Source: a bacterium (lineage in GTDB: Bacteria; Patescibacteriota; Minisyncoccia; Portnoybacterales; GWB1-42-6). From it: a stretch of DNA of 64,000 nucleotides. Made by a program: the position numbers and the translations under genes. This document shows positions 1-64,000 of the stretch, one piece after another. The notes under the pieces are model-generated. The model was not told the origin of the DNA. It ran no database searches and saw only the letters and a program-made list of their open reading frames with translations. The stretch covers positions 111,186-175,185 of the forward strand of contig JAZDMV010000023.1 in NCBI GenBank assembly GCA_043800535.1. Direction: 5' to 3'. Within the stretch, counting starts at the first letter, position 1. Every line of letters begins with the position of its first letter.

Positions 1-450
1 TTTTATAAAACTTGTCAGCACAATTAAAAACTTCGCTTTCTGCCAAATCTTCCTGTGAGATTTTTTGATTTTTTCTGGTAGAGAATGGACTTCCAGTGCA
101 AAATCCTCGAAAAATAAACCAGCTGCCCGCTCGCGCGTGTATAAAATATCATAACTTTTGCCTGACAAATAAATTCTTGCCGCGATCAAAAAACTGGCTA
201 ACCTGATCCAGAAATTAAAACGGCCGGCACTGCCGGGATTCAGATCCAGACAAAACAACTGCGTTATTTTAAAATTATCTTTTACGCCGTAATGTGCAAA
301 AAAATCTTCTTTTAAATTTGATGACCGCCGGGGAACCACCAGCTCAACCTCCAGCCCGTTTGCGCCAAACGCCTCGCACATCTTCATTATCTGAATTTCG
401 TGAGCCCAGTTTGCCGGCAAACCGATATTGGCTAAATAGATTAGTTTCAT
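1..450 (-). CDS. Glycosyltransferase family 4 (N-terminal ~150 aa only; the gene continues past the window start)
   Basis: Minus-strand ATG at 450-448 overlaps the gmd stop as ATGA. The translation MKLIYLANIGLPANWAHEIQIMKMCEAFGANGLEVELVVP has the N-terminal GT4 fold signature. The ORF runs open to position 1. Confidence 0.55.
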   Translation of the reverse strand, partial: MKLIYLANIGLPANWAHEIQIMKMCEAFGANGLEVELVVPRRSSNLKEDFFAHYGVKDNFKITQLFCLDLNPGSAGRFNFWIRLASFLIAARIYLSGKSYDILYTRERAAGLFFEDFALEVHSLPEKIKKSHRKIWQKAKFLIVLTSFIK

Positions 451-1451
451 ATGTGCTTCAAAAATTGCTGGCTGTGTTTTAACGGTTCCCGATATTTTTC
501 CAGATCCGCCTCAACCATCATTTTGACCAGTTCCTTAAAGGTGACTTTCGGCTGCCAGCCAAGTTTTTCTCTGGCTTTTGATGGGTCACCCAAAAGATAT
601 TGCACGTCATTTGGCCGATAGAACTTTTTATCCGTCTCTACATATTGGCTCCAATCAAGACCAATACAACCAAAGGCCTCCTGGCAGAACTCTTTGACAG
701 TGTGAGATTCCCCTGTGGCAATAACATAATCATCGGCTTCTTTTTGCTGCAGCATCAACCACATTGCTTTAACATAATCGCCGGCAAATCCCCAATCCCG
801 TTTGGCCTCAAGATTCCCCAAATAGATCTTGTCGCTATAGCCCATTTTAATCCGGGCTGCTCCATCGGTGATTTTTCTGGTCACAAATTCAACCCCCCTA
901 ATGGGTGACTCATGGTTGAATAAGATGCCGGAGCAGGCAAATAGGCCGTAGCCTTTGCGATAGCTTTTGGTGACCCAGTGGGCATAGAGCTTGGCCGCCG
1001 CATACGGACTGTTTGGCTCAAAAGGTGTATTCTCGTTTTGTGGCGGCGGCGCGTCACCGAACAATTCCGAGGTTGAGGCCTGATAAAATCTTATTTTTGG
1101 ATCCAATATGCGGATAGAATCCAGGATCCTTGTGACGCCAAGACCCGTTATTTCTCCCGTGGCGATTGCTTCATCAAACGAGACGCCGACAAAGCTTTGG
1201 GCGGCCAGATTATAGATCTCATCGGGCTCACACTGCTTGATGGCGGATAAAATGGAGGTCTGGTCAAGCAAGTCCAGCGGAATGAGTTCGATGTTCTTTT
1301 TGACATCAAGATAATGCAGGCGCCAAAAATTTCTGGTGCTTGAACGCCTATAGCCGCCATAAACTTTGTATCCTTTCTCGATCAAAAATTTGGCCAGATA
1401 CGGCCCGTCCTGGCCGGTAATGCCTGTGATTAAAGCGCGTTTGTTGAACAT
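447..1451 (-). CDS. gmd: GDP-mannose 4,6-dehydratase
   Basis: Rossmann N-terminus ALITGITGQDGPYLAKFLIEKGY. YAAAKLY is the SDR YxxxK motif. Length 334 aa is typical for Gmd. Confidence 0.9.
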   Translation of the reverse strand: MFNKRALITGITGQDGPYLAKFLIEKGYKVYGGYRRSSTRNFWRLHYLDVKKNIELIPLDLLDQTSILSAIKQCEPDEIYNLAAQSFVGVSFDEAIATGEITGLGVTRILDSIRILDPKIRFYQASTSELFGDAPPPQNENTPFEPNSPYAAAKLYAHWVTKSYRKGYGLFACSGILFNHESPIRGVEFVTRKITDGAARIKMGYSDKIYLGNLEAKRDWGFAGDYVKAMWLMLQQKEADDYVIATGESHTVKEFCQEAFGCIGLDWSQYVETDKKFYRPNDVQYLLGDPSKAREKLGWQPKVTFKELVKMMVEADLEKYREPLKHSQQFLKHI

Positions 1452-1492
1452 AGTTTTTTTTAATTTTAATAATAAATTTGTCTTTTAATATT

Positions 1493-3058
1493 CTATTCCC
1501 AGCCCAAAATTTCGGGAATTTTATCTTTTATCTTTTCGTAATTGCGCTCTTTGATGATATCGTAGGCCAAATTAAAAATTTTCATCACGTCTTCTTTGCT
1601 AAAATCCTTGGTCTGAACCACCGGCATATCGGGCCTCAATCTCAGCTTATCAAGCTCAAGATTGTTGTCCAGTGCCCCCATTTCCTGGGCCATTTGGAAT
1701 GCTTTGGTGCCGGGCAATGGTTGAAAAACATAGAATCTGGCTCCATCCATGCCCGATTCAAAGGCGAATTTTAACGTTTTTATCATGGTCTGACGCGTCT
1801 CGCCCGGATAGCCAAAGATAAAAAATCCACGGGTGCGCAAGCCAACCTCTTTTGCCTGCGCAATAATTTCTTTAATTTTTTCTAGCCTCAGGTTTTTACA
1901 GATGACTTTATCCAAAAATTCCTGGTCGCCATTTTCAACGCCAAACTGCAATTCTCTCAAGCCAGCTTTATATAGATATTCAAGGGCTTCTTTGTCAAGC
2001 GAAGGGAGAAAAACGCCGCTGGGCGTGACCAAGCGGACATTATGTTTGCGTTCAATAATACCCTTGCATATCTCAATGGTCCGGGATTTTGAAACGGTAA
2101 AATTATCGTCAACGATAACGATCTCTTTGGCGCCGTGCTTAACTAAAATGTCGATTTCGTCCAAAACATTTTTTGAAGAACGTATCCGATAAGTTTCTCC
2201 CCAAACCGCGTGAATGGCACAAAAGGTGCATCGGTTAGGGCAGCCGCGGCTGGTAATAATAAAACCGTGGGGCATAAAAAGCGCTTTTGGCTTGTTTCTG
2301 TGCCGCCAATTGAAAAATCTGGCAAAAATATAGCGAATTCCGGGGACAGAAAGAGACGCGTATAAAATCCAGCTTTTTACAAGCTTCTTTAAATTAAAAT
2401 GCCTGGAATAACCATAACCGGCTGGCTTTGAATAATTATAAAGTCCAAGAGAGCCGCGATGCGGAAAAATAATTTTATCAAGGTCTGTTTGAACAGGCCG
2501 CGCCTGATTATAAATAATTTCGCCCGAACCGAGTTTACGGAAACAAATTCCTTTGACCGCTGCCAGATTATCTAAATTGTCCGCCAGGTCAACCGCCGTT
2601 TCCTCCCCTTCTCCCAAAACAATCGCGTCAAAGCTTTTGCACTCGCGCATAACCTCGGCCTTGTAAGAAGAAGGGAACGCTCCTCCGCCAAAAACGAAAA
2701 TGTCCTTGTCAGCTTCTTTTGCCAGGTCAGCTGTTTGATAAAAAGAGCTTGCCTGGGCGTAAAACATACCCGAAATCCCGATAATATCCGGCTTAAATTT
2801 TTTGACCTCTTTTGCAATGTGCCGTTTTTCGCTGCCGCAGTGAAAAAGATTTTTTTCAGGCAAAAACCGCACGTTTCTTGGATGCTCGACCAGACAGTCA
2901 TAAATTTTGACTTCGTGGCCATGAGCCAACAATGCTGACTGGATATATTGCAGGCCCAATGGTTCAAAGGGCAAAAAAACCAACTCATTTTCCTGCATTT
3001 CAAAAAAGGGCCTGACCAGCAAAATTCGGTGTTTCCCTTTTTTAAAAACATCATTCAT
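1493..3058 (-). CDS. B12-binding domain radical SAM protein (class B radical SAM, methyltransferase-like)
   Basis: N-terminal cobalamin-binding Rossmann-like region (ILLVRP...LGLQYIQSALLAHGHEV). Radical SAM cluster motif CPNRCTFC (CxxxCxxC). Confidence 0.85.
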   Translation of the reverse strand: MNDVFKKGKHRILLVRPFFEMQENELVFLPFEPLGLQYIQSALLAHGHEVKIYDCLVEHPRNVRFLPEKNLFHCGSEKRHIAKEVKKFKPDIIGISGMFYAQASSFYQTADLAKEADKDIFVFGGGAFPSSYKAEVMRECKSFDAIVLGEGEETAVDLADNLDNLAAVKGICFRKLGSGEIIYNQARPVQTDLDKIIFPHRGSLGLYNYSKPAGYGYSRHFNLKKLVKSWILYASLSVPGIRYIFARFFNWRHRNKPKALFMPHGFIITSRGCPNRCTFCAIHAVWGETYRIRSSKNVLDEIDILVKHGAKEIVIVDDNFTVSKSRTIEICKGIIERKHNVRLVTPSGVFLPSLDKEALEYLYKAGLRELQFGVENGDQEFLDKVICKNLRLEKIKEIIAQAKEVGLRTRGFFIFGYPGETRQTMIKTLKFAFESGMDGARFYVFQPLPGTKAFQMAQEMGALDNNLELDKLRLRPDMPVVQTKDFSKEDVMKIFNLAYDIIKERNYEKIKDKIPEILGWE

Positions 3059-4178
3059 CGGCTAATACACGCTTAAAATTACGGCAGATGAAACTGACTT
3101 GCTTTTCGGTCAGAAGCGTACTGCTTGGCAGACTGATACCGTGCTGATAGGCATATTCAGCATTGGGAAATTTTTGGTTCATGGCATACGGCTGAAAAGG
3201 TTTTTGCAGGTGCAGCGGCTTAAAAAACGGACGGGAGGCAACCCCTTTCTCTGAGAGCTTCTGGCGAACAGCGTCTATATCTTTATTTATTAACACACTG
3301 AAAAGCCAGCAGACGGCCTCGGCTTTTTTATCATTTGAAAGCTGAAAAGTAATGCTAGGGCAATTGGCCAGCAATTTTTCATAAAGCAATTTCATCGTCT
3401 TGCGCGCCTTAAGAAATTTCTGGAATCTTTCAAATTGAGCGCAACCAACAGCCGCTTGAAGATTCGTCATCCTGTAATTGTAGCCAACCACTTCGTGGTC
3501 ATAAACGCCCCGCGAACGCATTCCATGGTTCTTTAAAATGGCCATTTTTTCGTATAGTTCCTGGCTATCGGAAAGACAAACTCCGCCTTCGCCTGTTGTC
3601 AAAATTTTATTACCGTAAAAAGAAAAACAGCTGACTTCGCCAAAGTTGCCGACCGGTTTGCCACCAAAAAAGGCGCCGTGCGATTCAGCTGCATCTTCTA
3701 TCAAAAAGATCTTATGCGCTTTACACCAATGAACAATATAATCGTAATCGCATGGCATACCGTAAGTATCAACTGCTATCAATGCTTTAGTCCTCTTGGT
3801 CAATTTTTTATCCAATTCTTTTACGTCAAGATTCCAGTCGTTTTTATTGATATCGACAAAAACCAGCTTTGCGCCGCAATGGATGACAACCGCGGCCGGC
3901 GCGGCAAAAGTAAAAACTGGCACAATGACTTCGTCCCCTGGCCCAATACCCAGGGCCAGCAGGGCCAGATGCAAAGCCGTAGTTCCGCTTGAACAGCTTA
4001 ACGCAAATTTACGCCCAAAATTTTTGGCGGCCAAAACCTCAAACCTGTCAATATATTTTCCGGCCGAAGAAACTCTGCCTTCATTTTTTATCGCATCAAT
4101 CAGATATTTTACCTCGTTGCCTGAAAGGTCCGGTGCGGCCACTGGTATTTTTTTCATATTTTTATTTGTGCTTAGCAA
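3051..4178 (-). CDS. DegT/DnrJ/EryC1/StrS family PLP-dependent sugar aminotransferase
   Basis: FSFYGNKILTTGEGGV contains the conserved PLP-lysine motif. 375 aa. Overlaps its neighbours by 8 and 17 nt. Confidence 0.85.
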   Translation of the reverse strand: MLSTNKNMKKIPVAAPDLSGNEVKYLIDAIKNEGRVSSAGKYIDRFEVLAAKNFGRKFALSCSSGTTALHLALLALGIGPGDEVIVPVFTFAAPAAVVIHCGAKLVFVDINKNDWNLDVKELDKKLTKRTKALIAVDTYGMPCDYDYIVHWCKAHKIFLIEDAAESHGAFFGGKPVGNFGEVSCFSFYGNKILTTGEGGVCLSDSQELYEKMAILKNHGMRSRGVYDHEVVGYNYRMTNLQAAVGCAQFERFQKFLKARKTMKLLYEKLLANCPSITFQLSNDKKAEAVCWLFSVLINKDIDAVRQKLSEKGVASRPFFKPLHLQKPFQPYAMNQKFPNAEYAYQHGISLPSSTLLTEKQVSFICRNFKRVLADE

Positions 4179-4989
4179 TTATCGTCATGCTTTCCAATTC
4201 TCCTTCACGCTGAATACCCCTGAATTTTCCGCTGGGGAAAATATCAATTATTGATAAACCGACCTTATTTAATATTTTTTTTATTGACCTCTCTGTAAAA
4301 TGCCAGGTATGGTCAACTAAAGATAACCAAGGTCCTTGAGCACTCATTTTAGGAATCCGAATAACAAAAATTCCGTCTTGAGCCAAAAGTGGTTTTATTT
4401 TTTTAATAAACGATGATGGATTCTGAACGTGCTCAAGAAGGCTGTACATCGCGATAACATCGTAACGACTCTTTCTCAAAGAGTTGGTAAAAGAACCTTG
4501 CGGAGGAGAAAAAACCACTTTCAGCCCTTTTTTTTGACAAATTTTTATCGCTTCTTTTGAAAATTCAACGCCATCGGTTGTCTTAAAACCTTTTTCTTTG
4601 GCCGCTATCAAGGTGTGGCCGTAAGCGCAGCCAACCTCTAAAATCGACTCTGGATTCTTTTTGTATTTTAAAATTTCTTCTACCCTTATCTTGGCGATGG
4701 CCGTTGATTTTTCGTCGCTAACCGTTAACCCATACATATCGTCCGTACCTTTAAAATAAGAGGGGTGGTTATAGAGGCTGTCCAGATATTCTGGGCCTGG
4801 CTGAGGGAAAAGGAATAATAAATCATCAGCGACACAATGCCTGATCCTGTAAGTCTCTGCGTTGATGCTGAAAATAAATCTATCCGCTGTTTTATTTTTT
4901 CCGCGACAAAGGCAACAGCGCACAAAATGGCTGTCTTGAGATTTCAGCCACGGGTATTTTAAATTTAATTGGGGAAGATTTTTTTTCAT
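4162..4989 (-). CDS. Class I SAM-dependent methyltransferase (Cys-rich N-terminus)
   Basis: SAM-binding motif I ILEVGCAYGHTL. An acidic motif follows. The N-terminus carries a CCLC...C...C cluster. Confidence 0.7.
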   Translation of the reverse strand: MKKNLPQLNLKYPWLKSQDSHFVRCCLCRGKNKTADRFIFSINAETYRIRHCVADDLLFLFPQPGPEYLDSLYNHPSYFKGTDDMYGLTVSDEKSTAIAKIRVEEILKYKKNPESILEVGCAYGHTLIAAKEKGFKTTDGVEFSKEAIKICQKKGLKVVFSPPQGSFTNSLRKSRYDVIAMYSLLEHVQNPSSFIKKIKPLLAQDGIFVIRIPKMSAQGPWLSLVDHTWHFTERSIKKILNKVGLSIIDIFPSGKFRGIQREGELESMTIIAKHK

Positions 4990-6248
4990 TTCTGATTAAG
5001 CAGCTTTAATATTTCTCCGTACAGCAAGGCCGCTGTATTTTTTATATCAAATAAGGTCTTTGCCTTCGCAATATTGTTCTCTCTGAATACTTTCCTTTCT
5101 TCATCGCTCAAATGCCTCGTTTTTTCCAAGGCGTCGGCTATAGCCTGCCTATCGCCCAAAGGCACCAGAAAGCCGTTCTTTCCGTTTTCAATCGCTTCTT
5201 TGATGCCGCCGACGTCATAAGCGACAATCGGCAAACCAATAGACATTGCTTCTTTCATCGCCATGCCCATACACTGACGAATAGTGGTAGCTGTCACGCA
5301 GAAACAATCCATTGCCGAATAAAGCCGCGCCAAAGTTTCTTCAGTTAAGCCCTGAAATATAAATAATGAATCTAAGGGAAAATTCATTTCCTTGGCGTGT
5401 TTCCACATTTCTTCTGATGACCCCATTCCGCACAAAATAATAGCCATTTCTTTTAATTTTTCTGGTGCCAATTTCAATAAGGCCTCAAAAATATGTTCAT
5501 GTCCTTTTCGCATTGTCAGGGCCCCTACTGACATAACTAAAAATTTATCGTCCGGCAAATTAAACTCCTTCCTCGCGGCTCGCTTATCATTGATCATCTG
5601 CCCGTTAAAAATATCAAAATTCACACCGCTGTAAACTATCCTTATTTTGTCTGGATTTATTGAATACTTTCTCGGACCTTCGGTGCAGTGTTCGCTCGGC
5701 GGCACAACAAGGTCAACCCCGTTTACCAAATAGTTCCATAATGCCGCTTCGTCCTTGTATTGAAGCTCTGCATAATTTTCCAAAATGACCGGCAGCTTAT
5801 GTCGTTTTGCGATTTTCAAGGCGACCAGGCTTTGCAGACCGGCAGTCTCTGTAATGATGATGTCAGGCTTGATACTTTTGATGTTCTGATCCAGATATAC
5901 GGCGCGCCCGGCACAATAAAGAAATCTGGCAAAAATAAATTCCCGAGATAATTTCAATTGTGAATATAACGCCTGAATGAATACACCCGGACCGACAAGA
6001 AAATTTTTAAGCACATACCACAATTTATCAATAATGTCCGGCGTCTTTAAAAAATCATAAAAATACTGCGCTCCTGCTTCAAGGTCTTCTTCCATCTCAT
6101 GCTTTTGCCGGATATGGATAAAAACCTGCGCGCCGTAAGTATTCCATATCTTTGCGTGCAGAAGACAGCGTTTAATAATCCCGCCATAGGGCGGTGGCAA
6201 GCTTTCTCCGTTATCGCCGGTGATCAGAATCTTCATCTGATTATGCAT
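4986..6248 (-). CDS. Glycosyltransferase family 4
   Basis: C-terminal GT-B motif MKEAMSIGLPIVAYDVGGIKEAIENGKNGFLV. 420 aa. Confidence 0.8.
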   Translation of the reverse strand: MHNQMKILITGDNGESLPPPYGGIIKRCLLHAKIWNTYGAQVFIHIRQKHEMEEDLEAGAQYFYDFLKTPDIIDKLWYVLKNFLVGPGVFIQALYSQLKLSREFIFARFLYCAGRAVYLDQNIKSIKPDIIITETAGLQSLVALKIAKRHKLPVILENYAELQYKDEAALWNYLVNGVDLVVPPSEHCTEGPRKYSINPDKIRIVYSGVNFDIFNGQMINDKRAARKEFNLPDDKFLVMSVGALTMRKGHEHIFEALLKLAPEKLKEMAIILCGMGSSEEMWKHAKEMNFPLDSLFIFQGLTEETLARLYSAMDCFCVTATTIRQCMGMAMKEAMSIGLPIVAYDVGGIKEAIENGKNGFLVPLGDRQAIADALEKTRHLSDEERKVFRENNIAKAKTLFDIKNTAALLYGEILKLLNQK

Positions 6249-6326
6249 AATTTACTGTCAATTTAAGCACTCAAATTACATCACTATATTCGCATTTTTT
6301 GAGGTTTTTGTAAAGTTTTATGGACA

Positions 6327-6369
6327 CCTAAAATAAAAGGCTCAGAACTATTTTGAATAGTCCTGAGCC
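6327..6369 (-). terminator. Rho-independent terminator downstream of the 6378-7385 gene
   Basis: Hairpin ggctcag(17-nt loop)ctgagcc. It is followed on the minus strand by ttttatttt. Confidence 0.55.
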
Positions 6370-6377
6370 AAATTTGA

Positions 6378-7385
6378 TTAAATCATTCCTGGGCCTCTCG
6401 TGACCCAAGCATGGATAGCAATAAGGGCAGAGCGCGACTCAGTTGGATTCATGAAATCGCTGTCGATCACCTCAACCGTAGCTGAAATTTCCTGAGAGGA
6501 AGCGTTGATATATCTCACCAGTTCAATAAAATTTTCCTCTCCAATATTTCCCTCACCAGGAATTAGACCCTCTCTGAACCGACAAGTTCCCTCCCGCCAG
6601 ATACCCCAGACGTCAGACATATGGATATGAGGCGTCACGTCCTGCACTTGCTTATAGACATTTACCAAATTACCTTGCGCGCTTAATGTGCCCCAGTGAC
6701 ACGTATCGAATGTCATAAGAAACCCGTTCTTTTTAACGAATCCCCTTATCTCTAAGGGATCCGCGAACAAGGGATCGTAGACCATGTCATTGGAGGAAAA
6801 GAATGTATCGCCCATAAGAGGTACTGGCATGTTCTCGATGGCCAGCCCAACTCCCTGCTTTTTGACCCGCGAAAGGTTTCCAGCGACTTCCGAAAGAAGC
6901 TGGAGTCTATCACGATCAGTCAACCCCTCCATTTCTGCATGGCTCATAAGTGTCTCGGCGTGGACGTTTACCAAACTAGCGCCAATCCTGCTCGCGAGCG
7001 CGAAAACCTCATTGAGGATTTCCACGCTTTCAGGTCGCGAAAGATTGGTCGGCGCAGCCTCGTAATTATCACGGGTCACAGGCGCGTGGACCACGATCCG
7101 TTGCAGAGAAATCTCCTTTCTTGCTGCCTCCAGATTTTTGATGGTGTCATCCGCTTTTGAAACGGTGACAAAATTATCCAACGGCCCCACGATCTCAAGA
7201 CCCGTTGAGACACATAAATGCCGGTATCTCTCAATATGATCAAAGTCTCGAAGGCCCTTCAAAAGATCTACCCTTGTCGCCACATCCTTCTCCTTACTCG
7301 CCCTACAGGGCGTGCAGATAACGATCATCTCCAGTCCCTCCTTTTTTGCTATGGATTTTAGGTACAATCCAATATTATATACCAC
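6378..7385 (-). CDS. Sugar phosphate isomerase/epimerase, xylose-isomerase-like TIM barrel family
   Basis: Metal-ligand style motifs VVHAPV, VNVHAE, LAIENMP and FDTCHWG. The true start may be the internal MIVICTP. Confidence 0.55.
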   Translation of the reverse strand: MVYNIGLYLKSIAKKEGLEMIVICTPCRASKEKDVATRVDLLKGLRDFDHIERYRHLCVSTGLEIVGPLDNFVTVSKADDTIKNLEAARKEISLQRIVVHAPVTRDNYEAAPTNLSRPESVEILNEVFALASRIGASLVNVHAETLMSHAEMEGLTDRDRLQLLSEVAGNLSRVKKQGVGLAIENMPVPLMGDTFFSSNDMVYDPLFADPLEIRGFVKKNGFLMTFDTCHWGTLSAQGNLVNVYKQVQDVTPHIHMSDVWGIWREGTCRFREGLIPGEGNIGEENFIELVRYINASSQEISATVEVIDSDFMNPTESRSALIAIHAWVTRGPGMI

Positions 7386-7498
7386 CGATGACTAAAAGTC
7401 AAGAGCAAACAAAAAAGCCCATATACCTTAAAAATACACGGGCTTTCATATTTTTTATCAGTTGTCTTATCTTTGCTGTCCTAATTACGGAACTATCC

Positions 7499-8899
7499 TC
7501 ATATCCTCTGATAAACTTTGTAAACGCCAAATTCTTTGAGTAGGGCGTATTTTTTATCCAAAACATCCTGATATTGCACGGCATATTCGTCGCCTTTCCA
7601 CAAAACTATAAGTTCGGGCAATTTGTCATCTGAAAACGAAAGCGGATTCTCCCCTATCTGGCGGACGTCGGAAATGACGTGATATTTTTTTTCGGGCGGG
7701 ATAAACGCCGCCACCTGAGAAAGATTAATGATGCCGACGCTCTGGGCGGAGCGGCTGTTCACGAATGAAGACACCTCCTGGGGCCTGGTTGAATAAGCGA
7801 TATCTGAAAAAAAGAACAGCTGGACAACCTGAACTGAAATTAAAATGCCGCAAAAGACCAGTGCCTGCCACTTCTTAAAGATAAGTAAAAAAGAGGGGTA
7901 AATCAAAATAAGCGTTAAAAGCTCCAGGGCAAAAAGATATCTGAACCAGCCGGGGCTGCGCAAAAAATAAATAATAACAAGCGCGCCATAAATGCAGAAA
8001 AATAAAAAGGATTTCTGCCATATTTCCGGGATCGCTTTCCTGTGTCTGACAAAAGCGAAAACAGCCGCAAAGATCAAAAGAGAAAAATAGATCAGCGTGG
8101 TTTGCGAAAAGAACCCGGAAACATTATTCAAAAAATTAGTCGTCAGCGAAGGTGAATCAATGAACGGATTCTGATAAAGCTTATAAATATTTATCCAGCC
8201 GCCCACGGAAAAGAAATCCGGAATGATGAAAATAAAATATAAAAGCACGGGTAAAAAGCCGCCTGCCGCAAATTTAACTATTTTAAAAATTATATCCTTG
8301 CGAAAAAATAAAACATAGATTAAAAAAACCAGGGGTAAAGCGTGATAAATTGAGGGCTTGGCGGCCAAAGCCAGGCCGAAAAACAACCCAACCAACCAAT
8401 AATTCTCTCTTTTTATCAGATAATACAAACCCAGAAGCAAAAAGACAAAGCCCGGCACCTCTCCGGTCACGGGCCGGCCAATGCCAAAAAAAGAAGCGAA
8501 AGTGACGCATAATAATAAAGCATAAATAGCCGCCGGCTTGCCAAAAAAAGACCGCGTGACAAAATAAATCGTTGCTAGGGCGGCCAGGAGCCACAAAATC
8601 ATAAAGATCCTGGCCTGATCCCAGCCGAATCCAAAAATGGAGAAAAATCCCGCCAGAGGGACCATGGCCGGATAATTGCTTGTGACCAGAGTATAGGAAG
8701 CATTTGAAAATATCCCGGGAGCGGTTTGGATGTCCAGTTTGCCAAATAAAGAAAAATTTTGCGCCGCCTCAATATTAAAAGCTTCGTCAGGCCAGATGCT
8801 TGGTTTGGTCGCCAAGTTGTTCAGAGAAAAAACGACAACAAAAGCAAAAACCATTGTCAGTATCAGGACCTCATAATTTTTTTTAAAAAAATCAGCCAT
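7499..8899 (-). CDS. Polytopic membrane glycosyltransferase, GT-C fold (ArnT/PMT, GT39/GT83-like)
   Basis: More than 10 predicted TM helices. DE-type motif IWPDEAF lies in the first loop. AAKPSIYHALPL resembles the ArnT KPPL region. Confidence 0.5.
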   Translation of the reverse strand: MADFFKKNYEVLILTMVFAFVVVFSLNNLATKPSIWPDEAFNIEAAQNFSLFGKLDIQTAPGIFSNASYTLVTSNYPAMVPLAGFFSIFGFGWDQARIFMILWLLAALATIYFVTRSFFGKPAAIYALLLCVTFASFFGIGRPVTGEVPGFVFLLLGLYYLIKRENYWLVGLFFGLALAAKPSIYHALPLVFLIYVLFFRKDIIFKIVKFAAGGFLPVLLYFIFIIPDFFSVGGWINIYKLYQNPFIDSPSLTTNFLNNVSGFFSQTTLIYFSLLIFAAVFAFVRHRKAIPEIWQKSFLFFCIYGALVIIYFLRSPGWFRYLFALELLTLILIYPSFLLIFKKWQALVFCGILISVQVVQLFFFSDIAYSTRPQEVSSFVNSRSAQSVGIINLSQVAAFIPPEKKYHVISDVRQIGENPLSFSDDKLPELIVLWKGDEYAVQYQDVLDKKYALLKEFGVYKVYQRI

Positions 8900-9554
8900 T
8901 TTCTTTTAAAAACAAAATTGAACAATACCAAGAAAAGTTAATCGGCAGCCATCTGGGAAAAATTATCATTTTTTCAACTCTAAAATGTTTTTTTGCCGCC
9001 TCAATGATGTCTTTGTGGCTAGAAGGATGCATCGCTCTGGGGTTCCATTCTTTTTTGCTCCAGCCAAATGTCTGGAAAAAAAAATCCGTTATCATATTGC
9101 GCACGGGAAAGGAAATCACTGCTTTACCGCTTTTTTGCATAACCCTTTTGACTTCAAGAAACGCCTTATCGAGATCATTCGGAAAAATGTGCTCAAAAAT
9201 GCTAACTGCCACCACTCCGTCAAAAAACTCATCCTGATATGGTAATTCAAGAACCGAGCCCTGCAAAAGTTCCGCTTTGACCCCCATTTTTGCAAGCATC
9301 GCCTCAACATCAGGAATTTTTTCGTGGATATCTATTCCAAAAAGATTTTGAGAGCGGCGCGACAATTCCGGCAGAAGGATACCGCTACCAAAGCCGATCT
9401 CCAGCAAGTTTTTATAACTCTTGCCCAAAAGATCCAAGGTGTTCATCAGCCGCTTTTTAAAAACGTAGCCGACCAGAGGAACATAATGATAAAAAATCGG
9501 GTCTCCGGCGTCCGTTTTTAACATTTTTCTCCGCGGCGGCAATAGCATTTTCAT
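8892..9554 (-). CDS. Class I SAM-dependent methyltransferase
   Basis: Motif I LLEIGFGSGILL. Post-I acidic residue in FGIDIHE. Confidence 0.7.
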   Translation of the reverse strand: MKMLLPPRRKMLKTDAGDPIFYHYVPLVGYVFKKRLMNTLDLLGKSYKNLLEIGFGSGILLPELSRRSQNLFGIDIHEKIPDVEAMLAKMGVKAELLQGSVLELPYQDEFFDGVVAVSIFEHIFPNDLDKAFLEVKRVMQKSGKAVISFPVRNMITDFFFQTFGWSKKEWNPRAMHPSSHKDIIEAAKKHFRVEKMIIFPRWLPINFSWYCSILFLKENG

Positions 9555-9561
9555 AATATAT

Positions 9562-10299
9562 TTAGTATCGGGCTCTGATTATCAACGAACCAGAGGCCTC
9601 TCTAAGCACAGGGATTTTTTCCAAAGCCAATCCCAGTCCTGAAACTATTTTTATTAAAAACTGAGGGACAATAGGATGTAAAAAATCATAAGGCAGAACT
9701 TCAACATCTGAAAAATCTTGCCGTCTCAAAAATTTTGCCAACTTCCAGCGTAAAAAAGCTGTCTCTTCGGGCGAATTGAGCAACCAGCGGCCAAAAAATC
9801 TGATATTTCTTTCCAAAAAGATCTCCGGGTTCAGCATATTGGGCTCGGAAAAAAAGATTTTTCCTCCTCTTTTGAGCACCCGCCTTATCTCACGAAAAGT
9901 TTTTTCCATATCAATATGGTGCAAGATCGAATTCCCGACTACCGCATCAAAGGATTGGTCCAAAAAAGGCAGTCCACCCACGTCAGCTACGGCAAAAACA
10001 ACATTGGGGAGCGCCAGGGTTTTTTCCGCGAATCTGATTGATTCGCCTGAAATATCAATGGCCGCAATCTGGGCTGATGGCAGAACAGGGGGAAGATATT
10101 TGGTCAGGTCGCCTATGCCGCAGCCTATTTCCAATATCTTGAGCTGCCCGCCGCTCCCAAGATAATCCGCGATTAAGTTTGCCCGACGAATTAATCTCTG
10201 CTTGCCAGCTTCGGTCTGATGCCCCCACCAGCTTATTCCCTTATTTGTAACTAAATAGTCAAAATGCTCTGCTTCTTTAATTTTTGAATGTTCAATCAT
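9562..10299 (-). CDS. Class I SAM-dependent methyltransferase
   Basis: Motif I ILEIGCGIGDLT. AIDISGESI follows. Motif region DAVVGNSILHH. Confidence 0.75.
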   Translation of the reverse strand: MIEHSKIKEAEHFDYLVTNKGISWWGHQTEAGKQRLIRRANLIADYLGSGGQLKILEIGCGIGDLTKYLPPVLPSAQIAAIDISGESIRFAEKTLALPNVVFAVADVGGLPFLDQSFDAVVGNSILHHIDMEKTFREIRRVLKRGGKIFFSEPNMLNPEIFLERNIRFFGRWLLNSPEETAFLRWKLAKFLRRQDFSDVEVLPYDFLHPIVPQFLIKIVSGLGLALEKIPVLREASGSLIIRARY

Positions 10300-10315
10300 A
10301 AATTATTAATGTCTC

Positions 10316-10687
10316 TTATGGCTTTGTCAATAAAAAGATCCCGCCGATGATCAGGGCCACTCCTAAAATCTGCGCAAAATTAAGACTTTCTTTAAAAATG
10401 ACAGAAGAGGCAATAACGATCGCAATCAAATTTAAGCTGGCTGTAATGGGGTATATAATATTTAAGTTAAGCCGGGAAAGAGTTAAAAGCCACGTTACAA
10501 AACCAAAAACCAAAAGAGCTAATCCTCCCAAAATATAGAAGTTCTTGAAAATTAACAAAAAGGCATTCCATAAATTGGCGAACGATATATCCATCGCCCC
10601 TTGGACTGCCATCCCTTTTTTCAAAAGCAGCTCCGCAGCGGCCAAAAATATAATGTTTGCGGCGACTAGAACATATAATGGTATCAT
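10316..10687 (-). CDS. Small 4-TM SMR/EamA-like membrane protein (ArnE/ArnF-like candidate lipid-linked sugar flippase subunit)
   Basis: 123 aa with four hydrophobic helices. Its size and topology match ArnE/ArnF. It sits between a radical SAM gene and methyltransferase genes. Confidence 0.5.
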   Translation of the reverse strand: MIPLYVLVAANIIFLAAAELLLKKGMAVQGAMDISFANLWNAFLLIFKNFYILGGLALLVFGFVTWLLTLSRLNLNIIYPITASLNLIAIVIASSVIFKESLNFAQILGVALIIGGIFLLTKP

Positions 10688-10695
10688 GATTTGGT

Positions 10696-12099
10696 TTAAT
10701 TATTGCTTAATTTAATAAATCTTAACAAGGCCAGAAGCGATCTAATATCCCGCTTTAGCTCGTCCCAGTTCCTTAATCTCATCAAACGTCGCAGAACAAG
10801 CTTTGGCCGGAAAAAGAATTTTTTATTAGCTAGACGGTAGTAATATTGCAGCTTCTCCCGGCTAAGCCCGGGCAGTTCCAGGACGGCATTTGATAAATTA
10901 TAATCATCCCAGTTAAAACTTTTGATGCATCCTCTTTCTTTTGCCCATTCAAAAAGATAGGTTCCGGGAAATGGAATGGCAACATTAAATTGGGCAATAT
11001 CAAGGTCCAGTTTCAAGGCAAAATCAATTGTTCTTTTTACGGTCTCTTCCGTTTCTCCCTGGTTGCCGAACATAAAAGACGCTCTTGTTTCTATGCCTAT
11101 TTTCCTTGCTGTCTTGATTATTTTTTCCACCCTTTCAAGAGAGATCTTTTTGTTTATAGCTTTTAGGATCTCCTCATCGCCCGACTCGACCCCGAATAAT
11201 ATCTGATAGCAGCCGGCTTTTTTCATTAATTTCAGAAGATCTTCGTCAACATAATCAACCCTGGTGATACAGGACCAGCTGATGTCTATTTTCTCATCAA
11301 TGAGCAGATTGCAAAACTCAACTACAACATCCTTAAAAAGAGTAAAGGTATCGTCCACTATTGATATTCCTTTTATGCCGTAATCCCGCTGCAGCGTTTT
11401 GATCTCATCCACAATATTCCTGGCCGATCTTTTCCTGAGCACGCCCCGGAAACAGCGATAACAAAAGGTACATCTTCCCGGGCAGCCCCTGGTGGCAAAA
11501 ATTGTCATGGCTGGCAATTTTTTGTAATTGCCGGGCGCCGGATAATATTTTTTTATCGGCAGCAAATGGTAGGCAGGATGAGGAATATCGTCCAGGTTTT
11601 TGATCAGAGGCCTCAATTCGTTTCTAATGGTGCGGCCGTTTTCCTTGTAGCATATGCCAAGGATCTCCTTTGGAGATTTTCCTGCCACTATTTCTTTTAT
11701 CGTTTCCTCTCCCTCGTCTATCACCACAAAGTCCACATACGAATGAGATATCACTTCTTCGGGCATAATCGAAGGATGCACGCCTCCCATGACAATTTTG
11801 GCGCTGGGAAATTCTTTTTTTGCAATTTTTGCAATTCTCAACGCATTATTGATCAGGGGGGTGGTGGCGGTCAGGCCAATAAAATCCAAACTATCATATC
11901 TTTTTAAAACCTGGTTCATATCATTGACCGTGTAATGTTCGGCCGAACAGTCAAGATAAAAAACTTTGTGATCCTCTTTTTCCAAGACAGCCGCTATTAA
12001 AGCCAGTCCCAAACTTGGCCAGCAGCCGGCAATTTGCTTCCATAAATTCCTGTCCTCCCCTATGACCCAGGGCGGATTTATCAATAATATCTTTTTCAT
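10696..12099 (-). CDS. B12-binding domain radical SAM protein (paralog of 18962-20383)
   Basis: KKILLINPPWVIGEDRNLWKQIAGCWPSLGLALIAAVLE. CxxxCxxC motif GCPGRCTFC. The likely start is MKKILL at 12099 (the six-frame ORF extends to 12144). Confidence 0.85.
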   Translation of the reverse strand: MKKILLINPPWVIGEDRNLWKQIAGCWPSLGLALIAAVLEKEDHKVFYLDCSAEHYTVNDMNQVLKRYDSLDFIGLTATTPLINNALRIAKIAKKEFPSAKIVMGGVHPSIMPEEVISHSYVDFVVIDEGEETIKEIVAGKSPKEILGICYKENGRTIRNELRPLIKNLDDIPHPAYHLLPIKKYYPAPGNYKKLPAMTIFATRGCPGRCTFCYRCFRGVLRKRSARNIVDEIKTLQRDYGIKGISIVDDTFTLFKDVVVEFCNLLIDEKIDISWSCITRVDYVDEDLLKLMKKAGCYQILFGVESGDEEILKAINKKISLERVEKIIKTARKIGIETRASFMFGNQGETEETVKRTIDFALKLDLDIAQFNVAIPFPGTYLFEWAKERGCIKSFNWDDYNLSNAVLELPGLSREKLQYYYRLANKKFFFRPKLVLRRLMRLRNWDELKRDIRSLLALLRFIKLSNN

Positions 12100-12119
12100 T
12101 TTAACCAAGTTTCTGAATG

Positions 12120-12776
12120 TTATATCCACTTGAACATCTTCCAAAAAATTTTCAACCCATCCTTGAAAGCGTTTACCCGCGAAACATCGGCATACCGCGC
12201 TTTTTCAAAACAAGGCACTTCACCGAACTTATAGCCGGCTTTTTTGGCTTTGGCTAAAAATTCAATGCATAAAGAAAAATCATCGGCCTTCAGATCCAAA
12301 GAGTTAAAAACTTCTTTTTTTGCCGCTACAAAAAAATACAAACTGTCAGAAACCTTTGTGCCGTAAAAAAGATTTGTCAAAAAAGTGAATATTTTATTGC
12401 CTATGCTCCGGATGAAAGTGTCGTCTTCGGTACCTGCGCCTGGCATATAACGGGAGCCCATGGCAATATCGTATCCCTCCGCCAACTTGGCCACCAACCT
12501 TGGGATGTCCTTGGGATTTTGAGAATAATCAGCATCCAGAGTCACAACAATATCGCCGGACGCATTTTTGAAACCATGCCGATAGCCGTCGCCAAATCCT
12601 TTTCCCGGCTGGACCAAAACCCGGCACCCAAGAGATTCTGCGATTTGGGCTGTTCTGTCTTTGGAATGACCGTCAACCACCAATATCTCATCCACCGAAT
12701 CTCTGGGAATATTTTTAATGGTCTGGGCAATACATTTTTCTTCGTTCAAGGCCGCAATTAGGGCTGTGATTTTCAT
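12120..12776 (-). CDS. Glycosyltransferase family 2, polyprenyl-phosphate sugar synthase-like (DPM1/ArnC/GtrB-like)
   Basis: ITALIAALNEEKCIAQTI...VVDGHSKDRT...TLDADYSQNP carries the DxD-type GT-A signature. The short 218-aa form is typical of lipid-phosphate GT2 enzymes. Confidence 0.8.
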   Translation of the reverse strand: MKITALIAALNEEKCIAQTIKNIPRDSVDEILVVDGHSKDRTAQIAESLGCRVLVQPGKGFGDGYRHGFKNASGDIVVTLDADYSQNPKDIPRLVAKLAEGYDIAMGSRYMPGAGTEDDTFIRSIGNKIFTFLTNLFYGTKVSDSLYFFVAAKKEVFNSLDLKADDFSLCIEFLAKAKKAGYKFGEVPCFEKARYADVSRVNAFKDGLKIFWKMFKWI

Positions 12777-13852
12777 AGATAGAAGTTCTTTATTTTATTA
12801 CAAATTAATTTTACCTGATTTTCGGTCAAAGAAACAGAGGACGGCAGCCAAAGGCCGGTTTTCGCGATTTTTTCGGCTATCGGGTAGCGGCCTGGCTTTT
12901 TATAGGCGGGCTGGCTGTGAAGCGCCGGATATATCGGCCGGGAACCTATCTGCTCGTCTTTTAAAAAAGCGATTAATTTTTTCCGGTCAGGCACGAAAAT
13001 ATCCGCAAACCAGGGCGTTGTCTGTTTTAGATCCGTCCCAATGAATTTTATCTGCTTTACGCCGGCCAAAAGCTTTCTATATAAAGCAAATATTTTTTTC
13101 TTTTTGGTCATACGCGCTTTTATTTTTTTCATCTGCGCCACGCCAAAAACCGCCTGCAGATCGGTAAATTTAAAATTCCAGCCGACCTCTTCATAAAAAT
13201 CTGCCCCGCCTTGCAGGCGGCCAAAATCTTTAATCCGTTTAATTTTTTCAAAGATTTTTACGTCGTTTGTCACAAGCGCCCCGCCCTGGCCGGTTGTTAT
13301 GATCTTTGGCGCGCTGAAAGAAAAACTACCGATAACTCCAAAAGTGCCCAGGTGCCGTCCGCGATAAAAAGACCCCAACGACTGAGCCGCGTCCTCAATG
13401 AGATAAACGTGCTTTTTTGAACAAAGCTTTTTTAATTTCGCCAGTTCTCCCGCCCGTCCGTTCAAAGAAACATGCATCACCGCTTTTGTCTTTTTGTTTA
13501 TGGCCTCCGTAACCTTTTCAACGTCAAGGCACAAACTTTTTTCTTCAATATCAACAAAAACCGGTTTGGCGCCCGCCAGAATGACCGCATTAGGAGTGGC
13601 AGCCATTGTGATGTCTGGCACAATGACCTCGTCGCCTGAACCAACGCCCAAAGCACGAAGCGCGACAAATAAGCTGACTGTACCATTGGAAACAACCGAA
13701 CAATACCTAGCGCCACAAAAACGCGCAATCATTTCTTCAAATTCGCGCGTTTTTTTAAATTCCATCAGCCAGCCGCCGGAATTTAAATAATCGCTGACTG
13801 CTTTTATTTCTTCCCGGCCGTAGGATGGCTCAGTCTGGTGAATAAACTTCAT
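12773..13852 (-). CDS. DegT/DnrJ/EryC1/StrS family sugar aminotransferase
   Basis: FSFSAPKIITTGQGGALV is the PLP-Lys motif. 359 aa. ATGA overlap with the GT2 gene. Confidence 0.85.
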   Translation of the reverse strand: MKFIHQTEPSYGREEIKAVSDYLNSGGWLMEFKKTREFEEMIARFCGARYCSVVSNGTVSLFVALRALGVGSGDEVIVPDITMAATPNAVILAGAKPVFVDIEEKSLCLDVEKVTEAINKKTKAVMHVSLNGRAGELAKLKKLCSKKHVYLIEDAAQSLGSFYRGRHLGTFGVIGSFSFSAPKIITTGQGGALVTNDVKIFEKIKRIKDFGRLQGGADFYEEVGWNFKFTDLQAVFGVAQMKKIKARMTKKKKIFALYRKLLAGVKQIKFIGTDLKQTTPWFADIFVPDRKKLIAFLKDEQIGSRPIYPALHSQPAYKKPGRYPIAEKIAKTGLWLPSSVSLTENQVKLICNKIKNFYL

Positions 13853-13895
13853 ATGAAATCTTATAGAAAACTAAGCAGCTATGCCGCTCTTATAA

Positions 13896-14282
13896 TTAAA
13901 TCAAAATTTTATCTTCTATAAAAGGGCCATTTTTCGTCTCAACCATTTCTGCGTCTTCCAGGACATGGATCCCATAACCGCCATGCATCAATACAAAAAA
14001 ATCTCCACCAGATAAATAAATGAATTTTAAAAACTTTTTGTCGGGACCGTAGAGATCAAGTTTTATCCTTCCCTTTTTAACCATCAAAAATTCTTGGAGA
14101 CAATCAGTGGTTCTTTTTCTTGGCTTATGCATATGGGCTTTCAAATAAGCACCATTTTTATGCCGCAAGGTCACCACCTGCAGCGGTTCTTTTCCGTCGG
14201 TCAATGGAATAGACCCTTTTGGCAACGCCTTAACCCGAAAACCAATAAGTTTTTTTTTGTAAAATATTTTTTCCATTTTTTC
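13896..14282 (-). CDS. Cupin-fold WxcM/FdtA-like protein (putative NDP-4-keto-6-deoxyhexose 3,4-ketoisomerase)
   Basis: The HxH...E...G...H pattern (KAHMHKP...QEFLMV...GGDFFVLMHGGYGIHVLEDAEMV) resembles FdtA. The start is taken at the internal MEKIFYKK to avoid overlap with the gmd paralog. Confidence 0.45.
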   Translation of the reverse strand, partial: EKMEKIFYKKKLIGFRVKALPKGSIPLTDGKEPLQVVTLRHKNGAYLKAHMHKPRKRTTDCLQEFLMVKKGRIKLDLYGPDKKFLKFIYLSGGDFFVLMHGGYGIHVLEDAEMVETKNGPFIEDKILI

Positions 14283-14289
14283 AATCACC

Positions 14290-15357
14290 TTACATAAACG
14301 CTTTGCGCACCTTAAAATGCTTCCCCAGTAAGGCCTCCTGCTGCGCAATCTTGAAATCTTCTCTTGCCATGAGCTTGGCTAACGCCCTAAACGTCGTTTT
14401 TGGCCGCCAGCCCAAAACTTCTCTTGCTTTTGAAGAATCCCCTTGCAAAAAATCTACTTCAGACGGCCTGAAATAAAGAGGGTCCACTTTTACGACAACT
14501 TTTCCGGTCTTTTTATCAATGCCCTGCTCATTTAACTTTTTGCCCTTCCAGACAATATCCATACCCAGATTCCTGCCGACTTCTTCAACAAATTCCCTGA
14601 CCGTATGGCTTTCCCCGGTTGCCAGCAAAAAATCATCCGGCTTTTTGTGCTGGAGGATCATCCAAATACCCTCAACATAGTCCTTGGAATAACCCCAGTC
14701 CCTTTTTGAGTCCAGATTTCCGAGCTTTAAGACGTCCTGGAGGCCCAGCTTGACCCTTGATAACCCTAATGAAATTTTACGGGTAACAAAGTTAACCCCT
14801 CTCCTTGGCGATTCGTGATTAAAAAGTATGCCGTTGGAGGCAAAAATCCCGTAGCTGTTGCGGTATACTTTTGTTATATAGAAAGCGAACACCTTTGAAC
14901 ATCCGTAAGGAGACTGTGGATTAAAGTAGGTGTCTAAATTTTGCGGCGCGGGAGCTTTTCCAAACATTTCCGAAGAGCTTGCCTGATAGTATCTGGCAGG
15001 CATTTTGAGATTGTGAATTGCCTCCAGCACCCTTAAGGCACCAAGACCCGTTATGTTGCCGGTATATTCTGGCTTTTCAAAACTTATTCCAACGTGGCTT
15101 TGCGAAGCAAGATTATATATCTCGTCTGGCTCAATTTGAGATAAAACTCTATGTAAGCTGGCACTGTCGCTTAAATCTCCATAAACAGTCATAAAGTTCG
15201 GGAATTCGGGATTGTCGTAAAGATGATCAATTCTAAAAGTATTGGGCACACTTGAGCGCCTTTGAATTCCATATACTTTATAGCCCTTTTCCAGCAATAA
15301 TTCGGCCAAATACGAACCATCCTGGCCTGTTATGCCGGTAATTAATGCCTTTTTCAT
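14290..15357 (-). CDS. gmd: GDP-mannose 4,6-dehydratase (second paralog)
   Basis: ALITGITGQDGSYLAELLLEKGYKVYGIQRRSS. YGCSKVF is the YxxxK motif. 355 aa. Confidence 0.9.
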   Translation of the reverse strand: MKKALITGITGQDGSYLAELLLEKGYKVYGIQRRSSVPNTFRIDHLYDNPEFPNFMTVYGDLSDSASLHRVLSQIEPDEIYNLASQSHVGISFEKPEYTGNITGLGALRVLEAIHNLKMPARYYQASSSEMFGKAPAPQNLDTYFNPQSPYGCSKVFAFYITKVYRNSYGIFASNGILFNHESPRRGVNFVTRKISLGLSRVKLGLQDVLKLGNLDSKRDWGYSKDYVEGIWMILQHKKPDDFLLATGESHTVREFVEEVGRNLGMDIVWKGKKLNEQGIDKKTGKVVVKVDPLYFRPSEVDFLQGDSSKAREVLGWRPKTTFRALAKLMAREDFKIAQQEALLGKHFKVRKAFM

Positions 15358-15429
15358 ATGGGTTTATATTACACGAAAATATGTTTTTTGACAATATCGT
15401 TCGGCAATGTCTTTAATGCGTGAATACAC

Positions 15430-15467
15430 GAAGAAAACCCCTGACTTGGATTGTTCCAAGTCAGGGG
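15430..15467 (-). terminator. Rho-independent terminator after the Dabb gene
   Basis: 12-bp GC-rich stem cccctgacttgg/ccaagtcagggg. It is followed on the minus strand by ttttctt. Confidence 0.55.
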
Positions 15468-15490
15468 CTGTTGATCTTTCTAAATTATGT

Positions 15491-15814
15491 CTATGGCGGC
15501 ATCGGCGCGTATATATCGCCGGTCCACCAGTCGGCAATCTGCTTCATTAATTCGCCAATCTCTTTGTGCTTCGGGTGGTCTTTGAACTTCCGCAGGGCGG
15601 CATAGTTTTTAAAAGCAGAGACTTCTACTAAATGCACGCTTTTGCGCAAATCCATATTCTCTCTTACTGTCCAAAAAAGAATCCCCGCCTCTTTGCCTCC
15701 GCAATCCTCACCCATGGATTGTAGCCTCAAAAACGCTTCCTGTCTCTGCCCCTCTGTCGATCCGGGCTTAAAAGAAAAAAGGATAACATGAAAAACATTT
15801 TCATCCTTCTGCAT
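15491..15814 (-). CDS. Dabb (stress-responsive dimeric alpha/beta-barrel) family protein
   Basis: 107 aa. The pattern HVILFSFKPG...LVEVSAFKNYAALRKF is characteristic of the Dabb domain. Confidence 0.55.
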   Translation of the reverse strand: MQKDENVFHVILFSFKPGSTEGQRQEAFLRLQSMGEDCGGKEAGILFWTVRENMDLRKSVHLVEVSAFKNYAALRKFKDHPKHKEIGELMKQIADWWTGDIYAPMPP

Positions 15815-15947
15815 CTCTCTCTCCTTTCCCTCGGATTTTTACCCAAATTTGAAGAACAATAAAGCAGGATAACATCTTTCTGTTTTTCTGTCAAACGGAA
15901 AAGCCAAAGCACATGATCACCTAGGCTAACATTACAAAACTGTTTCT

Positions 15948-17615
15948 TTATTCGCAAACAGTTATTTCTTTTAACTCGTTGTTTGTATTTTCTGTGATGA
16001 TTTCTGTTAATTCTTTATCATAGCCAGCAAAACTGGTAATGCCGTATTTTTTAAAAACCTGCTTAAGCTCGTTTTTAGCGGCCAGCTTTTTGATCGTAGA
16101 GGGCGCAAAATAAATAAAATTTCTGTCCAGATAATAAGCCAGCGCTTCAGGCATTTCAGACGCCCAGCCCACGACCGTCACGCCGTTTTTACCAAATAAA
16201 TTTTTATTTTCTTCATTCCTGGCGAAAGCCAGGATCTGACGTGTCTGGCCAGGATTGGCATATGCCTCGTGAAGATTCCACCAGCTGATCTGAAAAAAGA
16301 AAAATACCAAAACTGCTGTTACGCCCCCCATTATCATTTTCGCGGATTTTTGTTCTAGATCAAAATGTTCCGCCGCCAGTTTGGCGATACGGCTGATGCC
16401 CAACGCCAAAAAAATCGAAGCCGGCAGATTCAAAACTGCCAAATGTGCAAAATTGGAAGTTTTCAAAAACGTCAAAATTGCCAGCCATGAAACGATGAAT
16501 GACAAGCCAAAAACAAACCAATTGTGCTTTTTCTGCCGCCAGAGTTCCTGCCCGCCCAAGAAAATCAAAAGCCAAGAAAAAGCCCCGCCAAAAACAATTA
16601 GAGAAAGAAACAGCCCCTTAAAATACATCCAGGCCGAAAAAGCACGTGTTACAATTTCGCTTTTGAAAAAACCTATGGATACGCCGTAATCCTTAAAGAA
16701 CATTCCGAAATCGCCCCAGAAACTAAACTGTTTTATCAACGAAATTCCCTGATTTTGGACATAAACTTCCCGCAAAAATTCCTGCCTTTTATTATAAAAT
16801 GTGTAAGGGTCAGGAAAAACATAACCATAGATATAAGATGGCTCGTTGGGGCTTTGATTGACTCCCAACATTACTCCAAAATAGGAATTTCCGCCGATCA
16901 AGAAGAAAGGGAACGCCACCAACAGGAACGATAAACCAAACCAGAAACATCTTTGCAGCGCAATTTTCAGGTTTTTCCTCTGCGCCAAAAATTCGAGAAC
17001 TAAAAATGCCGGGAACGCTACTATAAAATTATTCTTTGCCGCGGCTGATAGCCCCAAAAATAATCCGGCCAAGAGCAGATAGATTATTTTTCTGTCTTTC
17101 GGCCAAAAATAAATAAAAGACGCGATCGTCAAAAAAAGATATGCCCACTCCTGCGTGCCGGCCGCGTTAGAAAATGGCAAAGCGTATGGAGCAAGGATCG
17201 CCAAAAATGCCGCCGTGAGCGCTATTTCACGCCTAAAATGTCTGCTCGCGATAAAATATAAAATTACAGCGCAAAGTGAATAAATAAAAAAAGAAACAAA
17301 AATCGGCAGATCGGGATGGAATCCAGTAGTTCTGAATAGTAGACCGTAAAGTAAAAAGGTCAGTTTGTTTCCCAACTCTGCCCCCACTCCCTGCGTTTTT
17401 ACCGCTTCCAGCGATAAAACAGCACCGTTAGCGTTTTCATATGCAAAACTGTTGTTCTCGGACCAATTGCGCGAAACTAAAAGATTAAAATAAGAAGTGC
17501 TGGTAAGGCCAATAGCCCGATACACAAAATAATGCGCAAAAAAACTGAACAAAAAAATAACGGCCACTAAAATAATAACTCTGGCGATTTTATTTTCTTT
17601 AAGAAATTTGTTCAT
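15948..17615 (-). CDS. Polytopic membrane protein, GT-C fold glycosyltransferase-like (ArnT/PMT-like)
   Basis: 555 aa with more than 10 TM helices. An AAKNNF region follows TM. Its topology resembles ArnT/PMT-family transferases. Confidence 0.45.
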   Translation of the reverse strand: MNKFLKENKIARVIILVAVIFLFSFFAHYFVYRAIGLTSTSYFNLLVSRNWSENNSFAYENANGAVLSLEAVKTQGVGAELGNKLTFLLYGLLFRTTGFHPDLPIFVSFFIYSLCAVILYFIASRHFRREIALTAAFLAILAPYALPFSNAAGTQEWAYLFLTIASFIYFWPKDRKIIYLLLAGLFLGLSAAAKNNFIVAFPAFLVLEFLAQRKNLKIALQRCFWFGLSFLLVAFPFFLIGGNSYFGVMLGVNQSPNEPSYIYGYVFPDPYTFYNKRQEFLREVYVQNQGISLIKQFSFWGDFGMFFKDYGVSIGFFKSEIVTRAFSAWMYFKGLFLSLIVFGGAFSWLLIFLGGQELWRQKKHNWFVFGLSFIVSWLAILTFLKTSNFAHLAVLNLPASIFLALGISRIAKLAAEHFDLEQKSAKMIMGGVTAVLVFFFFQISWWNLHEAYANPGQTRQILAFARNEENKNLFGKNGVTVVGWASEMPEALAYYLDRNFIYFAPSTIKKLAAKNELKQVFKKYGITSFAGYDKELTEIITENTNNELKEITVCE

Positions 17616-17619
17616 ACGA

Positions 17620-18978
17620 TTAAAAAAGCCCGATCTTCTCCTTGAATCTTTCCAGATTCAGCAATAGATCGACCAGTCCGTTTAAAAAAATTAAACCTAT
17701 CGCGGCCCACAAAATTTTATTATACGCCCAGGTTTTTATTCTGCCCAGCGCCACCAAAAAATAAGCGGCAAAGATCGCCAAAGCCGGATAAATCTGGAAA
17801 CGGTATCTGGTTTCCACCACCGTCACAAAAACAAGCAAAGAAACACTCAAGGCAAAAACTGCTAGATACGCCAACGCTTCTCGCTGCGTTTCTTTTTTAA
17901 AAAATACTGACTTTATTATTCCGCCAAGTCCCAGAACAAATAAAAAACAAGAAGCCAAAGCAGAAGACAAAACAAATAACATCTGTCCAAGGCCGGTCTG
18001 GTAGAACCAGAATCCCATTGGTCTGGCGACGCTGAAATACTTGCTTATCCTAAAAATCGTCAGTTTTAAAAATTCAGCCGGGTAATCGCGCAAAAATTCC
18101 TTAAACCGCGCTAGCGACTCGCCATTGATGTTTTTCACTTCCTCTGTGGCGGCAAACTGACGCTGTTCGTCCGTCGGCTCTTGTTCGCCGTTGCCGTTGT
18201 GATAATTGCCTATCCAGAAATTAAAATTGCCCGCGGCGCCAAACGGCATAAATTCTTGATACACCGCATAATTTCTGACTGTCCAGGGCGTAAAAACCGC
18301 TGCTAAAATTATCAAAAACAAAATTCCCTGGCGCCACAGTTTTCCTCGATAAAAATAAAAAATAATAACCGGAGTGAATAAAAGAACTGTCGGCCGCGCC
18401 AGAACCGCCAGCCCGGAAGCCAAAGCTAAACAAGCAACCAGCCAATAACTTTTCTGCCGGAAGTGCCAAAAGAAAAAATAAAGCATCAGGCACAATAAAA
18501 AAAGATACAATGTTTCGCTCATCAGCATCGCCGAAATTTCTATCAGGTCCGGATAAAATCCGAAAATTGCCGATGCCCACAATCCTATTGTTTTTTTCCT
18601 TTCGGAATTGAAAAATATTAAAAGTACCGTAAGATAGACCAGCCACGCCGATAAAGCGTGAACTACCGCCTGCAAAATCCAGACCGGCCGCAAGTCATGC
18701 CCGAAAATTTTATATGCACCCGCCAAAAAATACTGATACAGCGGCCCGACTCTGGCAATCGCGTAGTCATGCGCCAAATCTTTGTCCAAATCTTCCCGAT
18801 ATCCCTGGCCGCTGACGATATTGAAAGCGATCTTATCATAAGCCCGCGCGTCCACCAGAGGCTTGATCTTAAAATGGAAAGAATAAAATAAGCTGGCGCA
18901 AAAAGACAGCAACAAAATTATGAGCAAAATCTTGTTGTTTTTTAAAAAATCCTTAAGCTCGCTATTTAAGATTTTCAT
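17620..18978 (-). CDS. Polytopic membrane protein, GT-C fold glycosyltransferase-like (ArnT/PMT-like)
   Basis: 452 aa with multiple TM helices. The first-loop acidic motif is DARAYDKIAF. Its start overlaps the radical SAM gene stop by 17 nt. Confidence 0.45.
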   Translation of the reverse strand: MKILNSELKDFLKNNKILLIILLLSFCASLFYSFHFKIKPLVDARAYDKIAFNIVSGQGYREDLDKDLAHDYAIARVGPLYQYFLAGAYKIFGHDLRPVWILQAVVHALSAWLVYLTVLLIFFNSERKKTIGLWASAIFGFYPDLIEISAMLMSETLYLFLLCLMLYFFFWHFRQKSYWLVACLALASGLAVLARPTVLLFTPVIIFYFYRGKLWRQGILFLIILAAVFTPWTVRNYAVYQEFMPFGAAGNFNFWIGNYHNGNGEQEPTDEQRQFAATEEVKNINGESLARFKEFLRDYPAEFLKLTIFRISKYFSVARPMGFWFYQTGLGQMLFVLSSALASCFLFVLGLGGIIKSVFFKKETQREALAYLAVFALSVSLLVFVTVVETRYRFQIYPALAIFAAYFLVALGRIKTWAYNKILWAAIGLIFLNGLVDLLLNLERFKEKIGLF

Positions 18979-20383
18979 AGATAAATTTAAGCAGGACCAG
19001 TCCGCCTTTGAATTCCTGCTTGAACTGCTCCCAGCTTCTTATATGTGCCAGACGCCGCAAAATTATTTTTGGCCGGAAATAAAATTTTCGGTGCGCCAGC
19101 TCGTAATAATGCTGGAGCGTTTTTGCGTTTAGGCCCGGCACCTCCCAGACCACGTTTGACATGCTATAATCGTCCCAGTCAAAGCTTTTTACATATCCTT
19201 TCTTCCTGGCCCAATCAAAAAGTTCGGTTCCTGGATACGCTGTGGCGATGTTAAACTGCACCTCGTCAGGATCAAGCTTAATCGCAAAATCAATCGTCTT
19301 TTTTATCGTTTCTTCCGTCTCCCCCTGATTGCCGAACATGAACGAAGCGCGCGTTTCAATCCCCACGCGCCTGGCCGCCCTTACAACCTGCCTGACCTGG
19401 TCCAAAGAGATCCGCTTATTGATATTTTCCAAAATTTGCTCGTCAGCCGATTCCACTCCAAATAAAATCAGATGGCAGCCGGCCTGTTTCATCAGCGACA
19501 AAAGCTCCTCGTCAACCCGATCAACCCTGGTAAAACACGACCAGGTTATGTCAATTCCCTCTTCGATTATTGTACCACAGAATTCCCTGACCACATCTTT
19601 GAACAAAGTAAACGTGTCATCGTAAAAAGCCACTTCCTTTATGCCATAATTTTTCTGCAGGATTTTAATTTCGTTTAAAATATCGGCCGCCGATCGCTTT
19701 CTGACAATTCCTCGAAACGCGCGGTGGCAAAAGGTACATCTTCCCGGACACCCCCGCGTGGCAAACAATATCATGGCCGGCAGGCGTTTGTAACTGCCAA
19801 TTGCCGGATAATATTTTCCCATCGGCAGAAGATGATAAGATGGCGGCGGAATGGTATCCAGATCACTTATCAACGGCCGTGATTCGTTTTTAATAACCTG
19901 GCCGCTATCTTTAAAAACCAATCCTAAAATTTCTTTGGGATCCCGGCCAACAACTAATTCTTTCATCGTTTCTTCTCCCTCGTCAACAACCACAAAATCA
20001 ACATTCTCGTCCGCGATGACTTCTTCTGGCATAACCGAAGGATGAACACCGCCCAGCACTATTTTCGCTTCCGGAAAAACTCTTCTGGCTTGCCGCGCGA
20101 TAGCCAAAGCGTTATTGATCATCGGCGTTGTGGCGGTCAGGCCGACAAAATCGGGCTTTTCGCCCAGGCTTTTAAGAAATTCACCGGTTTCGCCAACAGT
20201 GTATCGCTCGGCCGTGCAGTCAAGGTATCGAACAATGTGCCCTCCCTGTTCCAAGACCGCCGCAATATAAGCCAAACCTAAACTCGGCCAGCAACTGGCT
20301 ACTTGCTCCCACAAATTCTTATTTTCGCCTATAACCCAGGGTGGATTAATGAGTAAAACTTTTTTTGCCGAGCCAATATTCAT
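18962..20383 (-). CDS. B12-binding domain radical SAM protein (paralog of 10696-12099)
   Basis: KKVLLINPPWVIGENKNLWEQVASCWPSLGLAYIAAVLE. Cluster motif GCPGRCTFC. High similarity to 10696-12099 along the whole length. Confidence 0.85.
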   Translation of the reverse strand: MNIGSAKKVLLINPPWVIGENKNLWEQVASCWPSLGLAYIAAVLEQGGHIVRYLDCTAERYTVGETGEFLKSLGEKPDFVGLTATTPMINNALAIARQARRVFPEAKIVLGGVHPSVMPEEVIADENVDFVVVDEGEETMKELVVGRDPKEILGLVFKDSGQVIKNESRPLISDLDTIPPPSYHLLPMGKYYPAIGSYKRLPAMILFATRGCPGRCTFCHRAFRGIVRKRSAADILNEIKILQKNYGIKEVAFYDDTFTLFKDVVREFCGTIIEEGIDITWSCFTRVDRVDEELLSLMKQAGCHLILFGVESADEQILENINKRISLDQVRQVVRAARRVGIETRASFMFGNQGETEETIKKTIDFAIKLDPDEVQFNIATAYPGTELFDWARKKGYVKSFDWDDYSMSNVVWEVPGLNAKTLQHYYELAHRKFYFRPKIILRRLAHIRSWEQFKQEFKGGLVLLKFIYENLK

Positions 20384-21072
20384 TTCTTAAACCTATATTT
20401 TAACAGAGTGACTACTGCCTTAAACGCGTCGCGCCAGCCGATTTTTTTCCCTTCGTTTTTATGACGTGGTGAATAACTTATCGGCACCTCATAAATAGGG
20501 ATTTTTCTTTTAGCGACCTTGGCCGTCACCTCGGGACAGAATTCAAAACGCTGGCATTCCAGGTTTATGCTTTTGAGTAGCTCTGTTTTAAACATCTTAT
20601 AGCAGGTCGGCTCGTCCGTGATTTTTATTCCGTACAATAAATTCGTCACCCAGGTCAAAAATATCCCGCCCAAAGCAAAAATATGACCAGAATGACGCCG
20701 CTTAAAGTAGCTGTGATGAAGGCGCCGCGAGCCGTAAACCACTTTCACCTGCACTTCTTTGGCCTTTCCAACCAATAATTTCAAATCATTCGGGTCATAT
20801 TCCAGGTCCGCATCCTGTATCACTACCCAGTCGCCGCTCGCGTTTGCAAGCCCGGTCCGAATGGCCTTCCCCTTACCATGGTTTTTTTCATGACGCAGAA
20901 CGATATATTTATCTCTATATTTTTCTAGAATTTCTCTGGTGCCGTCTGTCGAGCAATCGTCCACAATAATAATTTCTTTTTCCACTCCCAAATCAGCATT
21001 TTGGACTTTGGCCAGCAGCTCTTCAATGGTCTGCGCTTCATTGAACACTGGAATGATAATAGACAGCTTCAT
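20380..21072 (-). CDS. Glycosyltransferase family 2, polyprenyl-phosphate sugar synthase-like (DPM1/ArnC-like)
   Basis: MKLSIIIPVFNEAQTIEELL...IIVDDCSTDGT...VIQDADLEYDP. Paralog of 27070-27765. Confidence 0.8.
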   Translation of the reverse strand: MKLSIIIPVFNEAQTIEELLAKVQNADLGVEKEIIIVDDCSTDGTREILEKYRDKYIVLRHEKNHGKGKAIRTGLANASGDWVVIQDADLEYDPNDLKLLVGKAKEVQVKVVYGSRRLHHSYFKRRHSGHIFALGGIFLTWVTNLLYGIKITDEPTCYKMFKTELLKSINLECQRFEFCPEVTAKVAKRKIPIYEVPISYSPRHKNEGKKIGWRDAFKAVVTLLKYRFKK

Positions 21073-22145
21073 TATTTTAAATCTATTAAATTAAAAATTT
21101 CTAAAAGTTTGGCCACAAGTCGTTTTAAACTGTGCTCCTTGACTATAATTTCCCTCAGGCGGCGGCCGATTTCCTGGCGCTCCTGCCTATCAATACCCGC
21201 CAGCCAAAGAATTCTTTTTGCCAGTTCCTCGCTGTCTTTTTCTTTAAAAATTAATTTGTCGGCCAGATCAGGCGGGAAAATATCACAAAAAGATCGGTTA
21301 CAAACTAAAACTGGCCGTTCACAGGCCATTGCTTCGAGCGTTGTTTTATCAAAACTGCCCGTGCGCGTCAGATTAATAAAAATGTCGTTTTTGTTATAAA
21401 ACTTCAGTGTTTCTCTGTTACTGACTTTCCCCCAAAATTTTACCACTTCAGATAATCCGAGCTCCTCTACCAAATTTTTTATACCGTCAGAATATTTTTC
21501 GTCGGCAGGAGTCGGCGCACCGACGATAGTTAAATAAATGCCGCCGCTCTGCTGTCTGGCAAGACCGACGGCTCGAATCAAAGTTTCCAAATCCTTAACC
21601 GGCGAAATTCGGCCCAAAAACAGAAAATTTATTTGACCTCCAAAAACGTAATCACTCAGATCTCTGAAGTATTCAGTGTCTATTCCCTGGCCGACGACCA
21701 TTAGCTTGACGGATTTTAGCTTACAGGCAAAGCTGGTTGAGGTGACAACGCGGTGCGATAAAAGCGCGGCTAATTTTATCCGCCAGTCAATAAGATAATG
21801 GGCATACCAAAGAATGACCTTTTTGCCCAAAAGCCGCCACAAAAGACCGCCGAACAACACGTATTCACAGTTCATATGGACAAAAATATAGTCATATTGC
21901 CTCCGCTCGCGCCAGATATGTTTGTAAAAGTTGAATATATATTTTAGACGCGACGCACCTTTCTCTTTGCCAAGCGAAAGAACCTTAACGTTTTGCGGCA
22001 GATCATAGCTTCCGGCACCAAGACAAATTGCTGTCACCTGCTCGCAACGGTTAGCAAACTCTTTTACCCAGCCATGCATAAAACCAAGCAGGTCGTCATT
22101 TTGGTCAATTTTTTGCGTTAAAATAAGAATTCTCATTTTAAACAA
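21072..22145 (-). CDS. Glycosyltransferase family 4
   Basis: GT-B C-terminal domain with FDKTTLEAMACERPVLV. Confidence 0.75.
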   Translation of the reverse strand: MFKMRILILTQKIDQNDDLLGFMHGWVKEFANRCEQVTAICLGAGSYDLPQNVKVLSLGKEKGASRLKYIFNFYKHIWRERRQYDYIFVHMNCEYVLFGGLLWRLLGKKVILWYAHYLIDWRIKLAALLSHRVVTSTSFACKLKSVKLMVVGQGIDTEYFRDLSDYVFGGQINFLFLGRISPVKDLETLIRAVGLARQQSGGIYLTIVGAPTPADEKYSDGIKNLVEELGLSEVVKFWGKVSNRETLKFYNKNDIFINLTRTGSFDKTTLEAMACERPVLVCNRSFCDIFPPDLADKLIFKEKDSEELAKRILWLAGIDRQERQEIGRRLREIIVKEHSLKRLVAKLLEIFNLIDLK

Positions 22146-23266
22146 AACTCCCAGGAGTTTTTATATTTAGCAAAATACTCTTCCTTCGTCATCAGAAAGT
22201 CTTTTATTTTTAAACCTGACTCTTTAAATTTTTGGATCAGCGCCGGCTCGCTTATGATTCTTTCAATCGTCTCGCAAACCGCCGCCCTGTCATTGACCGG
22301 CACGACAAGGCCGTTTTCATTATTCACTACGACCTCGCCCGCGCAACCGACATCTGTCATCAAAACCGGACAGCCAGCTGCCATGGCTTCTGGCACGCTC
22401 ATCCCCCAACCCTCATAGTTAGAAGCCAGCAGGAATAGATCCGCGCTTTTATAATATGAAGCTAGATCATCTGCCCGGGGCTCGAAAACAACAGAATCAG
22501 CCAACTTTAAATTTCTAACTTTTGACTTTAAACTTTCTTCCTCGTCGCCCGAGCCGACTACTATCAGACCGGCTTTTGGATATTTTTTTATAATATCTAA
22601 CATCGCTTCAATCGCCAGTCCAATATTTTTTTCACGGCTTAAGCGGGAAGCCATCAATATTAAAAAATCAAACTGCGGATACTTTTCTTTTAAGCTCGCG
22701 CCAGGCAAGGACGCCTGAATTTTCCCAACATCAACAAAGATCGGCAGAACAAAAATTTTTTCTTCGACCACGCCAAGAGCTATTAACGACATTTTTATCC
22801 TCTCGCTGACCACCCGAAAACCGTCGGCTCGGCGGATTAAAAACTTGCCCAGCCGCACCCGAAGCTTATTAGCCAAGGATTCGCGCCAAAAATATGGGCT
22901 CAAAAAATCAGTGTGTACCTGTAATTGCAGTCTGGTTCTATTTTTTCTGGCAATAAACCATCCTGCCAATCCCGTTTCAAACGGATCTTGCGTGAATATA
23001 AGATCGATTTTATGCTCTTTTAATATCTTACGGCTGATCTTAAAAGTATCAAAATAGTATGAAAGGCGGCTCGCGGAATTAGTCGGATAAATAAAAAGCT
23101 TGTTCTCAAAAACAATCGGCTCTTCTTTGTTTCTTGTCCATACAATAACAAAAATCTTATCAACCAGCTGGCTGTATTCTTTCAATCTTTCCAGGCTCTT
23201 TGAGCCAGGCGAGAAAATCGCTTTATCCAGATTTATTACAAGAATGTTCATCTTACTGTTTTTCAA
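22133..23266 (-). CDS. Glycosyltransferase family 4
   Basis: YEGWGMSVPEAMAAGCPVLMTDVGCAGEVV contains the E-x7-E-like GT4 motif. Confidence 0.8.
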   Translation of the reverse strand: MKNSKMNILVINLDKAIFSPGSKSLERLKEYSQLVDKIFVIVWTRNKEEPIVFENKLFIYPTNSASRLSYYFDTFKISRKILKEHKIDLIFTQDPFETGLAGWFIARKNRTRLQLQVHTDFLSPYFWRESLANKLRVRLGKFLIRRADGFRVVSERIKMSLIALGVVEEKIFVLPIFVDVGKIQASLPGASLKEKYPQFDFLILMASRLSREKNIGLAIEAMLDIIKKYPKAGLIVVGSGDEEESLKSKVRNLKLADSVVFEPRADDLASYYKSADLFLLASNYEGWGMSVPEAMAAGCPVLMTDVGCAGEVVVNNENGLVVPVNDRAAVCETIERIISEPALIQKFKESGLKIKDFLMTKEEYFAKYKNSWEFCLK

Positions 23267-23969
23267 AAATGCAGACGAGCGACTGGCCGAGTTTTTTAAA
23301 AATCGGAAGTCGGCAAAAAAAATTATCTAAAGCGTGAATAAATTTATTAGAAAACCAAAATTTCGGGATCCCCAAATAATGCAAAGGCGGCCAAAGGGTG
23401 CTGGCACGGCTTTTGACAAGGCGAAAGCCACCGTTTTCCAAAATCCTCTGCCATTTTTTAAGATCATAGGGGTATTGATGGGCGTCCGGGTCCCAGCCCG
23501 TCTTCTTGACGGTTTTCCCTTTTCGTCTCAGAACTTTACGTCCAACAAACCTGAAAAAATTCTCCCATTTGTCGTGCATCGCCGGGAAAGTGACCAAAAC
23601 CCGGCCGCCGTCCTTAAGCAGGCGCCATAGCTCTTTTACCACGCTTTCCGGGTGTTCTACATGCTCAATTATATCAATCGCTATGGCTTTATCAAATTTT
23701 TCATCAAGCGGAATTTTTTCAACGTTAGCACGAAGCGACTGCCAGTTTTGAATACCGTTTGCCTCGGCCAATTGACGCGCCACCAAAAGCCGATCTTCAT
23801 TTATGTCCACGCCCGTCATTTTTTTAAAATTCCCTTTGTATATGACCGCCTGCACGCCGTCGCCGCAGCCGATATTCAATACTAAATCCTCTTTTGAGAA
23901 CGGAAAAAATTCTGGATAGATGATGCCGGATAACAATTTTCCGCGGTTAAAATTAATTTCCTCTGACAT
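23253..23969 (-). CDS. Class I SAM-dependent methyltransferase
   Basis: Motif I VLNIGCGDGVQA. TGVDINE follows. 238 aa. Confidence 0.7.
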   Translation of the reverse strand: MSEEINFNRGKLLSGIIYPEFFPFSKEDLVLNIGCGDGVQAVIYKGNFKKMTGVDINEDRLLVARQLAEANGIQNWQSLRANVEKIPLDEKFDKAIAIDIIEHVEHPESVVKELWRLLKDGGRVLVTFPAMHDKWENFFRFVGRKVLRRKGKTVKKTGWDPDAHQYPYDLKKWQRILENGGFRLVKSRASTLWPPLHYLGIPKFWFSNKFIHALDNFFCRLPIFKKLGQSLVCIFEKQ

Positions 23970-23972
23970 AAA

Positions 23973-25403
23973 TTATTTTTTTGATTTAACTAAACTGTAT
24001 GTTCGCCGCAAGAACTTACCCAACCAGTTTTTTTCCTCAATCGCCAGCCCGGCCAAAAATTCAATAAAATAAATATCCAGCGGCAGGGCAAAAAATCTGT
24101 GTCTGATCCTAAATTCAAACCATCTGTTTGCCGGCCCCAGTTTGAATTTCAGCAATTTAAAACACTCCCTTATCCGCCAGACGTATCCGCCATCAACCCA
24201 GGGCGAAGCAAAATCCTTTCTGAACCTATCAATCCTGCCCCAATCCTCGGTCCGCTCCGGCGGTCTGAACCCTTTTTCTTTCGCAAGCTCGTACATGGTC
24301 GAGCCGGGATACGGCATATAGGCGCCGAGAGTAAAAGCGGCTCTGGGATGAATTTTGTAGATCGTATAAAGCAGGTCTATGGTTGACTCAAATTCTTCTT
24401 TCGTTTCCGTCGGCAAACCCACAATTGCCGAATAACTGGCTGGCACGTCATATTTGGCCAGCGACCTGACCGCTGAAATAATTCTTTCTACGGTTATTCT
24501 TTTATTGATCATCTCAAGAATCCTGTCGCTGCCTGACTCAACGCCTATCAAAAGGTCAAAAACGCGTAACTCTTTAAGCCGTCTCGCTAATTCGTCATCG
24601 ATCATATCAATCCGCACTTCAAGATGCGCCGGCAAATTTATTTTTTCCAGGATCTCAAGCGCCCTTGCCTTATCAACGAAAAAATTGTCGTCGTAAAACT
24701 TAATGGCATCAATATGGTATTTTTGCTTCAAGAATTCTATATCCTTGGCCACCATATCAGACGACCAGGCGCGCCAACGATTTTGGTTAAAGATCTTATT
24801 GTAACAAAACCCGCAGCTAAAAGGGCAACCGCGGCTTGCTTTGTAAGCAACAACTCTTTTGTATCTGTCCAGCCTATAAACATATTTCTCCATATCCAGC
24901 AGCGAAAAATCCAATGGCCAATCGTCCAAATTTTTAATCAAGGGCCTTGAATCACCAAGATGCGCCTGACCATCTTTTTTGTAGCCGAGGCCAAGAACAT
25001 TATCAAATGCCTCGCCCTGGCTTAATTTTTGTGAAAATTCCACAATCGTCTCTTCGCCTTCGCCTACAATTACAAAATCTATATAAGATTCCGCGAGGCA
25101 CTGTTCAGGCAAAAGAGACGGGTGAATGCCGCCCCAAACGACTTTAACCGCCAAACTCTCTTTTATTTTTTTTGACAGCTCGGCGCTGTGCTTTGTCTGG
25201 ATACCTGTCATAACAGAGATTCCCACAAAAAGAGGGTTTTTGGCCGCAATGTAAGCAGCGGTTTTTTCTATCTCTTTTTCCGTGATATTTAAAAGCTCCA
25301 CAAAAAAACCATGCTTTTTTAAAGCGCTGCCAATGGATAATATCCCAAGCGGCAGAATCTTTTCTGAATGGTCTTCTGAATAATTTATCTGGACTAAAAT
25401 AAT
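23973..25403 (-). CDS. B12-binding domain radical SAM protein
   Basis: Cluster motif GCPFSCGFC. A B12-domain-like N-terminus (LGILSIGSALKKHGFFV). The start is taken at the internal MIILVQ to avoid overlap with the upstream methyltransferase (the six-frame ORF reaches 25478). Confidence 0.8.
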   Translation of the reverse strand: MILVQINYSEDHSEKILPLGILSIGSALKKHGFFVELLNITEKEIEKTAAYIAAKNPLFVGISVMTGIQTKHSAELSKKIKESLAVKVVWGGIHPSLLPEQCLAESYIDFVIVGEGEETIVEFSQKLSQGEAFDNVLGLGYKKDGQAHLGDSRPLIKNLDDWPLDFSLLDMEKYVYRLDRYKRVVAYKASRGCPFSCGFCYNKIFNQNRWRAWSSDMVAKDIEFLKQKYHIDAIKFYDDNFFVDKARALEILEKINLPAHLEVRIDMIDDELARRLKELRVFDLLIGVESGSDRILEMINKRITVERIISAVRSLAKYDVPASYSAIVGLPTETKEEFESTIDLLYTIYKIHPRAAFTLGAYMPYPGSTMYELAKEKGFRPPERTEDWGRIDRFRKDFASPWVDGGYVWRIRECFKLLKFKLGPANRWFEFRIRHRFFALPLDIYFIEFLAGLAIEEKNWLGKFLRRTYSLVKSKK

Positions 25404-25407
25404 CATC

Positions 25408-25965
25408 TTATTTAAAAGCCCGCGCAAAAAGATTATAACCGAATTCAAATTTCTCAATAATAATTTTATCTTTTTCAAAACCGGCCGCCGCCAACAAGAT
25501 AGATAATGTTTCCCTGCTAAAATAATTTACGTGGCCTCTAATCTGCTCTCTCGAAACAATTCCTAATTTGAGCGAAAGAAATTCAAGCAGGCCCCGGCCG
25601 CTCAGATCTGGAGTCGTTAAAAGCAGCAACCCGCCCGGCTTTAAAATTCTTAGACATTCTTTTAAAATCTCTTCCGGTTTTCCAAGATGCTCCAGCGCCG
25701 CTAGCATTGTGATACAATCAAAATGATCGGATTCTTCAGGAATTTTTCCAAGCAGCTCAGTTTTTTTCAGAGTGATATTGCCCGTTTTCTGCTCATTGAC
25801 TTCTTTGTCATAGCCAACGCCTTCGACTATTAAATCCTTGACCTCAAAAAGAAGCTGGCCTTGAGCGCCGCAGCAAATATCGCAAACTCTTCCGGCCTTG
25901 GGAATATACTTTTTTATCTTGGCAAATCGCAGGCAGAAAAGTATCGGTTCCAAAAATGGCGTCAT
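25408..25965 (-). CDS. Class I SAM-dependent methyltransferase
   Basis: VCDICCGAQGQLL. LLLTTPD. 185 aa. Confidence 0.65.
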   Translation of the reverse strand: MTPFLEPILFCLRFAKIKKYIPKAGRVCDICCGAQGQLLFEVKDLIVEGVGYDKEVNEQKTGNITLKKTELLGKIPEESDHFDCITMLAALEHLGKPEEILKECLRILKPGGLLLLTTPDLSGRGLLEFLSLKLGIVSREQIRGHVNYFSRETLSILLAAAGFEKDKIIIEKFEFGYNLFARAFK

Positions 25966-25969
25966 TGCT

Positions 25970-27073
25970 TTAATAAGTTATCTTAAATAAGCCGTTTATC
26001 AGCAAGCGCAGCCCATCGTCGTATATTAACCAGAAATAATTGCCCGCCAGAATTATTGTAAGCAAGAGAGCATAAGCGTAAGTTTTGTGCACCCAGTTGC
26101 CCAAGTTAACCATCCCGAAGCTGGCAAAAATACAGAGCAAAAATGCAATTACGTAAAAGAGACGGGAAGAGGCGCCTATCCAGAGAAGCGGCAAAAGAGA
26201 CGGCGCAAAAAGCGCTAATAAAATTTTCTTATTCTCGTTTGCCATCTTTTTTATTTTCAAAACGCCGGCAAAAACTAAAAGCCAACCCAGCAAGAAAGTT
26301 GCGCCTAAACTTTTGGCCACTACCTGAACAAGCTGCTCTTTATACAGTTCGGCCCGACCCAACGAAAACCAGTCAAAATATGAAAAATGGAATTTAAAAT
26401 AAACAAATGCCTGCCAAGCCAGAAACACAGGCGCAAAAAACAAGCCATAAACCGCCAGATACTTTATTTTCTGCAAAAAATCTCCTTTATAAATAAAAAA
26501 CAGGCAAATGAAAAAAAACAGGATCCCGACCGCGGCATATTCTTTTGTCAAGAACCCGGCTAGGCAAATCAAGCCGTTTAAAATTATCCATTTGTATCGC
26601 GGCTCTTTCAAAAAAACCAGCGTCAAATAGATCGAAAGCGCGCAGAAAAACCAGCTTGCCAGATCCGTCATATAAGTTATGCCGTATTCCAGCATCGGAT
26701 AGCTGGCTAAAAAAAGAACCGAAGCAATAAACGCCTGCTTATCGTCGTCAAACATCAACTTCACTATTTTAAAAATGACGAAAGCTATCAAAAAATAAAA
26801 AATACTGTTCAAAAAAAGGAAAGACGCCTTAAGGCCGAACACATACGAGCTTATTGCGATAAAAAAAGGCATTAATGGTTTAAGCAGGCGCTGGGCCACG
26901 GGCGCTGCCTCCCCCCTAAAATATTGGGCTGTCATGGCATAGCCTTCTGAATCAGAGCTGAAAGGAGCGGTAAATTTCAACAAAAAAACATTTATAATAA
27001 AAATATTAAGCAGGGCAAAGATCGCCAGGCCGACAAAATAACTCCGCGGAATTTTTGAATCCAAAACGTTCAT
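25970..27073 (-). CDS. Polytopic integral membrane protein of unknown function (possible GT-C-like transferase or polymerase)
   Basis: 367 aa, about 10 hydrophobic helices and no soluble domain recognised. It sits between a GT2 gene and a methyltransferase gene. Confidence 0.4.
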   Translation of the reverse strand: MNVLDSKIPRSYFVGLAIFALLNIFIINVFLLKFTAPFSSDSEGYAMTAQYFRGEAAPVAQRLLKPLMPFFIAISSYVFGLKASFLFLNSIFYFLIAFVIFKIVKLMFDDDKQAFIASVLFLASYPMLEYGITYMTDLASWFFCALSIYLTLVFLKEPRYKWIILNGLICLAGFLTKEYAAVGILFFFICLFFIYKGDFLQKIKYLAVYGLFFAPVFLAWQAFVYFKFHFSYFDWFSLGRAELYKEQLVQVVAKSLGATFLLGWLLVFAGVLKIKKMANENKKILLALFAPSLLPLLWIGASSRLFYVIAFLLCIFASFGMVNLGNWVHKTYAYALLLTIILAGNYFWLIYDDGLRLLINGLFKITY

Positions 27074-27765
27074 CGCAGTAAATTAAATCTTATGATATGC
27101 CAAAAAGTGGCCAGGCCGTCTTTCCAATTGATTTTTTTGCCCTCCTGGTATGTCCTGCCTGAATACGAAATGCCAATTTCGTAAATTCTGAATTTGCCCT
27201 TGGCAAAACGTGCCGTCAACTCCGGCTCAATGCCAAAGCGCCTTGACTTAAGTTTTGGCAGAATTTTATCCAGAACTTCCTTGGTAAAACATTTATAGCA
27301 GGTTTCCATGTCCGTTAACGTCAAATTCGTCAGCATATTTGAAAAGAATGTCAGCAACTTATTGCCCAAATAATGCCAAAAGAACAGAACCCGATGAGGA
27401 TTGGCCGTCAGCATGCGCGAACCATAAACAACATCTGCTTTGCCTTTAAGAATCGGTTCGAGCATTGTCGGATATTCGGCCGGGTCATATTCAAGGTCCG
27501 CGTCTTGGATGATAATAATGTCTCCTGAGGCCTGCAAAAAGCCGCTGCGCAGTGCCGCTCCCTTGCCGTAATTTTTGTCGTGAAAAATAATTTTATAATT
27601 ACCCTGCAACGCCTTAAGAATTTCCCGCGTGCCGTCATCTGAAAAATCATCCACCAAAATTATTTCTTTTGCCAGGTTTTCGGCCGGGCTTTTTTCTACG
27701 CGCCTGACAATTTCGCGGATCGTATTTTTTTCGTTATAAACAGGGATAACAATAGAAAGTTTCAT
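27070..27765 (-). CDS. Glycosyltransferase family 2, polyprenyl-phosphate sugar synthase-like (DPM1/ArnC-like)
   Basis: MKLSIVIPVYNEKNTIREIV...ILVDDFSDDGT...IIQDADLEYDP. Confidence 0.8.
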   Translation of the reverse strand: MKLSIVIPVYNEKNTIREIVRRVEKSPAENLAKEIILVDDFSDDGTREILKALQGNYKIIFHDKNYGKGAALRSGFLQASGDIIIIQDADLEYDPAEYPTMLEPILKGKADVVYGSRMLTANPHRVLFFWHYLGNKLLTFFSNMLTNLTLTDMETCYKCFTKEVLDKILPKLKSRRFGIEPELTARFAKGKFRIYEIGISYSGRTYQEGKKINWKDGLATFWHIIRFNLLR

Positions 27766-27774
27766 AATTTATAA

Positions 27775-29226
27775 TTAAGCAGTCCTCTTTTTAAAAAAGA
27801 AGGAGAGCAGCGCCAATCCTCCGCTTAGCATAATTCTTATATCGCCCAGCGACCTTATGCCAAAAATCTTTTTTAGGATATATTTTGGCCGGAAATAAAA
27901 ACTACGATACATTATCTGATACAGCCCGGATATCTCATTCTCGGTCAGATTTTCCAGACGCATGACGGGCTTGGCCAAAGTATAATCATCCCAGTCATAA
28001 GTCAGAAGTAATTTCCGTTCGTGGGCCCATTTAAACATTTCGGTGCCGGGAAAAGGGGTAGTTATATTTACAATCAACAGATCAGGATTTATTCTGTTCA
28101 CGAATTTGATATTCTTTTTTATAACCTCAAGATCGTCACCCGGATTTCCCACCATAAAAGCGAGGCGGCATTCAATCCCCGCTTTTTTTGTCCAGGAAAC
28201 AGCATTTATTACCTGCTCAAGATTTATTTTCTTATTGATATTTTTCAAAACTGTTTCATCGATATTTTCCACGCCATACATTATCTGATGACAACCGGCT
28301 TGTTTCATTTTTGCCAGCATTTCTTCGTCAACGAAATCCACCCGCGCAAAACACGTCCAGGTTAGGTCTATTTTATTTTTGAGCAACAAATCGCAAAGTT
28401 TAATTACGTTATCTTTGAAGACAGTAAAGGTGTCGTCATAAAACAAAATTTCCTTAATGCCATAGTTGCCAATCAAAAATTCTATTTCCTTAAAAATCGC
28501 CTCAGCGGACTTAAAAACCATCTGTTCGCCGAGGGTCTTTGAGCAAAAAGTACACCTGCCCGGACAGCCACGCGAAGTCATCATGCTCATTGCCGGCAGG
28601 CGTTTATATGAGCCCTTGGCAGGCCGGTATTTTTCAACAGGCAAAAGGTCATAAGCCGGCATGGGCAACGAATCCAAATCCGTAATGCGTTCTCTTGGTT
28701 TGTTTTTTATTATTTTTACTCCGCCAGGCAAATTCTTTTTAAAAACGATCCCATCTATTTCTTCTAAATTTTTCCCGGCTACAAGCTCCCCTGCCGTTAT
28801 CTCACCTTCGCCTACAACCACGACGTCAATAAATTCTTTGGCAATTACTTCGCCAACCACAAAGGTTGGATGCACTCCGCCAAAAACAATCAACGCTTCA
28901 GGGTATAATCTCTTGCATATTTGCGAGATCTCGTACGCTTTTTTTATTGTGCCCGTCACGGCCGTTATCCCGATTACTTTTATTTTATCAAATTTTTCGC
29001 TGAAGTTCTGCCGGAAATACTGTTCAAAAGCGTCAACCGACGGACAGAATATGTCGCAATCAAGGATCCGGACAGAGTGGCTTTTACTGCGCACATAGCC
29101 CGCTATGGAAGCCAGGCCGAGCGGCGGAAAATTTGAATTTATTCGCTTCCAGATGTTTTCGTCGTCCTTATAAAACATGGGTGGCGAGATCAGGAGGCAA
29201 TCCAACTGTCTGTTTTTTTCTTCCAT
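27775..29226 (-). CDS. B12-binding domain radical SAM protein
   Basis: GCPGRCTFC. The N-terminal B12-binding region LGLASIAGYVRSKSHSVRILDC. Confidence 0.85.
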   Translation of the reverse strand: MEEKNRQLDCLLISPPMFYKDDENIWKRINSNFPPLGLASIAGYVRSKSHSVRILDCDIFCPSVDAFEQYFRQNFSEKFDKIKVIGITAVTGTIKKAYEISQICKRLYPEALIVFGGVHPTFVVGEVIAKEFIDVVVVGEGEITAGELVAGKNLEEIDGIVFKKNLPGGVKIIKNKPRERITDLDSLPMPAYDLLPVEKYRPAKGSYKRLPAMSMMTSRGCPGRCTFCSKTLGEQMVFKSAEAIFKEIEFLIGNYGIKEILFYDDTFTVFKDNVIKLCDLLLKNKIDLTWTCFARVDFVDEEMLAKMKQAGCHQIMYGVENIDETVLKNINKKINLEQVINAVSWTKKAGIECRLAFMVGNPGDDLEVIKKNIKFVNRINPDLLIVNITTPFPGTEMFKWAHERKLLLTYDWDDYTLAKPVMRLENLTENEISGLYQIMYRSFYFRPKYILKKIFGIRSLGDIRIMLSGGLALLSFFFKKRTA

Positions 29227-29228
29227 AA

Positions 29229-30695
29229 TTAAGCGTTTGTAATGAATCTTTTTGCGAATTTGTACTCAACCGGCCATTTAAAAAATCTTAACTTCCAGCG
29301 CAATTTGCAGATAAGTGAAAATCCTAACTTCAGAATTTTTGAACTTTGCACCGTTGAACTCATGGCGCTCGCTAGGCTATGGGCACCAAATCTTGTATAG
29401 GCCTCAAGCGAATCAACCAGATCCGGGTTAGCAACCCAGGGAAAGTGATATGGCGTCAGATAATTCATTTCGTTTTCCACCGCTTCGGCCCAGGCCTTAA
29501 GGCCGCTAGGCGCCTGCCAGCCAGAAGCCAGACATTCCTCATAAAGAGTTGAGCCAGGATACGGCCTGAACGCCTGCGGCCCCAAAATCTGGATCTTCGG
29601 GCTTAGCCGCACCAACTCATCAATTAAACTTATTGTCTGCCGAATATCGTCTTTGGTTTCACCTGGCAGGCCGACCATAAACGAATACTGCGGGATAATA
29701 TCGTGTTTAAGACATTTTCGCGCTGAACCAAGAATTTCCTCACGAGTGATATCTTTATCTATTTTTTTTAGCATTCTTGCCGAGCCGGATTCCGCGCCAA
29801 AAGACAAAAGATAGCAACCGCTGATGCGAAGTTTTGCCAAAAAATCATCCGTCATTTCCGGCCGCGAAAAATAATCCGCCCGAATGGTCGTCTCCCAAGG
29901 AATAGCCAAATTTTCGTTTATCATTCCATCTATAATTTCTTCAACGCGCTTAATGTCAACAAAAAAATTCTCGTCCCAGAAGCGCAATTTCTTGACCGAA
30001 AACTCGGGCTTTGATCTTATGATCTGCAGATCCTGTAAAACAGCTTCTGGCTTTCTCATGCGCCAGCGATTTTTGGTTATCGCGTTGATGCAAAAAGCGC
30101 ATCTATGGGGACAGCCCCGCGAGGTATGCGTTGGCACAAGTTCCAGGCGCTCCAAAACTTCTCCCGGCATCAAGTCCCAATTTGGCAGAGGGATTTGGTC
30201 CATCATCAAAAGTTCTCTTTTTTCGTTAATAAAAATTTTATCATTATCTTTCCAGCCAAGCCCCTTAATTTTTGAAAAATCCTGATGTCTCACGTCTTCC
30301 AGCATAGAAAGCAATTCCCAGAGCGTTTCTTCACCTTCATTTAAAATGACAAAATCAACCAGATTGCTTTTGAGCATCTCTTCGGGGAAAAAAGTGGCGT
30401 GCGGCCCGCCCCAGATCAGTCTTATGCGCGAGCCGGCCTGCCGCACCCGCCAGGCAATTTGCATAGCTGAAGGAATCTGCGTCGTCATGACAGATAAACC
30501 GACATAACTGGCAGAAGACAATTCCTCGTCCAGAATTTTTGACCAGTTTTCCTGCCGCGCGCAGTCAATAATTTTTACCGGCACGCCTTTTTTATAAAGA
30601 TAAGAAGCCAGACATAAAAGCCCAACAGATAAGCTCGTATCATATTTTGACTTGACGATATTAAAAGATGGATTGATAAGAATTAATTTTCTCAT
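29229..30695 (-). CDS. B12-binding domain radical SAM protein
   Basis: GCPHRCAFC. N-terminal VGLLCLASYLYKKGVPVKIIDC. Confidence 0.85.
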   Translation of the reverse strand: MRKLILINPSFNIVKSKYDTSLSVGLLCLASYLYKKGVPVKIIDCARQENWSKILDEELSSASYVGLSVMTTQIPSAMQIAWRVRQAGSRIRLIWGGPHATFFPEEMLKSNLVDFVILNEGEETLWELLSMLEDVRHQDFSKIKGLGWKDNDKIFINEKRELLMMDQIPLPNWDLMPGEVLERLELVPTHTSRGCPHRCAFCINAITKNRWRMRKPEAVLQDLQIIRSKPEFSVKKLRFWDENFFVDIKRVEEIIDGMINENLAIPWETTIRADYFSRPEMTDDFLAKLRISGCYLLSFGAESGSARMLKKIDKDITREEILGSARKCLKHDIIPQYSFMVGLPGETKDDIRQTISLIDELVRLSPKIQILGPQAFRPYPGSTLYEECLASGWQAPSGLKAWAEAVENEMNYLTPYHFPWVANPDLVDSLEAYTRFGAHSLASAMSSTVQSSKILKLGFSLICKLRWKLRFFKWPVEYKFAKRFITNA

Positions 30696-31837
30696 AAGTT
30701 ACTTCCCGCCAAATCCTTAAATATGGCGGCCGTTTTTTCTATAACATCGCCCCATTTGAATTTTTCCGCCATTTTTTTGCCGGCAACAATAAATTTTTCA
30801 CGCAGGTCCTCATTTTCCAAAAGCTGTCTTATCGCTTTCTCCCAGGCGCGTTCATAGTTATACGGCACCAGCAGCCCGCTTTCTTCATCTTCAATAAGTT
30901 CCGGGTTGCCGCCAACAGGAGTCGTGATGACCGGCACACCCACCTGCATGGCGTTTAATATCGCATGCGACAGGCCTTCATAATTTGTGTTCAGAACGAA
31001 AATTGTTGAACGGGCAAAAATTTTATGGGTTTCCTGTTCCGAAATCTTGCCGTGGAATCTGACGTTTTTTTCCAGCTCCAGCTCCCGTACCAGCTTTTTT
31101 AATTTTCCCAACTCGCTCCCGCTCCCCAAAACATCAAAAATTATATCAGGATACTGCGTTTTGAGTCTGGTCACAATTTTAACAAGCATGTCCACACCCT
31201 TCCAGGGAGTGAGGCGTCCCGAAAAAACCAGGGTCGGCGAATCAGGCATCTGGCGCTCGGGCAGGACGCCAAAAAAATCAACTGCGTTGTAAATAACTCT
31301 AACTTTTTTGGAAGAGACGCCGATCCTGATTGCCAGATCCCGCATAAAATTACTGACCGCTACAACCGTGTTTGCTGACTTTAAAATTTTTGTTCTTTGG
31401 TTTTTTCGCTTCTCGATATATCCGCCGTATGTTCTTTCCTGAAAAACCAAAATGTCATCACCTGTTAAGCCGCGGTTGGCGGCCGCTTCCCAGGCCGAAT
31501 CGCCGGCAAAACGGACAATAAATTTCTTGCGCCAGAATTTGGCAGCCAGCATTGAGCTGTAGCCGGGCGCGTATAGATCGGTTGTGTAAATAATGTCTGC
31601 ATGGCGCGCCAGAAAAAAAGTCCTGATAAGAAACATCATCTGGCGCAAACCCGCCGGCCACCGCCGCGAAACGCTCGCTAGCTTAAACGGCCGCGCCTTT
31701 TTTTCTGGCGCGCCATAAGTCAAAACTGTTATTTCAAAACCGGCCCCGCTTAAATCCGAAGCCAGCCGCTCAATAAAAGTGGCCGGGCCGCCAATATCGG
31801 GCGGAAAAATTCCGGTGGTAATTAGTACTTTTTTCAT
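30692..31837 (-). CDS. Glycosyltransferase family 4
   Basis: YEGLSHAILNAMQVGVPVITTPVGGNPELIEDEESGLLV. Confidence 0.8.
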   Translation of the reverse strand: MKKVLITTGIFPPDIGGPATFIERLASDLSGAGFEITVLTYGAPEKKARPFKLASVSRRWPAGLRQMMFLIRTFFLARHADIIYTTDLYAPGYSSMLAAKFWRKKFIVRFAGDSAWEAAANRGLTGDDILVFQERTYGGYIEKRKNQRTKILKSANTVVAVSNFMRDLAIRIGVSSKKVRVIYNAVDFFGVLPERQMPDSPTLVFSGRLTPWKGVDMLVKIVTRLKTQYPDIIFDVLGSGSELGKLKKLVRELELEKNVRFHGKISEQETHKIFARSTIFVLNTNYEGLSHAILNAMQVGVPVITTPVGGNPELIEDEESGLLVPYNYERAWEKAIRQLLENEDLREKFIVAGKKMAEKFKWGDVIEKTAAIFKDLAGSNL

Positions 31838-31841
31838 CAGA

Positions 31842-32372
31842 TTAATTTTCCTGTATTGCCAGATGACGCCGCGCCGCCAAATATAAAATCAATTCATAGG
31901 CCCCGAAAAAGATCGCTGAATAAACCAGATCCCCTGCCAATGTGTTGCGGAAAAACGGCAAAGCTAAGGTAAAGCAGGAAATAAGGCCGGCGAAAGTATG
32001 CGGATACCAACTGAAAAATGCCCAAACCGCAAAGTTAGTGACTATAAAAAACGCGACAGACGAAAGCAAAGAAGCAAAACCGACATTATACCATTTAAGA
32101 TGTTTGCTCAAAAACCAGCCGATGACAAAAGCCAACGCCAAAGAAATATAAACCGATAACATCACCTGCCAATCATAAAACCCGATAAAAAAATCACTGA
32201 CAAACATAGCGGCTAACGGCAAAATAACCCCCCATTTTTTACCTAAATAACAGCCGGCAAACAAACTCATCGCTGCGATCGGCGCAAAATTAAAGGGGTG
32301 CTTAACCAGCCGCGAAGCAGCTGCCAACAAGATTATCAAAGCCGCAATAATAATTTTTGTTTTTTTACTCAT
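31842..32372 (-). CDS. Small polytopic membrane protein (5-6 TM), possibly an ECF-transporter S-component-like substrate-binding protein
   Basis: 176 aa, hydrophobic throughout. The assignment rests on size and topology only; no diagnostic motif was seen. Confidence 0.35.
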   Translation of the reverse strand: MSKKTKIIIAALIILLAAASRLVKHPFNFAPIAAMSLFAGCYLGKKWGVILPLAAMFVSDFFIGFYDWQVMLSVYISLALAFVIGWFLSKHLKWYNVGFASLLSSVAFFIVTNFAVWAFFSWYPHTFAGLISCFTLALPFFRNTLAGDLVYSAIFFGAYELILYLAARRHLAIQEN

Positions 32373-32381
32373 AATATTTTA

Positions 32382-33560
32382 TTATTTATTATTAATTATT
32401 ATCTGATTAAAAATATTCTTAATTTCCTCAGTGATTAAATTCCAATCATATTTTTCTTCAACCAGTTTTTTTGCGTTAACAATAAGTTTCTGCCGCAGCT
32501 CGTTGTTTTCTAAAATCATTTTTACTTTTTCCGCGATGCTTTCGGGATTTTTCACTTCACAAAATAGACCCGTAGCTTGCTCTAAGCTTGTCGAAGGGTC
32601 TTTTAAAAAATCAGGAATTCCGCCAACAGCCGTTCCGATAATCGGCACTCCAGCCGCCATTGCTTCTAAAAAAGAATTGCCCAGCCCTTCGGATAACGCC
32701 GGCCTGACAAACACATCCGAGATCGCCAAGTATTCGGGCACCTTATCGTTCGAAACATTCCCCAAAAATAGGACCCTATCCTGCAACTTCAAACTTTTGA
32801 CTTTTGACTTTAAGCTTTCCTCCAACTCGCCCGTGCCAAGAATTAAAAATTTTATATTCTCCGGCAGATATTGCATCGCGTCAATTATGTCCCCAACCGC
32901 GTTCTTCTTCACCAGCCGCGACGTGGTAATTACTACTTTTTCACCGTCTCTTATCCCTAATTTCTGCTTTAATTCATCAATTTTAAACTTTTCACTTTGC
33001 ATTTTAAACTTTTCTATGTCCACTCCATTTGGCACAATTTCAATAGGACATTTCGCACCCATTTCCCCTGCCCAATCAACTAAAAATCTGCTTATACATT
33101 GAATACGGTCAGCCTGAACAAAAATTTGTCTGAATCTGCCCTGCGCCATCCCCACTCTCTTTCTTATATATTCCGGGTCATCGCCCTCTTGTAAGGTAAG
33201 CAAAAACGGGATTTCTTTGTTTCTATTTTTAAAAGACAGCGCCGCAAAACCGCCATAGCTTGCCATTACTGACCAGATCGCATCATACTTGTTTCTCTCA
33301 TGCATTTTCTGCGCCAGGCGGCCGCCAAAAAATGACAGCCAATATTTATCAAACTTTGCGACTCCAATGCCAATTCTAAAAACATTGACATTACCCACGC
33401 GCTCTTCTTTTGGTAATTTCCTGTCCAGCCGCGCCGTTATCATGTCAAACTGAAATCCGCCAGCTGGCGGACTGGGCAGCCGATCGGTGATCTCCTTGAC
33501 CGCCACCTCTGCCCCGCCGACAAACGGAAAATATGCAGTTGAAAAAATAAGAATGCGCAT
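32382..33560 (-). CDS. Glycosyltransferase family 4
   Basis: EGLGNSFLEAMAAGVPIIGTAVGGIPDFL. Confidence 0.8.
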   Translation of the reverse strand: MRILIFSTAYFPFVGGAEVAVKEITDRLPSPPAGGFQFDMITARLDRKLPKEERVGNVNVFRIGIGVAKFDKYWLSFFGGRLAQKMHERNKYDAIWSVMASYGGFAALSFKNRNKEIPFLLTLQEGDDPEYIRKRVGMAQGRFRQIFVQADRIQCISRFLVDWAGEMGAKCPIEIVPNGVDIEKFKMQSEKFKIDELKQKLGIRDGEKVVITTSRLVKKNAVGDIIDAMQYLPENIKFLILGTGELEESLKSKVKSLKLQDRVLFLGNVSNDKVPEYLAISDVFVRPALSEGLGNSFLEAMAAGVPIIGTAVGGIPDFLKDPSTSLEQATGLFCEVKNPESIAEKVKMILENNELRQKLIVNAKKLVEEKYDWNLITEEIKNIFNQIIINNK

Positions 33561-33568
33561 TTTAGCGG

Positions 33569-34534
33569 TTAAATAATTTTTCTAAAATATTCTATTGTTT
33601 TTTTAAGCCCCCCTTCAAGCGGAATTTTCGGCTGCCAGCCCAGCATCTTTTTGGCCAAGGAAATATCGGGCCGCCGCTGTTTCGGGTCGTCGGAAGGCAA
33701 CGGCTTAAAAACAATTTTGCTTTTTGAACCGGTCAATTTAATTACTTTAGCTGCTAATTCTTTTATGGCGAACTCATTCGGATTGCCAAGATTAACCGGC
33801 CCGACGAAATTTTCCTCCTTCATCATCAAAATCAGCCCTTTGATCAAATCGTCTATGTAACAAAAACTTCTTGTCTGGCTACCATCGCCATAAATTGTAA
33901 TTGGATCTCCTTTCAATGCATGAAAAATAAAATTCGGCACCGCCCTTCCGTCATTATGGCTCATTCTTGACCCATAGGTGTTAAAAATTCTGACCACTTT
34001 TATATCAACGCCGTATTCGTTCCAATAATCAAAAAATAAAGTTTCGGCACATCGCTTCCCTTCGTCATAACAGCTTCGCAAGCCGAACGGATTGACATTA
34101 CCCCAGTAACTTTCCGGCTGCGGATGAATTTCCGGGTCTCCATATATTTCAGAAGTTGAGGTTTGCAAAACCCGGCATTTTAATTTTTTAGCCAACTCTA
34201 AGGCGTTAATCGCGCCCAAGATATTCGTCTTAACGGTTTTGACGGGATCTTTCCGATACCAAATCGGGGCGGCCGGACAAGCCAAATTATAAATCTCGTC
34301 TACTTTGAAATAATAAGGTTTTTCTGCGTCATGTTTAACCAGCTTAAAACTTTTATTTTTTAAAAGATGAGCGATATTGTTGCGCGAGCCCGCAAAAAAA
34401 TTATCAAGGCAGATAACTTTATCGCCCCGCCTAATCAGATATTCGCACAAATGCGAGCCGATAAAACCGGCGCCGCCGGTTACCAAAGCGGTTTTTTGAT
34501 TTTTCGATTTTTTACCTGTCTTTTGCCTGTTCAT
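33569..34534 (-). CDS. UDP-glucuronate decarboxylase (UDP-xylose synthase)-type NAD-dependent epimerase/dehydratase
   Basis: [27 protein letters not shown] is the YxxxK motif. Strong overall similarity to UXS/ArnA-decarboxylase family members. Confidence 0.8.
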
Positions 34535-35315
34535 CTTTCTTTATAAGTTCGTCATTAATCTTCTCCGCTATTTTTAGCAACTTAAGGTCAACGCCCAAAT
34601 CATCCCCTTTTTGGATTAAGGCCTTGATATCTTTTGGTAGGCATTTACCGCCATAGCCGCGATATCCTTTATGGAAAATTTCAAGATGCGTCCGGCCGAT
34701 TCTTTTGTCAGCCGCGGCGCATTCCATCATCCGGCTATAATCTATTTTCAGGGCCTGGCAAAGATCATACATCTGGTTGGCAAAAATCACTTTCACCGAA
34801 AACCATGTATTGCCAAAATATTTGATCATTTCCGCTTCGGTAGCCGGGATAATTCTTTCAAGCGGGGCCAAGGGCAAAATTTGCATGATATCGCCGGCGA
34901 TGCTATAACTCTTTTTTGTGTAGCCGACAATCTGCCGGTCAGGATAGCGCATATCCTGATCAGCGGACAGCTCGGTCAAAAATTCAGGATTGAACAAAAT
35001 TTTGTGCCGGGGATATTTTTTCTGAAAATATTCCGTGGTGCCGGGCAAAACAGTTGATTTGATGACAACGATTCTCGGGCCATTTAACAATTTAAAGGCC
35101 TCTTCCACCGCCGACAGGTCAAATCCACCTCTTTTATCAAAAGGCGTCGGCACGCATATAAAAATGACATCTGCTTTATTGACGTCTTTTGACGAACCCA
35201 GGCCTGCGTACTTATCATACAAAAGCGGCTTTTCCCCGCTCGACTCAAAATAACGGACCATTGCTCCGCCCACCATGCCAACTCCAATAATGCCAATTTT
35301 ATGTTTTTTTATCAT
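34512..35315 (-). CDS. Nucleotide-sugar (UDP-glucose/GDP-mannose) 6-dehydrogenase family, short form lacking the C-terminal NDP-sugar-binding domain
   Basis: [33 protein letters not shown] carries the catalytic Cys motif. Only 267 aa, and it ends right after the central domain. Confidence 0.65.
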
Positions 35316-35343
35316 TGGCTTGCTTATTTGTTCGTTATTTTAT

Positions 35344-35372
35344 ATTCTAAATTGAGAAGGGCTAAAAGTCAA
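35344..35372 (-). promoter_or_regulatory. Sigma70-like promoter for the long minus-strand glycan operon
   Basis: Minus strand reads TTGACT, a 17-nt spacer, then TAGAAT. It lies about 25 nt upstream of the 35315 start codon. Confidence 0.4.
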
Positions 35373-35375
35373 TTT

Positions 35376-36521
35376 ATGGACCAGACGAAAAAAAGAATCC
35401 TATATCTAATAACCCAATCAAATTTTGGCGGCGCCCAAAAATACGTTTTTGATTTGGCGACCAATCTAGATAAGCGTGATTTTGATGTGGCGGTGGCAGC
35501 TGGCGGCAATGGCGAACTTTTTTCTCGTCTTGGGGCAGCGGGAATCAAGGTTTTCGAGCTCAAATGGCTACGCCGTTCAATCCTCAACCCAATAGCCGAC
35601 TTAATGGCTTATTTTGAGATTAAAAAACTGCTTGAAACCTGGCAGCCGGATGTACTCCATCTTAATAGCTCAAAAATCTCGGTTTTAGGCGCTTTAGCCG
35701 CCCGCAACCTGCCTATAAAAGTTATCTACACAGTTCATGGCGTTGTTTTTAAAGGGTCTTTCTCCTGGCTGGCAAAAAGGTTTTTCCTTTGGGCCGAAAC
35801 TTGGACCGCCCAATTCAAACACAAGATCATCTGCGTTTCCGAATACGACCGCGCTCTTTGGCAAAGGCATTGCGTTGCTCCGCCAGAAAAATTAATCACC
35901 ATCCACAACGGCATAGATTTAAACATGAATTTTCTGCCCAAAGACCAGGCGCGAAAAATCATTTTTAATAATTGCGCGCTGCCGGACAATTGTCATATCG
36001 TCGGCTGGCTCGGCTATTTTTACCCTGAAAAGAATCTTCTTACTTTGCTTACCGCCGCCGAGCTCCTTTTGCCTGTTCAAAGGACTAAACGCAAAAACGT
36101 AATTTTTGCCATTATCGGCAACGGGCAACTGGAAAAGGAGTTAAAAGCAAAAGTAAAAAATTCCGGCCTGCAGGACAAAATCCTGTTTTTTGGCGCAATT
36201 CAGGAAGCCAAACAATATATCAAGGCCTTTGATGTTTTAACTTTACCCTCTACCAAAGAAGGCCTGCCCTACACAATTATGGAAGGGATGGCCGCCGGCG
36301 TGCCAATTGTGGCAAGCCGCGTTGGCGGTATACCGGAAATGATAACTGACAATTTCAACGGATTCTTAATTTCGCCAAGAGACCCAGAAGCATTAGCCGA
36401 AAAAATAATGCAGATCATTGAAAACCCGGCGCTCGCCCGCCAGTTTTCCCAAAATTCGCTCCAGCGCGTTAAGGAATTTTCTCTGGAAAAAATGACCATG
36501 CAAACCCAGGCGTTGTATTAA
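35376..36521 (+). CDS. Glycosyltransferase family 4 (divergently transcribed)
   Basis: RILYLITQSNFGGAQKYVF. EGLPYTIMEGMAAGVPIVASRVGGIPEMI. The start is taken at MDQTKK (the six-frame ORF starts at 35301). Confidence 0.8.
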   Translation: MDQTKKRILYLITQSNFGGAQKYVFDLATNLDKRDFDVAVAAGGNGELFSRLGAAGIKVFELKWLRRSILNPIADLMAYFEIKKLLETWQPDVLHLNSSKISVLGALAARNLPIKVIYTVHGVVFKGSFSWLAKRFFLWAETWTAQFKHKIICVSEYDRALWQRHCVAPPEKLITIHNGIDLNMNFLPKDQARKIIFNNCALPDNCHIVGWLGYFYPEKNLLTLLTAAELLLPVQRTKRKNVIFAIIGNGQLEKELKAKVKNSGLQDKILFFGAIQEAKQYIKAFDVLTLPSTKEGLPYTIMEGMAAGVPIVASRVGGIPEMITDNFNGFLISPRDPEALAEKIMQIIENPALARQFSQNSLQRVKEFSLEKMTMQTQALY

Positions 36522-36539
36522 CAGTACTTTCACATTTTT

Positions 36540-36582
36540 ATCCCCACACCAGACCATGGTCTTATGCCTGTGGTGTGGGGAT
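36540..36582. repeat. Palindromic hairpin element with a 12-bp stem atccccacacca/tggtgtggggat (copy 1 of 2)
   Basis: Perfect 12-bp inverted repeat with a 19-nt loop. The identical stem recurs at 53002-53046. It sits just 3-prime of the GT4 gene. Confidence 0.5.
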
Positions 36583-36645
36583 TTATCTGCGGCAGTCGGC
36601 TAGGACTTATAAAAACTTTTCTACCTAAGCGAAAGGAGGCCCGCT

Positions 36646-36978
36646 ATGAATAGTAAAAAACACTGGTATCTGGCACTGATCAAGATTTGGATTTTTGTTG
36701 TAATCGTCTATGATGCAATCTGCCTCTATTTCCTCTTCACTGAATCCTGGATTTTTTCATACACCTACCAAGATGGCATGCCCGCTCTTTTGGCGCTTGT
36801 CCTTTTCTCCTTTTTCACTCTCACGGCAGCAGCCATCTTTTTGTTCTACTGCCCTCCTATATCGGCAGAAAAAACCCAGCAACCTGCCCCTAATCACAAA
36901 AGTCGATTTCACGATTTATGCCATAGACTGTCCGGATCCATTTCTTCGTTCTTCCACAGACCCAGACCCGCAACTTAA
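36646..36978 (+). CDS. Small hypothetical membrane protein
   Basis: Strong Shine-Dalgarno aaaggagg 8 nt upstream of the ATG. Two or three predicted TM helices. 110 aa. Confidence 0.45.
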   Translation: MNSKKHWYLALIKIWIFVVIVYDAICLYFLFTESWIFSYTYQDGMPALLALVLFSFFTLTAAAIFLFYCPPISAEKTQQPAPNHKSRFHDLCHRLSGSISSFFHRPRPAT

Positions 36979-37055
36979 CTGCATAATCCCGCCGCCAATC
37001 AAAAAAGGCCCTGCAACCGCCGGGCCTTTTAAAATTCTTACATAATATTTATTTC

Positions 37056-37095
37056 ATGTAATTCTTTCATACTTGCAAGTATGAAAGAATTACAT
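37056..37095. terminator. Perfect 40-bp palindrome between convergent genes, likely a bidirectional terminator
   Basis: atgtaattctttcatacttg/caagtatgaaagaattacat. AT-rich flanks and a T-run follow. Confidence 0.4.
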
Positions 37096-37130
37096 AGACG
37101 CATTTTTCCCTCTTCGCATCAAAATCCCAA

Positions 37131-37176
37131 TCGTACATACACTCCCGTGCTCGGGAGCACGGGAGTGTATGTACGA
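37131..37176. repeat. Palindromic repeat family A copy 1 (core actcccgtgctcgggagcacgggag)
   Basis: 22-bp perfect stem with a gg loop. It lies immediately after the stop of 37193-41011. Confidence 0.5.
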
Positions 37177-37192
37177 TACTAAATTAAAGGTG

Positions 37193-40100
37193 TCACTCAA
37201 CCTGTCCGCTGGTATAGTAAACTTGATAATTCTGCGCACCGCCGTAAAAGACGAGACGCAAAATATTCTGAGCGTCTATCACTCCCCTTGCCCACCTGAC
37301 GTAAAACGGAAATTCAAGAATTTTTCTGGGTTGCCGCCACCGGCCACCTTCTCTTTGCAAAACCATATACATTTCATAATTAACTCCGTTGTTGGCACAA
37401 AAAATCAAATACGGCTTACCCGAACTATTCAAAATTAATTCCGGCAAACTTAGAATTTCTGCGGGGTCGCCCAATGAAAAAACTTGCACTGTTGAGGTAG
37501 CAATACCGTCAAATTCTATCATGCGAATCTCGCGAACCCTCCATTCCCAACTAATTAAAAGCTTGCCCTCTTTATTAAATATCATTTCCGGCTTTTCACC
37601 GAGCGACCACACCTCGCTGAAGTTAAAAATTTTCCGTGCTTCGCTCCAGCCAAAACCATCCTGATTATTAAATGCATAATAGATGCCGTCACAAGCCCCA
37701 CTCTGGCAGCGATACCAGACCGCATGCAATTTCCCATTTCCGTCTAAAACTATATTTGGCGTAACGCCATAATCAGAATCAATAATTTTTTCAATAGCCT
37801 CCGCAAACGAACCGTCTGCGCCGAGCTTTCTATAAAGTATTGCCGAAACGTATGAAGTCGTGGAGACTGTGCCTTGCCAAATAATATGAGTGCTGCCAGT
37901 TTGATCAATTACGCCAGACGGCGAAAAATTATTACGGCCGTCTCCGGAAACATTCTGCACCGCCTCCCAAACGCCAGCGTTATAGCGCGAATAAAAAACA
38001 TCAAAACCCGGCGGGCTGCCCCAGGGCCGCGGTTTCACTTCCCCGTCAAAAATGACACTCACATTGTTTTCTCTTATAAAGATTTGCGGCGGATAGCTCC
38101 ACGGACCAAATTCGCTTCCGATGTTTTCAATCTCGCCCCAGCTGCCACCGCTATTTTTATTTGAAACAGCAATAAAAGTATTCTCTGTTGTATAAGCAAA
38201 ATGCCAAATAACCGATGGCCTGCTTTCGCTGTTTAAAACAATCCCCGGCAAAACAGAAGTTGTTGTTGTCGCATTGCCCGAAATTATTTCCGGCTCAGCC
38301 AAAGAGATTGGGAATATTACAGAAGTCGTTGAAGCGACATTACTGAAAACACAATAATCCAAATTATCACAGGCCGCAATCCTGTAATAATAATCTGTTT
38401 CTGATTCTAATGTGGTGTCACGAAAATTTGTCGCGCTAATATTATCTGTGACACTCGTCGTCGCAAATGAATTATCATAAGACCGGATCACTTTATATTT
38501 TTCCAGGCCCGGCAGGGCGCTCGCTGTCCATTCAAGCAAAGTTGATGTCGCGGTTGTTTCTTTGACGGGATAAAGATAGAAAAATTCCAAATTGAAAACA
38601 CTGTTTTGGGATTTTGGAGTACCATTTATTGCCCGGCCGTCCGCGTTAATGCCCGAACGCGTGCTGGTGCTATTACTTTTCCAATTCCCAGGCACATCCC
38701 AGGCCAAATAAGGATTTACGCGTTCCATGCTCAAGTAGTGCGGGCCAGCCGTGCCTGCTGGCCAGCCGATTGAAAAATCAGCCCAATCAATTATCCCGCC
38801 AGTATTATCTATAAGGCGCAAATTTTCTCCAGAGTTTGATAGACCGCTCCCGCCAAAACTATGTGCTAAATCAGCCACTATGTCACTAACCGTGCCATCG
38901 TCTCCGCGTTCAATTAAATAATATGATCTTGGCGCTATCGTATTTTGCAAATTTGCCACAGTGGTCGTGGCGCCTACTACCTCCGCTATTTGCCAACCGG
39001 TTAAATCTATTGTTCCGTCCGTTTTATTATAGAGTTCTATCCACTCGTCAGCCGAAGTCGAAGCGCTTGTCCCTGCCCAGGCAATTTCGTTAATAACGAC
39101 GGGATAAAAATTTATTGACGCGGCAACTTCCTGCCATTCGCCTGCGCTGCTGCTTGCGTTAGTAGCGCGTGCCCGAAAATAATAAATTGTTAAATCCTGC
39201 GACCCCTCAAAAATTTTGCTTTCGCTCGTTGTCGCAATTTCCCAATCCTGCCAAACAATAGCCGAGCTTGAGCCAATTTTGTATTGAACGCTATAGGACG
39301 CAACGTCTGTTGATGAACTATGCCAATTGACGTCAAAACTTCGCGCTGCATTTTTGTAATCCGAAAGCCAAATTGAAATTTCGGGCGGCGAACTGCTATT
39401 TTCATCTGGCTCTTCTGATTCATCTTGCGTTCCTGACTGTTCATCTCCTATTTCATCGGAGCTACTGCTCCGATGAAAAATAGCTCGCTCATGTAGCGGG
39501 CTTGATGTCGCTTTTGGTAAATTTAATTTAAAAATCTGTTCTGAAATTTGCGGTGTTTCTGGTGCAAAAACCTCTTCTGTTATTTGCGGCTGTTGCGGCA
39601 AATTACCGCTAGAATCGGTTTGGATGACATTGGCCGGCATTATTGGTTTTTGCGGAGCAGCTGTTCCGAGAACTAAATTTTTTGACGTCTGCGCTGATGT
39701 TGCGGCCGGCGGCGAACTGACCACCGATGGCTTAGCAACCTGACCCGTATCGCCTTGGGAAACCTGCGTCTGCGTTGAAAAAAACAAAGATGCAAATAAG
39801 CCAGAAACACCATTGTATGTTGTGCCCCAGGCCGACGATATCTGACCAAAAATGTCCTGTATCCCCGGCCAAATTTTTATAAACTCTCCATATGGAGAAA
39901 ATAATGGAGTCAGCTCGCGCGCCGAAAGAATGGCGGTCAAGCCGGTTGTAAACTTAAGCATGCCATTTGAAACATTCGGCGGCGGCTTTAATAAATTTCT
40001 GTCTTTTTCCGCTTTGGCGACTTCTTCGTGAAAAATTCTGATAACCTCCGTTCCGGCTAAGACGGCCTGTTTGGAAAGAAGACGCCAATAGGAGGACAGG

Positions 40101-41011
40101 ACTACTTTTTGGCTCACTAAAATTTCTCCGCTTCTCATGTCTTTTTCTGCCATTATATATTCTTCGCCTTTAGAATCTATTCTATAATATTCCTCAAAAA
40201 TTCCTACAATTTCTTTTCTGTCAGCGATTATTCTTTTATATGCGACGTCATTAATGCTATTAGCGCTAAAAAAATTCTCATTTGAGTATCTGGCAACTTT
40301 CACAAAGCAATCGTCTAAATTTGAACAATAAAAGTTTTCCTGCCGTAAATTTAAATTGTTAATATGCGATAGATCAGTATTCTCTTTTGCCCATTTTTCA
40401 TACGGCTCGCCCGGATCGCCGGCCAGGCCATCAACATGCGTGTCCTGCCGCGTGTGCGCCGGAACTGACATATCTTCTATTAGATGCAGAATATGGCCAA
40501 GCGACTTAAGTGCCTCTTTTTTGTCACCGTTGACGTAATCATAGACAGCTTTCTCAAAAGTCCGGTTGCCTTCGTAGCGCGCGTATTGGCTCTGCAAGCC
40601 CTGGTTATGCAGCCAATCAAGAGCCGAAACAGCACTTTCGGCTGAAAGCCCGATTTCCGACAAAAGCCGCACCATTGCCGGCGAAACACTGCCCAGCCGC
40701 TCGCCCTGCCAGCCAAGACCAGTTGTCGGGTCGTAAAAATGGTTAATCCAGCGTGGCGGTGTATCTTCATTTCGGGCGCCTTCGGCTATCAAGTTGATTT
40801 CCTCGCTGCTTAACGGCCTACCTAATTGGCCATAAATTTCTGCCGACTTTCTAGCTAATGAAGAATGGGTCGGATCCGGCTCATATGCCTGCGCGTAAAA
40901 AAATACAACCGCAAAAACCAACAAAAAAAGCCAAACGCAAAAGCATGGCTTCTTAAATAATGCCCTCCTCATTATTACATAAGCAAAACGTAAATTTTTT
41001 ATTTTGTGCAC
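37193..41011 (-). CDS. Large secreted multidomain protein: N-terminal Zn-dependent phospholipase C-like domain, fibronectin-III-like and lamin-tail (LTD) domains, C-terminal beta-rich repeats
   Basis: N-terminal signal/TM segment. NHFYDP and LHLIEDMSVPAHT match the Zn-PLC signature HxxxDxxxPxH. The LTD motif is NEIAWAGTS...EWIELYN...LTGW...NSGENLRLID. Confidence 0.65.
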   Translation of the reverse strand: MHKIKNLRFAYVIMRRALFKKPCFCVWLFLLVFAVVFFYAQAYEPDPTHSSLARKSAEIYGQLGRPLSSEEINLIAEGARNEDTPPRWINHFYDPTTGLGWQGERLGSVSPAMVRLLSEIGLSAESAVSALDWLHNQGLQSQYARYEGNRTFEKAVYDYVNGDKKEALKSLGHILHLIEDMSVPAHTRQDTHVDGLAGDPGEPYEKWAKENTDLSHINNLNLRQENFYCSNLDDCFVKVARYSNENFFSANSINDVAYKRIIADRKEIVGIFEEYYRIDSKGEEYIMAEKDMRSGEILVSQKVVLSSYWRLLSKQAVLAGTEVIRIFHEEVAKAEKDRNLLKPPPNVSNGMLKFTTGLTAILSARELTPLFSPYGEFIKIWPGIQDIFGQISSAWGTTYNGVSGLFASLFFSTQTQVSQGDTGQVAKPSVVSSPPAATSAQTSKNLVLGTAAPQKPIMPANVIQTDSSGNLPQQPQITEEVFAPETPQISEQIFKLNLPKATSSPLHERAIFHRSSSSDEIGDEQSGTQDESEEPDENSSSPPEISIWLSDYKNAARSFDVNWHSSSTDVASYSVQYKIGSSSAIVWQDWEIATTSESKIFEGSQDLTIYYFRARATNASSSAGEWQEVAASINFYPVVINEIAWAGTSASTSADEWIELYNKTDGTIDLTGWQIAEVVGATTTVANLQNTIAPRSYYLIERGDDGTVSDIVADLAHSFGGSGLSNSGENLRLIDNTGGIIDWADFSIGWPAGTAGPHYLSMERVNPYLAWDVPGNWKSNSTSTRSGINADGRAINGTPKSQNSVFNLEFFYLYPVKETTATSTLLEWTASALPGLEKYKVIRSYDNSFATTSVTDNISATNFRDTTLESETDYYYRIAACDNLDYCVFSNVASTTSVIFPISLAEPEIISGNATTTTSVLPGIVLNSESRPSVIWHFAYTTENTFIAVSNKNSGGSWGEIENIGSEFGPWSYPPQIFIRENNVSVIFDGEVKPRPWGSPPGFDVFYSRYNAGVWEAVQNVSGDGRNNFSPSGVIDQTGSTHIIWQGTVSTTSYVSAILYRKLGADGSFAEAIEKIIDSDYGVTPNIVLDGNGKLHAVWYRCQSGACDGIYYAFNNQDGFGWSEARKIFNFSEVWSLGEKPEMIFNKEGKLLISWEWRVREIRMIEFDGIATSTVQVFSLGDPAEILSLPELILNSSGKPYLIFCANNGVNYEMYMVLQREGGRWRQPRKILEFPFYVRWARGVIDAQNILRLVFYGGAQNYQVYYTSGQVE

Positions 41012-41066
41012 TTTTTTAAATTTTTACCCCAAAACAGAATTAAAAAATCATTTATCTAGCCAAATT

Positions 41067-41603
41067 CTACAAACTGTAAATTTTCCAGATATTAGCGTAC
41101 TTGTTTAATTGAAATGTCACCGTGCCGCTATATGTGCCCGCCTCTAAAATTGCATTCCTGCCAAGAAGTTCGTCAAAATACTCTCTATCTTTTTCCACGA
41201 TAAAAGTAAACGAATATTGTTTCCCATCCTTATCCCAATACTCCTCCTCTTTCATCTCCTCCCATTTCGGCAAATCATCAATATACTTCTGCAATTCGCC
41301 TTTGGCGGCCAAGTCCTGCAATTTGGCTTTTTGCCCGTCTTCTTTCTGAAAATAAAAATAGCGGCTGGCTGATTCCAGGTCTCCACGTTTCAAAGCCGCG
41401 ACATACAAATCGTACGTTTCCTGCGGCGTTGCGCCGCCGTATGTGTCGCTCTTAAAATAACTAGTCAGCTCATTCTCAACTGCCTGCCAGTCACGGCCGA
41501 TCTTCCAGCTTTGATAATAAGGCCAGGCAAAAAAATAAACCACCCAGATAAAGGCGGCCGCAATTAAAATAAAAATCCCGCTTGCAATAATTTTTTTTCG
41601 CAT
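41067..41603 (-). CDS. Hypothetical membrane-anchored protein
   Basis: Single N-terminal TM segment (IIASGIFILIAAAFIWVVYFF) then a charged soluble domain. The start is taken at the internal MRKK. Confidence 0.4.
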   Translation of the reverse strand: MRKKIIASGIFILIAAAFIWVVYFFAWPYYQSWKIGRDWQAVENELTSYFKSDTYGGATPQETYDLYVAALKRGDLESASRYFYFQKEDGQKAKLQDLAAKGELQKYIDDLPKWEEMKEEEYWDKDGKQYSFTFIVEKDREYFDELLGRNAILEAGTYSGTVTFQLNKYANIWKIYSL

Positions 41604-41723
41604 ATTTATTTTCAATCTAAATATAAACCAGCTGATTTTTCCTGCCTCTATTCTAAAACCAATGTCCACCGCTGTCTATCCCCAATTCTTTCTTCCCGCG
41701 GCCACCAATTTCGCAATCTTGCA

Positions 41724-41772
41724 ATCGCACATAAACTCCCGCGCTCGGGAGCACGGAAGTTTATGTCTGATC
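41724..41772. repeat. Palindromic repeat family A copy 2
   Basis: aatcgcacataaactcccgcgctcgggagcacggaagtttatg. It shares the core with copies at 37131 and 42320 and overlaps the stop of 41761-42303. Confidence 0.5.
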
Positions 41773-42303
41773 GTTGATTTTGATAGTTTTGAAAGCCGAA
41801 TTTATTTGCTTATACAGGGCTGATTTTTTATCCATTTTAGCAATCGCAGCTTTTAATCTGTTTTTATTACGGTAATTCGCCGCCTTAATTATTTCTTCCA
41901 AAACAATCTGCGGCCAGTAGTAAGATGGGTACCTCTTTTTTATTTGTTCAAAAGGCGTTTTCTCTCCGTAATTTTTTTTCACTCCTTTATTCTTTTTTGT
42001 CCTTTCTAGTACTAAACGATATCCTTCGCCTGAATATTTTAACCATTCTCCCACCCGCGCTATTTTTGATGCTCCGACTTTCAAATGACGCATTATCTCT
42101 GTATAACCAAATCCGTCAAGCAATAATTCTGCTATCTTTAACCTTTTAGCCAGCATTTCCAGCTCCTGCACAGTGATTAGATCGCGCATAAATTCTGCCG
42201 CTTCAACAGAATCTCGCAGAGACGCCAAAGCTTCACAGAACTGTATCGTCAATCTCTCGATCTCTTCCTTGCTAAGCTTTGAATTTATACTAAATTTATT
42301 CAT
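41761..42303 (-). CDS. TrpR/YerC/YecD-family helix-turn-helix DNA-binding protein
   Basis: EFMRDLITVQELEMLAKRLKIAELLLDGFGYTEIMRHLKVGASKIARV is the TrpR-like HTH. The start is taken at MNKFSIN. Confidence 0.55.
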   Translation of the reverse strand: MNKFSINSKLSKEEIERLTIQFCEALASLRDSVEAAEFMRDLITVQELEMLAKRLKIAELLLDGFGYTEIMRHLKVGASKIARVGEWLKYSGEGYRLVLERTKKNKGVKKNYGEKTPFEQIKKRYPSYYWPQIVLEEIIKAANYRNKNRLKAAIAKMDKKSALYKQINSAFKTIKINDQT

Positions 42304-42319
42304 TTTAACGCCCAAATAT

Positions 42320-42368
42320 AATCGCACAGAAACTCCCACGCTCCCGAGCACGGGAGAAGACGTGCGAT
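42320..42368. repeat. Palindromic repeat family A copy 3
   Basis: atcgcacagaaactcccacgctcccgagcacgggagaagacgtgcgat. It lies between the stop of 42397-44652 and the start of the TrpR-like gene. Confidence 0.45.
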
Positions 42369-42396
42369 AGCGAATTCAGAAAATGACGGAAAATGC

Positions 42397-44652
42397 CTAG
42401 AGGCCGGAAGCTTTCAGAAACTGATCAACGTAATCTTTTTGCGAGGGGTCGATCTCAACCACTTTCAAAGCCGCTTCTTTCGCCTTGTCTCGCTGTCCGT
42501 CTGCCAGATAACTGTCTGCCAAAGCGGCATAGATGTCCGCGTTTTGCGGCGAGAGCTGCAGGCCTTTCAATAAACAAGAGATGGAACGACCAAGATCGTT
42601 ATTGTTCCGCAGAATCATCCCCAGTCTTAAATAATTGCTGGCGGTCAGGGCGTCAGGCCCGAATCTTTGCTGAATATCGGCGAGCTTCGCTTCGCCGTCC
42701 TGTATCCTGCCAATCGCAAAATACATCAATGCTAAATTCCAATGAGGATCAAGAATTTTATCGTTCAGGGCGATCGCTTTTTTGAAAAGCTCCAGCCCCT
42801 CGTCGATTTTGCCAAGCCGCAGTTTCGTCTCCCCAAGCCCGAAATAGAGAAGTTCTTTTGTCGGGCTAAGTTTTAAGGTGTCAGAAAAAATTTCTTCAGC
42901 GCGCACAAGGCGGCTGGCATCCATTGGCACGGCGGCAAGATTCAATTCACCGATGCTCACGGCATAACGGGCGTCCTGCGGCCTTTCTTTTATATTTTTG
43001 TCGCCTTCCTCAAGCGCCAAACGGACAAAATCATCCACCGGCCCTTTATTCTGATATTTGTCGTAACTAGTCATCAGATTTTTTGCTATGTCAAAAAGCT
43101 GAAGCCGCACCTCAAACCGGCCAAAAGTCCCGTAGCTCAATGCTTTTCTAAAATTAGCGTCAACCGCCTGCAGGCTTTCCTGCTGGGCGGCTAAGGCCTT
43201 TATGCCCCAGATCCCCGCCAAAGCCGGCTTAATGTTCAAAAAATAACCAAAGAAAATAAGAACGACAGCCACTGCCACCTGCAGAAAAACATTTGGCCTG
43301 ATAGGATGCGGAGTCGCGACAGCGCGTTTCTCTGATTTACCAATCCAGTCAATAAACGCCAAGAAAGTAAAAAGTGGCAAATAAGAGTAAATCATATCAA
43401 AAACGAAAAAGTCCTGCGCCAGATATCCAAGCGGCAAGATCGCAAAAAGCGCGGCGTTCAGAAAATCAATTCTTTTTTGTTTATAGGCGCGCCAGATAAT
43501 GACCAGAACCAAACCAAAAATAGAAAGAAAACTCAAAAATCCCAAAAAACCAGTTGTAACAAGCGTGTCAAAAACAATGTTGTGCGCCCGGTCAAACCAG
43601 TTCTCAACCGGATAGAGCTGCGGATCGTAGAATTTATTAAACACCACGTTATAGTTTTCCCAGCCCCAGCCCAAGATCGGCCTCTCCTTGACCCCTTCCC
43701 AGCTCATTCCCCAGGCCAGAAGCCGTGTCTGGGAAGTGGTCTCGCTTGCAGAGATATTTGCCAAACGCCGCAGGGTATAGGAGTTCCGGACCCATCCCGA
43801 ATTTTTGAAAACAAAAACTGATGCGGAAAACAGGACAAAACAAATTAAGATCACGGCAGAAATTCTTTTCAGTTTTTTCCTGATTGTAGCAAAAGCAGGC
43901 GTTTCTTCGACGCTTCTCGGCCAAAAAATCATGGCCACAAGGAACAGAATAAGCGAAGCGCCAAAAGCCAGCAAACCGCCTCTGGTCTGCGTCCAGAAAA
44001 GGATCACAAACGCAAAAAGGAAAGCGGCCGCGTAATAGATCCTGGCCAAATTTCGGCGCCGCTGAAAATACATAAAAACGATGAAAAACAGAAGAAACAA
44101 AAGATAGGCGGCAAAATAAGCACCGTTGCCAAAAGTCGCCGAAATTCTGCCAACACCGGCCAGAAAAAATCCCTGAACTCCCAGTTTTTGGAAAAGACCG
44201 ATAAAGCAAAGCGCCAGGCCAGCTGCGATAAAAAAGTCAAAAACCATCAGCCAGTCCTTTTTGGTCTTAAAAACAGAGCTCAAGATCACAAAAAGCGCAA
44301 AATAATGCAGCATGGTGATAAATCCGGTCATTCTTTCATACGAACTCCAGAAGCTTAGGAAAAAATCAACTCCCAAAACGCCGCTCAAAAAAACAATGAA
44401 CATAAAAACGGCGACCACCCAAAAAAGGCGCGAAAGCCGCGGCCGGAATTCCGGGCGATCAAACATCAAAAGAAGCCAGGCAAAAAAAGCGATTTCAACC
44501 AGAACCTGGAAAAGCGCGGTTTTGGGAAAAACAAAAGGAAAAATAAAAGCGTCGCTGACAAAAAGCGGCGTGAAAAAAGAAGCGATAACGGCCGCCTTAA
44601 CAATAAACAGCAAGATTGAATTTTTTGTCCCATTGGAAATTTGGTTGTTCAT
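42397..44652 (-). CDS. O-antigen ligase (Wzy_C) family membrane protein with C-terminal TPR repeats
   Basis: About 12 TM helices. FWTQTRGGLLAFGASL is the Wzy_C loop motif. The C-terminal roughly 250 aa carry TPR-like repeats (ALNDKILDPHWNLALMYFAIGR...). Confidence 0.7.
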   Translation of the reverse strand: MNNQISNGTKNSILLFIVKAAVIASFFTPLFVSDAFIFPFVFPKTALFQVLVEIAFFAWLLLMFDRPEFRPRLSRLFWVVAVFMFIVFLSGVLGVDFFLSFWSSYERMTGFITMLHYFALFVILSSVFKTKKDWLMVFDFFIAAGLALCFIGLFQKLGVQGFFLAGVGRISATFGNGAYFAAYLLFLLFFIVFMYFQRRRNLARIYYAAAFLFAFVILFWTQTRGGLLAFGASLILFLVAMIFWPRSVEETPAFATIRKKLKRISAVILICFVLFSASVFVFKNSGWVRNSYTLRRLANISASETTSQTRLLAWGMSWEGVKERPILGWGWENYNVVFNKFYDPQLYPVENWFDRAHNIVFDTLVTTGFLGFLSFLSIFGLVLVIIWRAYKQKRIDFLNAALFAILPLGYLAQDFFVFDMIYSYLPLFTFLAFIDWIGKSEKRAVATPHPIRPNVFLQVAVAVVLIFFGYFLNIKPALAGIWGIKALAAQQESLQAVDANFRKALSYGTFGRFEVRLQLFDIAKNLMTSYDKYQNKGPVDDFVRLALEEGDKNIKERPQDARYAVSIGELNLAAVPMDASRLVRAEEIFSDTLKLSPTKELLYFGLGETKLRLGKIDEGLELFKKAIALNDKILDPHWNLALMYFAIGRIQDGEAKLADIQQRFGPDALTASNYLRLGMILRNNNDLGRSISCLLKGLQLSPQNADIYAALADSYLADGQRDKAKEAALKVVEIDPSQKDYVDQFLKASGL

Positions 44653-44802
44653 ATTTTTGATAATTATTAATTTTGTTTAGAACAAGTATCAAATTGCTTT
44701 AATTAAAATGAAATAACTCCTTATCGATCAAAAAACGGGATTGCTTCGTCGTCCCGCACTGTGCGGGGCTCCTCGCAATGACATGCTTTATAACTTAATC
44801 TC

Positions 44803-47046
44803 CTATTGCCCCATTTTTTTCCTGACGACTTCAATAAATTTATCCACGGTTTCTTTGGTAGAAGGATTAAGCTCGGCTGATTTTTGCGCTGCTTCAATCG
44901 CCTTTTGGTATTGTCCAGTTTGATAATAAGCGTTGGCCAGAGAGGAATAATAGAGATAGTTGGTTGTGCCGTTCTTTATCACAAGATTAAGCCAGCGAAT
45001 TTCATTCTCTTTGCTTGAAGCCGGCGCAAAAAGCGGCATAAACCTGTCTAAATTTTCCTGGCCCACGTGATGTCCCATATCAATGGCTTTGACAAATGCC
45101 TCTTTGGCATTTTCAAAGTCCTGTTTCTGGAATAGGATCTTTGCCAATTCCCAATAGGAACCGGGGACTTTATCGTTCAGCGCGATCGCTTTTTCAATGA
45201 CACTCTGCGCCGCGTCAAATTTTCCGGCAAACATCAGGTTTTCCATCAAAATATAATAAAGCGTGACGCGGTTGGGGGAGCTGGCGATCGCTTTATCAAT
45301 ATAGATTTTGGCTTCGTCCCTGAAGCGCGTGTCCAGATCAGTGGCATATCGGACGTCAAGCAGTTCGGCCAGCTTATAGTTGTAATAAGTATCGTCCGGC
45401 ACATATCTTAAATTCTGCTTGTGCAGATCAATGGCAAAGTCCAGATCAAATTTCTGGTTGGGGTTTTGGGCCACGGCCGTGTAATAATTATGGATCGCGT
45501 TGGCCGCCACGGTTTTCAGATCCAGGTCCCAGAAAGTGTTATAGGAAACTGATTTTTTCAGATAGCTCATGCCAGCCTGATACGCCTGCTGCTGCTGGCC
45601 TTCATAGGGCTGGAAAAGATAGACCTGGGCCATGACACTGTCTTTGAAGGCCTTATATGGCTTTACGACAAAAAGATTCGTTGAATAGTAAAGACCTGCC
45701 CCAAAAATGATTGCGGCCACAATAACTAAAGCGGGCCGAAATTTTAGCGCCGAAACTTTTTGTGCGCCTGGCTCCTGTTTTTCGTCAGCCCAAAATTTCC
45801 CGACAAAAACTAAGAGTACAGACAAACCAAGCAAGGCGGGCAGAGAGTCAAACAAAAACAGATTCTGGACAAAATACGCGATGACTAGGCCGCCAAAAGC
45901 ACCCAAAAAGACAAAATCCTTGTCTTTTTTGTAGAGCTTGACTACGCAGTAAAAAACGCAGGACAAGAATACAAGATATGTTAGCAGCCCTAAAATTCCG
46001 GTTGCGGCCAGGTGCTCAATTATGACATTGTGCGCTCGGTCAAAATATTCTTCAGCCGCAAAATTATAGTATCTGGCATCAAAATATTTATTGAACGGCT
46101 GGGTAAAATTTTCATATCCCCAGCCAAGCACTGGCTTATCCAAAAACCCCAGCCAACCGGCTTTCCAGGCGATAAGACGGCCTTGGATAGTTGCGTCTCC
46201 GGATGAAAAATGCACGAGCCGATACAAATAGGCACTGTTTTTTATGAAGCCTTGGTTCTGCAGCGCGAAAAACATGCCATACACCGCCACCAAAAAAAGA
46301 AATCCGGCAACCAGGCCCCTGCGCAATTTAGGACTGCCCAAATTTTTGACGATCGCAAAGAAAGCGAAAACAAAACCGACGGCAATTCCCAAAAAAGCAC
46401 CGCGGGTCCCAGTCAGAAAAATAGCCAGGCCGTGAATCGCAAAAACGCCGCCATAAACAACACGCCAGGACCATTTTGAATTTTTCAGGCAGAGATATGC
46501 GGAGAAGAACAAGCCAAAAATAAGATAGGCCGCCAGTTTGGCCGCGTTGCCAAACATGGCAAAAATTCTATTCTCGCCGGCGATGCTGGTCAGCCCAAGT
46601 TTCTGCAAAAGCCCATAGACGGCAACAATAGTGCTGGCCGCCAAAAAAACATTAAGCAAAAAGTTGACTTCTTTTTTTTCACCAAAGATGCTCGTGCCGA
46701 CCAGAAACAAAACAAAGAAATAAAGCATGCCAAACAATCCCGTCATTCTTTCCACGTCCCCCCAGAAACTTAAGAACGGACTGGCGCTAAAAACAGTTGA
46801 AGCCGCCAAAGCCAAAAGATAAAGGCCGAAAGACCCGAGCAAAATGCTGAAGCGCGGCCGTTCTTTTGGAAAAAGCAAAATAAAAACCAGCCAGGCAAAA
46901 AATAAGATGTTGACAACTAGACGGAAAAATAAAGTGCTTGAAGAAACATAAGGGAAAAAAAGATAACGGTCAATCACCAGAGGAGAAAATAAAGAAACAA
47001 AAAATAAAATTTGGAGGATTCGTTTAAAGATATTTTGTTTGGGCAT
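44803..47046 (-). CDS. O-antigen ligase (Wzy_C) family membrane protein with C-terminal TPR repeats (tandem paralog)
   Basis: FLTGTRGAFLGIAVGF is the Wzy_C motif. TPR-like C-terminus (AIALNDKVPGSYWELAKILFQKQDFENAKEAF). Confidence 0.7.
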   Translation of the reverse strand: MPKQNIFKRILQILFFVSLFSPLVIDRYLFFPYVSSSTLFFRLVVNILFFAWLVFILLFPKERPRFSILLGSFGLYLLALAASTVFSASPFLSFWGDVERMTGLFGMLYFFVLFLVGTSIFGEKKEVNFLLNVFLAASTIVAVYGLLQKLGLTSIAGENRIFAMFGNAAKLAAYLIFGLFFSAYLCLKNSKWSWRVVYGGVFAIHGLAIFLTGTRGAFLGIAVGFVFAFFAIVKNLGSPKLRRGLVAGFLFLVAVYGMFFALQNQGFIKNSAYLYRLVHFSSGDATIQGRLIAWKAGWLGFLDKPVLGWGYENFTQPFNKYFDARYYNFAAEEYFDRAHNVIIEHLAATGILGLLTYLVFLSCVFYCVVKLYKKDKDFVFLGAFGGLVIAYFVQNLFLFDSLPALLGLSVLLVFVGKFWADEKQEPGAQKVSALKFRPALVIVAAIIFGAGLYYSTNLFVVKPYKAFKDSVMAQVYLFQPYEGQQQQAYQAGMSYLKKSVSYNTFWDLDLKTVAANAIHNYYTAVAQNPNQKFDLDFAIDLHKQNLRYVPDDTYYNYKLAELLDVRYATDLDTRFRDEAKIYIDKAIASSPNRVTLYYILMENLMFAGKFDAAQSVIEKAIALNDKVPGSYWELAKILFQKQDFENAKEAFVKAIDMGHHVGQENLDRFMPLFAPASSKENEIRWLNLVIKNGTTNYLYYSSLANAYYQTGQYQKAIEAAQKSAELNPSTKETVDKFIEVVRKKMGQ

Positions 47047-47079
47047 TTGTTTATTAGCGCTTAAATTAAATTATGTTTC

Positions 47080-47139
47080 AAAATCTCCCCTAGCCCCTCC
47101 CCGTATCAAGTACGGGGTAAACTCTAAAGGAGGGGAACT
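47080..47139. repeat. Short direct-repeat element (aaatctcccctNNcccctcc ... actctaaaggaRgggaact), left copy flanking DUF559
   Basis: Nested hairpins cccctcc/ggagggg and ccccgta/tacgggg. The same motifs recur at 47549-47581 and 47607-47707. Confidence 0.5.
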
Positions 47140-47174
47140 CGGTCTCCCTCCCTTTAGGGAGGGCTGGGGAGGAT

Positions 47175-47528
47175 TTATATTTCGTTATATATTTTTTCTA
47201 CTACATTCTCAATATTTTTCAAAACGTCCAAGTTTGTAAATCGCAAAATGCGTAAATTTAATCTATTCAAAGATTCTTCCCGTTTTTTATCTTCTTCTAT
47301 ATTTTTATTTTCGTAATGCTGTCCCCCATCAATTTCTATCACAAGCCTAGCATCTTTGCAATAAAAATCAGCGATATAATTGTCTATCGGTTTTTGTCTG
47401 TAAAATTGAAAGTCCTTTATCTGCCGCCTTCTTATCTTTGACCATAATAATTTTTCTGCGTCTGTAGAATTTCTACGCAACTGACGGCTTAGTGATTTAA
47501 GATTTTCGCCGTATGAGAAAAATTCCAT
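47175..47528 (-). CDS. DUF559 endonuclease-domain protein (restriction-endonuclease-like fold)
   Basis: ADFYCKDARLVIEIDGGQH is the signature DUF559 motif. 117 aa. Confidence 0.65.
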   Translation of the reverse strand: MEFFSYGENLKSLSRQLRRNSTDAEKLLWSKIRRRQIKDFQFYRQKPIDNYIADFYCKDARLVIEIDGGQHYENKNIEEDKKREESLNRLNLRILRFTNLDVLKNIENVVEKIYNEI

Positions 47529-47548
47529 TTTAAATCTTGCCGAGTTTA

Positions 47549-47581
47549 AAAAATCTCCCCTAACCCCTCCTAAAGGAGGGG
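47549..47581. repeat. Direct-repeat element, short copy (aaaatctcccctaacccctcc with hairpin)
   Basis: cccctcc taaa ggagggg hairpin. Matches the 5-prime part of the 47080 copy. Confidence 0.45.
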
Positions 47582-47606
47582 AAAATTAAATATGTCCAAA
47601 TTTAAT

Positions 47607-47707
47607 AAATCTCCCCTCGCCCCTCCCTTCGACCCATTCGACTACCGCTCAGGGTGGTGAGCAAAGTTGAACCACAAGCTCAGGACAGACTCTAAAGGAA
47701 GGGAACT
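47607..47707. repeat. Direct-repeat element, right copy flanking DUF559
   Basis: aaatctcccctcgcccctcc ... actctaaaggaagggaact. It matches both ends of the 47080-47139 copy. Confidence 0.45.
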
Positions 47708-47740
47708 TTTAGGGGAACCTAAAAGAAATATACCAAACTT

Positions 47741-47784
47741 TTTTAAAAAAAACAACACCCCGCTAGTCACAAGCAAGCGGGGTG
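47741..47784 (-). terminator. Rho-independent terminator of the surface-protein gene
   Basis: caccccgc(13-nt loop)gcggggtg. On the minus strand it is followed by ttgtttttttt. Confidence 0.6.
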
Positions 47785-47834
47785 TTTTGGAAATAGTCGC
47801 TAAAGAGGGACGACTATTTAATCCTTATTAAGTT

Positions 47835-50800
47835 TTACGGAGTAAGAGTGATAGATGGCAATGGCAAACTCTTTACGAGGAAGCCGTTAAACCAGTCAGC
47901 TGAAACACTGCCCGAAGTGCTCACATGAGGTATAACGCTGCGGTCTGACCAGATGAAGTAGTAGAACGTTGAAGCGTCGCCAGTGTTGCTGTCATCCAAT
48001 CCCCAATAAGTACTGGCTGGATAGTTGGCATACAACTTGGTGCGTTCAAGGTTCGTTGTATCTTTGGTCAGAGTTAAGGTCACGCTGTCGGAGCTGGTCG
48101 TGCCCTTGTCAAACAATCTTGGCGTGGCCTTCAGAGTAAACTCTGTGGCCGTTGTGACTGTTTTTTCCGTCGGGAAAGCGACTATCAAGCCCTTGGTCGT
48201 GTCTGCTTCTGTAATACCGCTGTTTCCGGTCGCGTCACCGGTTGTGCCGTCGTCCTTAATCGTGGCTGCAGCCGTAATGTCAGTAGCGCCTTCGTAGAGC
48301 AACCAATAATCCAGTTCCAGGGTGTCCACTGTCGGACCAGCATCAGTCCAGGCCACGTCAAATCCGATCTGTTTCAAAGAAACAGAGCCGCCGGCCGAAG
48401 GAGTGACTGTGAATTTCGCCACTTCGCCTGAAACGTTGTTTGTGATGGTCTTGCCGGACGAACTGGTCAGGGCTAATGTCGGATAGCTCTTATAGACAAC
48501 AACAGCATTGCCTTCGCGGTCAGTGCTTTCATAGGTAGGCGTGCCGTTTGAGTCATAGATATAGAGCGTATCCAGCGTGGTTGAAGCATTCAAGGCCGCG
48601 TTAGTCGCGCCAGTGCCAATTGTGTTAAGCCCGAGCTTAACGGTCAGGGTCTTGGTTGTGTTGGAAGGAATCTGCCAGGACAAACCAGTGGTCGTGGAAA
48701 TACCGCTGCCGTCAACCACTGAGCCACCCGGATTCAGCAGGGTTGCACCGTCGTACAAGAGAACCGAATTGACAACTGCCGCCTGGGTCACGTTGCGGAA
48801 TTTGATAGCAATCTGATTAACGGTGTAAGTGTCGCTGGCTGCCGTTAGATCAAAGTTGGCTGCTTCAATTGTCTGGCCGCCGTAGGCCAGTTGGTCAAGC
48901 GGGGTCTCGGTAGCGGCGGTTGTGAATGAACCACTGCCCCAGGTGATGGTTTGACCCAGAACCTCGCTTGCGTTAGCAGTAGCTCCGGAGTTTGCGGCTG
49001 TGCCGCCAACTGCGGTTCTGATGCCTGTAGTGCCTGAAATTGTGGTGTTGGTGGTGCAGTAGAGCGCAATAGGAATCGTGGCGCCGGGCTGCAACGTATA
49101 GCTAACTGAAAAGCTCTCTGAAGTTGAAGAGGTGAGTGTGCTCTTGAGCGACGTTGTCTTGTCAGCGTAGGTGTAGTAACAATTTGACAGGTCAGCGACG
49201 CCAAGGATTGAGTTCTCCGCGTCCTCAAAGTCAGGCGATATGCTTGTCAGATTGACCGGTTCGGTTGTCCCGGACGTCAGCCGCCATTCGCCCAATTTAA
49301 AGGCGGTCTTTGGCGGAACTGCGGTTTGACTGGTATAGCCGGTGTATTTAACTATGGTTATGGTCCCCTCTTTAACGGTCAAAACGTTGCCTGATTTTAT
49401 CGTGGCGGGAGAAACAAAATAAGTGCCGGAGACCGTTCTCTGCGCATTACTGACTGCGCTTGCAAGAACATCGCCGCGCACTTGCCAGTCAGCTACCACC
49501 TGGTTTGTTCCATCGTTGTCATAAATGTCCATTCTGATCTCTAAAACTCTATCAGTGCCAGGAGTGACAACTAAGGAAGAACCAAGAGAAAAGCGGGTAT
49601 ACTGGGCTGTCACATCATTGTCAGATGAGATAGATTGTGTGCTGCCGACCTGAATGCCGTCAGCGAACAAAGCGCCGTTCCGCCATGTGACTGCATCGGT
49701 ATTGGCTGTAGCCGAAGAAGTATAGATCGCAATATCAAGCGACTCAATCTTAATCGGTTCGCCCAGCGCCTTTAAGTCAAATTTAGCTATGGTAGCGCTG
49801 CTGCCGCCATTGGTAACATTGCCCGAAGGCGAAGTAGTTGCCTTGGATATCGTCAAACTGCCGGCCGCAATGGTTTGGGCAGTTGAGCTCTGGGCAGAAA
49901 ATGTGGTGCTAGCTGCCTGAACGAGAATTGTTGAGGCATATTCACTATCAGTGAAAATAACATCTGCCGCGTATCTCAATGACAAGCTAGTGGTTCTGGT
50001 TGAACCACCAACGATATCTACCAAAACTTTGAACTCGCGGGCGCCTGTCTGCAGTGTCTTGGGCGAGCTGGTTATGTCAAAAGCGACATATCCATTAGCA
50101 TCCATGGCCGCCACAGTTGAACCAACCTGAACGCCGTCAACTAACAGCTTGAAATTGGCCAGGTCGGCTGTATTAACCGAACCGATCTGTCTGAATGTTA
50201 TGTATTTCAGATAAACGGATCTGGTTGAAATAGTGACTGTGCTCTGCCAGAGATTGAATTCGGTCTGAGGGCTTGGCGTGCCATCAGATGAAGGCGTCAC
50301 TGTGCCAAAACTGACTCCGCCCAAAGTACCAGACGCGATAGTGTGGAAATTACCGTTGATCGGGAAACTGCCGGTGACAGTCGCGCCATCGGTCACGATA
50401 TAGCTGCTTTCAAACATGCTGACTCCAATCGTTTCGCCGGCTGTGCCGTCAATGTCTGATTTGACAGTGATGGTTTTGGTTGTGCCGGCAGGGATCGTGA
50501 AGATTCCCGTGCTGTTATTCCAAGATACGATGTTTGAGCTAACCGAAGCGTTGTCGGTTATTCTGGTGTTACCATCGTAAAGATAAACATTCGTCAAAGT
50601 GGCATCAGCTGAAACGCCGATTCTCTTGACCTTGAAGGTGGTCACCTTAACAGCGCCGTTTGAAGGAGCCGTCAAATTGAACGAAGCCAAAGGATTAGCC
50701 GCCGAACCGTCAACAATGGTTGTTGATGGCTGGGTGTTTGGAGACAGGGTCACTTGTAAAGTGGTGCCCGGCGTTATGCCGCTGCCTTCAGTTGACAAAG

Positions 50801-51308
50801 TGCAAGTCGTGTCATCGTTGCTTGCAGTGTAGCTGTCACGGTCAACAGTGTTAATCTGATAAACTGAATCCCAATCAAACAAGGCGTTGCTTGAATTGCA
50901 AGCAGTAAACTGTTCTGCGGTCATGTTGACCCAGTGTTTGCCGCCATTATCGCTATTGGCAACTGGGGCCAGGTTATAGACCTTTGGGTCGCCAACGGCT
51001 CTCACCAAAGTGGAAATCGTGAACTGATCCATTGTCGCCTGGCTGACGGTCTTGACATTGCTCCAGCTAAGATGTCCGTAGCTATTGAAAACGCTCGGGC
51101 TAAGAATCAATCTCTTGAAAGCCTTGGCTCCGAGATATTTTGCAATATAAACATCAGGACTGGCGGCCGTCTTTATAAGCGCGCCCTCGGCGATGTTGTC
51201 AATGACAGCGTTAGCCATCATTGGAGCAAGCATACCGATACCGCTCATAGTCGCGATCGTTGCGATAGAAGCCGTAACAGAAATAAGTTTTTGAATTTTT
51301 TTACTCAT
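47835..51308 (-). CDS. Large (1157 aa) Thr/Ser/Gly-rich secreted cell-surface protein with repeated beta-rich (Ig-like) regions; candidate S-layer/adhesin-like glycoprotein
   Basis: N-terminal signal peptide (ISVTASIATIATMSGIGMLAPMMANA). Extreme T/S/G/A/V-rich composition with repeated TxTV-type beta-strand patterns. Its own promoter, leader and terminator. Confidence 0.6.
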   Translation of the reverse strand: MSKKIQKLISVTASIATIATMSGIGMLAPMMANAVIDNIAEGALIKTAASPDVYIAKYLGAKAFKRLILSPSVFNSYGHLSWSNVKTVSQATMDQFTISTLVRAVGDPKVYNLAPVANSDNGGKHWVNMTAEQFTACNSSNALFDWDSVYQINTVDRDSYTASNDDTTCTLSTEGSGITPGTTLQVTLSPNTQPSTTIVDGSAANPLASFNLTAPSNGAVKVTTFKVKRIGVSADATLTNVYLYDGNTRITDNASVSSNIVSWNNSTGIFTIPAGTTKTITVKSDIDGTAGETIGVSMFESSYIVTDGATVTGSFPINGNFHTIASGTLGGVSFGTVTPSSDGTPSPQTEFNLWQSTVTISTRSVYLKYITFRQIGSVNTADLANFKLLVDGVQVGSTVAAMDANGYVAFDITSSPKTLQTGAREFKVLVDIVGGSTRTTSLSLRYAADVIFTDSEYASTILVQAASTTFSAQSSTAQTIAAGSLTISKATTSPSGNVTNGGSSATIAKFDLKALGEPIKIESLDIAIYTSSATANTDAVTWRNGALFADGIQVGSTQSISSDNDVTAQYTRFSLGSSLVVTPGTDRVLEIRMDIYDNDGTNQVVADWQVRGDVLASAVSNAQRTVSGTYFVSPATIKSGNVLTVKEGTITIVKYTGYTSQTAVPPKTAFKLGEWRLTSGTTEPVNLTSISPDFEDAENSILGVADLSNCYYTYADKTTSLKSTLTSSTSESFSVSYTLQPGATIPIALYCTTNTTISGTTGIRTAVGGTAANSGATANASEVLGQTITWGSGSFTTAATETPLDQLAYGGQTIEAANFDLTAASDTYTVNQIAIKFRNVTQAAVVNSVLLYDGATLLNPGGSVVDGSGISTTTGLSWQIPSNTTKTLTVKLGLNTIGTGATNAALNASTTLDTLYIYDSNGTPTYESTDREGNAVVVYKSYPTLALTSSSGKTITNNVSGEVAKFTVTPSAGGSVSLKQIGFDVAWTDAGPTVDTLELDYWLLYEGATDITAAATIKDDGTTGDATGNSGITEADTTKGLIVAFPTEKTVTTATEFTLKATPRLFDKGTTSSDSVTLTLTKDTTNLERTKLYANYPASTYWGLDDSNTGDASTFYYFIWSDRSVIPHVSTSGSVSADWFNGFLVKSLPLPSITLTP

Positions 51309-51667
51309 TTTTTATTTTAATTTTGATCACTCCGGGATTGATTTTCGAAAATCAAGCCAGGAGTTTGTTGAGATGTTTTAAAGGAAGTCAAACTTCCCAA
51401 ACCTTTCGGTTTTATTTAAGCGACTGCTTCGACATCGCAGTCTACTCTCCCCCCGCTTTAATAAGCGAGGTGTCCTCGAGGTTGTCCTTACACCCCCCCT
51501 ATTTCTTTACGGGGGTAACATCTCTTTTTTACTATCCGGCTATGCCTGGAGTTCTACTCCGGCCAGCCGAACGGATTATTTTTCTGTCTTTCTCAAAAAT
51601 AAAACAAGAACAAACCCCCGGGGAGTTTCACCCCACGGGCTGTCGACCTTTTCCTTGTTTCTTCCAA

Positions 51668-51697
51668 ATTTTAGCTTTTTTAGCATGTAATTGTCAA
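51668..51697 (-). promoter_or_regulatory. Sigma70-like promoter for the surface-protein gene, giving a roughly 350-nt leader
   Basis: Minus strand reads TTGACA, a 17-nt spacer (attacatgctaaaaaag), then CTAAAAT. Confidence 0.5.
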
Positions 51698-51764
51698 ATT
51701 TTTACCTGTGGATAAAAAAAACGGTTTTATATGCCAACCACACCTTTTAACCTTAATTTTCCGC

Positions 51765-52934
51765 CTAAAAAGTCGTTACCTGGATAGGAGCCGGCGGGAT
51801 GGTTAACGGCAATTCAATGTATGAGCTGGTAGAAGTCGCACTCGGCAAGGCATTTTCCGTGCTGGAAGCGTTTTTCTTATCGGAAACCGGCTCGGCCGCT
51901 TTATCAGCATCAGAACCAGCCGCTGGCGTGGCATTCCCGCTTTCTACTATCTTTTCAGCGTTTTTTACCATTTCGTTGATGGCCTTGATCATCTCCAACG
52001 CCGCGACTGTGTCATTGTTCTGCAAACTCTCTTTTGCCTGGCTGACCGCCTTATCTGATTCATCAAGAATGATTGTCGCGTTTATCGCCAATTTATTGGA
52101 AATCGTTGAACTGGCAACTGACATTTCCAAATTCTTTATTCTCATTTCCGTTTTTTGTATCTTCTCGCCTAAATTGGCAACAATATCTGCCTGGTCTCCG
52201 GCATCGCTTTGTTTACTCATCATCATTTCCAGCGCTTTTGTGCTGGTTTTATCCGCCTCATCAGCCGCTTCGGTTATTTTTTCTGCTAAACTTGGCTTCA
52301 TTTCTGCAGAAAGCGTCAATCTTGCCTGGCCTAACGCATGCTCGGCCTGAACCGCGTTTTTATCTATTTTTTTAGCTACCTCAACCGCTTTTTTTGCGTC
52401 TGTTCCGCTTAATTTTGGCAAATCGTCTTTCGCGGTCAGAAGATACCTCTGCAAATTAGTGACTGCCTGTTCAATCCTCGGCTGCCTTGCCTCAATGGAA
52501 TCACTGGCATTTATCACCCTATTCAACTCATCAAGCCGAGAGGCAATCATTTCGCTCTGAAACTCTGCCTTTCCTTCGGCAGAAGTAGTTGTAAAAAGCC
52601 GGGCTTGTTCAAGCGCGATTTTAACCGAATAAAGGCGGTCGCCGGGCAAACTCTCTTTTGCCATAGTCAATGCGCCTAAGCTGCTGCTAAAAATAAGCAC
52701 AAAAACAACTGTCATTATAGATATTGGCTTTAGAGCAGGCCCGAATACATTTAACTGGCGCAGCCAGGTGAAAAATCCGATTGAATTGGCATTGACTGCC
52801 ATTTTCTGTTCCCGGCCATTCTCAAACATTGAAACCAGATTTTGCCGACAAAAAACCGCCCAATTTTCATCAGGGGTTATTTCCTTTAATTCGCGAAGCC
52901 GTTCTATAAGCTGGTTTTCGGTTATTTTTGTCAT
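51765..52934 (-). CDS. DUF5667-like membrane protein, putative anti-sigma factor partner of the upstream ECF sigma factor
   Basis: N-terminal cytoplasmic segment, one TM helix (ISIMTVVFVLIFSSSLGAL), then a long helical extracytoplasmic domain with a low-complexity tail. It lies immediately downstream of the ECF sigma gene. Confidence 0.45.
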   Translation of the reverse strand: MTKITENQLIERLRELKEITPDENWAVFCRQNLVSMFENGREQKMAVNANSIGFFTWLRQLNVFGPALKPISIMTVVFVLIFSSSLGALTMAKESLPGDRLYSVKIALEQARLFTTTSAEGKAEFQSEMIASRLDELNRVINASDSIEARQPRIEQAVTNLQRYLLTAKDDLPKLSGTDAKKAVEVAKKIDKNAVQAEHALGQARLTLSAEMKPSLAEKITEAADEADKTSTKALEMMMSKQSDAGDQADIVANLGEKIQKTEMRIKNLEMSVASSTISNKLAINATIILDESDKAVSQAKESLQNNDTVAALEMIKAINEMVKNAEKIVESGNATPAAGSDADKAAEPVSDKKNASSTENALPSATSTSSYIELPLTIPPAPIQVTTF

Positions 52935-53001
52935 CCTAATAAATAAGACGGAAAAACGCCTATTCTATTACACCTGGGACACGAACAAAATAAGCATATA
53001 A

Positions 53002-53046
53002 ATCCCCACACCATGGGCTTACGCAGAGTTTTTCTGGTGTGGGGAT
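53002..53046. repeat. Palindromic hairpin element with a 12-bp stem atccccacacca/tggtgtggggat (copy 2 of 2)
   Basis: The stem is identical to the one at 36540-36582. The 21-nt loop is different. It lies between the sigma and anti-sigma genes. Confidence 0.5.
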
Positions 53047-53104
53047 AAACAAAAACAGTCCCGACGTGATATCGGGACCGCTTTAAATCCATAGTTTATC
53101 CTCA

Positions 53105-53632
53105 TTACCGATTATTAGCCCTTTTTGCCTCTAAAACGGCCTTTAGAGCCCCTATTGCCCTGGAAAGCGAGGTTCTGACCGCTCCTTCTGATTTACCCCA
53201 AATTTCACAGATTTCAGGCACGCTGAAGTCGTCAATATAGTGCCAGATAATAAGCTCCTGATATTCGTCTTTCAGCTCTCGCAAGCATTCTCTGACCTTA
53301 TCCAATTCCAGGCCTGTTTCCGCGCCACCAATCACTTCTTCCTCTGATTCGCTTAAATCCAATTCGGAAGTCGTTTCCAAAGATATTGGCAATTTGGAAA
53401 CGTTCCGGAAATTATCGGCAATCATATTTCGGCAAATTTGGTAGACCATTGCCGATAAATTTCCAATTTCTTTTCCGCCTTTTATGTACTGCCACATCTT
53501 CATAAAGGCCTCTGCTGATATATCCTGAGCGACTTGTTCCGAGCCAACCCGAAAATAAACATAGCGATAAATCTTCGTTATGCTTTGATCGTAAAATTCA
53601 AGAAATTTTCGTTCATTTTCCGCTAATGTCAT
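53105..53632 (-). CDS. RNA polymerase sigma-70 family ECF sigma factor
   Basis: Region 2 (FYDQSITKIYRYVYFRV...AEAFMKMW). Region 4 HTH (ELIIWHYIDDFSVPEICEIWGKSEGAVRTSLSRA). 175 aa. Confidence 0.8.
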   Translation of the reverse strand: MTLAENERKFLEFYDQSITKIYRYVYFRVGSEQVAQDISAEAFMKMWQYIKGGKEIGNLSAMVYQICRNMIADNFRNVSKLPISLETTSELDLSESEEEVIGGAETGLELDKVRECLRELKDEYQELIIWHYIDDFSVPEICEIWGKSEGAVRTSLSRAIGALKAVLEAKRANNR

Positions 53633-53645
53633 TATTTATGCAATA

Positions 53646-54509
53646 TCACTGGCAATTCTTATCAATGAATGCCTTCAAATCATCTTTCAGGTCTTCCCGG
53701 TCCAGCGCATATTTCAATGTGGCTTTTAAATAGTTTAACGGGTCTCCTGTTGTCAGCCATTCGCCGCCTTCAACCTTTTTGGCCAAAAATTTGCCGCCCG
53801 TTTTAATATAAGATCTGATTGCGTCAGTCAGCCAAAGCTCATTGCCCTTACCCAAGGCCGTTTCTCTTAAAACCTCAACAATTTCCGGATTCAAGATCAT
53901 CCGGCCAAACGCAGCAAAGCGTGATGGCGTTTCTTCAACTTTGGGCTTTTCAACAATGTCTTCTATTTCCATCGTGCCCTCTTTAAGTTTTACTATCCCG
54001 TAACGCACCACGTCTTCCAGTGCTATTTCCTGAACACCCATTATCATCTGGCCGTGTTTCTCATAATCATCAACCATTTGTTTTGTAAAAGAAACTTTGG
54101 ATTTAACCAGATCATCGCCAAAACAAAAAACAAATGGTTCGTCATCAACCAAGCTCGCTGCCGAGAGCACGGGCGTGCCGTTGCCATAGGGCCCCTTCTG
54201 TCTGATATAAACAAAATTGGCCGATTCAGATATCTTTTTTATTTTTTCCCAGAGTTCAATCTTGCCGGCCTTTTTGAGCTCATCGGCCAGCGCCCAATTG
54301 TGGTCAAAATGATCTTCCAGCGGCTTTTTATCCCATTTTGTGACCAAAATTATATCCTCAATTCCGCCATCAACCAGCTCCTCAACAATAAGTTGGATTA
54401 TTGGTTTATCCACTATCGGCAGCATTTCTTTGGGCATGGCCTTGGTCACGGGCAGAAATCTTGTACCGGAACCTGCCACCGCCACTACCGCTTTTTTAAT
54501 TTTCTTCAT
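53646..54509 (-). CDS. galU: UTP--glucose-1-phosphate uridylyltransferase
   Basis: AVVAVAGSGTRFLPVTKAMPKEMLPIVDKPIIQ is the canonical GalU N-terminus. 287 aa. Confidence 0.85.
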   Translation of the reverse strand: MKKIKKAVVAVAGSGTRFLPVTKAMPKEMLPIVDKPIIQLIVEELVDGGIEDIILVTKWDKKPLEDHFDHNWALADELKKAGKIELWEKIKKISESANFVYIRQKGPYGNGTPVLSAASLVDDEPFVFCFGDDLVKSKVSFTKQMVDDYEKHGQMIMGVQEIALEDVVRYGIVKLKEGTMEIEDIVEKPKVEETPSRFAAFGRMILNPEIVEVLRETALGKGNELWLTDAIRSYIKTGGKFLAKKVEGGEWLTTGDPLNYLKATLKYALDREDLKDDLKAFIDKNCQ

Positions 54510-54549
54510 AGATTAAGTGCAAACTGTTATTAGCAAGCGAACAAAAAAA

Positions 54550-55191
54550 TTATACCAACATATACCTTGCCCCTCTGCGGCTGCCTATTCTTTTTATGAG
54601 GTTTTTATCCATTAATTCGGTCAGGTCGTTCCTGATAGTCCGCTCGCTCACGCCCGAAACCACACCCAATAGATCAGGCACTTTTGCTTCGCCATTTTTT
54701 GAAAAATGGCCAAGGATCAATCTCTGGCGCTTTTCCATTTCAGCAAAAATCAGCCTGTATTTCGGCTTTTTTTCGGCTTTTTGCGCGTTATCTTTTCTTT
54801 CTTCTGCAATTAATTTTGGCGATGGGGGAGTCATGTTTTCTTTTTTTTCTGTCCCCTCTTTTACTTTGTCTTCCGCCTGCGCCAGCGCCTCAATAAACAT
54901 AGAATAAGCCGTTTTCAATAAATCAAAATTTATGGACTTAACCCATTCCTGTTCTCGCGCAATCGCAAGATAAATTTTTATTTCTTCTCCTTTTAAAATT
55001 GTATCACGAATCCTTTCCTGCGCCAACAGAACAATTATTTTTGCCGCGGCGGCCCGCAATTGTTTTGTCAGAATTTCGCCTGGCGGAAAAATTTTTGTCA
55101 CCCGATATATTGCCAGGCATAACTCAAAAGCCCTCCTCTTTAAATTTTCCAAATTTTTTGCCCCAATTCGGCAATCGTCGCTCTGCAACAT
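54550..55191 (-). CDS. Hypothetical protein with a C-terminal DeoR-type winged-helix HTH
   Basis: C-terminal LILGHFSKNGEAKVPDLLGVVSGVSERTIRNDLTELMDKNLIKRIG. The N-terminal domain is of unknown function. Confidence 0.4.
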   Translation of the reverse strand: MLQSDDCRIGAKNLENLKRRAFELCLAIYRVTKIFPPGEILTKQLRAAAAKIIVLLAQERIRDTILKGEEIKIYLAIAREQEWVKSINFDLLKTAYSMFIEALAQAEDKVKEGTEKKENMTPPSPKLIAEERKDNAQKAEKKPKYRLIFAEMEKRQRLILGHFSKNGEAKVPDLLGVVSGVSERTIRNDLTELMDKNLIKRIGSRRGARYMLV

Positions 55192-55290
55192 ATTTAATCT
55201 ATTCTATTTGCCAAATTGCCGAAATGTCAAGCAAATTAAAATGGCCTCGGTAACAACCGAGGCCATTTGTACATAAAATGACATCTAGAA

Positions 55291-56817
55291 CTATTGTATG
55301 CTGGCAGGTTCCAGCATCTCTCTGATCTTGGCGGACGGCTCAAGCGTCCGCTCTTTCAGATCTGCCAAAGAGATCTCTTCCACTTTTTTAAGAAGTATGG
55401 AAAGATCTCCATCAATGGGAGTGGCAACAACCCTGATCCCTTGCTTAGTCCGTGAATTAAATACCACAAAACAATCAGACTCCGCGCCATCGCCCTTGAA
55501 CAAATGGAAGGCCGCCTCGGGAACCTGCACCATTACCGCACCATCGATTGGACGGATTACAGCAAGAGGATGATGATTTATTTCGGCCGGAACCTGGTTT
55601 GGTGCAGACGCAGAAGATGGAACCGATTCTTTCTTGTCTTCTGTTACCGCTTTCCCCTTGCTCATGAGCTCGCGGCAGAATTCCGTCAATTCCCCAATCG
55701 ACTTATTTTTTTCGAGTTTCCTGGCCAGGTCTTTGTTCAACTTCATGTTGAAATCAGCTGGTTCAAGTCCGAAAAGCACTTTTACCAAAGCCGCGGGTGG
55801 CACTTTAAAAAGGTCGTAGAGCTTGAAATAAAGATCTCCTCTCGCTGGATTCTTATCCCCGGTGTGTGATTTGATTGCGTTCCAAAGGGTTTCTAACCCC
55901 TCCTTCTGCCTCACCGAAATGTCACGTGTATCCCTTTCCTTTTTCATATCCCTCTCTCCTTTTTTGCCTTTTTCTGCTGACCGTTTTCCGTTTGCCGATA
56001 GTTCAGACGCTTGGTCAACCCGAATATCAATAGTTGGCGTATCTTTGGGTGGTAATGAAAATTCCGGAGATGTTGGCTTCGAATCTTTTTGCCGTGGCTC
56101 TGACCTGGCTTCCTCAAATTTTGCCTCTAACTGCACCTTCTCTTTTTCTACAGAACCCATCTCTGCCAAAATTTCTTCTTCTTGCCCTAATTCTTCCACC
56201 AACTCTTCTGCTCCCTCTCCGGATTCCGTTGTCTTTTCCTCAAGCTCCGCTATCTTGTCGGAAGCAAACCGCTCTCTGCTCGGTCTAAAATTCATGGCGT
56301 CTAATGCCCCTGGTCTGCGATTGTGACTCTTTTCCACTTCAATCTCTTCTTGTTCATCCATCTCGCTCCGCGGAATAAACGGCAGATTGTGCCCCGGCCG
56401 CAGAACGTTTTTTTGACTGCTTCGCTGGACACGGGGCTCGTCCTTGATATTCTTTGCCAATTCAAGAATCTTATTTTTGCCTTCGCCATCAAGACGCTCA
56501 ATGATTCTCTTAAACTCCGGCCTGCTTAATCTGACGCCTCCGGAAATGCCATGTTGCTTGCACCCTTCTTTTACCGTCTTAAATGCAAGTTTCCCGTCTT
56601 CATCCAGAATTATTACCGGCTTAATAATTTTAGGACAACGCTCCCAGCTATTCTTGCCGCTAAGGCCGGCCTCATTGGCGCAGGTAAAAGGCGGAAGAGA
56701 AATTAGAAAGACCAAACTCCCAAAAATATCAGCAATCCTTGTTTTTATGAACTCTGGAATATCAATATCCCTGAACCGGATCTTTTCAAAAACAAGCTCC
56801 TGTCCCATTCTTTTCAC
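55291..56817 (-). CDS. Hypothetical protein with a long acidic low-complexity central region
   Basis: 508-aa ORF. Conserved-looking N- and C-terminal domains flank an E/K-rich disordered stretch. No recognisable motif. Confidence 0.35.
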   Translation of the reverse strand: MKRMGQELVFEKIRFRDIDIPEFIKTRIADIFGSLVFLISLPPFTCANEAGLSGKNSWERCPKIIKPVIILDEDGKLAFKTVKEGCKQHGISGGVRLSRPEFKRIIERLDGEGKNKILELAKNIKDEPRVQRSSQKNVLRPGHNLPFIPRSEMDEQEEIEVEKSHNRRPGALDAMNFRPSRERFASDKIAELEEKTTESGEGAEELVEELGQEEEILAEMGSVEKEKVQLEAKFEEARSEPRQKDSKPTSPEFSLPPKDTPTIDIRVDQASELSANGKRSAEKGKKGERDMKKERDTRDISVRQKEGLETLWNAIKSHTGDKNPARGDLYFKLYDLFKVPPAALVKVLFGLEPADFNMKLNKDLARKLEKNKSIGELTEFCRELMSKGKAVTEDKKESVPSSASAPNQVPAEINHHPLAVIRPIDGAVMVQVPEAAFHLFKGDGAESDCFVVFNSRTKQGIRVVATPIDGDLSILLKKVEEISLADLKERTLEPSAKIREMLEPASIQ

Positions 56818-57239
56818 CCCCTCCCTTTCTGAGTTTTAATGCGTTACCAAATAGATTTTTAATGACCTGGCCAAACAATAAACTTACAGACAATCATTTG
56901 TTGTTTTATAGCACAAGCAGGGGACAAACGCAAATTGTTTTGGCAATGCCGGACACCGTCATTGAACTATGTCTCTTTAGGAATAAAACACACAGCCAAA
57001 CGCGTTACGACTTTAGACATTATATTTTTTACACTTCTCATATTGTGCGACATAATATTCGCAGTTTTCTGAAAATAAATTTTACGAAAAATCTATTTAG
57101 AATTTTGCTAATAAAAATCAGGAAGCAAAAATTTATTTTTTGACAAATAATTTTTGCCTGTTGATACATAAATATCAGTCGCGTCCAATATACTCCCCTA
57201 TCGCTATCCCCTTCTGTGGAACAAAAATTTTTGCGGATA

Positions 57240-57285
57240 AATTAAAAACCCCGCCACGCAAAATGCGGGGCGTGGGGTGTTTTCT
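57240..57285 (-). terminator. GC-rich hairpin with T-runs on both strands (terminator after 57299-58084)
   Basis: aaaaaccccgccacgcaaaatgcggggcgtggggtgtttt. Confidence 0.45.
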
Positions 57286-57298
57286 AAAAAAATACCTC

Positions 57299-58084
57299 TT
57301 ATTTCATTAAGTCCCTAATCTGCGAAACCACGACTATTTTGCCTTGTCCGCTTGCATCAACCAGATTCATTCCAATTATTTCACTCTTTACACTAAATAT
57401 CGGGCTGCCGTTGCTATCCTTACCTAAAAAATCAATTGCCAAAGCCGGCGAAGTTTGCTTGGCCAGGCTCAAGTCAGTAAATTTTGAAACTTGATTCTGG
57501 CCATTTGCCAGAACCGTATTTTTCGCTCCGACAAGAAACAACCGCTCACCTAATTTTACATTCTGCTCCAAAAACGGCAGGACCGGCAGATTATTTTCAT
57601 TTATTTTGAGCAAGGCCAGGCCAGAATTTTTGTCGCGTTTTCTGATTTCAGCAGTCGCTTCTTTTCCGCCAAAAGACACCGCTATTTTCTGCGCAGTTTC
57701 CGGAACTAAATTATCCGCTGTCACAACCAGGCCGTCGCTTGAAACAATAAATCCTGAGCCCTGCGCCAGAATTTCCGCTTTTGCCAACGCCACCTTCTTT
57801 CCCCCAACAATTTTTTCTGTTTTTTGCGCCGTTACCATAACCACTATGTTCTGCGCTTTATCTATTGCCTGTTCAAACGCCTCGTTTTCAGTCACCACTA
57901 TCCTCTCCGTTTTGTTGATGATAGTTACGCCTTCGCGGATTTCTCGCAGCCAGGCAATTTTATTAAAAATCGGAATGCCGCCCAACCACGGCAAGAAAAC
58001 CTGACAGCCGATAACCCCAGCCATTCCGCCCACAACAAAAATCACCGCCAATTCAGACAATCTGTTTTTTGCCTTATTTTCCAT
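57299..58084 (-). CDS. Membrane-anchored trypsin-like (HtrA/S1C-like) peptidase-domain protein, possibly catalytically inactive
   Basis: An N-terminal TM helix. GSGFIVSSDGLVVTADNLV aligns to the HtrA His region, but N replaces the catalytic His. The Ser region is altered to KDSNGSPI. No PDZ domain. Confidence 0.45.
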   Translation of the reverse strand: MENKAKNRLSELAVIFVVGGMAGVIGCQVFLPWLGGIPIFNKIAWLREIREGVTIINKTERIVVTENEAFEQAIDKAQNIVVMVTAQKTEKIVGGKKVALAKAEILAQGSGFIVSSDGLVVTADNLVPETAQKIAVSFGGKEATAEIRKRDKNSGLALLKINENNLPVLPFLEQNVKLGERLFLVGAKNTVLANGQNQVSKFTDLSLAKQTSPALAIDFLGKDSNGSPIFSVKSEIIGMNLVDASGQGKIVVVSQIRDLMK

Positions 58085-60720
58085 TAAATTGTCTTGGAGG
58101 TGACCTTTTCCGCTTCTTTAATCGTTACCTCTCCTGAAACTTCGTCAAAAGTGATTGTGTCCCCCTCTTTTATTTTTCCGTCAATAATATCGCGCGCGAT
58201 TCTGTCCAGGATCACCTGCTGGATAACACGTTTTAGCGGCCGCGCCCCGTAATTTGGGTCGTAGCCATTCTGGGCCAGCAGCTTTTTGGCTTCTTTGGTC
58301 ACTCTAATTTTGATTTTTTTGGCAGCCAGCCGTTTCTGCACTTCTTCAATCTGCAGGTCAACAATTTTTGCCAGGTCTTCGGGCGTCAAAGAATCAAAAA
58401 CGACAATCTCGTCAACGCGATTGAGAAACTCCGGCTTGAACTGCTGCCGCAACGCTTCAAGAACCTTATTTTTCATCTGCTGGGCTTCGCGTTCCATCCG
58501 TTCTGCCGCAAAACCAAGAACGTATTGCTTAACAATTTCGTTGCCAACGTTTGAAGTCATGATTATAATCGCATTTTTGAAATTCACGTGCCTGCCTTTT
58601 GCATCAGTCAAGCGACCATCGTCCAAAATTTGCAGAAGTATGTTAAAAATTTCCGGATGCGCTTTTTCAATTTCGTCAAACAAAACAACACTGTATGGCC
58701 GGCGCCTGATTGATTCAGTCAATTGGCCGCCTTCCTCAAACCCAATGTAGCCCGGAGGAGAACCGATCATGCGCGCGACCGTGTGCTTTTCCATATATTC
58801 TGACATGTCCAACCGCACCAGCGCGTTTTCATCATTAAACATAAATTCGGCGAGCGCCTTGGCCAATTCTGTTTTGCCAACACCCGTCGGCCCCAAAAAT
58901 ATGAACGAGCCGATCGGTTTTTTCTCTTCCGAAATTCCCGCCCGCGCCCGCCTGACGGCATTTGCCACCGCCTTGATTGCCGCTTCCTGGTCAATAATCC
59001 GCTTATGCAATTCTTCCTCCATGCGCGAAAGCTTTGTCATCTCGCCTTCAAGCATTTTTTGCACCGGAATACCCGTCCATCGCGAGACAACCCGCGCCAC
59101 ATCCTGCTCGCCGATCTCTTCCTTGAGCAACGGGTTGCCCCGTTGCACCTCAACAAGTTTTTTTTGCAGCACCTTAATTTCCTTATCCATGCCCGGAATT
59201 TTGCCGTATCTTATTTCCGCCACCTTCTGCAGGTTTGCCTGGCGTTCGGCAATCTCCGCCTCCTGTTTCAAAACATCTATCTGTTTTTTTGTTTCCCGGA
59301 TTTTGGCGATAATATCATGCTCTGCCCGCCATCTAAGCTCCATGCCGTGACTTTTTTCTTTAAGCTCGCCTAGCGCCTTGTTCACTTTTCTCAACTGCTG
59401 CTGAGCATCTTTTGTCTTTTCTTTTTTAAGCGCCTGCGCTTCAATTTCAAGTTTCATGATCTGACGCTTGGCCTGGTCCAGATCAGAAGGCATGCTATCG
59501 ATTTCCATCCGCAGCGCCGAGGCGGCTTCATCTATCAGGTCAACCGCTTTATCCGGCAGAAACCTATCTGAAATATAACGGGCCGAGAGCGTGGCCGCCG
59601 CGATGAGCGCCGCGTCAGTTATGCGCACGCCGTGATGGACTTCATATTTTTCTTTGATGCCGCGCAAAATGGCGATTGTATCTTCAATTGACGGCTCCGA
59701 AACAAACACTGGCTGGAATCGCCGCGCCAGAGCCGGGTCTTTTTCAATATATTTCTGGTATTCTTTCAGGGTTGTCGCGCCGATGGCATGCAATTCGCCT
59801 CTGGCCAAAGCCGGTTTCAACAAATTAGACGCGTCAATCGCGCCCTCGGCCGCACCCGCGCCGACCAAGGTGTGCAACTCGTCAATGAATAACATAAATT
59901 TTCCTGCCGAGCGCTCAATTTCTTTCAGCACCGCCTTAATCCTATCTTCGAATTCGCCGCGGAATTTTGTGCCCGCAACAAGACCACCCAAATCAAGACC
60001 GATAAGTTCTTTATCTTTTAAGCTTTCAGGCACGTCGCCCGCCACAATCCGCTGGGCCAAGCCCTCAACGATCGCTGTTTTTCCTACGCCCGCTTCACCG
60101 ATCAGAACCGGGTTATTTTTTGTCCGCCGGCTCAATACCTGCATCACCCGCCTTATTTCTTCATCGCGGCCGATAACCGGGTCCAGCTTTTCTTTGCGCG
60201 CCAGATCCGTTAAGTTCCGCGTGTATTTTTCCAAAACCTGATATTTGCTTTCCGGCTCCATGTCTGTGACGTGCTGGCCGCCCCTGACTTCTTCAACCAC
60301 ATTAAGAATTTTTTGCTTGTCCACACCAAATAGTCCCAAGATTTCTTTGATTTTGACTGAGCTTTCAAAAATTGCCAGAAGCAGATGTTCGCAGCTAATA
60401 AATTCATCTTTCAGATTCTGCGCTTCTTTGCTGGCCTGGTTAATAAGGCGACCGAGCTCCGGGCTCAAAAAAACCTGACCAAATGGTACTTCGCCGGAAA
60501 CCTTTGGCAGGCGTGCCAGTTCTTTTTCGATTTCACCTTCAAGCAAAGCCAGGTTGACACCTAACCGCTGCAGAATCGCCACCACTATGCTTTCTCCCTG
60601 CCAAATCAAAGCCAACGCCAGATGTGCCACGTCAATCTGCTGCTGGCCGCGCTCGCTCGCCAGATTATGCGCGTCTCTTAGCGCCTCCTGGGCTTTTATT
60701 GTAAATTTGTCTATCTGCAT
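58084..60720 (-). CDS. clpB: ATP-dependent chaperone ClpB
   Basis: Clp N domain. Two AAA+ modules with Walker A GEAGVGKT and GPTGVGKT. A long coiled-coil M-domain sits between them. 878 aa. Confidence 0.9.
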
Positions 60721-60749
60721 ACTCTTAAAAATTTATACTTTTACAAAAA

Positions 60750-61115
60750 CTATTTTTTTGACCGATAATCTTCAATCGCTTTTTTCAACGCTTCGGCCGC
60801 CATGTTTGAACAGTGTATTTTTATCGGCGGCAGGCCGCCAAGCTCTTTGGCCACGTCATCACGTGTCAGTCTCTCCGCCTCTTCAATTGTTTTGCCTTTC
60901 GCCATTTCCGTTATCATTGAAGAAGTAGCGATAGCGGCCGCGCAACCAAACGACTCAAACTTAATATCCGCTATCACGTCATTTTTTATCTTTATATAAA
61001 GTGTCATCTGGTCGCCACACATAATATTGCCGACTGTTCCCACACCATCGGCATTCTCCATCCCACCCATATTTTTTGGGTGCAAAAATTGTTCAATGAC
61101 CTCTTTGGAATACAT
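60750..61115 (-). CDS. iscU: Fe-S cluster assembly scaffold, IscU/NifU N-terminal domain family
   Basis: NIMCGDQMTLYIKI. FESFGCAAAIATSS. IHCSNMAAEAL carries the three conserved Cys. 121 aa. Confidence 0.8.
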   Translation of the reverse strand: MYSKEVIEQFLHPKNMGGMENADGVGTVGNIMCGDQMTLYIKIKNDVIADIKFESFGCAAAIATSSMITEMAKGKTIEEAERLTRDDVAKELGGLPPIKIHCSNMAAEALKKAIEDYRSKK

Positions 61116-61158
61116 CTGATTGAATTATGGCAAATAAAGATCAAAGTTGCAGTAAATT

Positions 61159-62391
61159 TTAGCAGCCAAAGTCATCGGGCAGCTTCTTTTTGGCGTTTTG
61201 TCCGCTGCCGCTGATCTGGCGCAAACGTTCAACTACCTTTGGCAAAACTTCCAGAAATTTCTCAACCTCCTCTTCGGTTGTGTATTTTCCTAACGTAACC
61301 CTAATGCTTGTGTGCGAGTCCTCCGGCGCAAGGCCCAGGGCGGTTAAAACATGTGAGGGCTGAAGATTTTCAGAAGCGCAGGCCGAGCCCGTTGAGACAG
61401 CAATACCTTCCAAGTCCAAAGCCATCATTATCGCCTCACCCTCTGCCCCGCGTAAACTAAAATTACAGTTATTGACAAGCCGTTTGTCGGCCGAGCCATT
61501 AACTTTAGAATCTGGAACATTTTCTAAAACGCCTTCTATCATTTTGTCACGTAATTTTTTGACCCGTTCTGCTGTTTCTTGGCTAACCATAGAAATTGCC
61601 TTGCCCAGCCCGACAATTCCTGGAATATTATAGGTTCCGGCCCGCAGATCAAATTCATGCGCTCCGCCTTCCTGGATTTTTTTTATCGGTGTCCCTTTTC
61701 TTATAAATAACGCACCCACTCCCTTTGGCCCGTAAAACTTATGGCCTGACATAGAAAGCATATCAACACCAAGCTCGTCAACTTTGCAGCCTAGATAATT
61801 TATCGCCTGGACAGCGTCGGTGTGAAAATATATCTTGCTTTCAGGCGAGCGACTGTGGTTCGTCTTTTCTACAAGCTGACCACTTTCGGCAATCGGCTGG
61901 ACCGTCCCGATCTCGTTATTGGCATACATTATGGAAACAAGAACGGTATTCTCTTTTATTGCTTTCTGGACCGCTTCAATTTCAACCAGGCCTTCTCTAT
62001 TGACCGGCAAAAATGTCACCTCTGCCAGACCGTCTTGCTCCAAGCTTTTGCACGTATCCATCACGCAATGATGTTCTATCTGTGAAGTAATTATATGCGG
62101 TTTATTGTTAAGTTTCCTGCTTACTGCCTTAATAACGCCCTTGATCCCTAAGTTGTTACTTTCCGTCGCCCCGCTGTTAAAAATGACTTCCTGGGGCTGG
62201 CAACCCAAAAATTCCGCCACCTGAGAACGCGCGTTATCAAGCGCGGCCCTCGCCTCCTGGCCAAATTGATGGGCCGAAGAAGCATTGCCAAATTTTTCGC
62301 AAAAATACGGCTTCATCGTCAAAAAAACCTCCTCGTCAACCGGGGTTGTCGCAGCGTAATCAAAATAGATCCTGGCTCTTTCTCTTCCCAT
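61159..62391 (-). CDS. iscS: Cysteine desulfurase (NifS/IscS family)
   Basis: IYFDYAATTP. SMSGHKFYGPKGVGALFIRKG is the PLP-Lys motif. 410 aa. Confidence 0.9.
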   Translation of the reverse strand: MGRERARIYFDYAATTPVDEEVFLTMKPYFCEKFGNASSAHQFGQEARAALDNARSQVAEFLGCQPQEVIFNSGATESNNLGIKGVIKAVSRKLNNKPHIITSQIEHHCVMDTCKSLEQDGLAEVTFLPVNREGLVEIEAVQKAIKENTVLVSIMYANNEIGTVQPIAESGQLVEKTNHSRSPESKIYFHTDAVQAINYLGCKVDELGVDMLSMSGHKFYGPKGVGALFIRKGTPIKKIQEGGAHEFDLRAGTYNIPGIVGLGKAISMVSQETAERVKKLRDKMIEGVLENVPDSKVNGSADKRLVNNCNFSLRGAEGEAIMMALDLEGIAVSTGSACASENLQPSHVLTALGLAPEDSHTSIRVTLGKYTTEEEVEKFLEVLPKVVERLRQISGSGQNAKKKLPDDFGC

Positions 62392-62589
62392 AAATTTATG
62401 TATAATTTTGCTCCTTACGCAATAATTTTAGCAGAAAACATTACCGCAGTCAATTAGCGAATTACGGCAAAAAATAAGACCCCGCCTAAAAAGACAGGGC
62501 CAAAACTTGATTATGCCGATGATTGAGGCCGGACGCGATAAATAGTGAAGTGTGCCTTTGATATTTCCGGTTCACATTTGTCGCAGCCC

Positions 62590-62784
62590 TTAGTTGCGAT
62601 TGAAGCGCCGATTTTCAATCTTTTTGTGAAAGGTGGCTTCAATCAACTCCTGATCCTGATTGGTTATATCCATTTTTGCCCCGCATGCAGTACAAGTCAC
62701 AATAATCTTCAACGGGTCCCCGCACTCTCCGCAAATGCCATCTTCCTCTGCCACAACGCCACAAATCACGCATTTACCGCCCAT
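62590..62784 (-). CDS. Small zinc-ribbon protein
   Basis: Four CxxC pairs: CVICG...CGEC...CTAC. 64 aa. Confidence 0.4.
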   Translation of the reverse strand: MGGKCVICGVVAEEDGICGECGDPLKIIVTCTACGAKMDITNQDQELIEATFHKKIENRRFNRN

Positions 62785-62811
62785 ATGGCCTCCTTTTTGA
62801 TAGGAACTTTG

Positions 62812-63429
62812 CTATTTTTGAAGTTGTTTTCCTTTTTCTGTCTTTGCCTGCAAGACCTCAAAAAACTGTTTGGCGTAATTGTCCGCCACCTCCACTATCC
62901 GTTTATCAAAACTTTCATCGCTTGGGTCTGGCACGTCATTTCCCACAACCACATCAACGCTCGGCCTCTTTATTTTCTCTTCTTTCTCCGTGATGTCAAA
63001 CACAATTGTATTCTCCTTGCCGTTTTTGTCTGCATAACTGATGAAAAAATCAGCTCCATGATAGAAATCAGCCGGGCTGATCTTTGCCTCTCCTTCTCCT
63101 CCGACGCCCGTATAAATCTTTATCCTCTCCATTTCTTCATCACTCTCCAGCCCAAGCTTTTCAGCGCAGGCAATTCTTAACTCCCTGGCAAACGGCCTCT
63201 TTGGGTTTGTCGGGTCGTCTGACTGAAACTCTTTTGCCAGCTACAGGGCCTCGCCAAAAGGCAAATAGAACGGTTTTCCTTCTTCAAATTTAAAACCTCT
63301 TTTTTCAGCCCCCTTCCTCAATTCAGCCAGCCTGGCAAAGTATTTCGGGTCCTCAAAATTAATCTCGCCTACCAGATCAAATTCATATACTTTACCCGGA
63401 TATTTTTTGTCAATTCTTTCAAATCTCAT
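62812..63429 (-). pseudogene. Hypothetical gene interrupted by a single in-frame TAG (ORFs 63241-63429 and 62812-63132 share a frame)
   Basis: Translation reads ...YLPFGEAL*LAKEFQSDDPTNPKRPFARELRIACAEKLGLESDEEMERIKIY... The reading frame is open on both sides of the TAG at 63241-63243. Confidence 0.3.
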
Positions 63430-63466
63430 AATCGATATTACATTTAGTCATAAATCTAGGTAAATG

Positions 63467-64000
63467 TCAATCGGCGACATCAAACAGCAGCGCCGCGCCC
63501 AGTGCCCCGCCTAAGCGGCCAAGTTCAGAAAATAAAATTTTTGTCTCTTTGGCCGCCGGCGAAATAACGTATTTTTCAATAGATTCGCTGATTCCCGCCA
63601 ATATAAAATCTTTTGATCCAGCAATCCCTCCGCTCAAAATTATTGCCTCGGGGTCAAAAGAATTGATGATGTTGGCAATGCCAATGCCCAGATTTTTACC
63701 CAGTTCATAAAAAGTTTTTAAAGCCGCCTCGTCTCCGGACTGCGCCATTTTATGCGCTTCCATAGAACCAACCTTCAACGTTCTTTTAATAAATTTATTG
63801 GAAGCCACTTCTTCCAAATCAACGCCATTTACAATATCAACTATCGTATGACCGACTTCGCTTGAGGCGCCGTGCGCTCCCAAAATTATTTTTCCGTCAA
63901 TCATATAAGCGCCGCCGATGCCTGTACCCAGCGTCAGATAAAATACGTTTTTTAAATCCTTTGCCAGACCAGCTTCTTTTTCCGCCAGCAAAAAGCAATC
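63467..64000 (-). CDS. ROK family sugar kinase/regulator (C-terminal part; N-terminus beyond the window end)
   Basis: LTLGTGIGGAYMIDGKIILGAHGASSEVGH is the ROK signature region. The ORF is open to the window edge. Confidence 0.65.
   Translation of the reverse strand, partial: DCFLLAEKEAGLAKDLKNVFYLTLGTGIGGAYMIDGKIILGAHGASSEVGHTIVDIVNGVDLEEVASNKFIKRTLKVGSMEAHKMAQSGDEAALKTFYELGKNLGIGIANIINSFDPEAIILSGGIAGSKDFILAGISESIEKYVISPAAKETKILFSELGRLGGALGAALLFDVAD

Follow-up and report, generated by a model that had tools for sequence, protein, structure and literature searches.

A Patescibacteria-type operon for cell-surface sugars carries, in three copies, a gene trio of a GT2, a class-B radical SAM enzyme (rSAM) and a GT-C. 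The operon lies in the window, meaning the whole stretch of 64,000 nt analyzed here. Recurrence across phyla, translational coupling and a stand-alone occurrence at one locus (L083) support the view that the GT2-rSAM pair and its GT-C form a real functional cassette. No paper and no curated family describes the cassette, which looks like an uncharacterized route for chemically changing a sugar before its placement at the cell surface.

The genes form one tightly packed minus-strand operon (Table 1), and a check of open reading frames and domains found every ORF intact and no pseudogenized members among the operon genes. The sequence-only reading had described three adjacent GT2-rSAM pairs with near-identical rSAM N-termini, each followed by polytopic membrane proteins. 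The pairs are as described, the quoted N-termini are present, and a GT-C of the PMT_2 type (PF13231, cut-off 26.1 bits) follows each pair. A 20 nt spacer separates GT2a and rSAM-B, the GT2b stop and rSAM-C start overlap as ATGA, and a 9 nt gap lies between rSAM-E and GT2c, whose gene order is opposite to that of the other pairs. Downstream of pair 1 are, in order, a 4-TM protein resembling ArnE/F, two methyltransferases and GT-C-1. Pair 2 is followed by GT-C-3 and GT-C-2, and pair 3 by GT-C-4. GT-C-4, listed as a 10-TM protein in that reading, thus belongs to the PMT_2 GT-Cs as well. Random reordering of the 34 operon genes yielded P ~0.03 for all three GT2 genes adjoining any rSAM gene, and P ~0.003 for all three adjoining the three rSAMs of the GT2-linked clade (rSAM-B, -C and -E). 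Conservation of the adjacency across genomes is much stronger evidence than such shuffling within the operon.

Table 1. Operon genes discussed in the text, with positions in the window and scores in bits.
Feature	Position	Strand	Description
rSAM-A	1493..3058	-	different class-B rSAM subfamily; adjoins second DegT/Gmd pair
GT-C-1, PMT_2	7499..8899	-	466 aa, ~10 TM; PF13231 39.5; WPDE motif in first loop
Two class-I SAM methyltransferases	9562-10299, 8892-9554	-	Pfam Methyltransf_11/25; between flippase candidate and GT-C-1
4-TM ArnE/ArnF/EamA-like protein	10316..10687	-	candidate flippase after pair 1; below curated cut-offs
rSAM-B	10696..12099	-	rSAM-C paralog, 64% identical
GT2a, module 1	12120..12776	-	218 aa; AglJ/Dol-P-hexose-transferase-like; PF00535 97
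DegT aminotransferase	12773-13852	-	335
WbuC-like cupin	13896-14276	-	27, weak
GDP-mannose 4,6-dehydratase (Gmd)	14290-15357	-	gmd equivalog 489, cut-off 415
GT-C-2, PMT_2	15948..17615	-	555 aa, ~9 TM; PF13231 27.4
GT-C-3, PMT_2	17620..18978	-	452 aa, ~9 TM; PF13231 36.8; 17 nt overlap with rSAM-C
rSAM-C	18962..20383	-	B12-binding 96, Radical_SAM 107; core of conserved cassette
GT2b, module 2	20380..21072	-	230 aa; soluble, DPMS/AglJ-like; PF00535 135
rSAM-D	23973..25478	-	different class-B rSAM subfamily; methyltransferases on both flanks
GT-C-4, PMT_2	25970..27073	-	367 aa, ~10 TM; PF13231 43; 4 nt overlap with GT2c
GT2c, module 3	27070..27765	-	231 aa; DPMS/AglJ-like; PF00535 120; 44.5% identical to GT2b
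rSAM-E	27775..29226	-	deep branch of B/C clade; 44-46% identical to B and C
rSAM-F	29229..30695	-	different class-B rSAM subfamily; without paired GT2; 26-30% identical to B, C, E

The association of GT2 and rSAM extends well beyond the source genome. A survey of two collections recovered 71 non-redundant loci of the GT2-linked rSAM clade, of which 62 could be scored for immediate neighbors. A DPMS-like GT2 is the immediate rSAM neighbor in 43 of these 62 loci, on the same strand in 42, and an immediately adjacent GT2 is missing in ~30% of clade loci. The exact trio of GT2, rSAM and polytopic protein occurs in 23/62 loci. Within three genes of the rSAM, a GT2 is found in 56 of the 71 loci, a large polytopic protein in 48 and a class-I methyltransferase in 21. 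Neighboring rSAMs scoring 400-580 served as a control and had an adjacent GT2 in 0/7 cases, and only 4/54 distant class-B rSAM loci adjoin a GT2 (at least 60 bits). Sources of the clade loci include Patescibacteria, Elusimicrobia, Planctomycetota, Desulfobacterota, Hydrogenedentes and one archaeal contig. The archaeal locus encodes a pair of small membrane proteins, of which one matches EamA, together with a GT2, an rSAM and a 618-aa polytopic protein. The polytopic neighbors in Planctomycetota and Elusimicrobia are likewise PMT_2, and L083 is a minimal GT2-rSAM-PMT_2 trio with unrelated genes on its flanks. GT2b orthologs (320-380 bits) lie directly upstream of rSAM-C orthologs in most Patescibacteria loci, and C-type rSAMs most often have a GT-C-3 ortholog as partner. 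The methyltransferase is fused to the GT2 at two loci (L008 and L015), which ties tailoring to the GT2 step.

The window GT2s match polyprenyl-phosphate sugar synthases across the whole catalytic domain. Their best matches are P. furiosus DPMS, AglJ, Dol-P-hexose transferase, PpgS and ArnC, which all belong to this group, with scores under every curated equivalog cut-off. GT2a scores 126 bits with AglJ and 86 bits with Dol-P-hexose transferase, and GT2c 114 bits with AglJ and 75 bits with ArnC. GT2b, which would be the polyprenyl-phosphate sugar synthase in module 2, contains a DAD motif and matches P. furiosus DPMS best among PDB entries (5mlz, residues 1-212, E 7e-20), with ArnC next. C-terminal TM helices as in GtrB, ArnC and PfDPMS are absent from the window GT2s.

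Each of the six window rSAMs combines a B12-binding with a Radical_SAM domain and keeps the CxxxCxxC motif intact; in rSAM-C this motif reads CPGRCTFC. The start of rSAM-B at the ATG chosen in the first reading is backed by the rSAM-C alignment, with a TTG at 12144 formally possible; the true start of rSAM-D is probably the ATG at 25406. More than 2,000 homologs of rSAM-C were found. Its AF2 model (pLDDT 91) has AprD4 as the nearest solved fold (TM 0.77-0.81). AprD4, the apramycin radical SAM 1,2-diol dehydratase, is also the closest PDB sequence (99 bits, 22-23% identity); it has no GT2 or GT-C partners, and the score with NF033070 is 122, where the cut-off is 500. AprD4 resembles the window rSAMs in its B12-like N-terminal domain but is no cobalamin binder (PMC12931638), which leaves B12 use by the clade rSAMs putative. 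The C-terminal tail of the clade rSAMs is basic and amphipathic (net charge +6 to +11) and has a FYFRP motif in common with HpnJ.

The three modules do not stem from simple triplication. The GT2-linked rSAM-B, -C and -E form one clade with pairwise identities of 44-64%, and rSAM-A, -D and -F stand apart at only 24-35% identity to it. In a neighbor-joining tree, B, C and E are each closer to relatives from other genomes than to one another, and rSAM-B is sister to the rSAM of L003 rather than to rSAM-C. Orthologs of rSAM-E occur in L015 and L018 (~756 bits), each adjoining a GT2c-type gene. The module paralogs are old. rSAM-B and -C are 64% identical, yet GT2a shares only 28-29% identity with GT2b and GT2c, which indicates that GT2a and its rSAM were not duplicated together. 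The earlier idea of a duplicated functional module therefore holds for the functional cassette, but GT2 divergence, the gene order of module 3 and the tree speak against a module copied twice over.

We lean towards reading the operon as a lipid-linked glycosylation system of the Gtr/Arn/Pgf type with added rSAM tailoring, in three parallel cassettes of four parts each, for extracytoplasmic glycosylation. By homology, the soluble DPMS/AglJ-like GT2 would use a nucleotide sugar to load polyprenyl phosphate with a monosaccharide on the cytoplasmic side of the membrane. For module 1, the sugar-nucleotide supply is the segment 12773..15357, encoding Gmd, the cupin and DegT. The class-B rSAM, dependent on cytoplasmic SAM and reductant, would then modify the lipid-linked sugar by radical chemistry, with C-methylation, epimerization, deoxygenation or rearrangement as candidate reactions for this presumed step. 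Class-I methyltransferases may in many cases methylate it further. Flipping of the product would follow, in module 1 possibly by the ArnE/F-like protein, which scores 36.7 bits with ArnE and 35.9 with ArnF (both sub-cut-off) and 29.9 bits with TMEM234 (cut-off 30.1). GT-C enzymes use lipid-linked sugars as donors, and the PMT_2-type GT-C would accordingly move the sugar to an extracellular glycan or protein. The sequence of making a lipid-linked sugar, flipping it and transferring it, as proposed earlier, is well founded by analogy; its flipping step has a recognizable candidate in module 1 and none identified in modules 2 and 3. The modules probably deliver different sugars, given their age as paralogs and the differences between their GT2 and GT-C partners. 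The decoration of one product by three differently modified sugars is plausible.

The closest precedent is hpnJ-hpnI, for which the layout was compared in Paraburkholderia graminis pPHS1_P. As in the window, HpnJ-HpnI(-HpnK) has a B12-domain rSAM gene translationally coupled to a GT2-fold GT gene, followed by a polytopic protein. The presumed substrate of HpnJ is likewise a sugar that has been joined to a membrane lipid beforehand, and the resemblance of the clade rSAM tail to that of HpnJ favors a lipid-linked substrate, as the reading to which we lean would have it. In the same direction points the fusion of a more distant rSAM to an LPG_synthase_TM membrane domain at L046. The HpnJ acceptor lipid is bacteriohopanetetrol, whereas polyprenyl phosphate would take this role in the window. 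HpnI is related to the window GT2s by fold only, the hopanoid branch has no GT-C transfer step, and the window rSAMs lie in a hopanoid-free context. A GT2 polyprenyl-P sugar synthase works together with a small flippase and a GT-C transferase in GtrA/GtrB/Gtr*, ArnC/ArnE-F/ArnT, PgfS/PgfE/PgfM1-2, PpgS/Rv3779 and the polyprenyl-P-pentofuranose systems containing DprE1/E2 or ORF13. Module 1, with Gmd, aminotransferase, GT2, ArnE/F-like protein and GT-C, tracks the Arn logic closely. Unlike the window modules, these systems are all devoid of radical SAM enzymes; TM anchors in turn are absent from the window GT2s, and a flippase is missing or unrecognized in two modules. DprE1/E2 and the ORF13 epimerase are precedents for enzymes that tailor a polyprenyl-P sugar ahead of flipping, and lipid-linked sugars are tailored before export in the systems of Arn, mycobacterial DPA and Citrobacter (PMC11127046). 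MoeK5, GenK and GenD1, compared with the window rSAMs by description, are cobalamin-dependent class-B sugar C-methyltransferases of secondary-metabolite pathways (moenomycin for MoeK5) without a GT-C transfer step. Fom3, MoeK5 and HpnJ cluster together in a sequence similarity network (PMC9204698).

The rSAM might instead tailor the nucleotide sugar before the GT2 acts, as DesII and AprD4 do with soluble sugars, giving the order rSAM, GT2, flipping and GT-C. Many deoxysugar modifications happen on NDP-sugars, the nearest solved relative by sequence and fold works on a soluble aminosugar, and the rSAM gene precedes the GT2 gene in 14 of the 43 adjacent cases, including module 3. We consider this rather unlikely, given that GT2 then rSAM (then GT-C) is the commonest order (29/43), that the amphipathic tail is common with the lipid-acting HpnJ, and that the AprD4 alignment spans only residues 152-414. 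The minimal cassette of L083 has no other sugar-nucleotide genes, which is compatible with both the lipid-linked and the nucleotide-sugar models. A ring contraction as proposed for HpnJ and calditol synthase (PMC13459092, PMC9204698) would turn a lipid-linked hexose(amine) into a carbocyclic cyclitol, which would be stable as a glycolipid-like head group but would not serve as a donor for transfer. The HpnJ model is the best NCBIfam match of the three GT2-linked rSAMs over the full length (269, 275 and 215 bits, with 275 for rSAM-C), the end-to-end alignment with HpnJ is 32% identical with the tail included, and Paraburkholderia hpnJ-hpnI overlap by 4 nt before a membrane protein, a layout as in module 3. 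All three scores are nonetheless below half of the cut-off (577.6), and HpnJ is no closer to rSAM-C (32%) than the window paralogs A, D and F are (29-33%), so the top match leaves the chemistry unfixed. HpnJ also lacks the GGxHP motif of the clade and retains only C283 of its three conserved cysteines, HpnI shows no homology to the GT2 partner (E 0.009), and an HpnK-like deacetylase and hopanoid genes are absent from the window. A phosphate-linked carbocycle would moreover be unusable as a glycosyl donor, yet the GT-C is the most constant third partner, which makes ring contraction improbable.

Modification of the lipid carrier or another membrane lipid rather than the sugar, such as isoprenoid methylation or cyclization (HpnP/HpnR, Gmm, Grs), appears more improbable still. 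Isoprenoid lipids are substrates of many class-B rSAMs (PMC13459092), the HpnR and ladderane-lipid models match the window rSAMs moderately (103-139 bits), and the tail looks membrane-associated. The genes to which the rSAM is tightly coupled across phyla, however, are those of a sugar-loading GT2 and a GT-C and not those of isoprenoid synthesis, and paralogous rSAMs with different GT2 types fit sugar-specific rather than carrier-specific roles. That the adjacency has no functional meaning, being a by-product of gene crowding in a large glycan operon or of a recent tandem duplication whose copies are decaying, is very improbable. The operon is dense in GTs, methyltransferases and rSAMs, and chance within the window reaches only the ~0.03 given above. 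The adjacency is nevertheless kept in 43/62 loci, spanning at least six phyla and an archaeal contig; the trio is also found by itself, and the copies are intact, each with closer relatives in other genomes. Related loci are 45-82% identical, as diverged orthologs rather than one recently transferred island.

The three adjacencies described in the sequence-only reading, between a family-2 glycosyltransferase (GT2) and a B12-binding-domain, or class-B, radical SAM protein (rSAM), are borne out at the gene level. The pairs belong to one tightly packed operon of 34 minus-strand genes, where most junctions overlap or leave gaps below 20 nt. All genes of the pairs and their partners are intact. Membrane proteins follow each pair as had been proposed, including polytopic membrane glycosyltransferases of the PMT_2 type (GT-C). 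Pair 1 is followed by an ArnE/F-like protein, two methyltransferases and then GT-C-1, pair 2 by GT-C-3 and GT-C-2, and pair 3 by GT-C-4, a PMT_2 member that had been described as a 10-TM protein. Shuffling gene order within the operon rarely places all three GT2 genes next to any rSAM (P ~0.03), and even more rarely next to the three related enzymes rSAM-B, rSAM-C and rSAM-E (P ~0.003). Besides three GT2, four PMT_2 GT-C and six B12-binding-domain radical SAM genes, the operon encodes five GT4, five class-I methyltransferases and one 4-TM ArnE/F-like protein. Sugar-nucleotide functions are represented by two Gmd, two DegT aminotransferases, a split UGDH and a UXS-like SDR, with one of the two Gmd passing its equivalog cut-off (489 versus 415 bits).

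Features of the glycan operon and of the adjoining part of the window
Feature	Position	Strand	Description
Operon	447-35315	-	34 genes
rSAM-A	1493-3058	-	B12-domain radical SAM, other subfamily
GT-C-1	7499-8899	-	module 1
rSAM-B	10696-12099	-	module 1, pair 1
GT2a	12120-12776	-	module 1, pair 1; 20 nt from rSAM-B
WbuC-like cupin	13896-14276	-	between Gmd and DegT aminotransferase
GT-C-2	15948-17615	-	module 2
GT-C-3	17620-18978	-	module 2; 17-nt overlap with rSAM-C
rSAM-C	18962-20383	-	module 2, pair 2
GT2b	20380-21072	-	module 2, pair 2; ATGA stop/start overlap with rSAM-C
rSAM-D	23973-25478	-	B12-domain radical SAM, other subfamily
GT-C-4	25970-27073	-	module 3; 4-nt overlap with GT2c
GT2c	27070-27765	-	module 3, pair 3; 9 nt from rSAM-E, gene order reversed
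rSAM-E	27775-29226	-	module 3, pair 3
rSAM-F	29229-30695	-	B12-domain radical SAM, other subfamily
UGDH region	33569-35315	-	UGDH and UXS-like SDR, 23-nt overlap in another frame
Lamin-tail protein	37193-41011	-	1272 aa
Wzy_C/TPR protein	42397-44652	-	~750 aa
Wzy_C/TPR protein	44803-47046	-	~750 aa, paralog of the preceding
DUF559 gene	47175-47528		endonuclease-like
Large ORF	47835-51308	-	1157 aa

The GT2-rSAM pairing is conserved well beyond this genome. Genome and metagenome scans seeded with an alignment of the rSAM-B/C/E clade yielded 160 loci, and contig look-ups added four (L081-L083 and L167). ORFs were called in these loci and labeled using HMMs built on the window proteins together with a hydropathy-based TM count. 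Keeping only loci whose rSAM reaches 580 bits or more with the clade HMM left 71 non-redundant ones, of which 62 show both neighbors. A GT2 resembling dolichol-phosphate mannose synthase (DPMS) is the immediate neighbor in 43 of these 62 (same strand in 42, upstream in 29, downstream in 14), and 23/62 carry the exact trio with GT2 on one side and a large polytopic protein on the other. Clade rSAMs have a GT2 no more than three genes away in 56/71 loci, a large polytopic protein in 48/71, a class-I methyltransferase in 21/71 and a UXS-like gene in 10/71. As controls, none of seven neighboring rSAMs scoring 400-580 has an adjacent GT2, and among 54 distant class-B rSAM loci a GT2 (at least 60 bits) is adjacent in only four. 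A pairing confined to one genome and carried by decaying copies is clearly not what is found.

The clade comprises more than 2,000 homologues at E <= 1e-20, and locus titles cover Patescibacteria lineages, Elusimicrobia, Thermoguttaceae, Phycisphaerae, Desulfobaccales, Desulfomonile, Hydrogenedentes, Omnitrophota, Chloroflexota and Acidobacteriota. The polytopic neighbors in Planctomycetota and Elusimicrobia loci are likewise PMT_2. Based on Pfam annotation, the Portnoybacteria locus L081 reads GT2-rSAM-GT2-PMT_2-PMT_2, and L083 is a bare GT2-rSAM-PMT_2 trio with unrelated genes on both sides. L167, at 82% identity the closest relative, carries a tandem of two modules. A 362-kb contig (JGI Ga0315280_10000013; loci L082 and L101) encodes two small membrane proteins, one with an EamA hit, along with GT2, rSAM and a 618-aa polytopic protein. 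Its markers are archaeal (RNA polymerase subunit N (RpoN), RNase P Rpr2, L13 and S9). Its rSAM is 65% identical to the Patescibacteria enzyme, a similarity that suggests transfer between domains. Searching the loci for GT2-rSAM gene fusions recovered none, and long tblastn matches in L131, L132 and L137 were each resolved as two adjacent rSAM genes. Other fusions do occur. In one Desulfobaccales locus (L008, 11454-12923) and one Hydrogenedentes locus (L015, 2901-4436), the GT2 continues into a C-terminal class-I methyltransferase, and a Patescibacteria locus (L046, 9998-12391) joins an LPG_synthase_TM membrane domain to a B12-rSAM that is more distant (38% identical). Related layouts are carried by cultured bacteria. 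Plasmid pDCAR1 of Solidesulfovibrio carbinolicus DSM 3852 encodes a GT2-like protein of 359 aa, an rSAM (35% identical, with the C-terminal tail of the clade) and a 501-aa protein with ~7 TM segments. On plasmid 1 of Lawsonia intracellularis, genes for five methyltransferases and two rSAMs accompany those for a DPMS-like GT2, a SIS domain protein and a pair of DUF2304 small membrane proteins.

The three modules were proposed to be copies of one duplicated unit. They are indeed paralogous, and the duplication picture has to be corrected to three old, differently assembled modules. The rSAMs of the clade share 64% (B-C), 44% (B-E) and 46% (C-E) identity. Their GT2 partners show a discordant pattern, with GT2b and GT2c 44.5% identical and GT2a only 28-29% identical to either, so that module 1 joins a C-type rSAM to a different GT2 lineage. 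The four GT-Cs can barely be aligned with each other. A neighbor-joining tree of 102 sequences places both rSAM-B and rSAM-C in the Patescibacteria crown, with sisters in other genomes (L003 and L084, respectively), and rSAM-E in a separate deep subclade with Hydrogenedentes and Parcubacteria loci. The nearest database relatives of rSAM-C are annotated as Patescibacteria, Portnoybacteria and Staskawiczbacteria. The tree placements indicate that the modules are ancient paralogs or separately acquired units rather than recent tandem copies. Simple tandem duplication is rejected by the discordant partner identities, the reversed order of module 3 and the tree. Across loci, the usual partner of a C-type rSAM is a GT2b-type gene (35 loci); in the three loci where an E-type rSAM has a GT2 nearby, that GT2 is always of the GT2c type. 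The remaining enzymes, rSAM-A, rSAM-D and rSAM-F, are only 24-35% identical to the clade and to one another, and bring the B12-domain enzymes of this small-genome organism to six within ~35 kb. L003 has counterparts of rSAM-F and rSAM-D in a comparable arrangement, and a further B12-rSAM is located among GT4 genes in L081; on these grounds the operon backbone looks conserved.

The GT2s show the features of polyprenyl-phosphate sugar synthases, namely a catalytic domain with a DAD motif (3/3) and similarity extending through the acceptor half. They are about 220-230 aa long, lack a TM helix and score 97-135 bits against PF00535. The catalytic domain of Pyrococcus furiosus DPMS (5mlz) aligns to residues 1-212 of 230, and the AglJ HMM is covered over positions 2-216. 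All best HMM matches are to such synthases (AglJ, Dol-P-hexose transferase, PpgS, ArnC and PgfS), at scores below the equivalog cut-offs (AglJ 126 versus 325, Dol-P-hexose transferase 86 versus 375, PpgS 54 versus 370, ArnC 75 versus 529). A polyprenyl phosphate acceptor is predicted solely from homology and the constant GT-C neighbor. The GT-Cs score 39.5, 27.4, 36.8 and 43 bits against PF13231 (cut-off 26.1) and have 9-10 predicted TM segments, within the 7-13 helices of GT-C families. The acidic motif in the first extracytoplasmic loop is WPDE in GT-C-1, VDARAYD in GT-C-3 and SDSEGYA in GT-C-4, and is unclear in GT-C-2. GT-C enzymes are established to take polyprenyl-phosphate-linked donors (PMC11127046), hence the GT2 and GT-C pairing fits the Gtr/Arn/Pgf paradigm. 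Each of the three modules encodes a synthase and a GT-C. Only module 1 has a flippase candidate, which scores below the ArnE/F and TMEM234 cut-offs. At some loci elsewhere, L082 and L167 among them, small multi-TM genes adjoin the cassette.

All six rSAMs exceed the Pfam cut-offs for PF02310 (B12-binding) and PF04055 (Radical_SAM) and belong to the class-B superfamily. The rSAMs, GT2s and GT-Cs of the window all stay below the cut-offs of the NCBIfam models. The CxxxCxxC motif is invariant in 95/95 clade sequences and the GGxHP motif is conserved. An AF2 model (pLDDT 91) consists of a Rossmann domain, a partial TIM barrel and three C-terminal helices. Searches of PDB folds retrieved AprD4 as nearest (TM 0.77-0.81), followed by TsrM, MgmA, CysS, OxsB and TokK. 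These neighbors include a dehydratase, methylases and a ring-contracting enzyme, and the fold was therefore rejected as a guide to chemistry. AprD4 is a sugar diol dehydratase with the same B12-like domain and without cobalamin (PMC12931638); scores against its family model (NF033070, cut-off 500) are 107-123 bits. Cobalamin binding and use are putative, given the conserved GGxHP motif yet a cobalamin-free nearest structure. Three clade-specific cysteines of rSAM-C that lie outside CxxxCxxC (C269, C283 and C303) are conserved in 92-94 of 95 clade sequences. Elsewhere, rSAM-D has none of them, rSAM-A only C269, rSAM-F only C303 and HpnJ only C283. These residues could serve as H-atom donors, auxiliary cluster ligands or structural elements; secondary-structure positions in the AF2 model do not obviously bring them together as an auxiliary cluster.

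The top HMM match of the clade is HpnJ, for which ring contraction has been proposed. This match was rejected as a functional assignment, because the 32% identity to PGAP-annotated HpnJ is no closer than that to rSAM-A, D and F, and scores against the equivalog TIGR03471 (rSAM-B 269, C 275, E 215 bits) are less than half the cut-off of 577.6. The GT2s are also unrelated to HpnI, with GT2b giving E 0.009 and no homology beyond the fold. Among the 54 window proteins scanned, no hopanoid-pathway Pfam family was detected, and HpnA and HpnB appeared only as far sub-threshold NCBIfam matches. The hopanoid hpnJ-hpnI pair is nevertheless the nearest architectural precedent. Paraburkholderia graminis pPHS1_P carries both genes with a 4-nt overlap, and a gene for a membrane protein with an LPG_synthase domain comes next. 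The hopanoid system differs in its acceptor (bacteriohopanetetrol), in an HpnI unrelated to the window GT2s and in having no GT-C. The nearest functional precedent is three-component extracytoplasmic glycosylation, for which the literature searched describes no radical SAM component, nor did we find a GT2-rSAM-GT-C cassette described there. Methylases make up the majority of class-B enzymes, and sequence networks group Fom3 with MoeK5 and HpnJ (PMC9204698).

Each module had been read as making a polyprenyl-P-sugar that is modified by the rSAM, flipped and transferred. The cassette and the logic of a lipid-linked donor used by a GT-C are well supported; the position of the rSAM in the pathway and its chemistry are what we infer. 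Because SAM and a reductant are needed, the rSAM must act in the cytoplasm, and its substrate is thus either a nucleotide sugar or a polyprenyl-P sugar before flipping. We favor the lipid-linked sugar for several reasons, none of them decisive. The dominant gene order is GT2-rSAM-GT-C. The last 60 residues of the rSAM are strongly basic and amphipathic and contain an FYFRP motif, a tail that looks membrane-associated and is common to the lipid-acting HpnJ. The GT2-methyltransferase fusions tie tailoring to the GT2 product, and the more distant rSAM of L046 carries a fused LPG_synthase_TM domain. ArnD, DprE1/E2 and ORF13 are also known to modify polyprenyl-P sugars prior to export (PMC11127046).

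The cassette is real, conserved and uncharacterized, and does not amount to an established new mechanism. Tentatively, and with somewhat below even confidence, it might represent an unrecognized class of surface glycosylation widespread in Patescibacteria, DPANN-like archaea, Planctomycetota, Elusimicrobia and Desulfobacterota. Class-B rSAM chemistry on a polyprenyl-P monosaccharide would generate a C-methylated, deoxygenated, epimerized or rearranged sugar beyond any nucleotide-sugar pathway, to be installed outside by a GT-C, with several parallel modules in CPR bacteria. If so, radical SAM tailoring of a carrier-lipid-linked sugar would be a new reaction type in three-component envelope glycosylation. 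Unfamiliar sugars would be present on the surfaces of uncultivated CPR bacteria and of DPANN-like archaea, groups with almost uncharacterized envelopes, and building the cell surface in genome-reduced CPR bacteria would depend strongly on scavenged cobamide. With six B12-domain enzymes encoded in a single operon of a small genome, the question arises whether these symbionts depend on cobamide. The clade is large, with no curated family or characterized member, and the compact three-gene cassette could be expressed heterologously, making it a tractable entry to function in largely unexplored class-B sequence space. With hpnIJ and lipid-linked sugar tailoring already known, the cassette is a testable lead to novel sugar chemistry on CPR and DPANN surfaces.

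Several further genes in the window deserve mention. The WbuC-like cupin scores 27 bits, short of its cut-off, and may act as a sugar keto-isomerase or epimerase, thereby determining which amino sugar GT2a loads. The UGDH gene encodes only the N-terminal and central domains (267 aa); because its homologue in L081 is a single 661-aa UGDH-epimerase fusion, the window gene is either a natural split or a frameshift. The 1157-aa ORF has no Pfam match and is located in the window's sole GC-rich stretch (0.52 versus about 0.43), with the DUF559 gene beside it. Just past the glycan operon, the two paralogous proteins combining a Wzy_C (O-antigen ligase-like) membrane domain with C-terminal TPR repeats could be ligases or O-oligosaccharyltransferases for the product of the operon. 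Probably located at the surface, the 1272-aa protein carries lamin-tail and fibronectin-III domains and is a possible substrate for glycosylation.

Follow-up and report, generated by a model that had tools for sequence, protein, structure and literature searches.

A gene encoding a TrpR-like regulator of the YerC/YecD type (175–185 amino acids) lies between two copies of one lineage-specific palindrome in all ten lineages of the candidate phyla radiation (Patescibacteria) examined. One copy is located 16 to 57 nt before the ATG, the other at or just past the stop codon. In the 64-kb stretch of DNA analyzed here (the window), the palindrome is an element of about 48 bp, which is present in three copies (W1, W2, and W3; Table 1). 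Judged from their sequence, these elements are best read as this lineage's version of a conserved cis-element bracketing the gene of the long-form YerC/YecD regulator in Patescibacteria. On balance, W1 to W3 probably serve the adjacent regulator as operators, through which it would control its own gene and those nearby.

Lineages of the candidate phyla radiation are mostly known from metagenome assemblies and encode few regulators; to our knowledge, gene regulation in these bacteria is almost unexplored. The arrangement offers an entry point, in that the likely sites of the regulator can be read in many lineages directly from the sequence flanking its gene on either side, and it gives a searchable motif for the reconstruction of the regulon. 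An episymbiotic lifestyle has been described for some members of the radiation. Because the regulator gene is located at the edge of a surface-glycan gene cluster of approximately 35 kb, beside genes for Wzy-type and LTD surface proteins, the regulator may control cell-envelope functions relevant to this lifestyle.

Table 1. Palindromic elements, genes, and further signals at the regulator locus (positions in the 64-kb window)
Feature	Position	Strand	Description
W1	37130-37177	.	class-a palindrome, core 37139-37168, convergent spacer
W2 (O2)	41724-41771	-	class-a palindrome, core 41733-41762, over the stop codon of the TrpR-like gene
W3 (O1)	42321-42368	-	class-a palindrome, core 42330-42359, upstream of the TrpR-like gene
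Class-b palindrome	37056-37095	.	perfect, 40 bp; 40/40 identical in the relative (L032 2843-2882)
Bidirectional intrinsic terminator	37000-37033	.	A-tract, GC hairpin, T-tract; common to the convergent genes
Promoter-like TAGACA-17-TAGAAT	41650-41678	-	upstream of the 178-aa gene, 45 nt downstream of W2
TrpR-like regulator gene, 180 aa	41761-42303	-	product identical to MFH0852585.1
178-aa membrane-anchored hypothetical gene	41067-41603	-	first gene downstream of W2
1272-aa LTD/fn3 surface-type protein gene	37193-41011	-	last gene before W1
Wzy_C (O-antigen ligase-like) + TPR gene	42397-44652	-	directly upstream of W3

Structure of the palindromes and their position in the window

The three related palindromes and their placement at gene boundaries had been described in the initial annotation, and both were recovered. 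With the core pattern (up to three mismatches), exactly these three sites were obtained in the 64 kb, whereas 0.00 were expected from 100 shuffles, and a profile HMM built from seven copies revealed no further copy in the window. All three lie within 5.2 kb of each other. Long palindromes are generally scarce in the window, and three of the eight are located at this locus.

The class-a core in the window reads [AnACT]-CCC-[GYGCT]-CSSG-[AGCRC]-GGG-[AGTnT] and is flanked by about 9 bp more palindrome on each side. W1 is perfect, with 23+23 bp around a 2-nt centre instead of the 22-bp stem reported before. In W2, 19 of the 23 arm pairs match, and the core of W3 is paired, but the element contains a 4-nt internal mismatch block. 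The dyad of W3 lies between positions 42344 and 42345, and its core reads [CTTCT]-CCC-[GTGCT]-CGGG-[AGCGT]-GGG-[AGTTT] on the coding (minus) strand. The orientation of W3 is opposite to that of W1 and W2, as seen from the plus-strand centre (CC, not GG) and from the profile score (56.6 bits on the minus strand vs. 19.5 on the plus strand). The compensatory arm changes proposed earlier are real, since the copies differ symmetrically (ACACT..AGTGT vs. AAACT..AGTTT and GTGCT..AGCAC vs. GCGCT..AGCGC). Folding as single-stranded DNA yielded z-scores of −11.2 (W1), −5.5 (W2), and −4.4 (W3) against shuffled sequences.

W3 is situated in the spacer between the Wzy_C-TPR gene and the regulator gene, 28 nt past the stop codon of the former and 17 nt (core: 26 nt) before the ATG of the latter (42303), in agreement with the earlier statement that this copy lies right upstream of the regulator start. 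W2 covers the stop codon of the regulator gene (41761-41763) and is positioned 120 nt ahead of the next ATG (41603). The promoter-like sequence between W2 and this gene is kept in the relative described below as TAGACA-17-TAAAAT. W1 is found 15 nt past the stop codon (37193-37195) of the 1272-aa gene, whose product had been considered PLC-like; LTD and fn3 were the only domains detected, and nothing in it resembled a PLC. The synteny of the Wzy_C-TPR gene upstream of the regulator recurs in related loci, that of the 178-aa gene in L009, L020, L021, and L026, and the 1272-aa gene is syntenic in L026.

A class-b palindrome located 34 nt from W1 had been missed in the initial annotation. It reads [ATTCT]-TTC-[ATACT]-TGCA-[AGTAT]-GAA-[AGAAT] and represents the type of site found on both sides of the TrpR-like gene in other lineages. 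A second TrpR-like paralogue, which might have explained this site, was sought in the window and not found. The terminator on the other side of the class-b palindrome has counterparts of the same kind at this position in L026 and in L032 (2790-2820). With this canonical bidirectional terminator in place, W1 is not needed as a terminator. No U-tract follows W1 or W2 (the sequences after them are TTGGGA.. and TTGCAAG.., respectively), and W3 with its tail TTTCTGTGCG is the sole copy flagged as terminator-like.

The TrpR-like regulator

The regulator clearly belongs to the TrpR/YerC family and has an N-terminal TrpR fold. It matches Pfam PF01371 with E = 5.7e-17 and TIGR02531 (YerC/YecD) with 59.5 bits (cut-off 42.2), and its relatives in the PDB are 3FRW and 3G1C. 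A Foldseek search with the AF2 model gave TM values of 0.83–0.86 to 3FRW and about 0.7 to 1TRO. The C-terminal extension of approximately 75 amino acids is helical; no PDB match was obtained for this domain, and the structure prediction gave no clue to it.

The recognition helix carries Lys80 at its start, in the first turn. Among 52 family members, this position is occupied by Thr in 48 and by Lys in two, which are the two class-a proteins. Lys80 co-occurs with the GC-rich inner half-site GYGCT, which is ATACT elsewhere, and this natural pairing of Thr/Lys with ATACT/GYGCT lends itself to a specificity-swap test. The recognition helix is almost the same in classes b, c, and d, and K80 alone stood out when helix residues were compared with site classes. 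The equivalent of TrpR Arg69 does not track the site class, as it is Glu in both a class-b protein (P0031) and a class-c protein (P0016).

A common half-site frame in ten lineages

The lineages compared are represented by the window and the related loci L009/L010, L020, L021, L022, L025, L026, L027, L029, and L030. The neighbors of the bracketed gene vary (Wzy_C and a membrane protein, PGK and tRNA-Gly, HAD and IleRS, or SHMT and CofD). The palindrome differs among lineages, the two copies match within a lineage, and none of the bracketing palindromes was found elsewhere in the 10–20 kb around each gene. When aligned at their dyads, all sites fit one 30-bp frame with four half-sites in the pattern 5-3-5-4-5-3-5. 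The outer half-sites are AnACT, ATACT, or AGACT; the inner ones are GYGCT/AGCRC in class a and ATACT-N4-AGTAT in the other lineages. The left flank GACAYA of class a recurs in the sites of L027. A derivation of class a from a class-b operator by a GC-rich dyad insert of 20 bp, based on the match CATAC-N6-GTATG, was considered and dropped, as the dyad-centred frame requires no insertion.

The dyads of the two bracketing sites are 572 to 721 bp apart, and the upstream site lies at a fixed distance of 16–17 nt from the ATG in several lineages. The two copies are inverted in the window, L009, and L026, and direct in L027 and L029. The upstream site of L030 overlaps a sigma-70-like TTTACA-17-TAAAAT, ending 6 nt before the ATG, and that of L027 a sigma-70-like TTGAAG-17-TAGAAT; such promoter-like matches are no commoner than in shuffled sequence. 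In L027, the whole module of operator and promoter (74 nt) recurs before the next gene.

Occurrence of class-a elements outside the window

A scan of 185,579 species-representative genomes for the class-a motif returned eight chance palindromes, all in GC-rich genomes, and viral contigs yielded no matches. In the JGI metagenome scan, real matches were confined to sample 3300032118. Beyond the window, the motif was thus detected in one related metagenomic lineage only, with a nucleotide identity of approximately 79%. Five copies are known so far in this relative. Three occupy positions orthologous to W3 (L009 3456-3499), W2 (L009 4059-4103, with the inverted centre kept), and W1 (L032 2922-2968). 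Between the window and L009 or L032, hardly any difference is seen in the cores, whereas the flanks show indels and substitutions, and the spacer is less conserved.

The other two copies are located in unrelated operons, one in the spacer between ABC ATPase and permease genes and the other between a deoxyhypusine-synthase-like and an agmatinase-like gene, with both orientations represented. Although the genomes are about 79% identical, these copies of the relative are 93–97% identical to W1. Outside the palindrome, the two operon copies also have common flanks, with CCCAA to the left and ATTAYATTTT to the right; this looks more like a copied and pasted unit than like operators that evolved convergently. 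All class-a copies are positioned 3–28 nt past a stop codon or overlap one.

Possible functions of the elements

As operators, W1 to W3 would be bound by the regulator as double-stranded DNA, and the four half-sites of the 30-bp core would give room for two tandem dimers or one tetramer. Occupation of W3 just upstream of the start codon would result in autorepression. At the stop codon, W2 may control the next transcription unit or block read-through; alternatively, it may pair with W3 in a loop of approximately 600 bp around the regulator gene. W1, with the class-b palindrome beside it, would add one more site at the distal end of the gene group. Protein binding, repression by binding, and any looping are what we infer from the arrangement, and the layout before and after the gene raises the question of looping or read-through control.

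Several observations support the operator function. The bracket is present in all ten lineages whatever the neighboring genes, and the palindromes are lineage-specific, matched within a lineage, and absent elsewhere in the surrounding 10–20 kb. The sites share one half-site frame, whose outer half-sites are close to the TrpR half-site GNACT (the inner class-a pair GYGCT/AGCRC does not fit it), and the regulator belongs to the TrpR/YerC family, which uses palindromic operators and autoregulation. The co-occurrence of GYGCT with Lys80, the orthologous retention of three sites at approximately 79% identity (better than the flanking spacer), the overlap of the L030 and L027 upstream sites with promoter-like hexamers, and the asymmetries of classes b to d, mostly of a kind that breaks an RNA stem, point in the same direction. 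Other features count against it. The element is a GC-rich stable hairpin of 48 bp and therewith longer and more symmetric than typical TrpR/HisR operators of 18–20 bp. The spacer containing W1 is convergent and offers no gene for regulation, and 45 nt separate the end of W2 from the next −35-like box downstream, so that it does not reach into this promoter-like site. Two copies of the relative are found inside unrelated operons with shared flanks, protein and site covary only weakly except at K80, and the symmetry departures of class a (see below) might reflect pairing in RNA. The earlier proposal of an operator of the adjacent TrpR-like repressor is strongly backed by the comparison of lineages, with the bracket and the common frame, whereas the convergent position of W1 and the location of W2 off the promoter do not fit the simple case of a repressor acting at a promoter.

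The copies in unrelated operons might be accounted for by a REP- or MITE-like mobile palindrome, that is, a selfish repeat in spacers after stop codons, whose hairpin stabilizes or terminates the upstream mRNA and whose proximity to the regulator is incidental. The two orientations of these copies, their high identity to W1 despite the divergence of the genomes, the shared asymmetric flanks, which suggest duplication of a unit of about 65 nt, and the position of all copies at stop codons agree with this explanation, as do the very stable hairpin and the terminator-like W3. We nevertheless regard it as unlikely. Instead of the hundreds of copies at random gene ends considered initially for a generic REP element, there are three in 64 kb at one locus and five known so far in the relative, and the representative genomes gave chance matches only, the viral contigs none. 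A GTAG box was not seen in the aligned flanks of the copies, the flanks of seven copies contained no target-site duplication, and no Y1_Tnp, RAYT, other transposase, or recombinase was found among the main ORFs of the window. Two species retain the three copies of the locus in orthologous places. Mobility also fails to account for the presence of different palindromes in other lineages, with the same frame and at the same two positions of the same gene. The idea of a generic REP element doubling as a terminator is likewise not upheld, given the few clustered copies, the missing GTAG and RAYT in the window, the lack of a U-tract at W1 and W2, and the separate terminator next to W1.

It is also improbable that the elements act at the RNA level, either as 5′ and 3′ stem–loops tuning mRNA stability or translation or as a long W3–W2 duplex cut by RNase III to free the regulator mRNA from a polycistronic transcript. 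Since the genes here are co-directional with short spacers, the W elements are probably transcribed, and the inverted centres of W3 and W2 (approximately 76% complementary over 51 nt) and of the two L026 copies maximize mutual complementarity. The fixed distance of the upstream site from the ATG in several lineages would also suit such a role. Departures from symmetry within the class-a core, read on the coding strand, comprise five G.U, no A.C, and three others, which hints at an RNA-level constraint. However, leading-strand C-to-T bias could be an alternative source of this pattern; the GC skew is negative on the plus strand across the whole 64-kb window. Selection for an RNA stem was rejected as an explanation of these counts, which are suggestive for class a alone (5:0) and confounded by the strand mutation bias. 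In classes b to d, most departures are non-pairing (17 of the transversion type and three A.C vs. five G.U). Class-b sites are rich in A and T, and their stem is preceded by T-runs and followed by A-runs, the reverse of what a terminator would show; the copies of L027 and L029 are direct instead of inverted. Rfam 15 provided no family match, all hits being chance hairpins (miRNA-like) with at most 29 bits compared to gathering scores of 57–96.

Near-identical palindromes on either side of a single small gene, inverted in three of the lineages and of unusually perfect symmetry (23/23 in W1, 20/20 in the class-b site), might also serve another protein or process, for example, as recombination sites of a cassette or an invertible segment with the regulator gene as cargo, or as cruciform elements. 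This appears very unlikely. Lineages with regulators 56–83% identical to the window protein have a stable order of the surrounding genes, and thus nothing indicates that the segment moves or inverts. A recombinase was not found nearby, no R′/R″ boxes of attC sites (GTTRRRY) were present in the flanks of the seven copies, and the repeats in L027 and L029 are direct.

Possibly, although we consider it rather doubtful, the locus represents an undescribed autoregulatory design of Patescibacteria, in which a long-form TrpR-like regulator acts on four-half-site palindromes before and after its own gene and may loop it out. In the lineage studied here, the operator specificity would have changed with Thr80Lys, and the operator would have grown to a 48-bp hairpin module and been copied into other operons. 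If true, a transcription-factor binding site would propagate like a small mobile element.

Comparison with known systems

Tandem dimer binding has been described for TrpR, the half-site of which is GNACT, and regulators of the TrpR/HisR family have palindromic operators with a lineage-specific consensus and are autoregulated in about half of the genomes (PMC9413887). The locus resembles that of E. coli TrpR (trpO, aroH, trpR) in the TrpR fold, in a site before the regulator's own gene, and in dyad-symmetric sites with nNACT-type half-sites at an 8-bp period (cf. PDB 1TRR). It differs in the arrangement of the half-sites, which is GNACT-N8-AGTNC in 18–20 bp in E. coli, whereas an inner pair ACT-N4-AGT is part of a 30-bp core with four half-sites here. 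A second identical site is present at the 3′ end of the gene, the protein has 180 amino acids with an extra helical C-terminal domain and Lys at position 80, the inner half-sites are GC-rich (GYGCT), and no tryptophan genes are located nearby.

The regulator shares the NCBIfam family TIGR02531 with HisR (YerC of Bacillus subtilis), and its nearest solved structures belong to this type (3FRW and 3G1C). HisR proteins comprise less than 100 amino acids, in contrast to the 180 found here. The HisR motif of Firmicutes is the 20-bp sequence cacTTTAnnnnnnTAAAgtg upstream of genes for his biosynthesis or transport (PMC9413887), whereas the palindromes here span 30–48 bp, have another sequence, occur on both sides of the gene, and are placed in a cell-envelope gene context.

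With REP elements and BIMEs, class a has in common a conserved palindrome forming a stable hairpin in short spacers past stop codons, in either orientation and also within operons. REP elements and BIMEs are dispersed in tens to hundreds of copies; here, the copy number is orders of magnitude lower, neither a GTAG box nor a RAYT gene was seen in the window, and the elements are orthologously retained, tied to one regulator gene, and matched by positional counterparts of different sequence in other lineages.

Operator pairs spaced by a few hundred base pairs, with one member at the promoter and the other downstream of it, are also known from lac O1/O2, gal OE/OI, and deo. Unlike in these systems, the downstream member of the bracket follows after the whole gene and the spacing is not helically phased; a loop is pure conjecture at this locus.

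Anatomy and surroundings of the palindromes

Three related palindromes of approximately 48 bp (W1 to W3) occur at the locus of the gene of a 180-aa YerC/YecD TrpR-like protein, the regulator, at the coordinates proposed in the initial annotation (see table). The stem of W1 is indeed perfect, but its length is 23 bp per arm instead of the 22 bp reported there. With up to three mismatches, the 25-nt core was matched only by W1 to W3 in the 64 kb (0.00 matches expected), and a profile HMM made from seven copies detected no further copy in the window. Long palindromes (arms of at least 14 bp) are scarce, since only eight occur in the window, three of them at the regulator locus. The core of this GC-rich type, termed class a, reads [AnACT]-CCC-[GYGCT]-CSSG-[AGCRC]-GGG-[AGTnT]. 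As noted initially, the arms carry compensatory changes: substitutions are paired on both arms (C..G to A..T, T..A to C..G), by which the symmetry is preserved. As single-stranded molecules, W1, W2, and W3 form much more stable folds than shuffled sequence does (z = −11.2, −5.5, and −4.4, respectively). The inversion of W3 is visible in its center, which is CC on the plus strand (GG in W1 and W2), and in its score of 56.6 bits on the minus strand versus 19.5 on the plus strand, obtained with a profile that includes asymmetric flanks.

Palindromes and neighboring features in the window, in order of transcription
Feature	Position	Strand	Remarks
Wzy_C-TPR gene	42397-42399 (stop codon)	minus	first in transcription order
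W3	42321-42368		diverged copy, inverted relative to W1 and W2
TrpR-like gene	42303 to 41761	minus	between W3 and W2
W2	41724-41771		diverged copy
178-aa membrane-anchored protein gene	41603 (ATG)	minus	next after W2
1272-aa LTD/fn3 protein gene	37193-37195 (stop codon)	minus	followed by W1
W1	37130-37177		perfect palindrome, 23+23 bp arms, 2-nt center
40-bp palindrome	37095-37056		perfect, different from W1 to W3
Bidirectional terminator	37033-37000		canonical, common to convergent 110-aa membrane-protein gene

All genes around the palindromes are located on the minus strand, which is the G-rich and presumably the leading strand across the whole window. W2 overlaps the stop codon of the regulator gene; its end is followed after 45 nt by a promoter-like sequence (TAGACA-17-TAGAAT), which it does not overlap. 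No PLC-like match was detected for the 1272-aa protein, which had been taken for a PLC-like gene product. Downstream of W1, no gene was found apart from one 21-codon ORF candidate (MRLCNSFILASMKELHEINIM; 37099-37034, minus strand; GAGGG-N5-ATG), which starts 30 nt after W1, spans the 40-bp palindrome, and ends shortly before the terminator. This ORF is probably non-coding; as a unit under W1, it could specify a small RNA or a peptide, or it could be due to chance.

The regulator protein

The regulator is identical in sequence to MFH0852585.1 and belongs to the YerC/YecD-type TrpR family (PF01371; TIGR02531 above cut-off; PDB relatives 3FRW and 3G1C). The structure predicted for its N-terminal domain can be superposed on TrpR-like structures (TM 0.83-0.86); a structural search with the helical C-terminal extension (~75 residues) gave no match. 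Named sources of homologues are Doudnabacteria, Levybacteria, Moranbacteria, and 'Patescibacteria group'. HisR, a member of the YerC family, is reported to have palindromic operators with lineage-specific consensus sequences, to bind in vitro, and to be autoregulated in about half of the genomes (PMC9413887). In the first turn of the helix predicted to mediate recognition, 48 of 52 aligned family members have Thr, two have Ala, and two have Lys. The latter are exactly the two class-a lineages (Lys80 in the window's regulator), and class-a inner half-sites contain a G at the position where other classes have an A. Outside the Thr/Lys position, the covariation of protein and site is weak, and the recognition helix is nearly the same in site classes b, c, and d.

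A palindrome on either side of the regulator gene

Loci encoding increasingly distant regulator homologues (63% down to 45% identity) were compared. In each of them, as in the window and its relative (ten loci altogether), a palindrome is located shortly before the ATG and recurs at the stop codon or directly after it, with 572-721 bp from dyad to dyad; such bracketing palindromes were found nowhere else in the fetched 10-20 kb. The arrangement is seen next to diverse neighbors (Wzy_C and membrane protein, PGK and tRNA-Gly, HAD and IleRS, SHMT and CofD), and the palindrome sequence varies from lineage to lineage: ATACT-N4-AGTAT cores in L020, L021, L022, L026, L027, and L030, TTCAACGATTCGAATCGTTGAA in L025, and ATAGT/ACTAT repeats in the Doudnabacteria genome (L029). 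Aligned at their dyads, all sites match one 30-bp frame of four half-sites (5-3-5-4-5-3-5), which in class b is [nnACT]-N3-[ATACT]-N4-[AGTAT]-N3-[AGTnn]. In sequence, the outer half-sites are similar to GNACT, the half-site of TrpR (PMC9413887), and like-oriented half-sites follow an 8-bp period. Promoter-like sequences overlap the upstream site in L030 (TTTACA-17-TAAAAT, with its end 6 nt from the ATG) and in L027 (TTGAAG-17-TAGAAT), where the entire 74-nt module is repeated before the next gene. Because such promoter-like matches are no more frequent than in shuffled sequence, the overlaps are merely consistent with an operator model and not evidence by themselves.

The 40-bp palindrome beside W1 (34 nt away) fits class b with perfect symmetry, [ATTCT]-TTC-[ATACT]-TGCA-[AGTAT]-GAA-[AGAAT], i.e., it is of the type bracketing the TrpR-like gene in other lineages. 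No second TrpR-like gene that would account for it was found in the window.

Short tandem or direct repeats that look like reiterated last codons plus stop codon of the upstream Wzy_C gene lie at its 3' end or slightly beyond it in L021 (4556-4610; CATAAAATCGCTGGGGACATA in three copies spaced by 17 nt) and L020 (4591-4666; TTGGAATAGAG..). The unusually long spacer (~400 nt) upstream of the TrpR-like gene in L020 contains a perfect 20-bp-stem hairpin (AGCCCTTCGCTCAGCAATCC / GGATTGCTGAGCGAAGGGCT; 4758-4802) and a second long-range pairing.

Occurrence beyond the window

In 185,579 species-representative genomes, a degenerate pattern fitting W1, W2, and W3 retrieved only eight chance palindromes, every one from a GC-rich genome; viral contigs yielded no match. 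Four chance matches (L008 7381-7454, L011 8110-8183, L013 1853-1907, L018 3537-3610) have a ~70-nt sequence (CTGTTGGTTGGTCTGATCTGTTGTCCTTCCACGCTCCGGAGCGCGGAAGGACCGAATGGCCAGGCCATGGGAAC) in common, which is a repeated or conserved element of an Acidobacteriaceae genome and soil metagenomes without relation to the palindromes. In JGI metagenomes, genuine matches were confined to one sample, in which a relative has a syntenic contig with ~79% DNA identity to the window. It retains W3 and W2 at identical positions with the same inverted centers, the promoter-like site after W2 (TAGACA-17-TAAAAT in L009), and W1 plus the adjoining class-b site, which is 40/40 identical (L032 2843-2882) between differing flanks. 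Two additional class-a copies lie within operons in both orientations, one separating an ABC-transporter ATPase gene from its permease gene, the other located between deoxyhypusine-synthase-like and agmatinase-like genes. Their common non-palindromic flanks (CCCAA left, ATTAYATTTT right) suggest duplication of a ~65-nt unit. Beyond the W1 orthologue of the relative, homology to the 3' part of the gene for the 1272-aa LTD protein extends over only ~180 nt, after which a different 101-aa minus-strand ORF starts (L032 2975-3460); this may reflect truncation or replacement of the large LTD gene in the relative.

Possible functions

We consider it somewhat more likely than not that W1 to W3 are operators bound by the adjacent regulator. 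W3 would then mediate autorepression, whereas the role of W2 would be to control or insulate the transcription unit that follows or to act together with W3, possibly by looping, across the ~600-bp gene; W1 and the adjoining class-b site would delimit the gene group at its far end. Anatomy, conservation, bracket rule, and family assignment are observed, while binding, the sign of regulation, and any looping are inferred. The closest known systems, the TrpR/HisR operators, are similar in protein fold and family, palindromic logic, and autoregulation (presumed here), but differ in half-site geometry, length, the site on either side of the gene, and the long-form protein; the GC-rich core with Lys80 is particular to this lineage. 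The operator model fits poorly to W1, which has no downstream gene, to W2, which lies off the promoter-like site, and to the relative's extra copies in operons. In addition, class-a palindromes exceed typical operators in length and perfection of symmetry.

REP elements resemble the palindromes in placement and hairpin potential, and the duplicated unit in the relative would suit them. That the palindromes are REP-like, as initially considered, is nevertheless unlikely, because the defining copy number, GTAG box, and RAYT partner are missing: instead of hundreds of copies at random gene ends, three were present at a single locus of the window, genuine matches elsewhere came from the one JGI sample, and no transposase was found among the window's ORFs. 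A function at the RNA level, to which the asymmetries of the class-a core on the coding strand point (five G.U, no A.C), appears equally doubtful; in the other classes, asymmetries are mostly non-pairing (17 other and three A.C versus five G.U), and the class-a bias could result from leading-strand C-to-T mutation. A recombination or structural element is least probable. On top of the proposed operator function, the hairpins of the palindromes may also play a part, either in RNA or as cruciforms. The terminator function proposed initially was not borne out, as the canonical terminator is separate; intrinsic terminators, attC sites, MITEs, and all Rfam families were ruled out for class-a elements.

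Taken singly, the locus represents ordinary regulatory DNA. A useful, testable lead is provided by the bracket rule (ten of ten loci) and the Thr/Lys specificity pair. Literature searches retrieved no account of such an arrangement in candidate-phyla-radiation bacteria.

Further genes in the window

Two tandem paralogues encoding Wzy_C (O-antigen-ligase-like) and TPR domains (42397-44652 and 44803-47046) are located directly upstream of the regulator gene; the tandem pair is also present in L020 and L023. A small DUF559/REase-like gene (47175-47528) lies between the second paralogue and the gene for a 1157-aa protein without Pfam match. The region 447-36521 is a ~36-kb surface-glycan synthesis gene cluster, nearly all on one strand, with seven B12-binding radical-SAM paralogues (seemingly a high number for a presumably small genome), four PMT_2-type glycosyltransferases, two DegT aminotransferases, several GDP-mannose-dehydratase-like genes, and numerous genes for methyltransferases and GT2/GT4 enzymes. 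At 51765-53632, an ECF-type sigma factor gene (53105-53632) adjoins a DUF5667 protein gene, a possible sigma/anti-sigma pair.

Follow-up and report, generated by a model that had tools for sequence, protein, structure and literature searches.

A large part of bacterial diversity belongs to the Patescibacteria (CPR), which are unable to synthesize lipids or nucleotides. The locus considered here is part of a 64,000-nucleotide stretch of DNA (the window) from an ultra-small CPR/Patescibacteria bacterium, and it raises the question of whether a large secreted protein encoded there is an enzyme, and on what material it would act. A preliminary description of the DNA had proposed a zinc-dependent phospholipase C (PLC)-like or S1/P1-nuclease-like domain, followed by FN3 modules, a lamin tail domain (LTD) and C-terminal repeats, carried on a surface stalk and directed against a host envelope. 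The structural reading of the protein is right, and the interpretation as a whole is partly supported, as outlined below.

The open reading frame of 1272 codons fills exactly positions 37193..41011, as described earlier, and is found on the minus strand, which had not been specified. This longest frame starts at a GTG at 41011, from which residue numbers are counted here, while the true start is likely the ATG at 40972 (M14). The gene would then span 37193..40972 (minus strand) and encode a product of 1259 residues identical to P0070, i.e., NCBI entry MFH0852583.1, where residue numbers are lower by 13 and where the annotation is just "lamin tail domain-containing protein". The frame is not a product of chance because 7480 representatives (50% clustering) match its N-terminal profile; this family is present in at least 571 species genomes, almost entirely of Patescibacteria. 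When the window was searched by tblastn, using as queries its N-terminal part, the LTD and the C-terminal part, the gene itself was the sole match, i.e., there are no paralogues in the window, and no tRNA genes were found there.

The protein begins with a signal peptide (residues 14–42, MRRALFKKPCFCVWLFLLVFAVVFFYAQA; 40886..40972, minus strand), which is the sole strongly hydrophobic stretch, in agreement with the signal or membrane segment noted earlier. Cleavage by signal peptidase I is predicted from the sequence to occur between AQA and Y43. Among 172 aligned relatives, which share just ~25–60% identity, position −1 is Ala, Ser or Gly in 169 and position −3 is small or aliphatic, while position +1 is Tyr in 166, Trp in 4 and Phe in 2, i.e., an aromatic residue is placed exactly at the signal-peptidase site. 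A scan of the whole protein revealed no second hydrophobic segment, C-terminal anchor, sortase signal or lipobox (the sequence KKPCFC was considered as a lipobox and rejected on inspection). There is thus no evidence of an anchor for the proposed surface stalk. If Tyr43 is a metal ligand (see below), its N-terminus has to be freed by removal of the signal peptide and, with nothing else in the protein to anchor it, the mature enzyme would be released unless held by a partner.

The catalytic domain (residues 43 to about 345; 39977..40885, minus strand) is predicted to adopt the all-alpha phospholipase C/P1-nuclease fold. In a Foldseek search with the predicted structure of this domain the top 17 matches were all PLCs, and a search of the PDB with the family profile yielded only PLCs (E 3e-4). 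Using hhalign, a value of 95.7% (E 1e-8) was obtained against Bacillus cereus PC-PLC and 17.8% against S1 nuclease. With the Pfam family Zn_dep_PLPC (PF00882) the window protein alone scores below the cutoff of 26.8 bits, both over its full length and over the N-terminal 377 residues (12.1 and 14.9 bits; E 0.19 and 0.027, respectively). This family is nevertheless the commonest Pfam match in the relatives (22 of 34, sub-threshold or marginal, best E 2.5e-6), and a precomputed PF00882 match is present in three relatives. On sequence and predicted fold, the N-terminal domain is thus a distinct branch of the phospholipase C/P1-nuclease superfamily, nearest to the zinc PLCs.

The two motifs from which a zinc site had been suspected are present, i.e., NHFYDP at residues 90–95 and LHLIEDMSVPAHT at residues 175–187 (H-x3-D-x3-P-x-H). 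Candidate metal ligands are Y43, through its free N-terminus, and H49, D83, H91, H176, D180, H186, H192 and E205, of which the latter eight are invariant in all 172 relatives, as are R87, R188, W133 and Q140. The hhalign alignment pairs H69, H118, D122, H128 and E146 of PC-PLC with H91, H176, D180, H186 and E205, and D55 aligns with D83, such that all six core ligands are matched. The segment that would correspond to the W1/H14 zinc site is not aligned by HMMER or hhalign; here the counterparts would be Y43, which follows an AxA-type predicted cut, and the invariant H49. One classical ligand is missing: H142, which forms an HxxxE pair with E146 in the PLCs, aligns to Gly in GEPYE, and the invariant H192 (in HTRxDxH) may be a candidate replacement. 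Hence, of the earlier proposal of a PLC/S1-P1 fold with its zinc ligands, the fold and the core ligands are upheld by profile comparison and the predicted structure, but not the ligand at the position of H142. The choline pocket of PC-PLC (E4, Y56, F66) also differs, with a non-aromatic T84 in place of Y56, a variable W88 in place of F66 and an E4 that is unalignable. The residues R87 and R188 line the predicted active site and would suit an anionic leaving group, e.g., a nucleotide. Retention of the ligands and of the N-terminal aromatic residue across 172 divergent sequences is the mark of an active site that is being maintained, and the family keeps what looks like a complete zinc phosphodiesterase site.

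Compared to B. cereus PC-PLC (1ah7) and Listeria monocytogenes PlcB (8cqm), both zinc-dependent PLCs of PF00882, the window enzyme displays only ~15–18% identity and scores below the Pfam threshold. The first His is found 6 rather than 13 residues from the N-terminus and Tyr replaces Trp at position 1; two Arg are invariant, and the predicted structure shows a beta-sheet insert that is specific to the family as well as a long helix at the C-terminus. PC-PLC and PlcB are made with a propeptide, whereas the window enzyme has none. It also carries ~900 more residues (linker, LTD, FN3-like and propeller-like parts) and has an obligatory NTF2-like partner gene. The sequence relationship to the S1/P1 nucleases (5fb9, 8qjl; PF02265) is much weaker, and their terminal HxxxD pair is lost.

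The catalytic domain is followed by a linker of ~210 residues (346–555; 39347..39976, all coordinates in this paragraph referring to the minus strand), which is rich in Ser, Thr, Pro, Gln and Ala and has no Pfam match. Of the FN3-like modules proposed earlier, the first, at about residues 556–636 (39104..39346), is weakly supported, with sub-threshold matches to FN3-type Pfam families (E 0.007–0.1) and a homologous segment in 23 family members. The second, at about residues 806–895 (38327..38596), is borderline: residues 816–882 match fn3 (PF00041) at 24.9 bits, just short of the cutoff of 25, and PDB entry 3mpc ("Fn3-like") is matched at E 2.5e-5. Between these modules, the LTD (residues 637–745; 38777..39103) is clearly identified (PF00932, E 1.6e-15, with 57.8 bits where 34.3 are required) and includes the previously quoted motifs NEIAW (641–645), EWIELYN (656–662) and NSGENLRLID (726–735); this region also weakly matches the NCBIfam entry exonuc_ExeM-GG. 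The C-terminal domain (residues 896–1272; 37196..38326) consists of about seven repeats of about 54 residues, which had also been noticed earlier and are real, i.e., when the domain was compared to itself using hhalign, it matched itself off the diagonal at shifts of about 54 residues and multiples thereof (probability 96–98%). Degenerate [DG]G-x-x-W motifs are found at residues 955, 1118 and 1222. Searches of Pfam and of the PDB by sequence gave no match for this domain of the window protein, and a weak match to BNR_4 (E 0.002) was obtained in one homologue only. From the sequence, the repeats probably form a BNR/sialidase-like beta-propeller. The domain is rare, with homologues found in only four other proteins (P0034, P0120, P0072 and P0109); a word-indexed search with this domain found one homologue only.

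Among the 113 long family members the LTD is found in 97, while the C-terminal domains vary and include Beta_helix/NosD (31 of 113), propellers and PKD/Ig domains. Where an additional catalytic domain is fused, it is a nuclease (SNase in 6 and Ntox44 in 1 of 113). Public records label these proteins "hypothetical", "lamin tail domain-containing" or, wrongly, "Phospholipase D/ComEA", and in the literature on PLC or LTD together with CPR/Patescibacteria we found no description of a PLC-like family. The family is large and conserved, and it was previously unannotated as a relative of PLC.

Directly upstream of the enzyme gene is a gene (41067..41603, minus strand) for a 178-residue protein (P0174; "hypothetical protein V1845_03195" at NCBI), in which a transmembrane helix and a helical stalk at the N-terminus (residues 2–51) are followed by an extracytoplasmic domain, for which the predicted structure is an alpha+beta cone of the NTF2-like superfamily. 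The anchor is predicted to be oriented N-in, such that the NTF2-like domain would face outward. Searches with this protein gave nothing significant in Pfam, where only a weak match to DUF4878 was seen, or by sequence in the PDB. A promoter-like site, TAGACA-17-TAGAAT, upstream of the partner gene (41650..41678, minus strand) is a consensus match only, and no terminator-like site is found between the two genes. A membrane-anchored NTF2-like protein of ~170 residues is encoded directly upstream of the enzyme gene in 77 of 77 informative loci. This linkage is a new observation. A seemingly fused partner of 589 residues at one locus (L002) was rejected, as the partner ORF is there connected to a ComEA-like HhH+PKD gene only through a masked stretch of N. 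The preliminary description mentioned neither the upstream membrane protein nor the size of the family.

When ORFs from 80 related loci and the window were clustered, no neighbor besides the partner recurred in more than 12 of the loci. The recurrent neighbors (ClpB, a trypsin-like protease, a transposase-like protein and a large surface protein) were rejected as parts of a system because they look like residual synteny. In the window the gene is surrounded by genes for GT4 glycosyltransferases, a UDP-glucose dehydrogenase, an epimerase and two Wzy_C-TPR proteins, but this polysaccharide context is not kept at other loci, where the partner alone is kept. No genes near the window gene other than that of the partner point to lipid handling.

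For the PLC-like enzyme and its NTF2-like partner we infer metal binding, a substrate and a role of the partner as follows. Our preferred reading, held with somewhat less than even confidence, is that the protein is a secreted zinc phosphodiesterase of the PLC branch that acts most likely on membrane phospholipids, and that it belongs to a two-gene module, conserved across Patescibacteria, in which the membrane NTF2-like protein is encoded before the enzyme. Signal peptidase would cut after AQA and expose Tyr43, the free amino terminus of which would complete a multinuclear zinc site with H49, D83, H91, H176, D180, H186, E205 and probably H192, in the place of the Trp that is residue 1 in the zinc sites of B. 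cereus PC-PLC and P1 nuclease. With a zinc site completed in this way, the domain is read as a catalytically competent zinc phosphodiesterase. It would cleave the glycerol-phosphate bond of phospholipids in a host or neighbor membrane to yield diacylglycerol and a phosphorylated head group, which would weaken the target membrane and feed lipid to a producer that cannot make it. The homologues come almost exclusively from Patescibacteria, which lack lipid synthesis and for which no mechanism of lipid uptake or breakdown has been identified (PMC11665869). The LTD and FN3 beta-sandwiches may bind membrane or surface, as does the C-terminal beta-sandwich of clostridial alpha-toxin, and the variable C-terminal domain, here the propeller-like repeats, may recognize a surface structure. 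In the alpha-toxins of Clostridium perfringens and C. absonum (1ca1, 1olp) a PLAT/C2-like beta-sandwich is joined directly to the catalytic domain and there is no partner gene, whereas the window protein has the ~210-residue linker before its FN3-like, LTD, FN3 and repeat domains. For bacterial LTDs, a role in guiding hydrolases to membranes has been proposed (Mans et al. 2004, as cited in PMC6085458). The partner would probably hold the unanchored enzyme at the producer surface, shield the producer membrane, or both; the NTF2 cone fold is known to serve for hydrophobic-ligand pockets and for immunity proteins alike. In the Imm-NTF2 effector-immunity pairs (Zhang et al. 2012, PMC3482391), too, the gene of a secreted hydrolase has that of a small NTF2-fold protein beside it, and a few members of the present family bear toxin-type C-terminal domains (Ntox44, SNase), as in such pairs. 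However, the window partner is encoded upstream, is anchored in the membrane and faces outward, goes with the constant N-terminal enzyme instead of a variable C-terminus, and has no sequence similarity to Imm-NTF2 families. Counting against a phospholipid substrate are the sub-threshold Pfam score of the protein alone, the Gly at the position of H142, the altered choline pocket, the two invariant Arg, the nature of the fused catalytic domains, the occurrence of LTDs in extracellular nucleases and a neighborhood that, apart from the partner gene, gives no hint of lipid handling.

The main rival is an extracellular nuclease or nucleotidase, S1/P1-like, acting on single-stranded DNA or RNA or on 3'-phosphonucleotides, in a module that would feed nucleotide salvage or DNA uptake and in which the LTD, like that of ExeM, would help to engage DNA or the cell surface. 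This reading is possible, though somewhat doubtful. R87 and R188 would suit a nucleotide leaving group, the fused catalytic domains are nucleases only, and the LTD is typical also of extracellular nucleases such as ExeM of Shewanella oneidensis, likewise a secreted phosphoesterase with an LTD (PMC6085458), although ExeM differs in having an EEP-fold catalytic domain and an N-terminal rather than central LTD. On the other hand, the PLCs are clearly the closer relatives in both sequence and fold; S1-P1_nuclease is absent both from the 25 most frequent Pfam families (E ≤ 1, 34 members) and from the Pfam lists of the 113 long members (E ≤ 0.001); the terminal HxxxD/E pair common to nucleases and PLCs is lost; and an extracellular nuclease has no obvious need of an outward-facing membrane partner.

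The invariant R87, R188, W133 and Q140, which are unlike the substrate pockets of both PLCs and nucleases, also bring into consideration a phosphodiesterase whose substrate would be some other polymer of the envelope or a small phosphodiester (teichoic acids, phosphate-linked capsular or cell-wall glycans, glycerophosphodiesters), by which the producer would remodel its own envelope or digest that of the host. The variable C-terminal domains are of types that are typically glycan-binding or glycan-active, and the window gene sits amid surface-polysaccharide genes; the lack of conservation of this context, however, argues against the reading, which we regard as distinctly unlikely. To our knowledge, no member of the PLC/P1-nuclease superfamily acts on such substrates. 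Finally, since binding-type modules (LTD, FN3-like, propeller-like) make up the bulk of the protein and the ligand H142 is lost, the PLC-like domain could be a binding or scaffold module of a non-enzymatic adhesin or structural protein, but with eight candidate ligands and the N-terminal aromatic residue invariant or nearly so in 172 sequences this is highly improbable.

Within the preferred reading of a phospholipid-cleaving enzyme, a more specific role may be considered. The module could be the missing lipid-acquisition device of Parcubacteria-type Patescibacteria, in which the enzyme would remove head groups from host membrane phospholipids, while the partner would capture diacylglycerol in its hydrophobic cone, pass it into the symbiont membrane and keep the enzyme off that membrane. 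This scheme would cover ester and ether lipids alike because the glycerol-phosphate bond is the target. We consider it unlikely, but if true it would represent a novel type of system for harvesting lipids between cells.

The earlier suggestion that the protein may attack the membrane of a host, or act on it as a nuclease, is plausible. If the enzyme is a phospholipase, it would serve lipid scavenging or membrane attack; if it is a nuclease, nucleotide scavenging. The family is an expressible and assayable target for studies of how episymbionts feed on or breach other cells, and the PLC-like protein is a testable candidate for how the lipid- and nucleotide-dependent Patescibacteria harvest material from other cells.

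The PLC-like protein is encoded on the minus strand at 37193..41011 by an open reading frame of 1272 codons that begins with GTG, as the preliminary description had it for position and length. The first ATG, found at 40972 (M14), yields a 1259-aa product that is identical to P0070, the database entry for the window's protein (NCBI MFH0852583.1, "MAG: lamin tail domain-containing protein [bacterium]", on a contig of 191,907 bp); residue numbers used here count from the GTG at 41011. All previously quoted motifs are present, i.e., NHFYDP (90-95), LHLIEDMSVPAHT (175-187), NEIAW (641-645), EWIELYN (656-662) and NSGENLRLID (726-735). The sole strongly hydrophobic segment comprises aa 16-42, ending in AQA just before Y43, and the hydrophobicity of the whole sequence revealed no C-terminal anchor. 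In 172 relatives the residue just past the predicted signal-peptidase site is Tyr (166), Trp (4) or Phe (2), while position -1 is A, S or G in 169 of them and position -3 is small or aliphatic. Signal-peptide cleavage is thus predicted to occur between AQA and Y43.

When the window protein was compared alone with the Pfam family Zn_dep_PLPC, the match fell below threshold, with E 0.19 over the full length and 0.027 for the domain. Used as a query, the N-terminal 377 aa identified 33 relatives, whose informative source names are all Patescibacteria/Parcubacteria lineages, and alignment of these relatives with the window protein revealed a striking set of invariant residues. The family profile matched exclusively zinc phospholipases C in the PDB, i.e., Bacillus cereus PC-PLC and Listeria PlcB (E ~3e-4), where the LGxxLHxxxDxxxPxH block and a YE motif are aligned. 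Comparison of the family with PC-PLC using hhalign gave a probability of 95.7% (E 1e-8); fragments of the PC-PLC sequence used agree with those in the PDB profile alignment. The corresponding value for S1 nuclease was 17.8%, confined to the HxxxDxxxPxH block. An AlphaFold2 model of aa 43-350 (mean pLDDT 92, pTM 0.92) found PLC chains in the first 17 positions of a Foldseek search of the PDB (E 5e-4 to 1e-2), with S1/P1-type nucleases at E>1 only. Two features of the model are family-specific: residues 223-249 (model numbering) form a three-stranded sheet, and residues 260-294 a long C-terminal helix. On the basis of the profile, hhalign and AlphaFold2/Foldseek results, the N-terminal domain belongs to the phospholipase C/P1-nuclease superfamily, on the PLC side, which bears out the fold that had been proposed for it.

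The residues H49, D83, H91, H176, D180, H186, H192 and E205 are each invariant in 172/172 relatives, as are E82, R87, W133 and R188. In the profile and hhalign alignments, D83, H91, H176, D180, H186 and E205 correspond to PC-PLC D55, H69, H118, D122, H128 and E146, respectively. Residue 1 of PC-PLC, alpha-toxin and P1 nuclease, Trp1, binds zinc through its free amino group and its carbonyl; the predicted cleavage would place Tyr43 in the same situation, and H49, 6 residues further on, would be the counterpart of PLC H14 or P1 H6. The suggested set of zinc ligands is retained at eight positions and lost at one: PLC H142, located 4 residues before E146, is aligned by hhalign to the Gly of GEPYE. 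The sole candidate substitute for this classical ligand, and a plausible one, is the invariant H192 of HTRxDxH.

Downstream of the catalytic domain, aa 346-555 form a linker rich in Ser, Thr, Pro, Gln and Ala, which matches no family. The lamin tail domain (LTD) that had been noted is a solid Pfam match at aa 637-745. The proposed FN3 modules fared less uniformly: aa 816-882 match a solved "Fn3-like protein" (E 2.5e-5) and score 0.1 bit under the Pfam fn3 threshold, while aa ~556-636 gave sub-threshold matches to FN3-type families only. Self-comparison of aa 896-1272 revealed clear internal repeats of ~54 residues, which are consistent with a seven-bladed propeller. The repeats described initially are thus confirmed as such. 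This part of the window protein matched nothing in the PDB or Pfam. Homologues of the domain were found in 4 other proteins only, one of which has a weak BNR_4 match.

When 1.84 billion representatives were scanned in full with HMMER, 7480 proteins matched at E<=1e-3, of which 1141 reached E<=1e-30. The best 150 matches are mostly 1000-1850 aa long and carry the PLC-like domain at the extreme N-terminus; public names of family members are uninformative or wrong. With one genome per species, the family is found in at least 571 genomes, and among those listed the titles are overwhelmingly Patescibacteria (Parcubacteria, Nomura-, Azam-, Yonath-, Lipton-, Wolfe-, Jorgensen-, Magasanik-, Sungi- and Yanofskybacteria, Paceibacterota, Minisyncoccales). 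A few titles, including those of several contigs that bear the module of partner and enzyme genes, name other groups ("uncultured Gammaproteobacteria", "Nanoarchaeota", "Omnitrophota"), which are probably placeholder names or binning errors. Pfam domains were counted in 113 long members: the LTD is present in 97, a right-handed beta-helix in 31, fn3 in 14, PKD, Ig or propeller domains in several, a staphylococcal-nuclease domain (SNase) in 6 and the polymorphic-toxin domain Ntox44 in 1. Judged from these counts, the constant part of the family is the PLC-like domain plus the LTD, and the C-terminus is variable, behaving like an exchangeable effector or receptor-binding module.

Clustering of the open reading frames from the best 80 related loci and the window (81 loci) revealed a gene of ~170 aa directly upstream on the same strand in 76/81, with gaps of ~-21 to +30 nt. 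Four of the five loci without a call start at a contig edge and the fifth has a fragmented copy, so the partner is linked in 77/77 informative loci. In the window, this membrane-anchored NTF2-like partner is encoded at 41603..41067 (minus strand; 178 aa, identical to P0174, "hypothetical protein V1845_03195"). The partner gene is preceded by a promoter-like site, and no terminator-like site was found between the partner and enzyme genes. An apparent fusion at L002:4135-5904 was rejected, as a masked N run there joins a ComEA-like gene (two helix-hairpin-helix motifs and PKD) to the partner ORF.

Other genes lie nearby; those described here between 41761 and 53632 are on the minus strand. The module is adjoined upstream by a gene for a 196-aa protein with a Trp-repressor-family domain (41761-42351; E 5.7e-17), which could be a regulator and is absent from the clusters common to several of the 80 related loci. 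In each of two tandem ~750-aa paralogues (42397-44652 and 44803-47046), C-terminal TPR repeats accompany an O-antigen-ligase-like Wzy_C membrane domain, and 4 other loci have similar genes close to the module. A 117-aa protein of DUF559/very-short-patch-repair-like endonuclease fold is encoded at 47175-47528 (E 6e-36). The 1157-aa ORF at 47835-51308, without a Pfam match at E<0.01, has homologues of ~1090 aa that in 10/81 loci lie at most 6 kb from the PLC-like gene; the representative at locus L019 has a signal peptide, a peptidoglycan-binding-like motif and long Thr/Ser/Ala-rich repeats, and the ORF probably encodes a major protein of the cell surface. At 51765-53632, the genes for an ECF-type sigma factor (175 aa) and a DUF5667 protein (389 aa) are neighbours, likely a sigma/anti-sigma pair. 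Further on are a trypsin-like protease (57299-58084) and ClpB (58084-60720); ClpB and a similar membrane-anchored protein, from its sequence probably a trypsin-like protease, are each found close to the module in 8 other loci, which suggests residual synteny. On the other side, a UDP-glucose/GDP-mannose dehydrogenase ORF (34512-35315, minus strand) of only 267 aa matches the N-terminal domain model (187 positions) at 71-180 only, with no C-terminal-domain match among those listed. Gene truncation, decay to a pseudogene or a wrongly called start may account for this. The end of the ORF overlaps a divergent glycosyltransferase gene (35301-36521, plus strand).

The window thus encodes a putatively secreted protein that has an LTD and has kept a predicted zinc site of the PLC type, strictly linked to a membrane partner predicted to face outward; the lineage is one dependent on other cells. 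After export, signal peptidase would free Tyr43 and thereby complete the metal site. As the enzyme itself lacks an anchor, the partner may tether it to the cell surface, shield the membrane of the producing cell, or do both. The LTD, the FN3 sandwiches and the variable C-terminal domain would bring the enzyme to a target surface, where it would cleave a phosphodiester.

The PLC-like feature is real; the doubt concerns the substrate. Membrane phospholipid is tentatively ranked first, because every sequence and fold measure puts the domain nearest the PLCs, because alpha-toxin likewise joins a PLC domain to a beta-sandwich membrane binder, to which the PLC-like domain with its LTD/FN3 sandwiches may be likened, and because bacterial LTDs have been suggested to guide hydrolases to membranes (Mans et al. 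2004, as relayed in PMC6085458). The main rival, a nuclease or 3'-nucleotidase role, is possible at a lower probability: family members carry no additional catalytic domains other than nucleases, LTDs occur in ExeM and other extracellular nucleases, the first His follows residue 1 at a P1-like distance, and the predicted leaving-group pocket contains invariant arginines. Another envelope phosphodiester, e.g., teichoic acid or a glycan phosphate, appears improbable. Conservation of the site residues makes a purely non-catalytic role very unlikely.

From its sequence, the PLC-like protein is homologous to zinc phospholipase C and would work like it. It differs from all characterised relatives in having Tyr at position 1, an altered third metal site, two invariant arginines, an LTD-containing architecture and an obligatory NTF2-like partner. 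With the curated PF00882 threshold failed and one defining ligand gone, we regard it as a separate branch of the superfamily, specific to Patescibacteria, and not as a plain PF00882 member. The literature searched contained no report linking PLC or LTD proteins to CPR bacteria. According to a 2024 review, the mechanisms of lipid uptake and breakdown in Patescibacteria are unidentified and nucleotide acquisition is unresolved (PMC11665869). The family, which is widespread and can be assayed, is a candidate for either lipid uptake or breakdown, or nucleotide acquisition.
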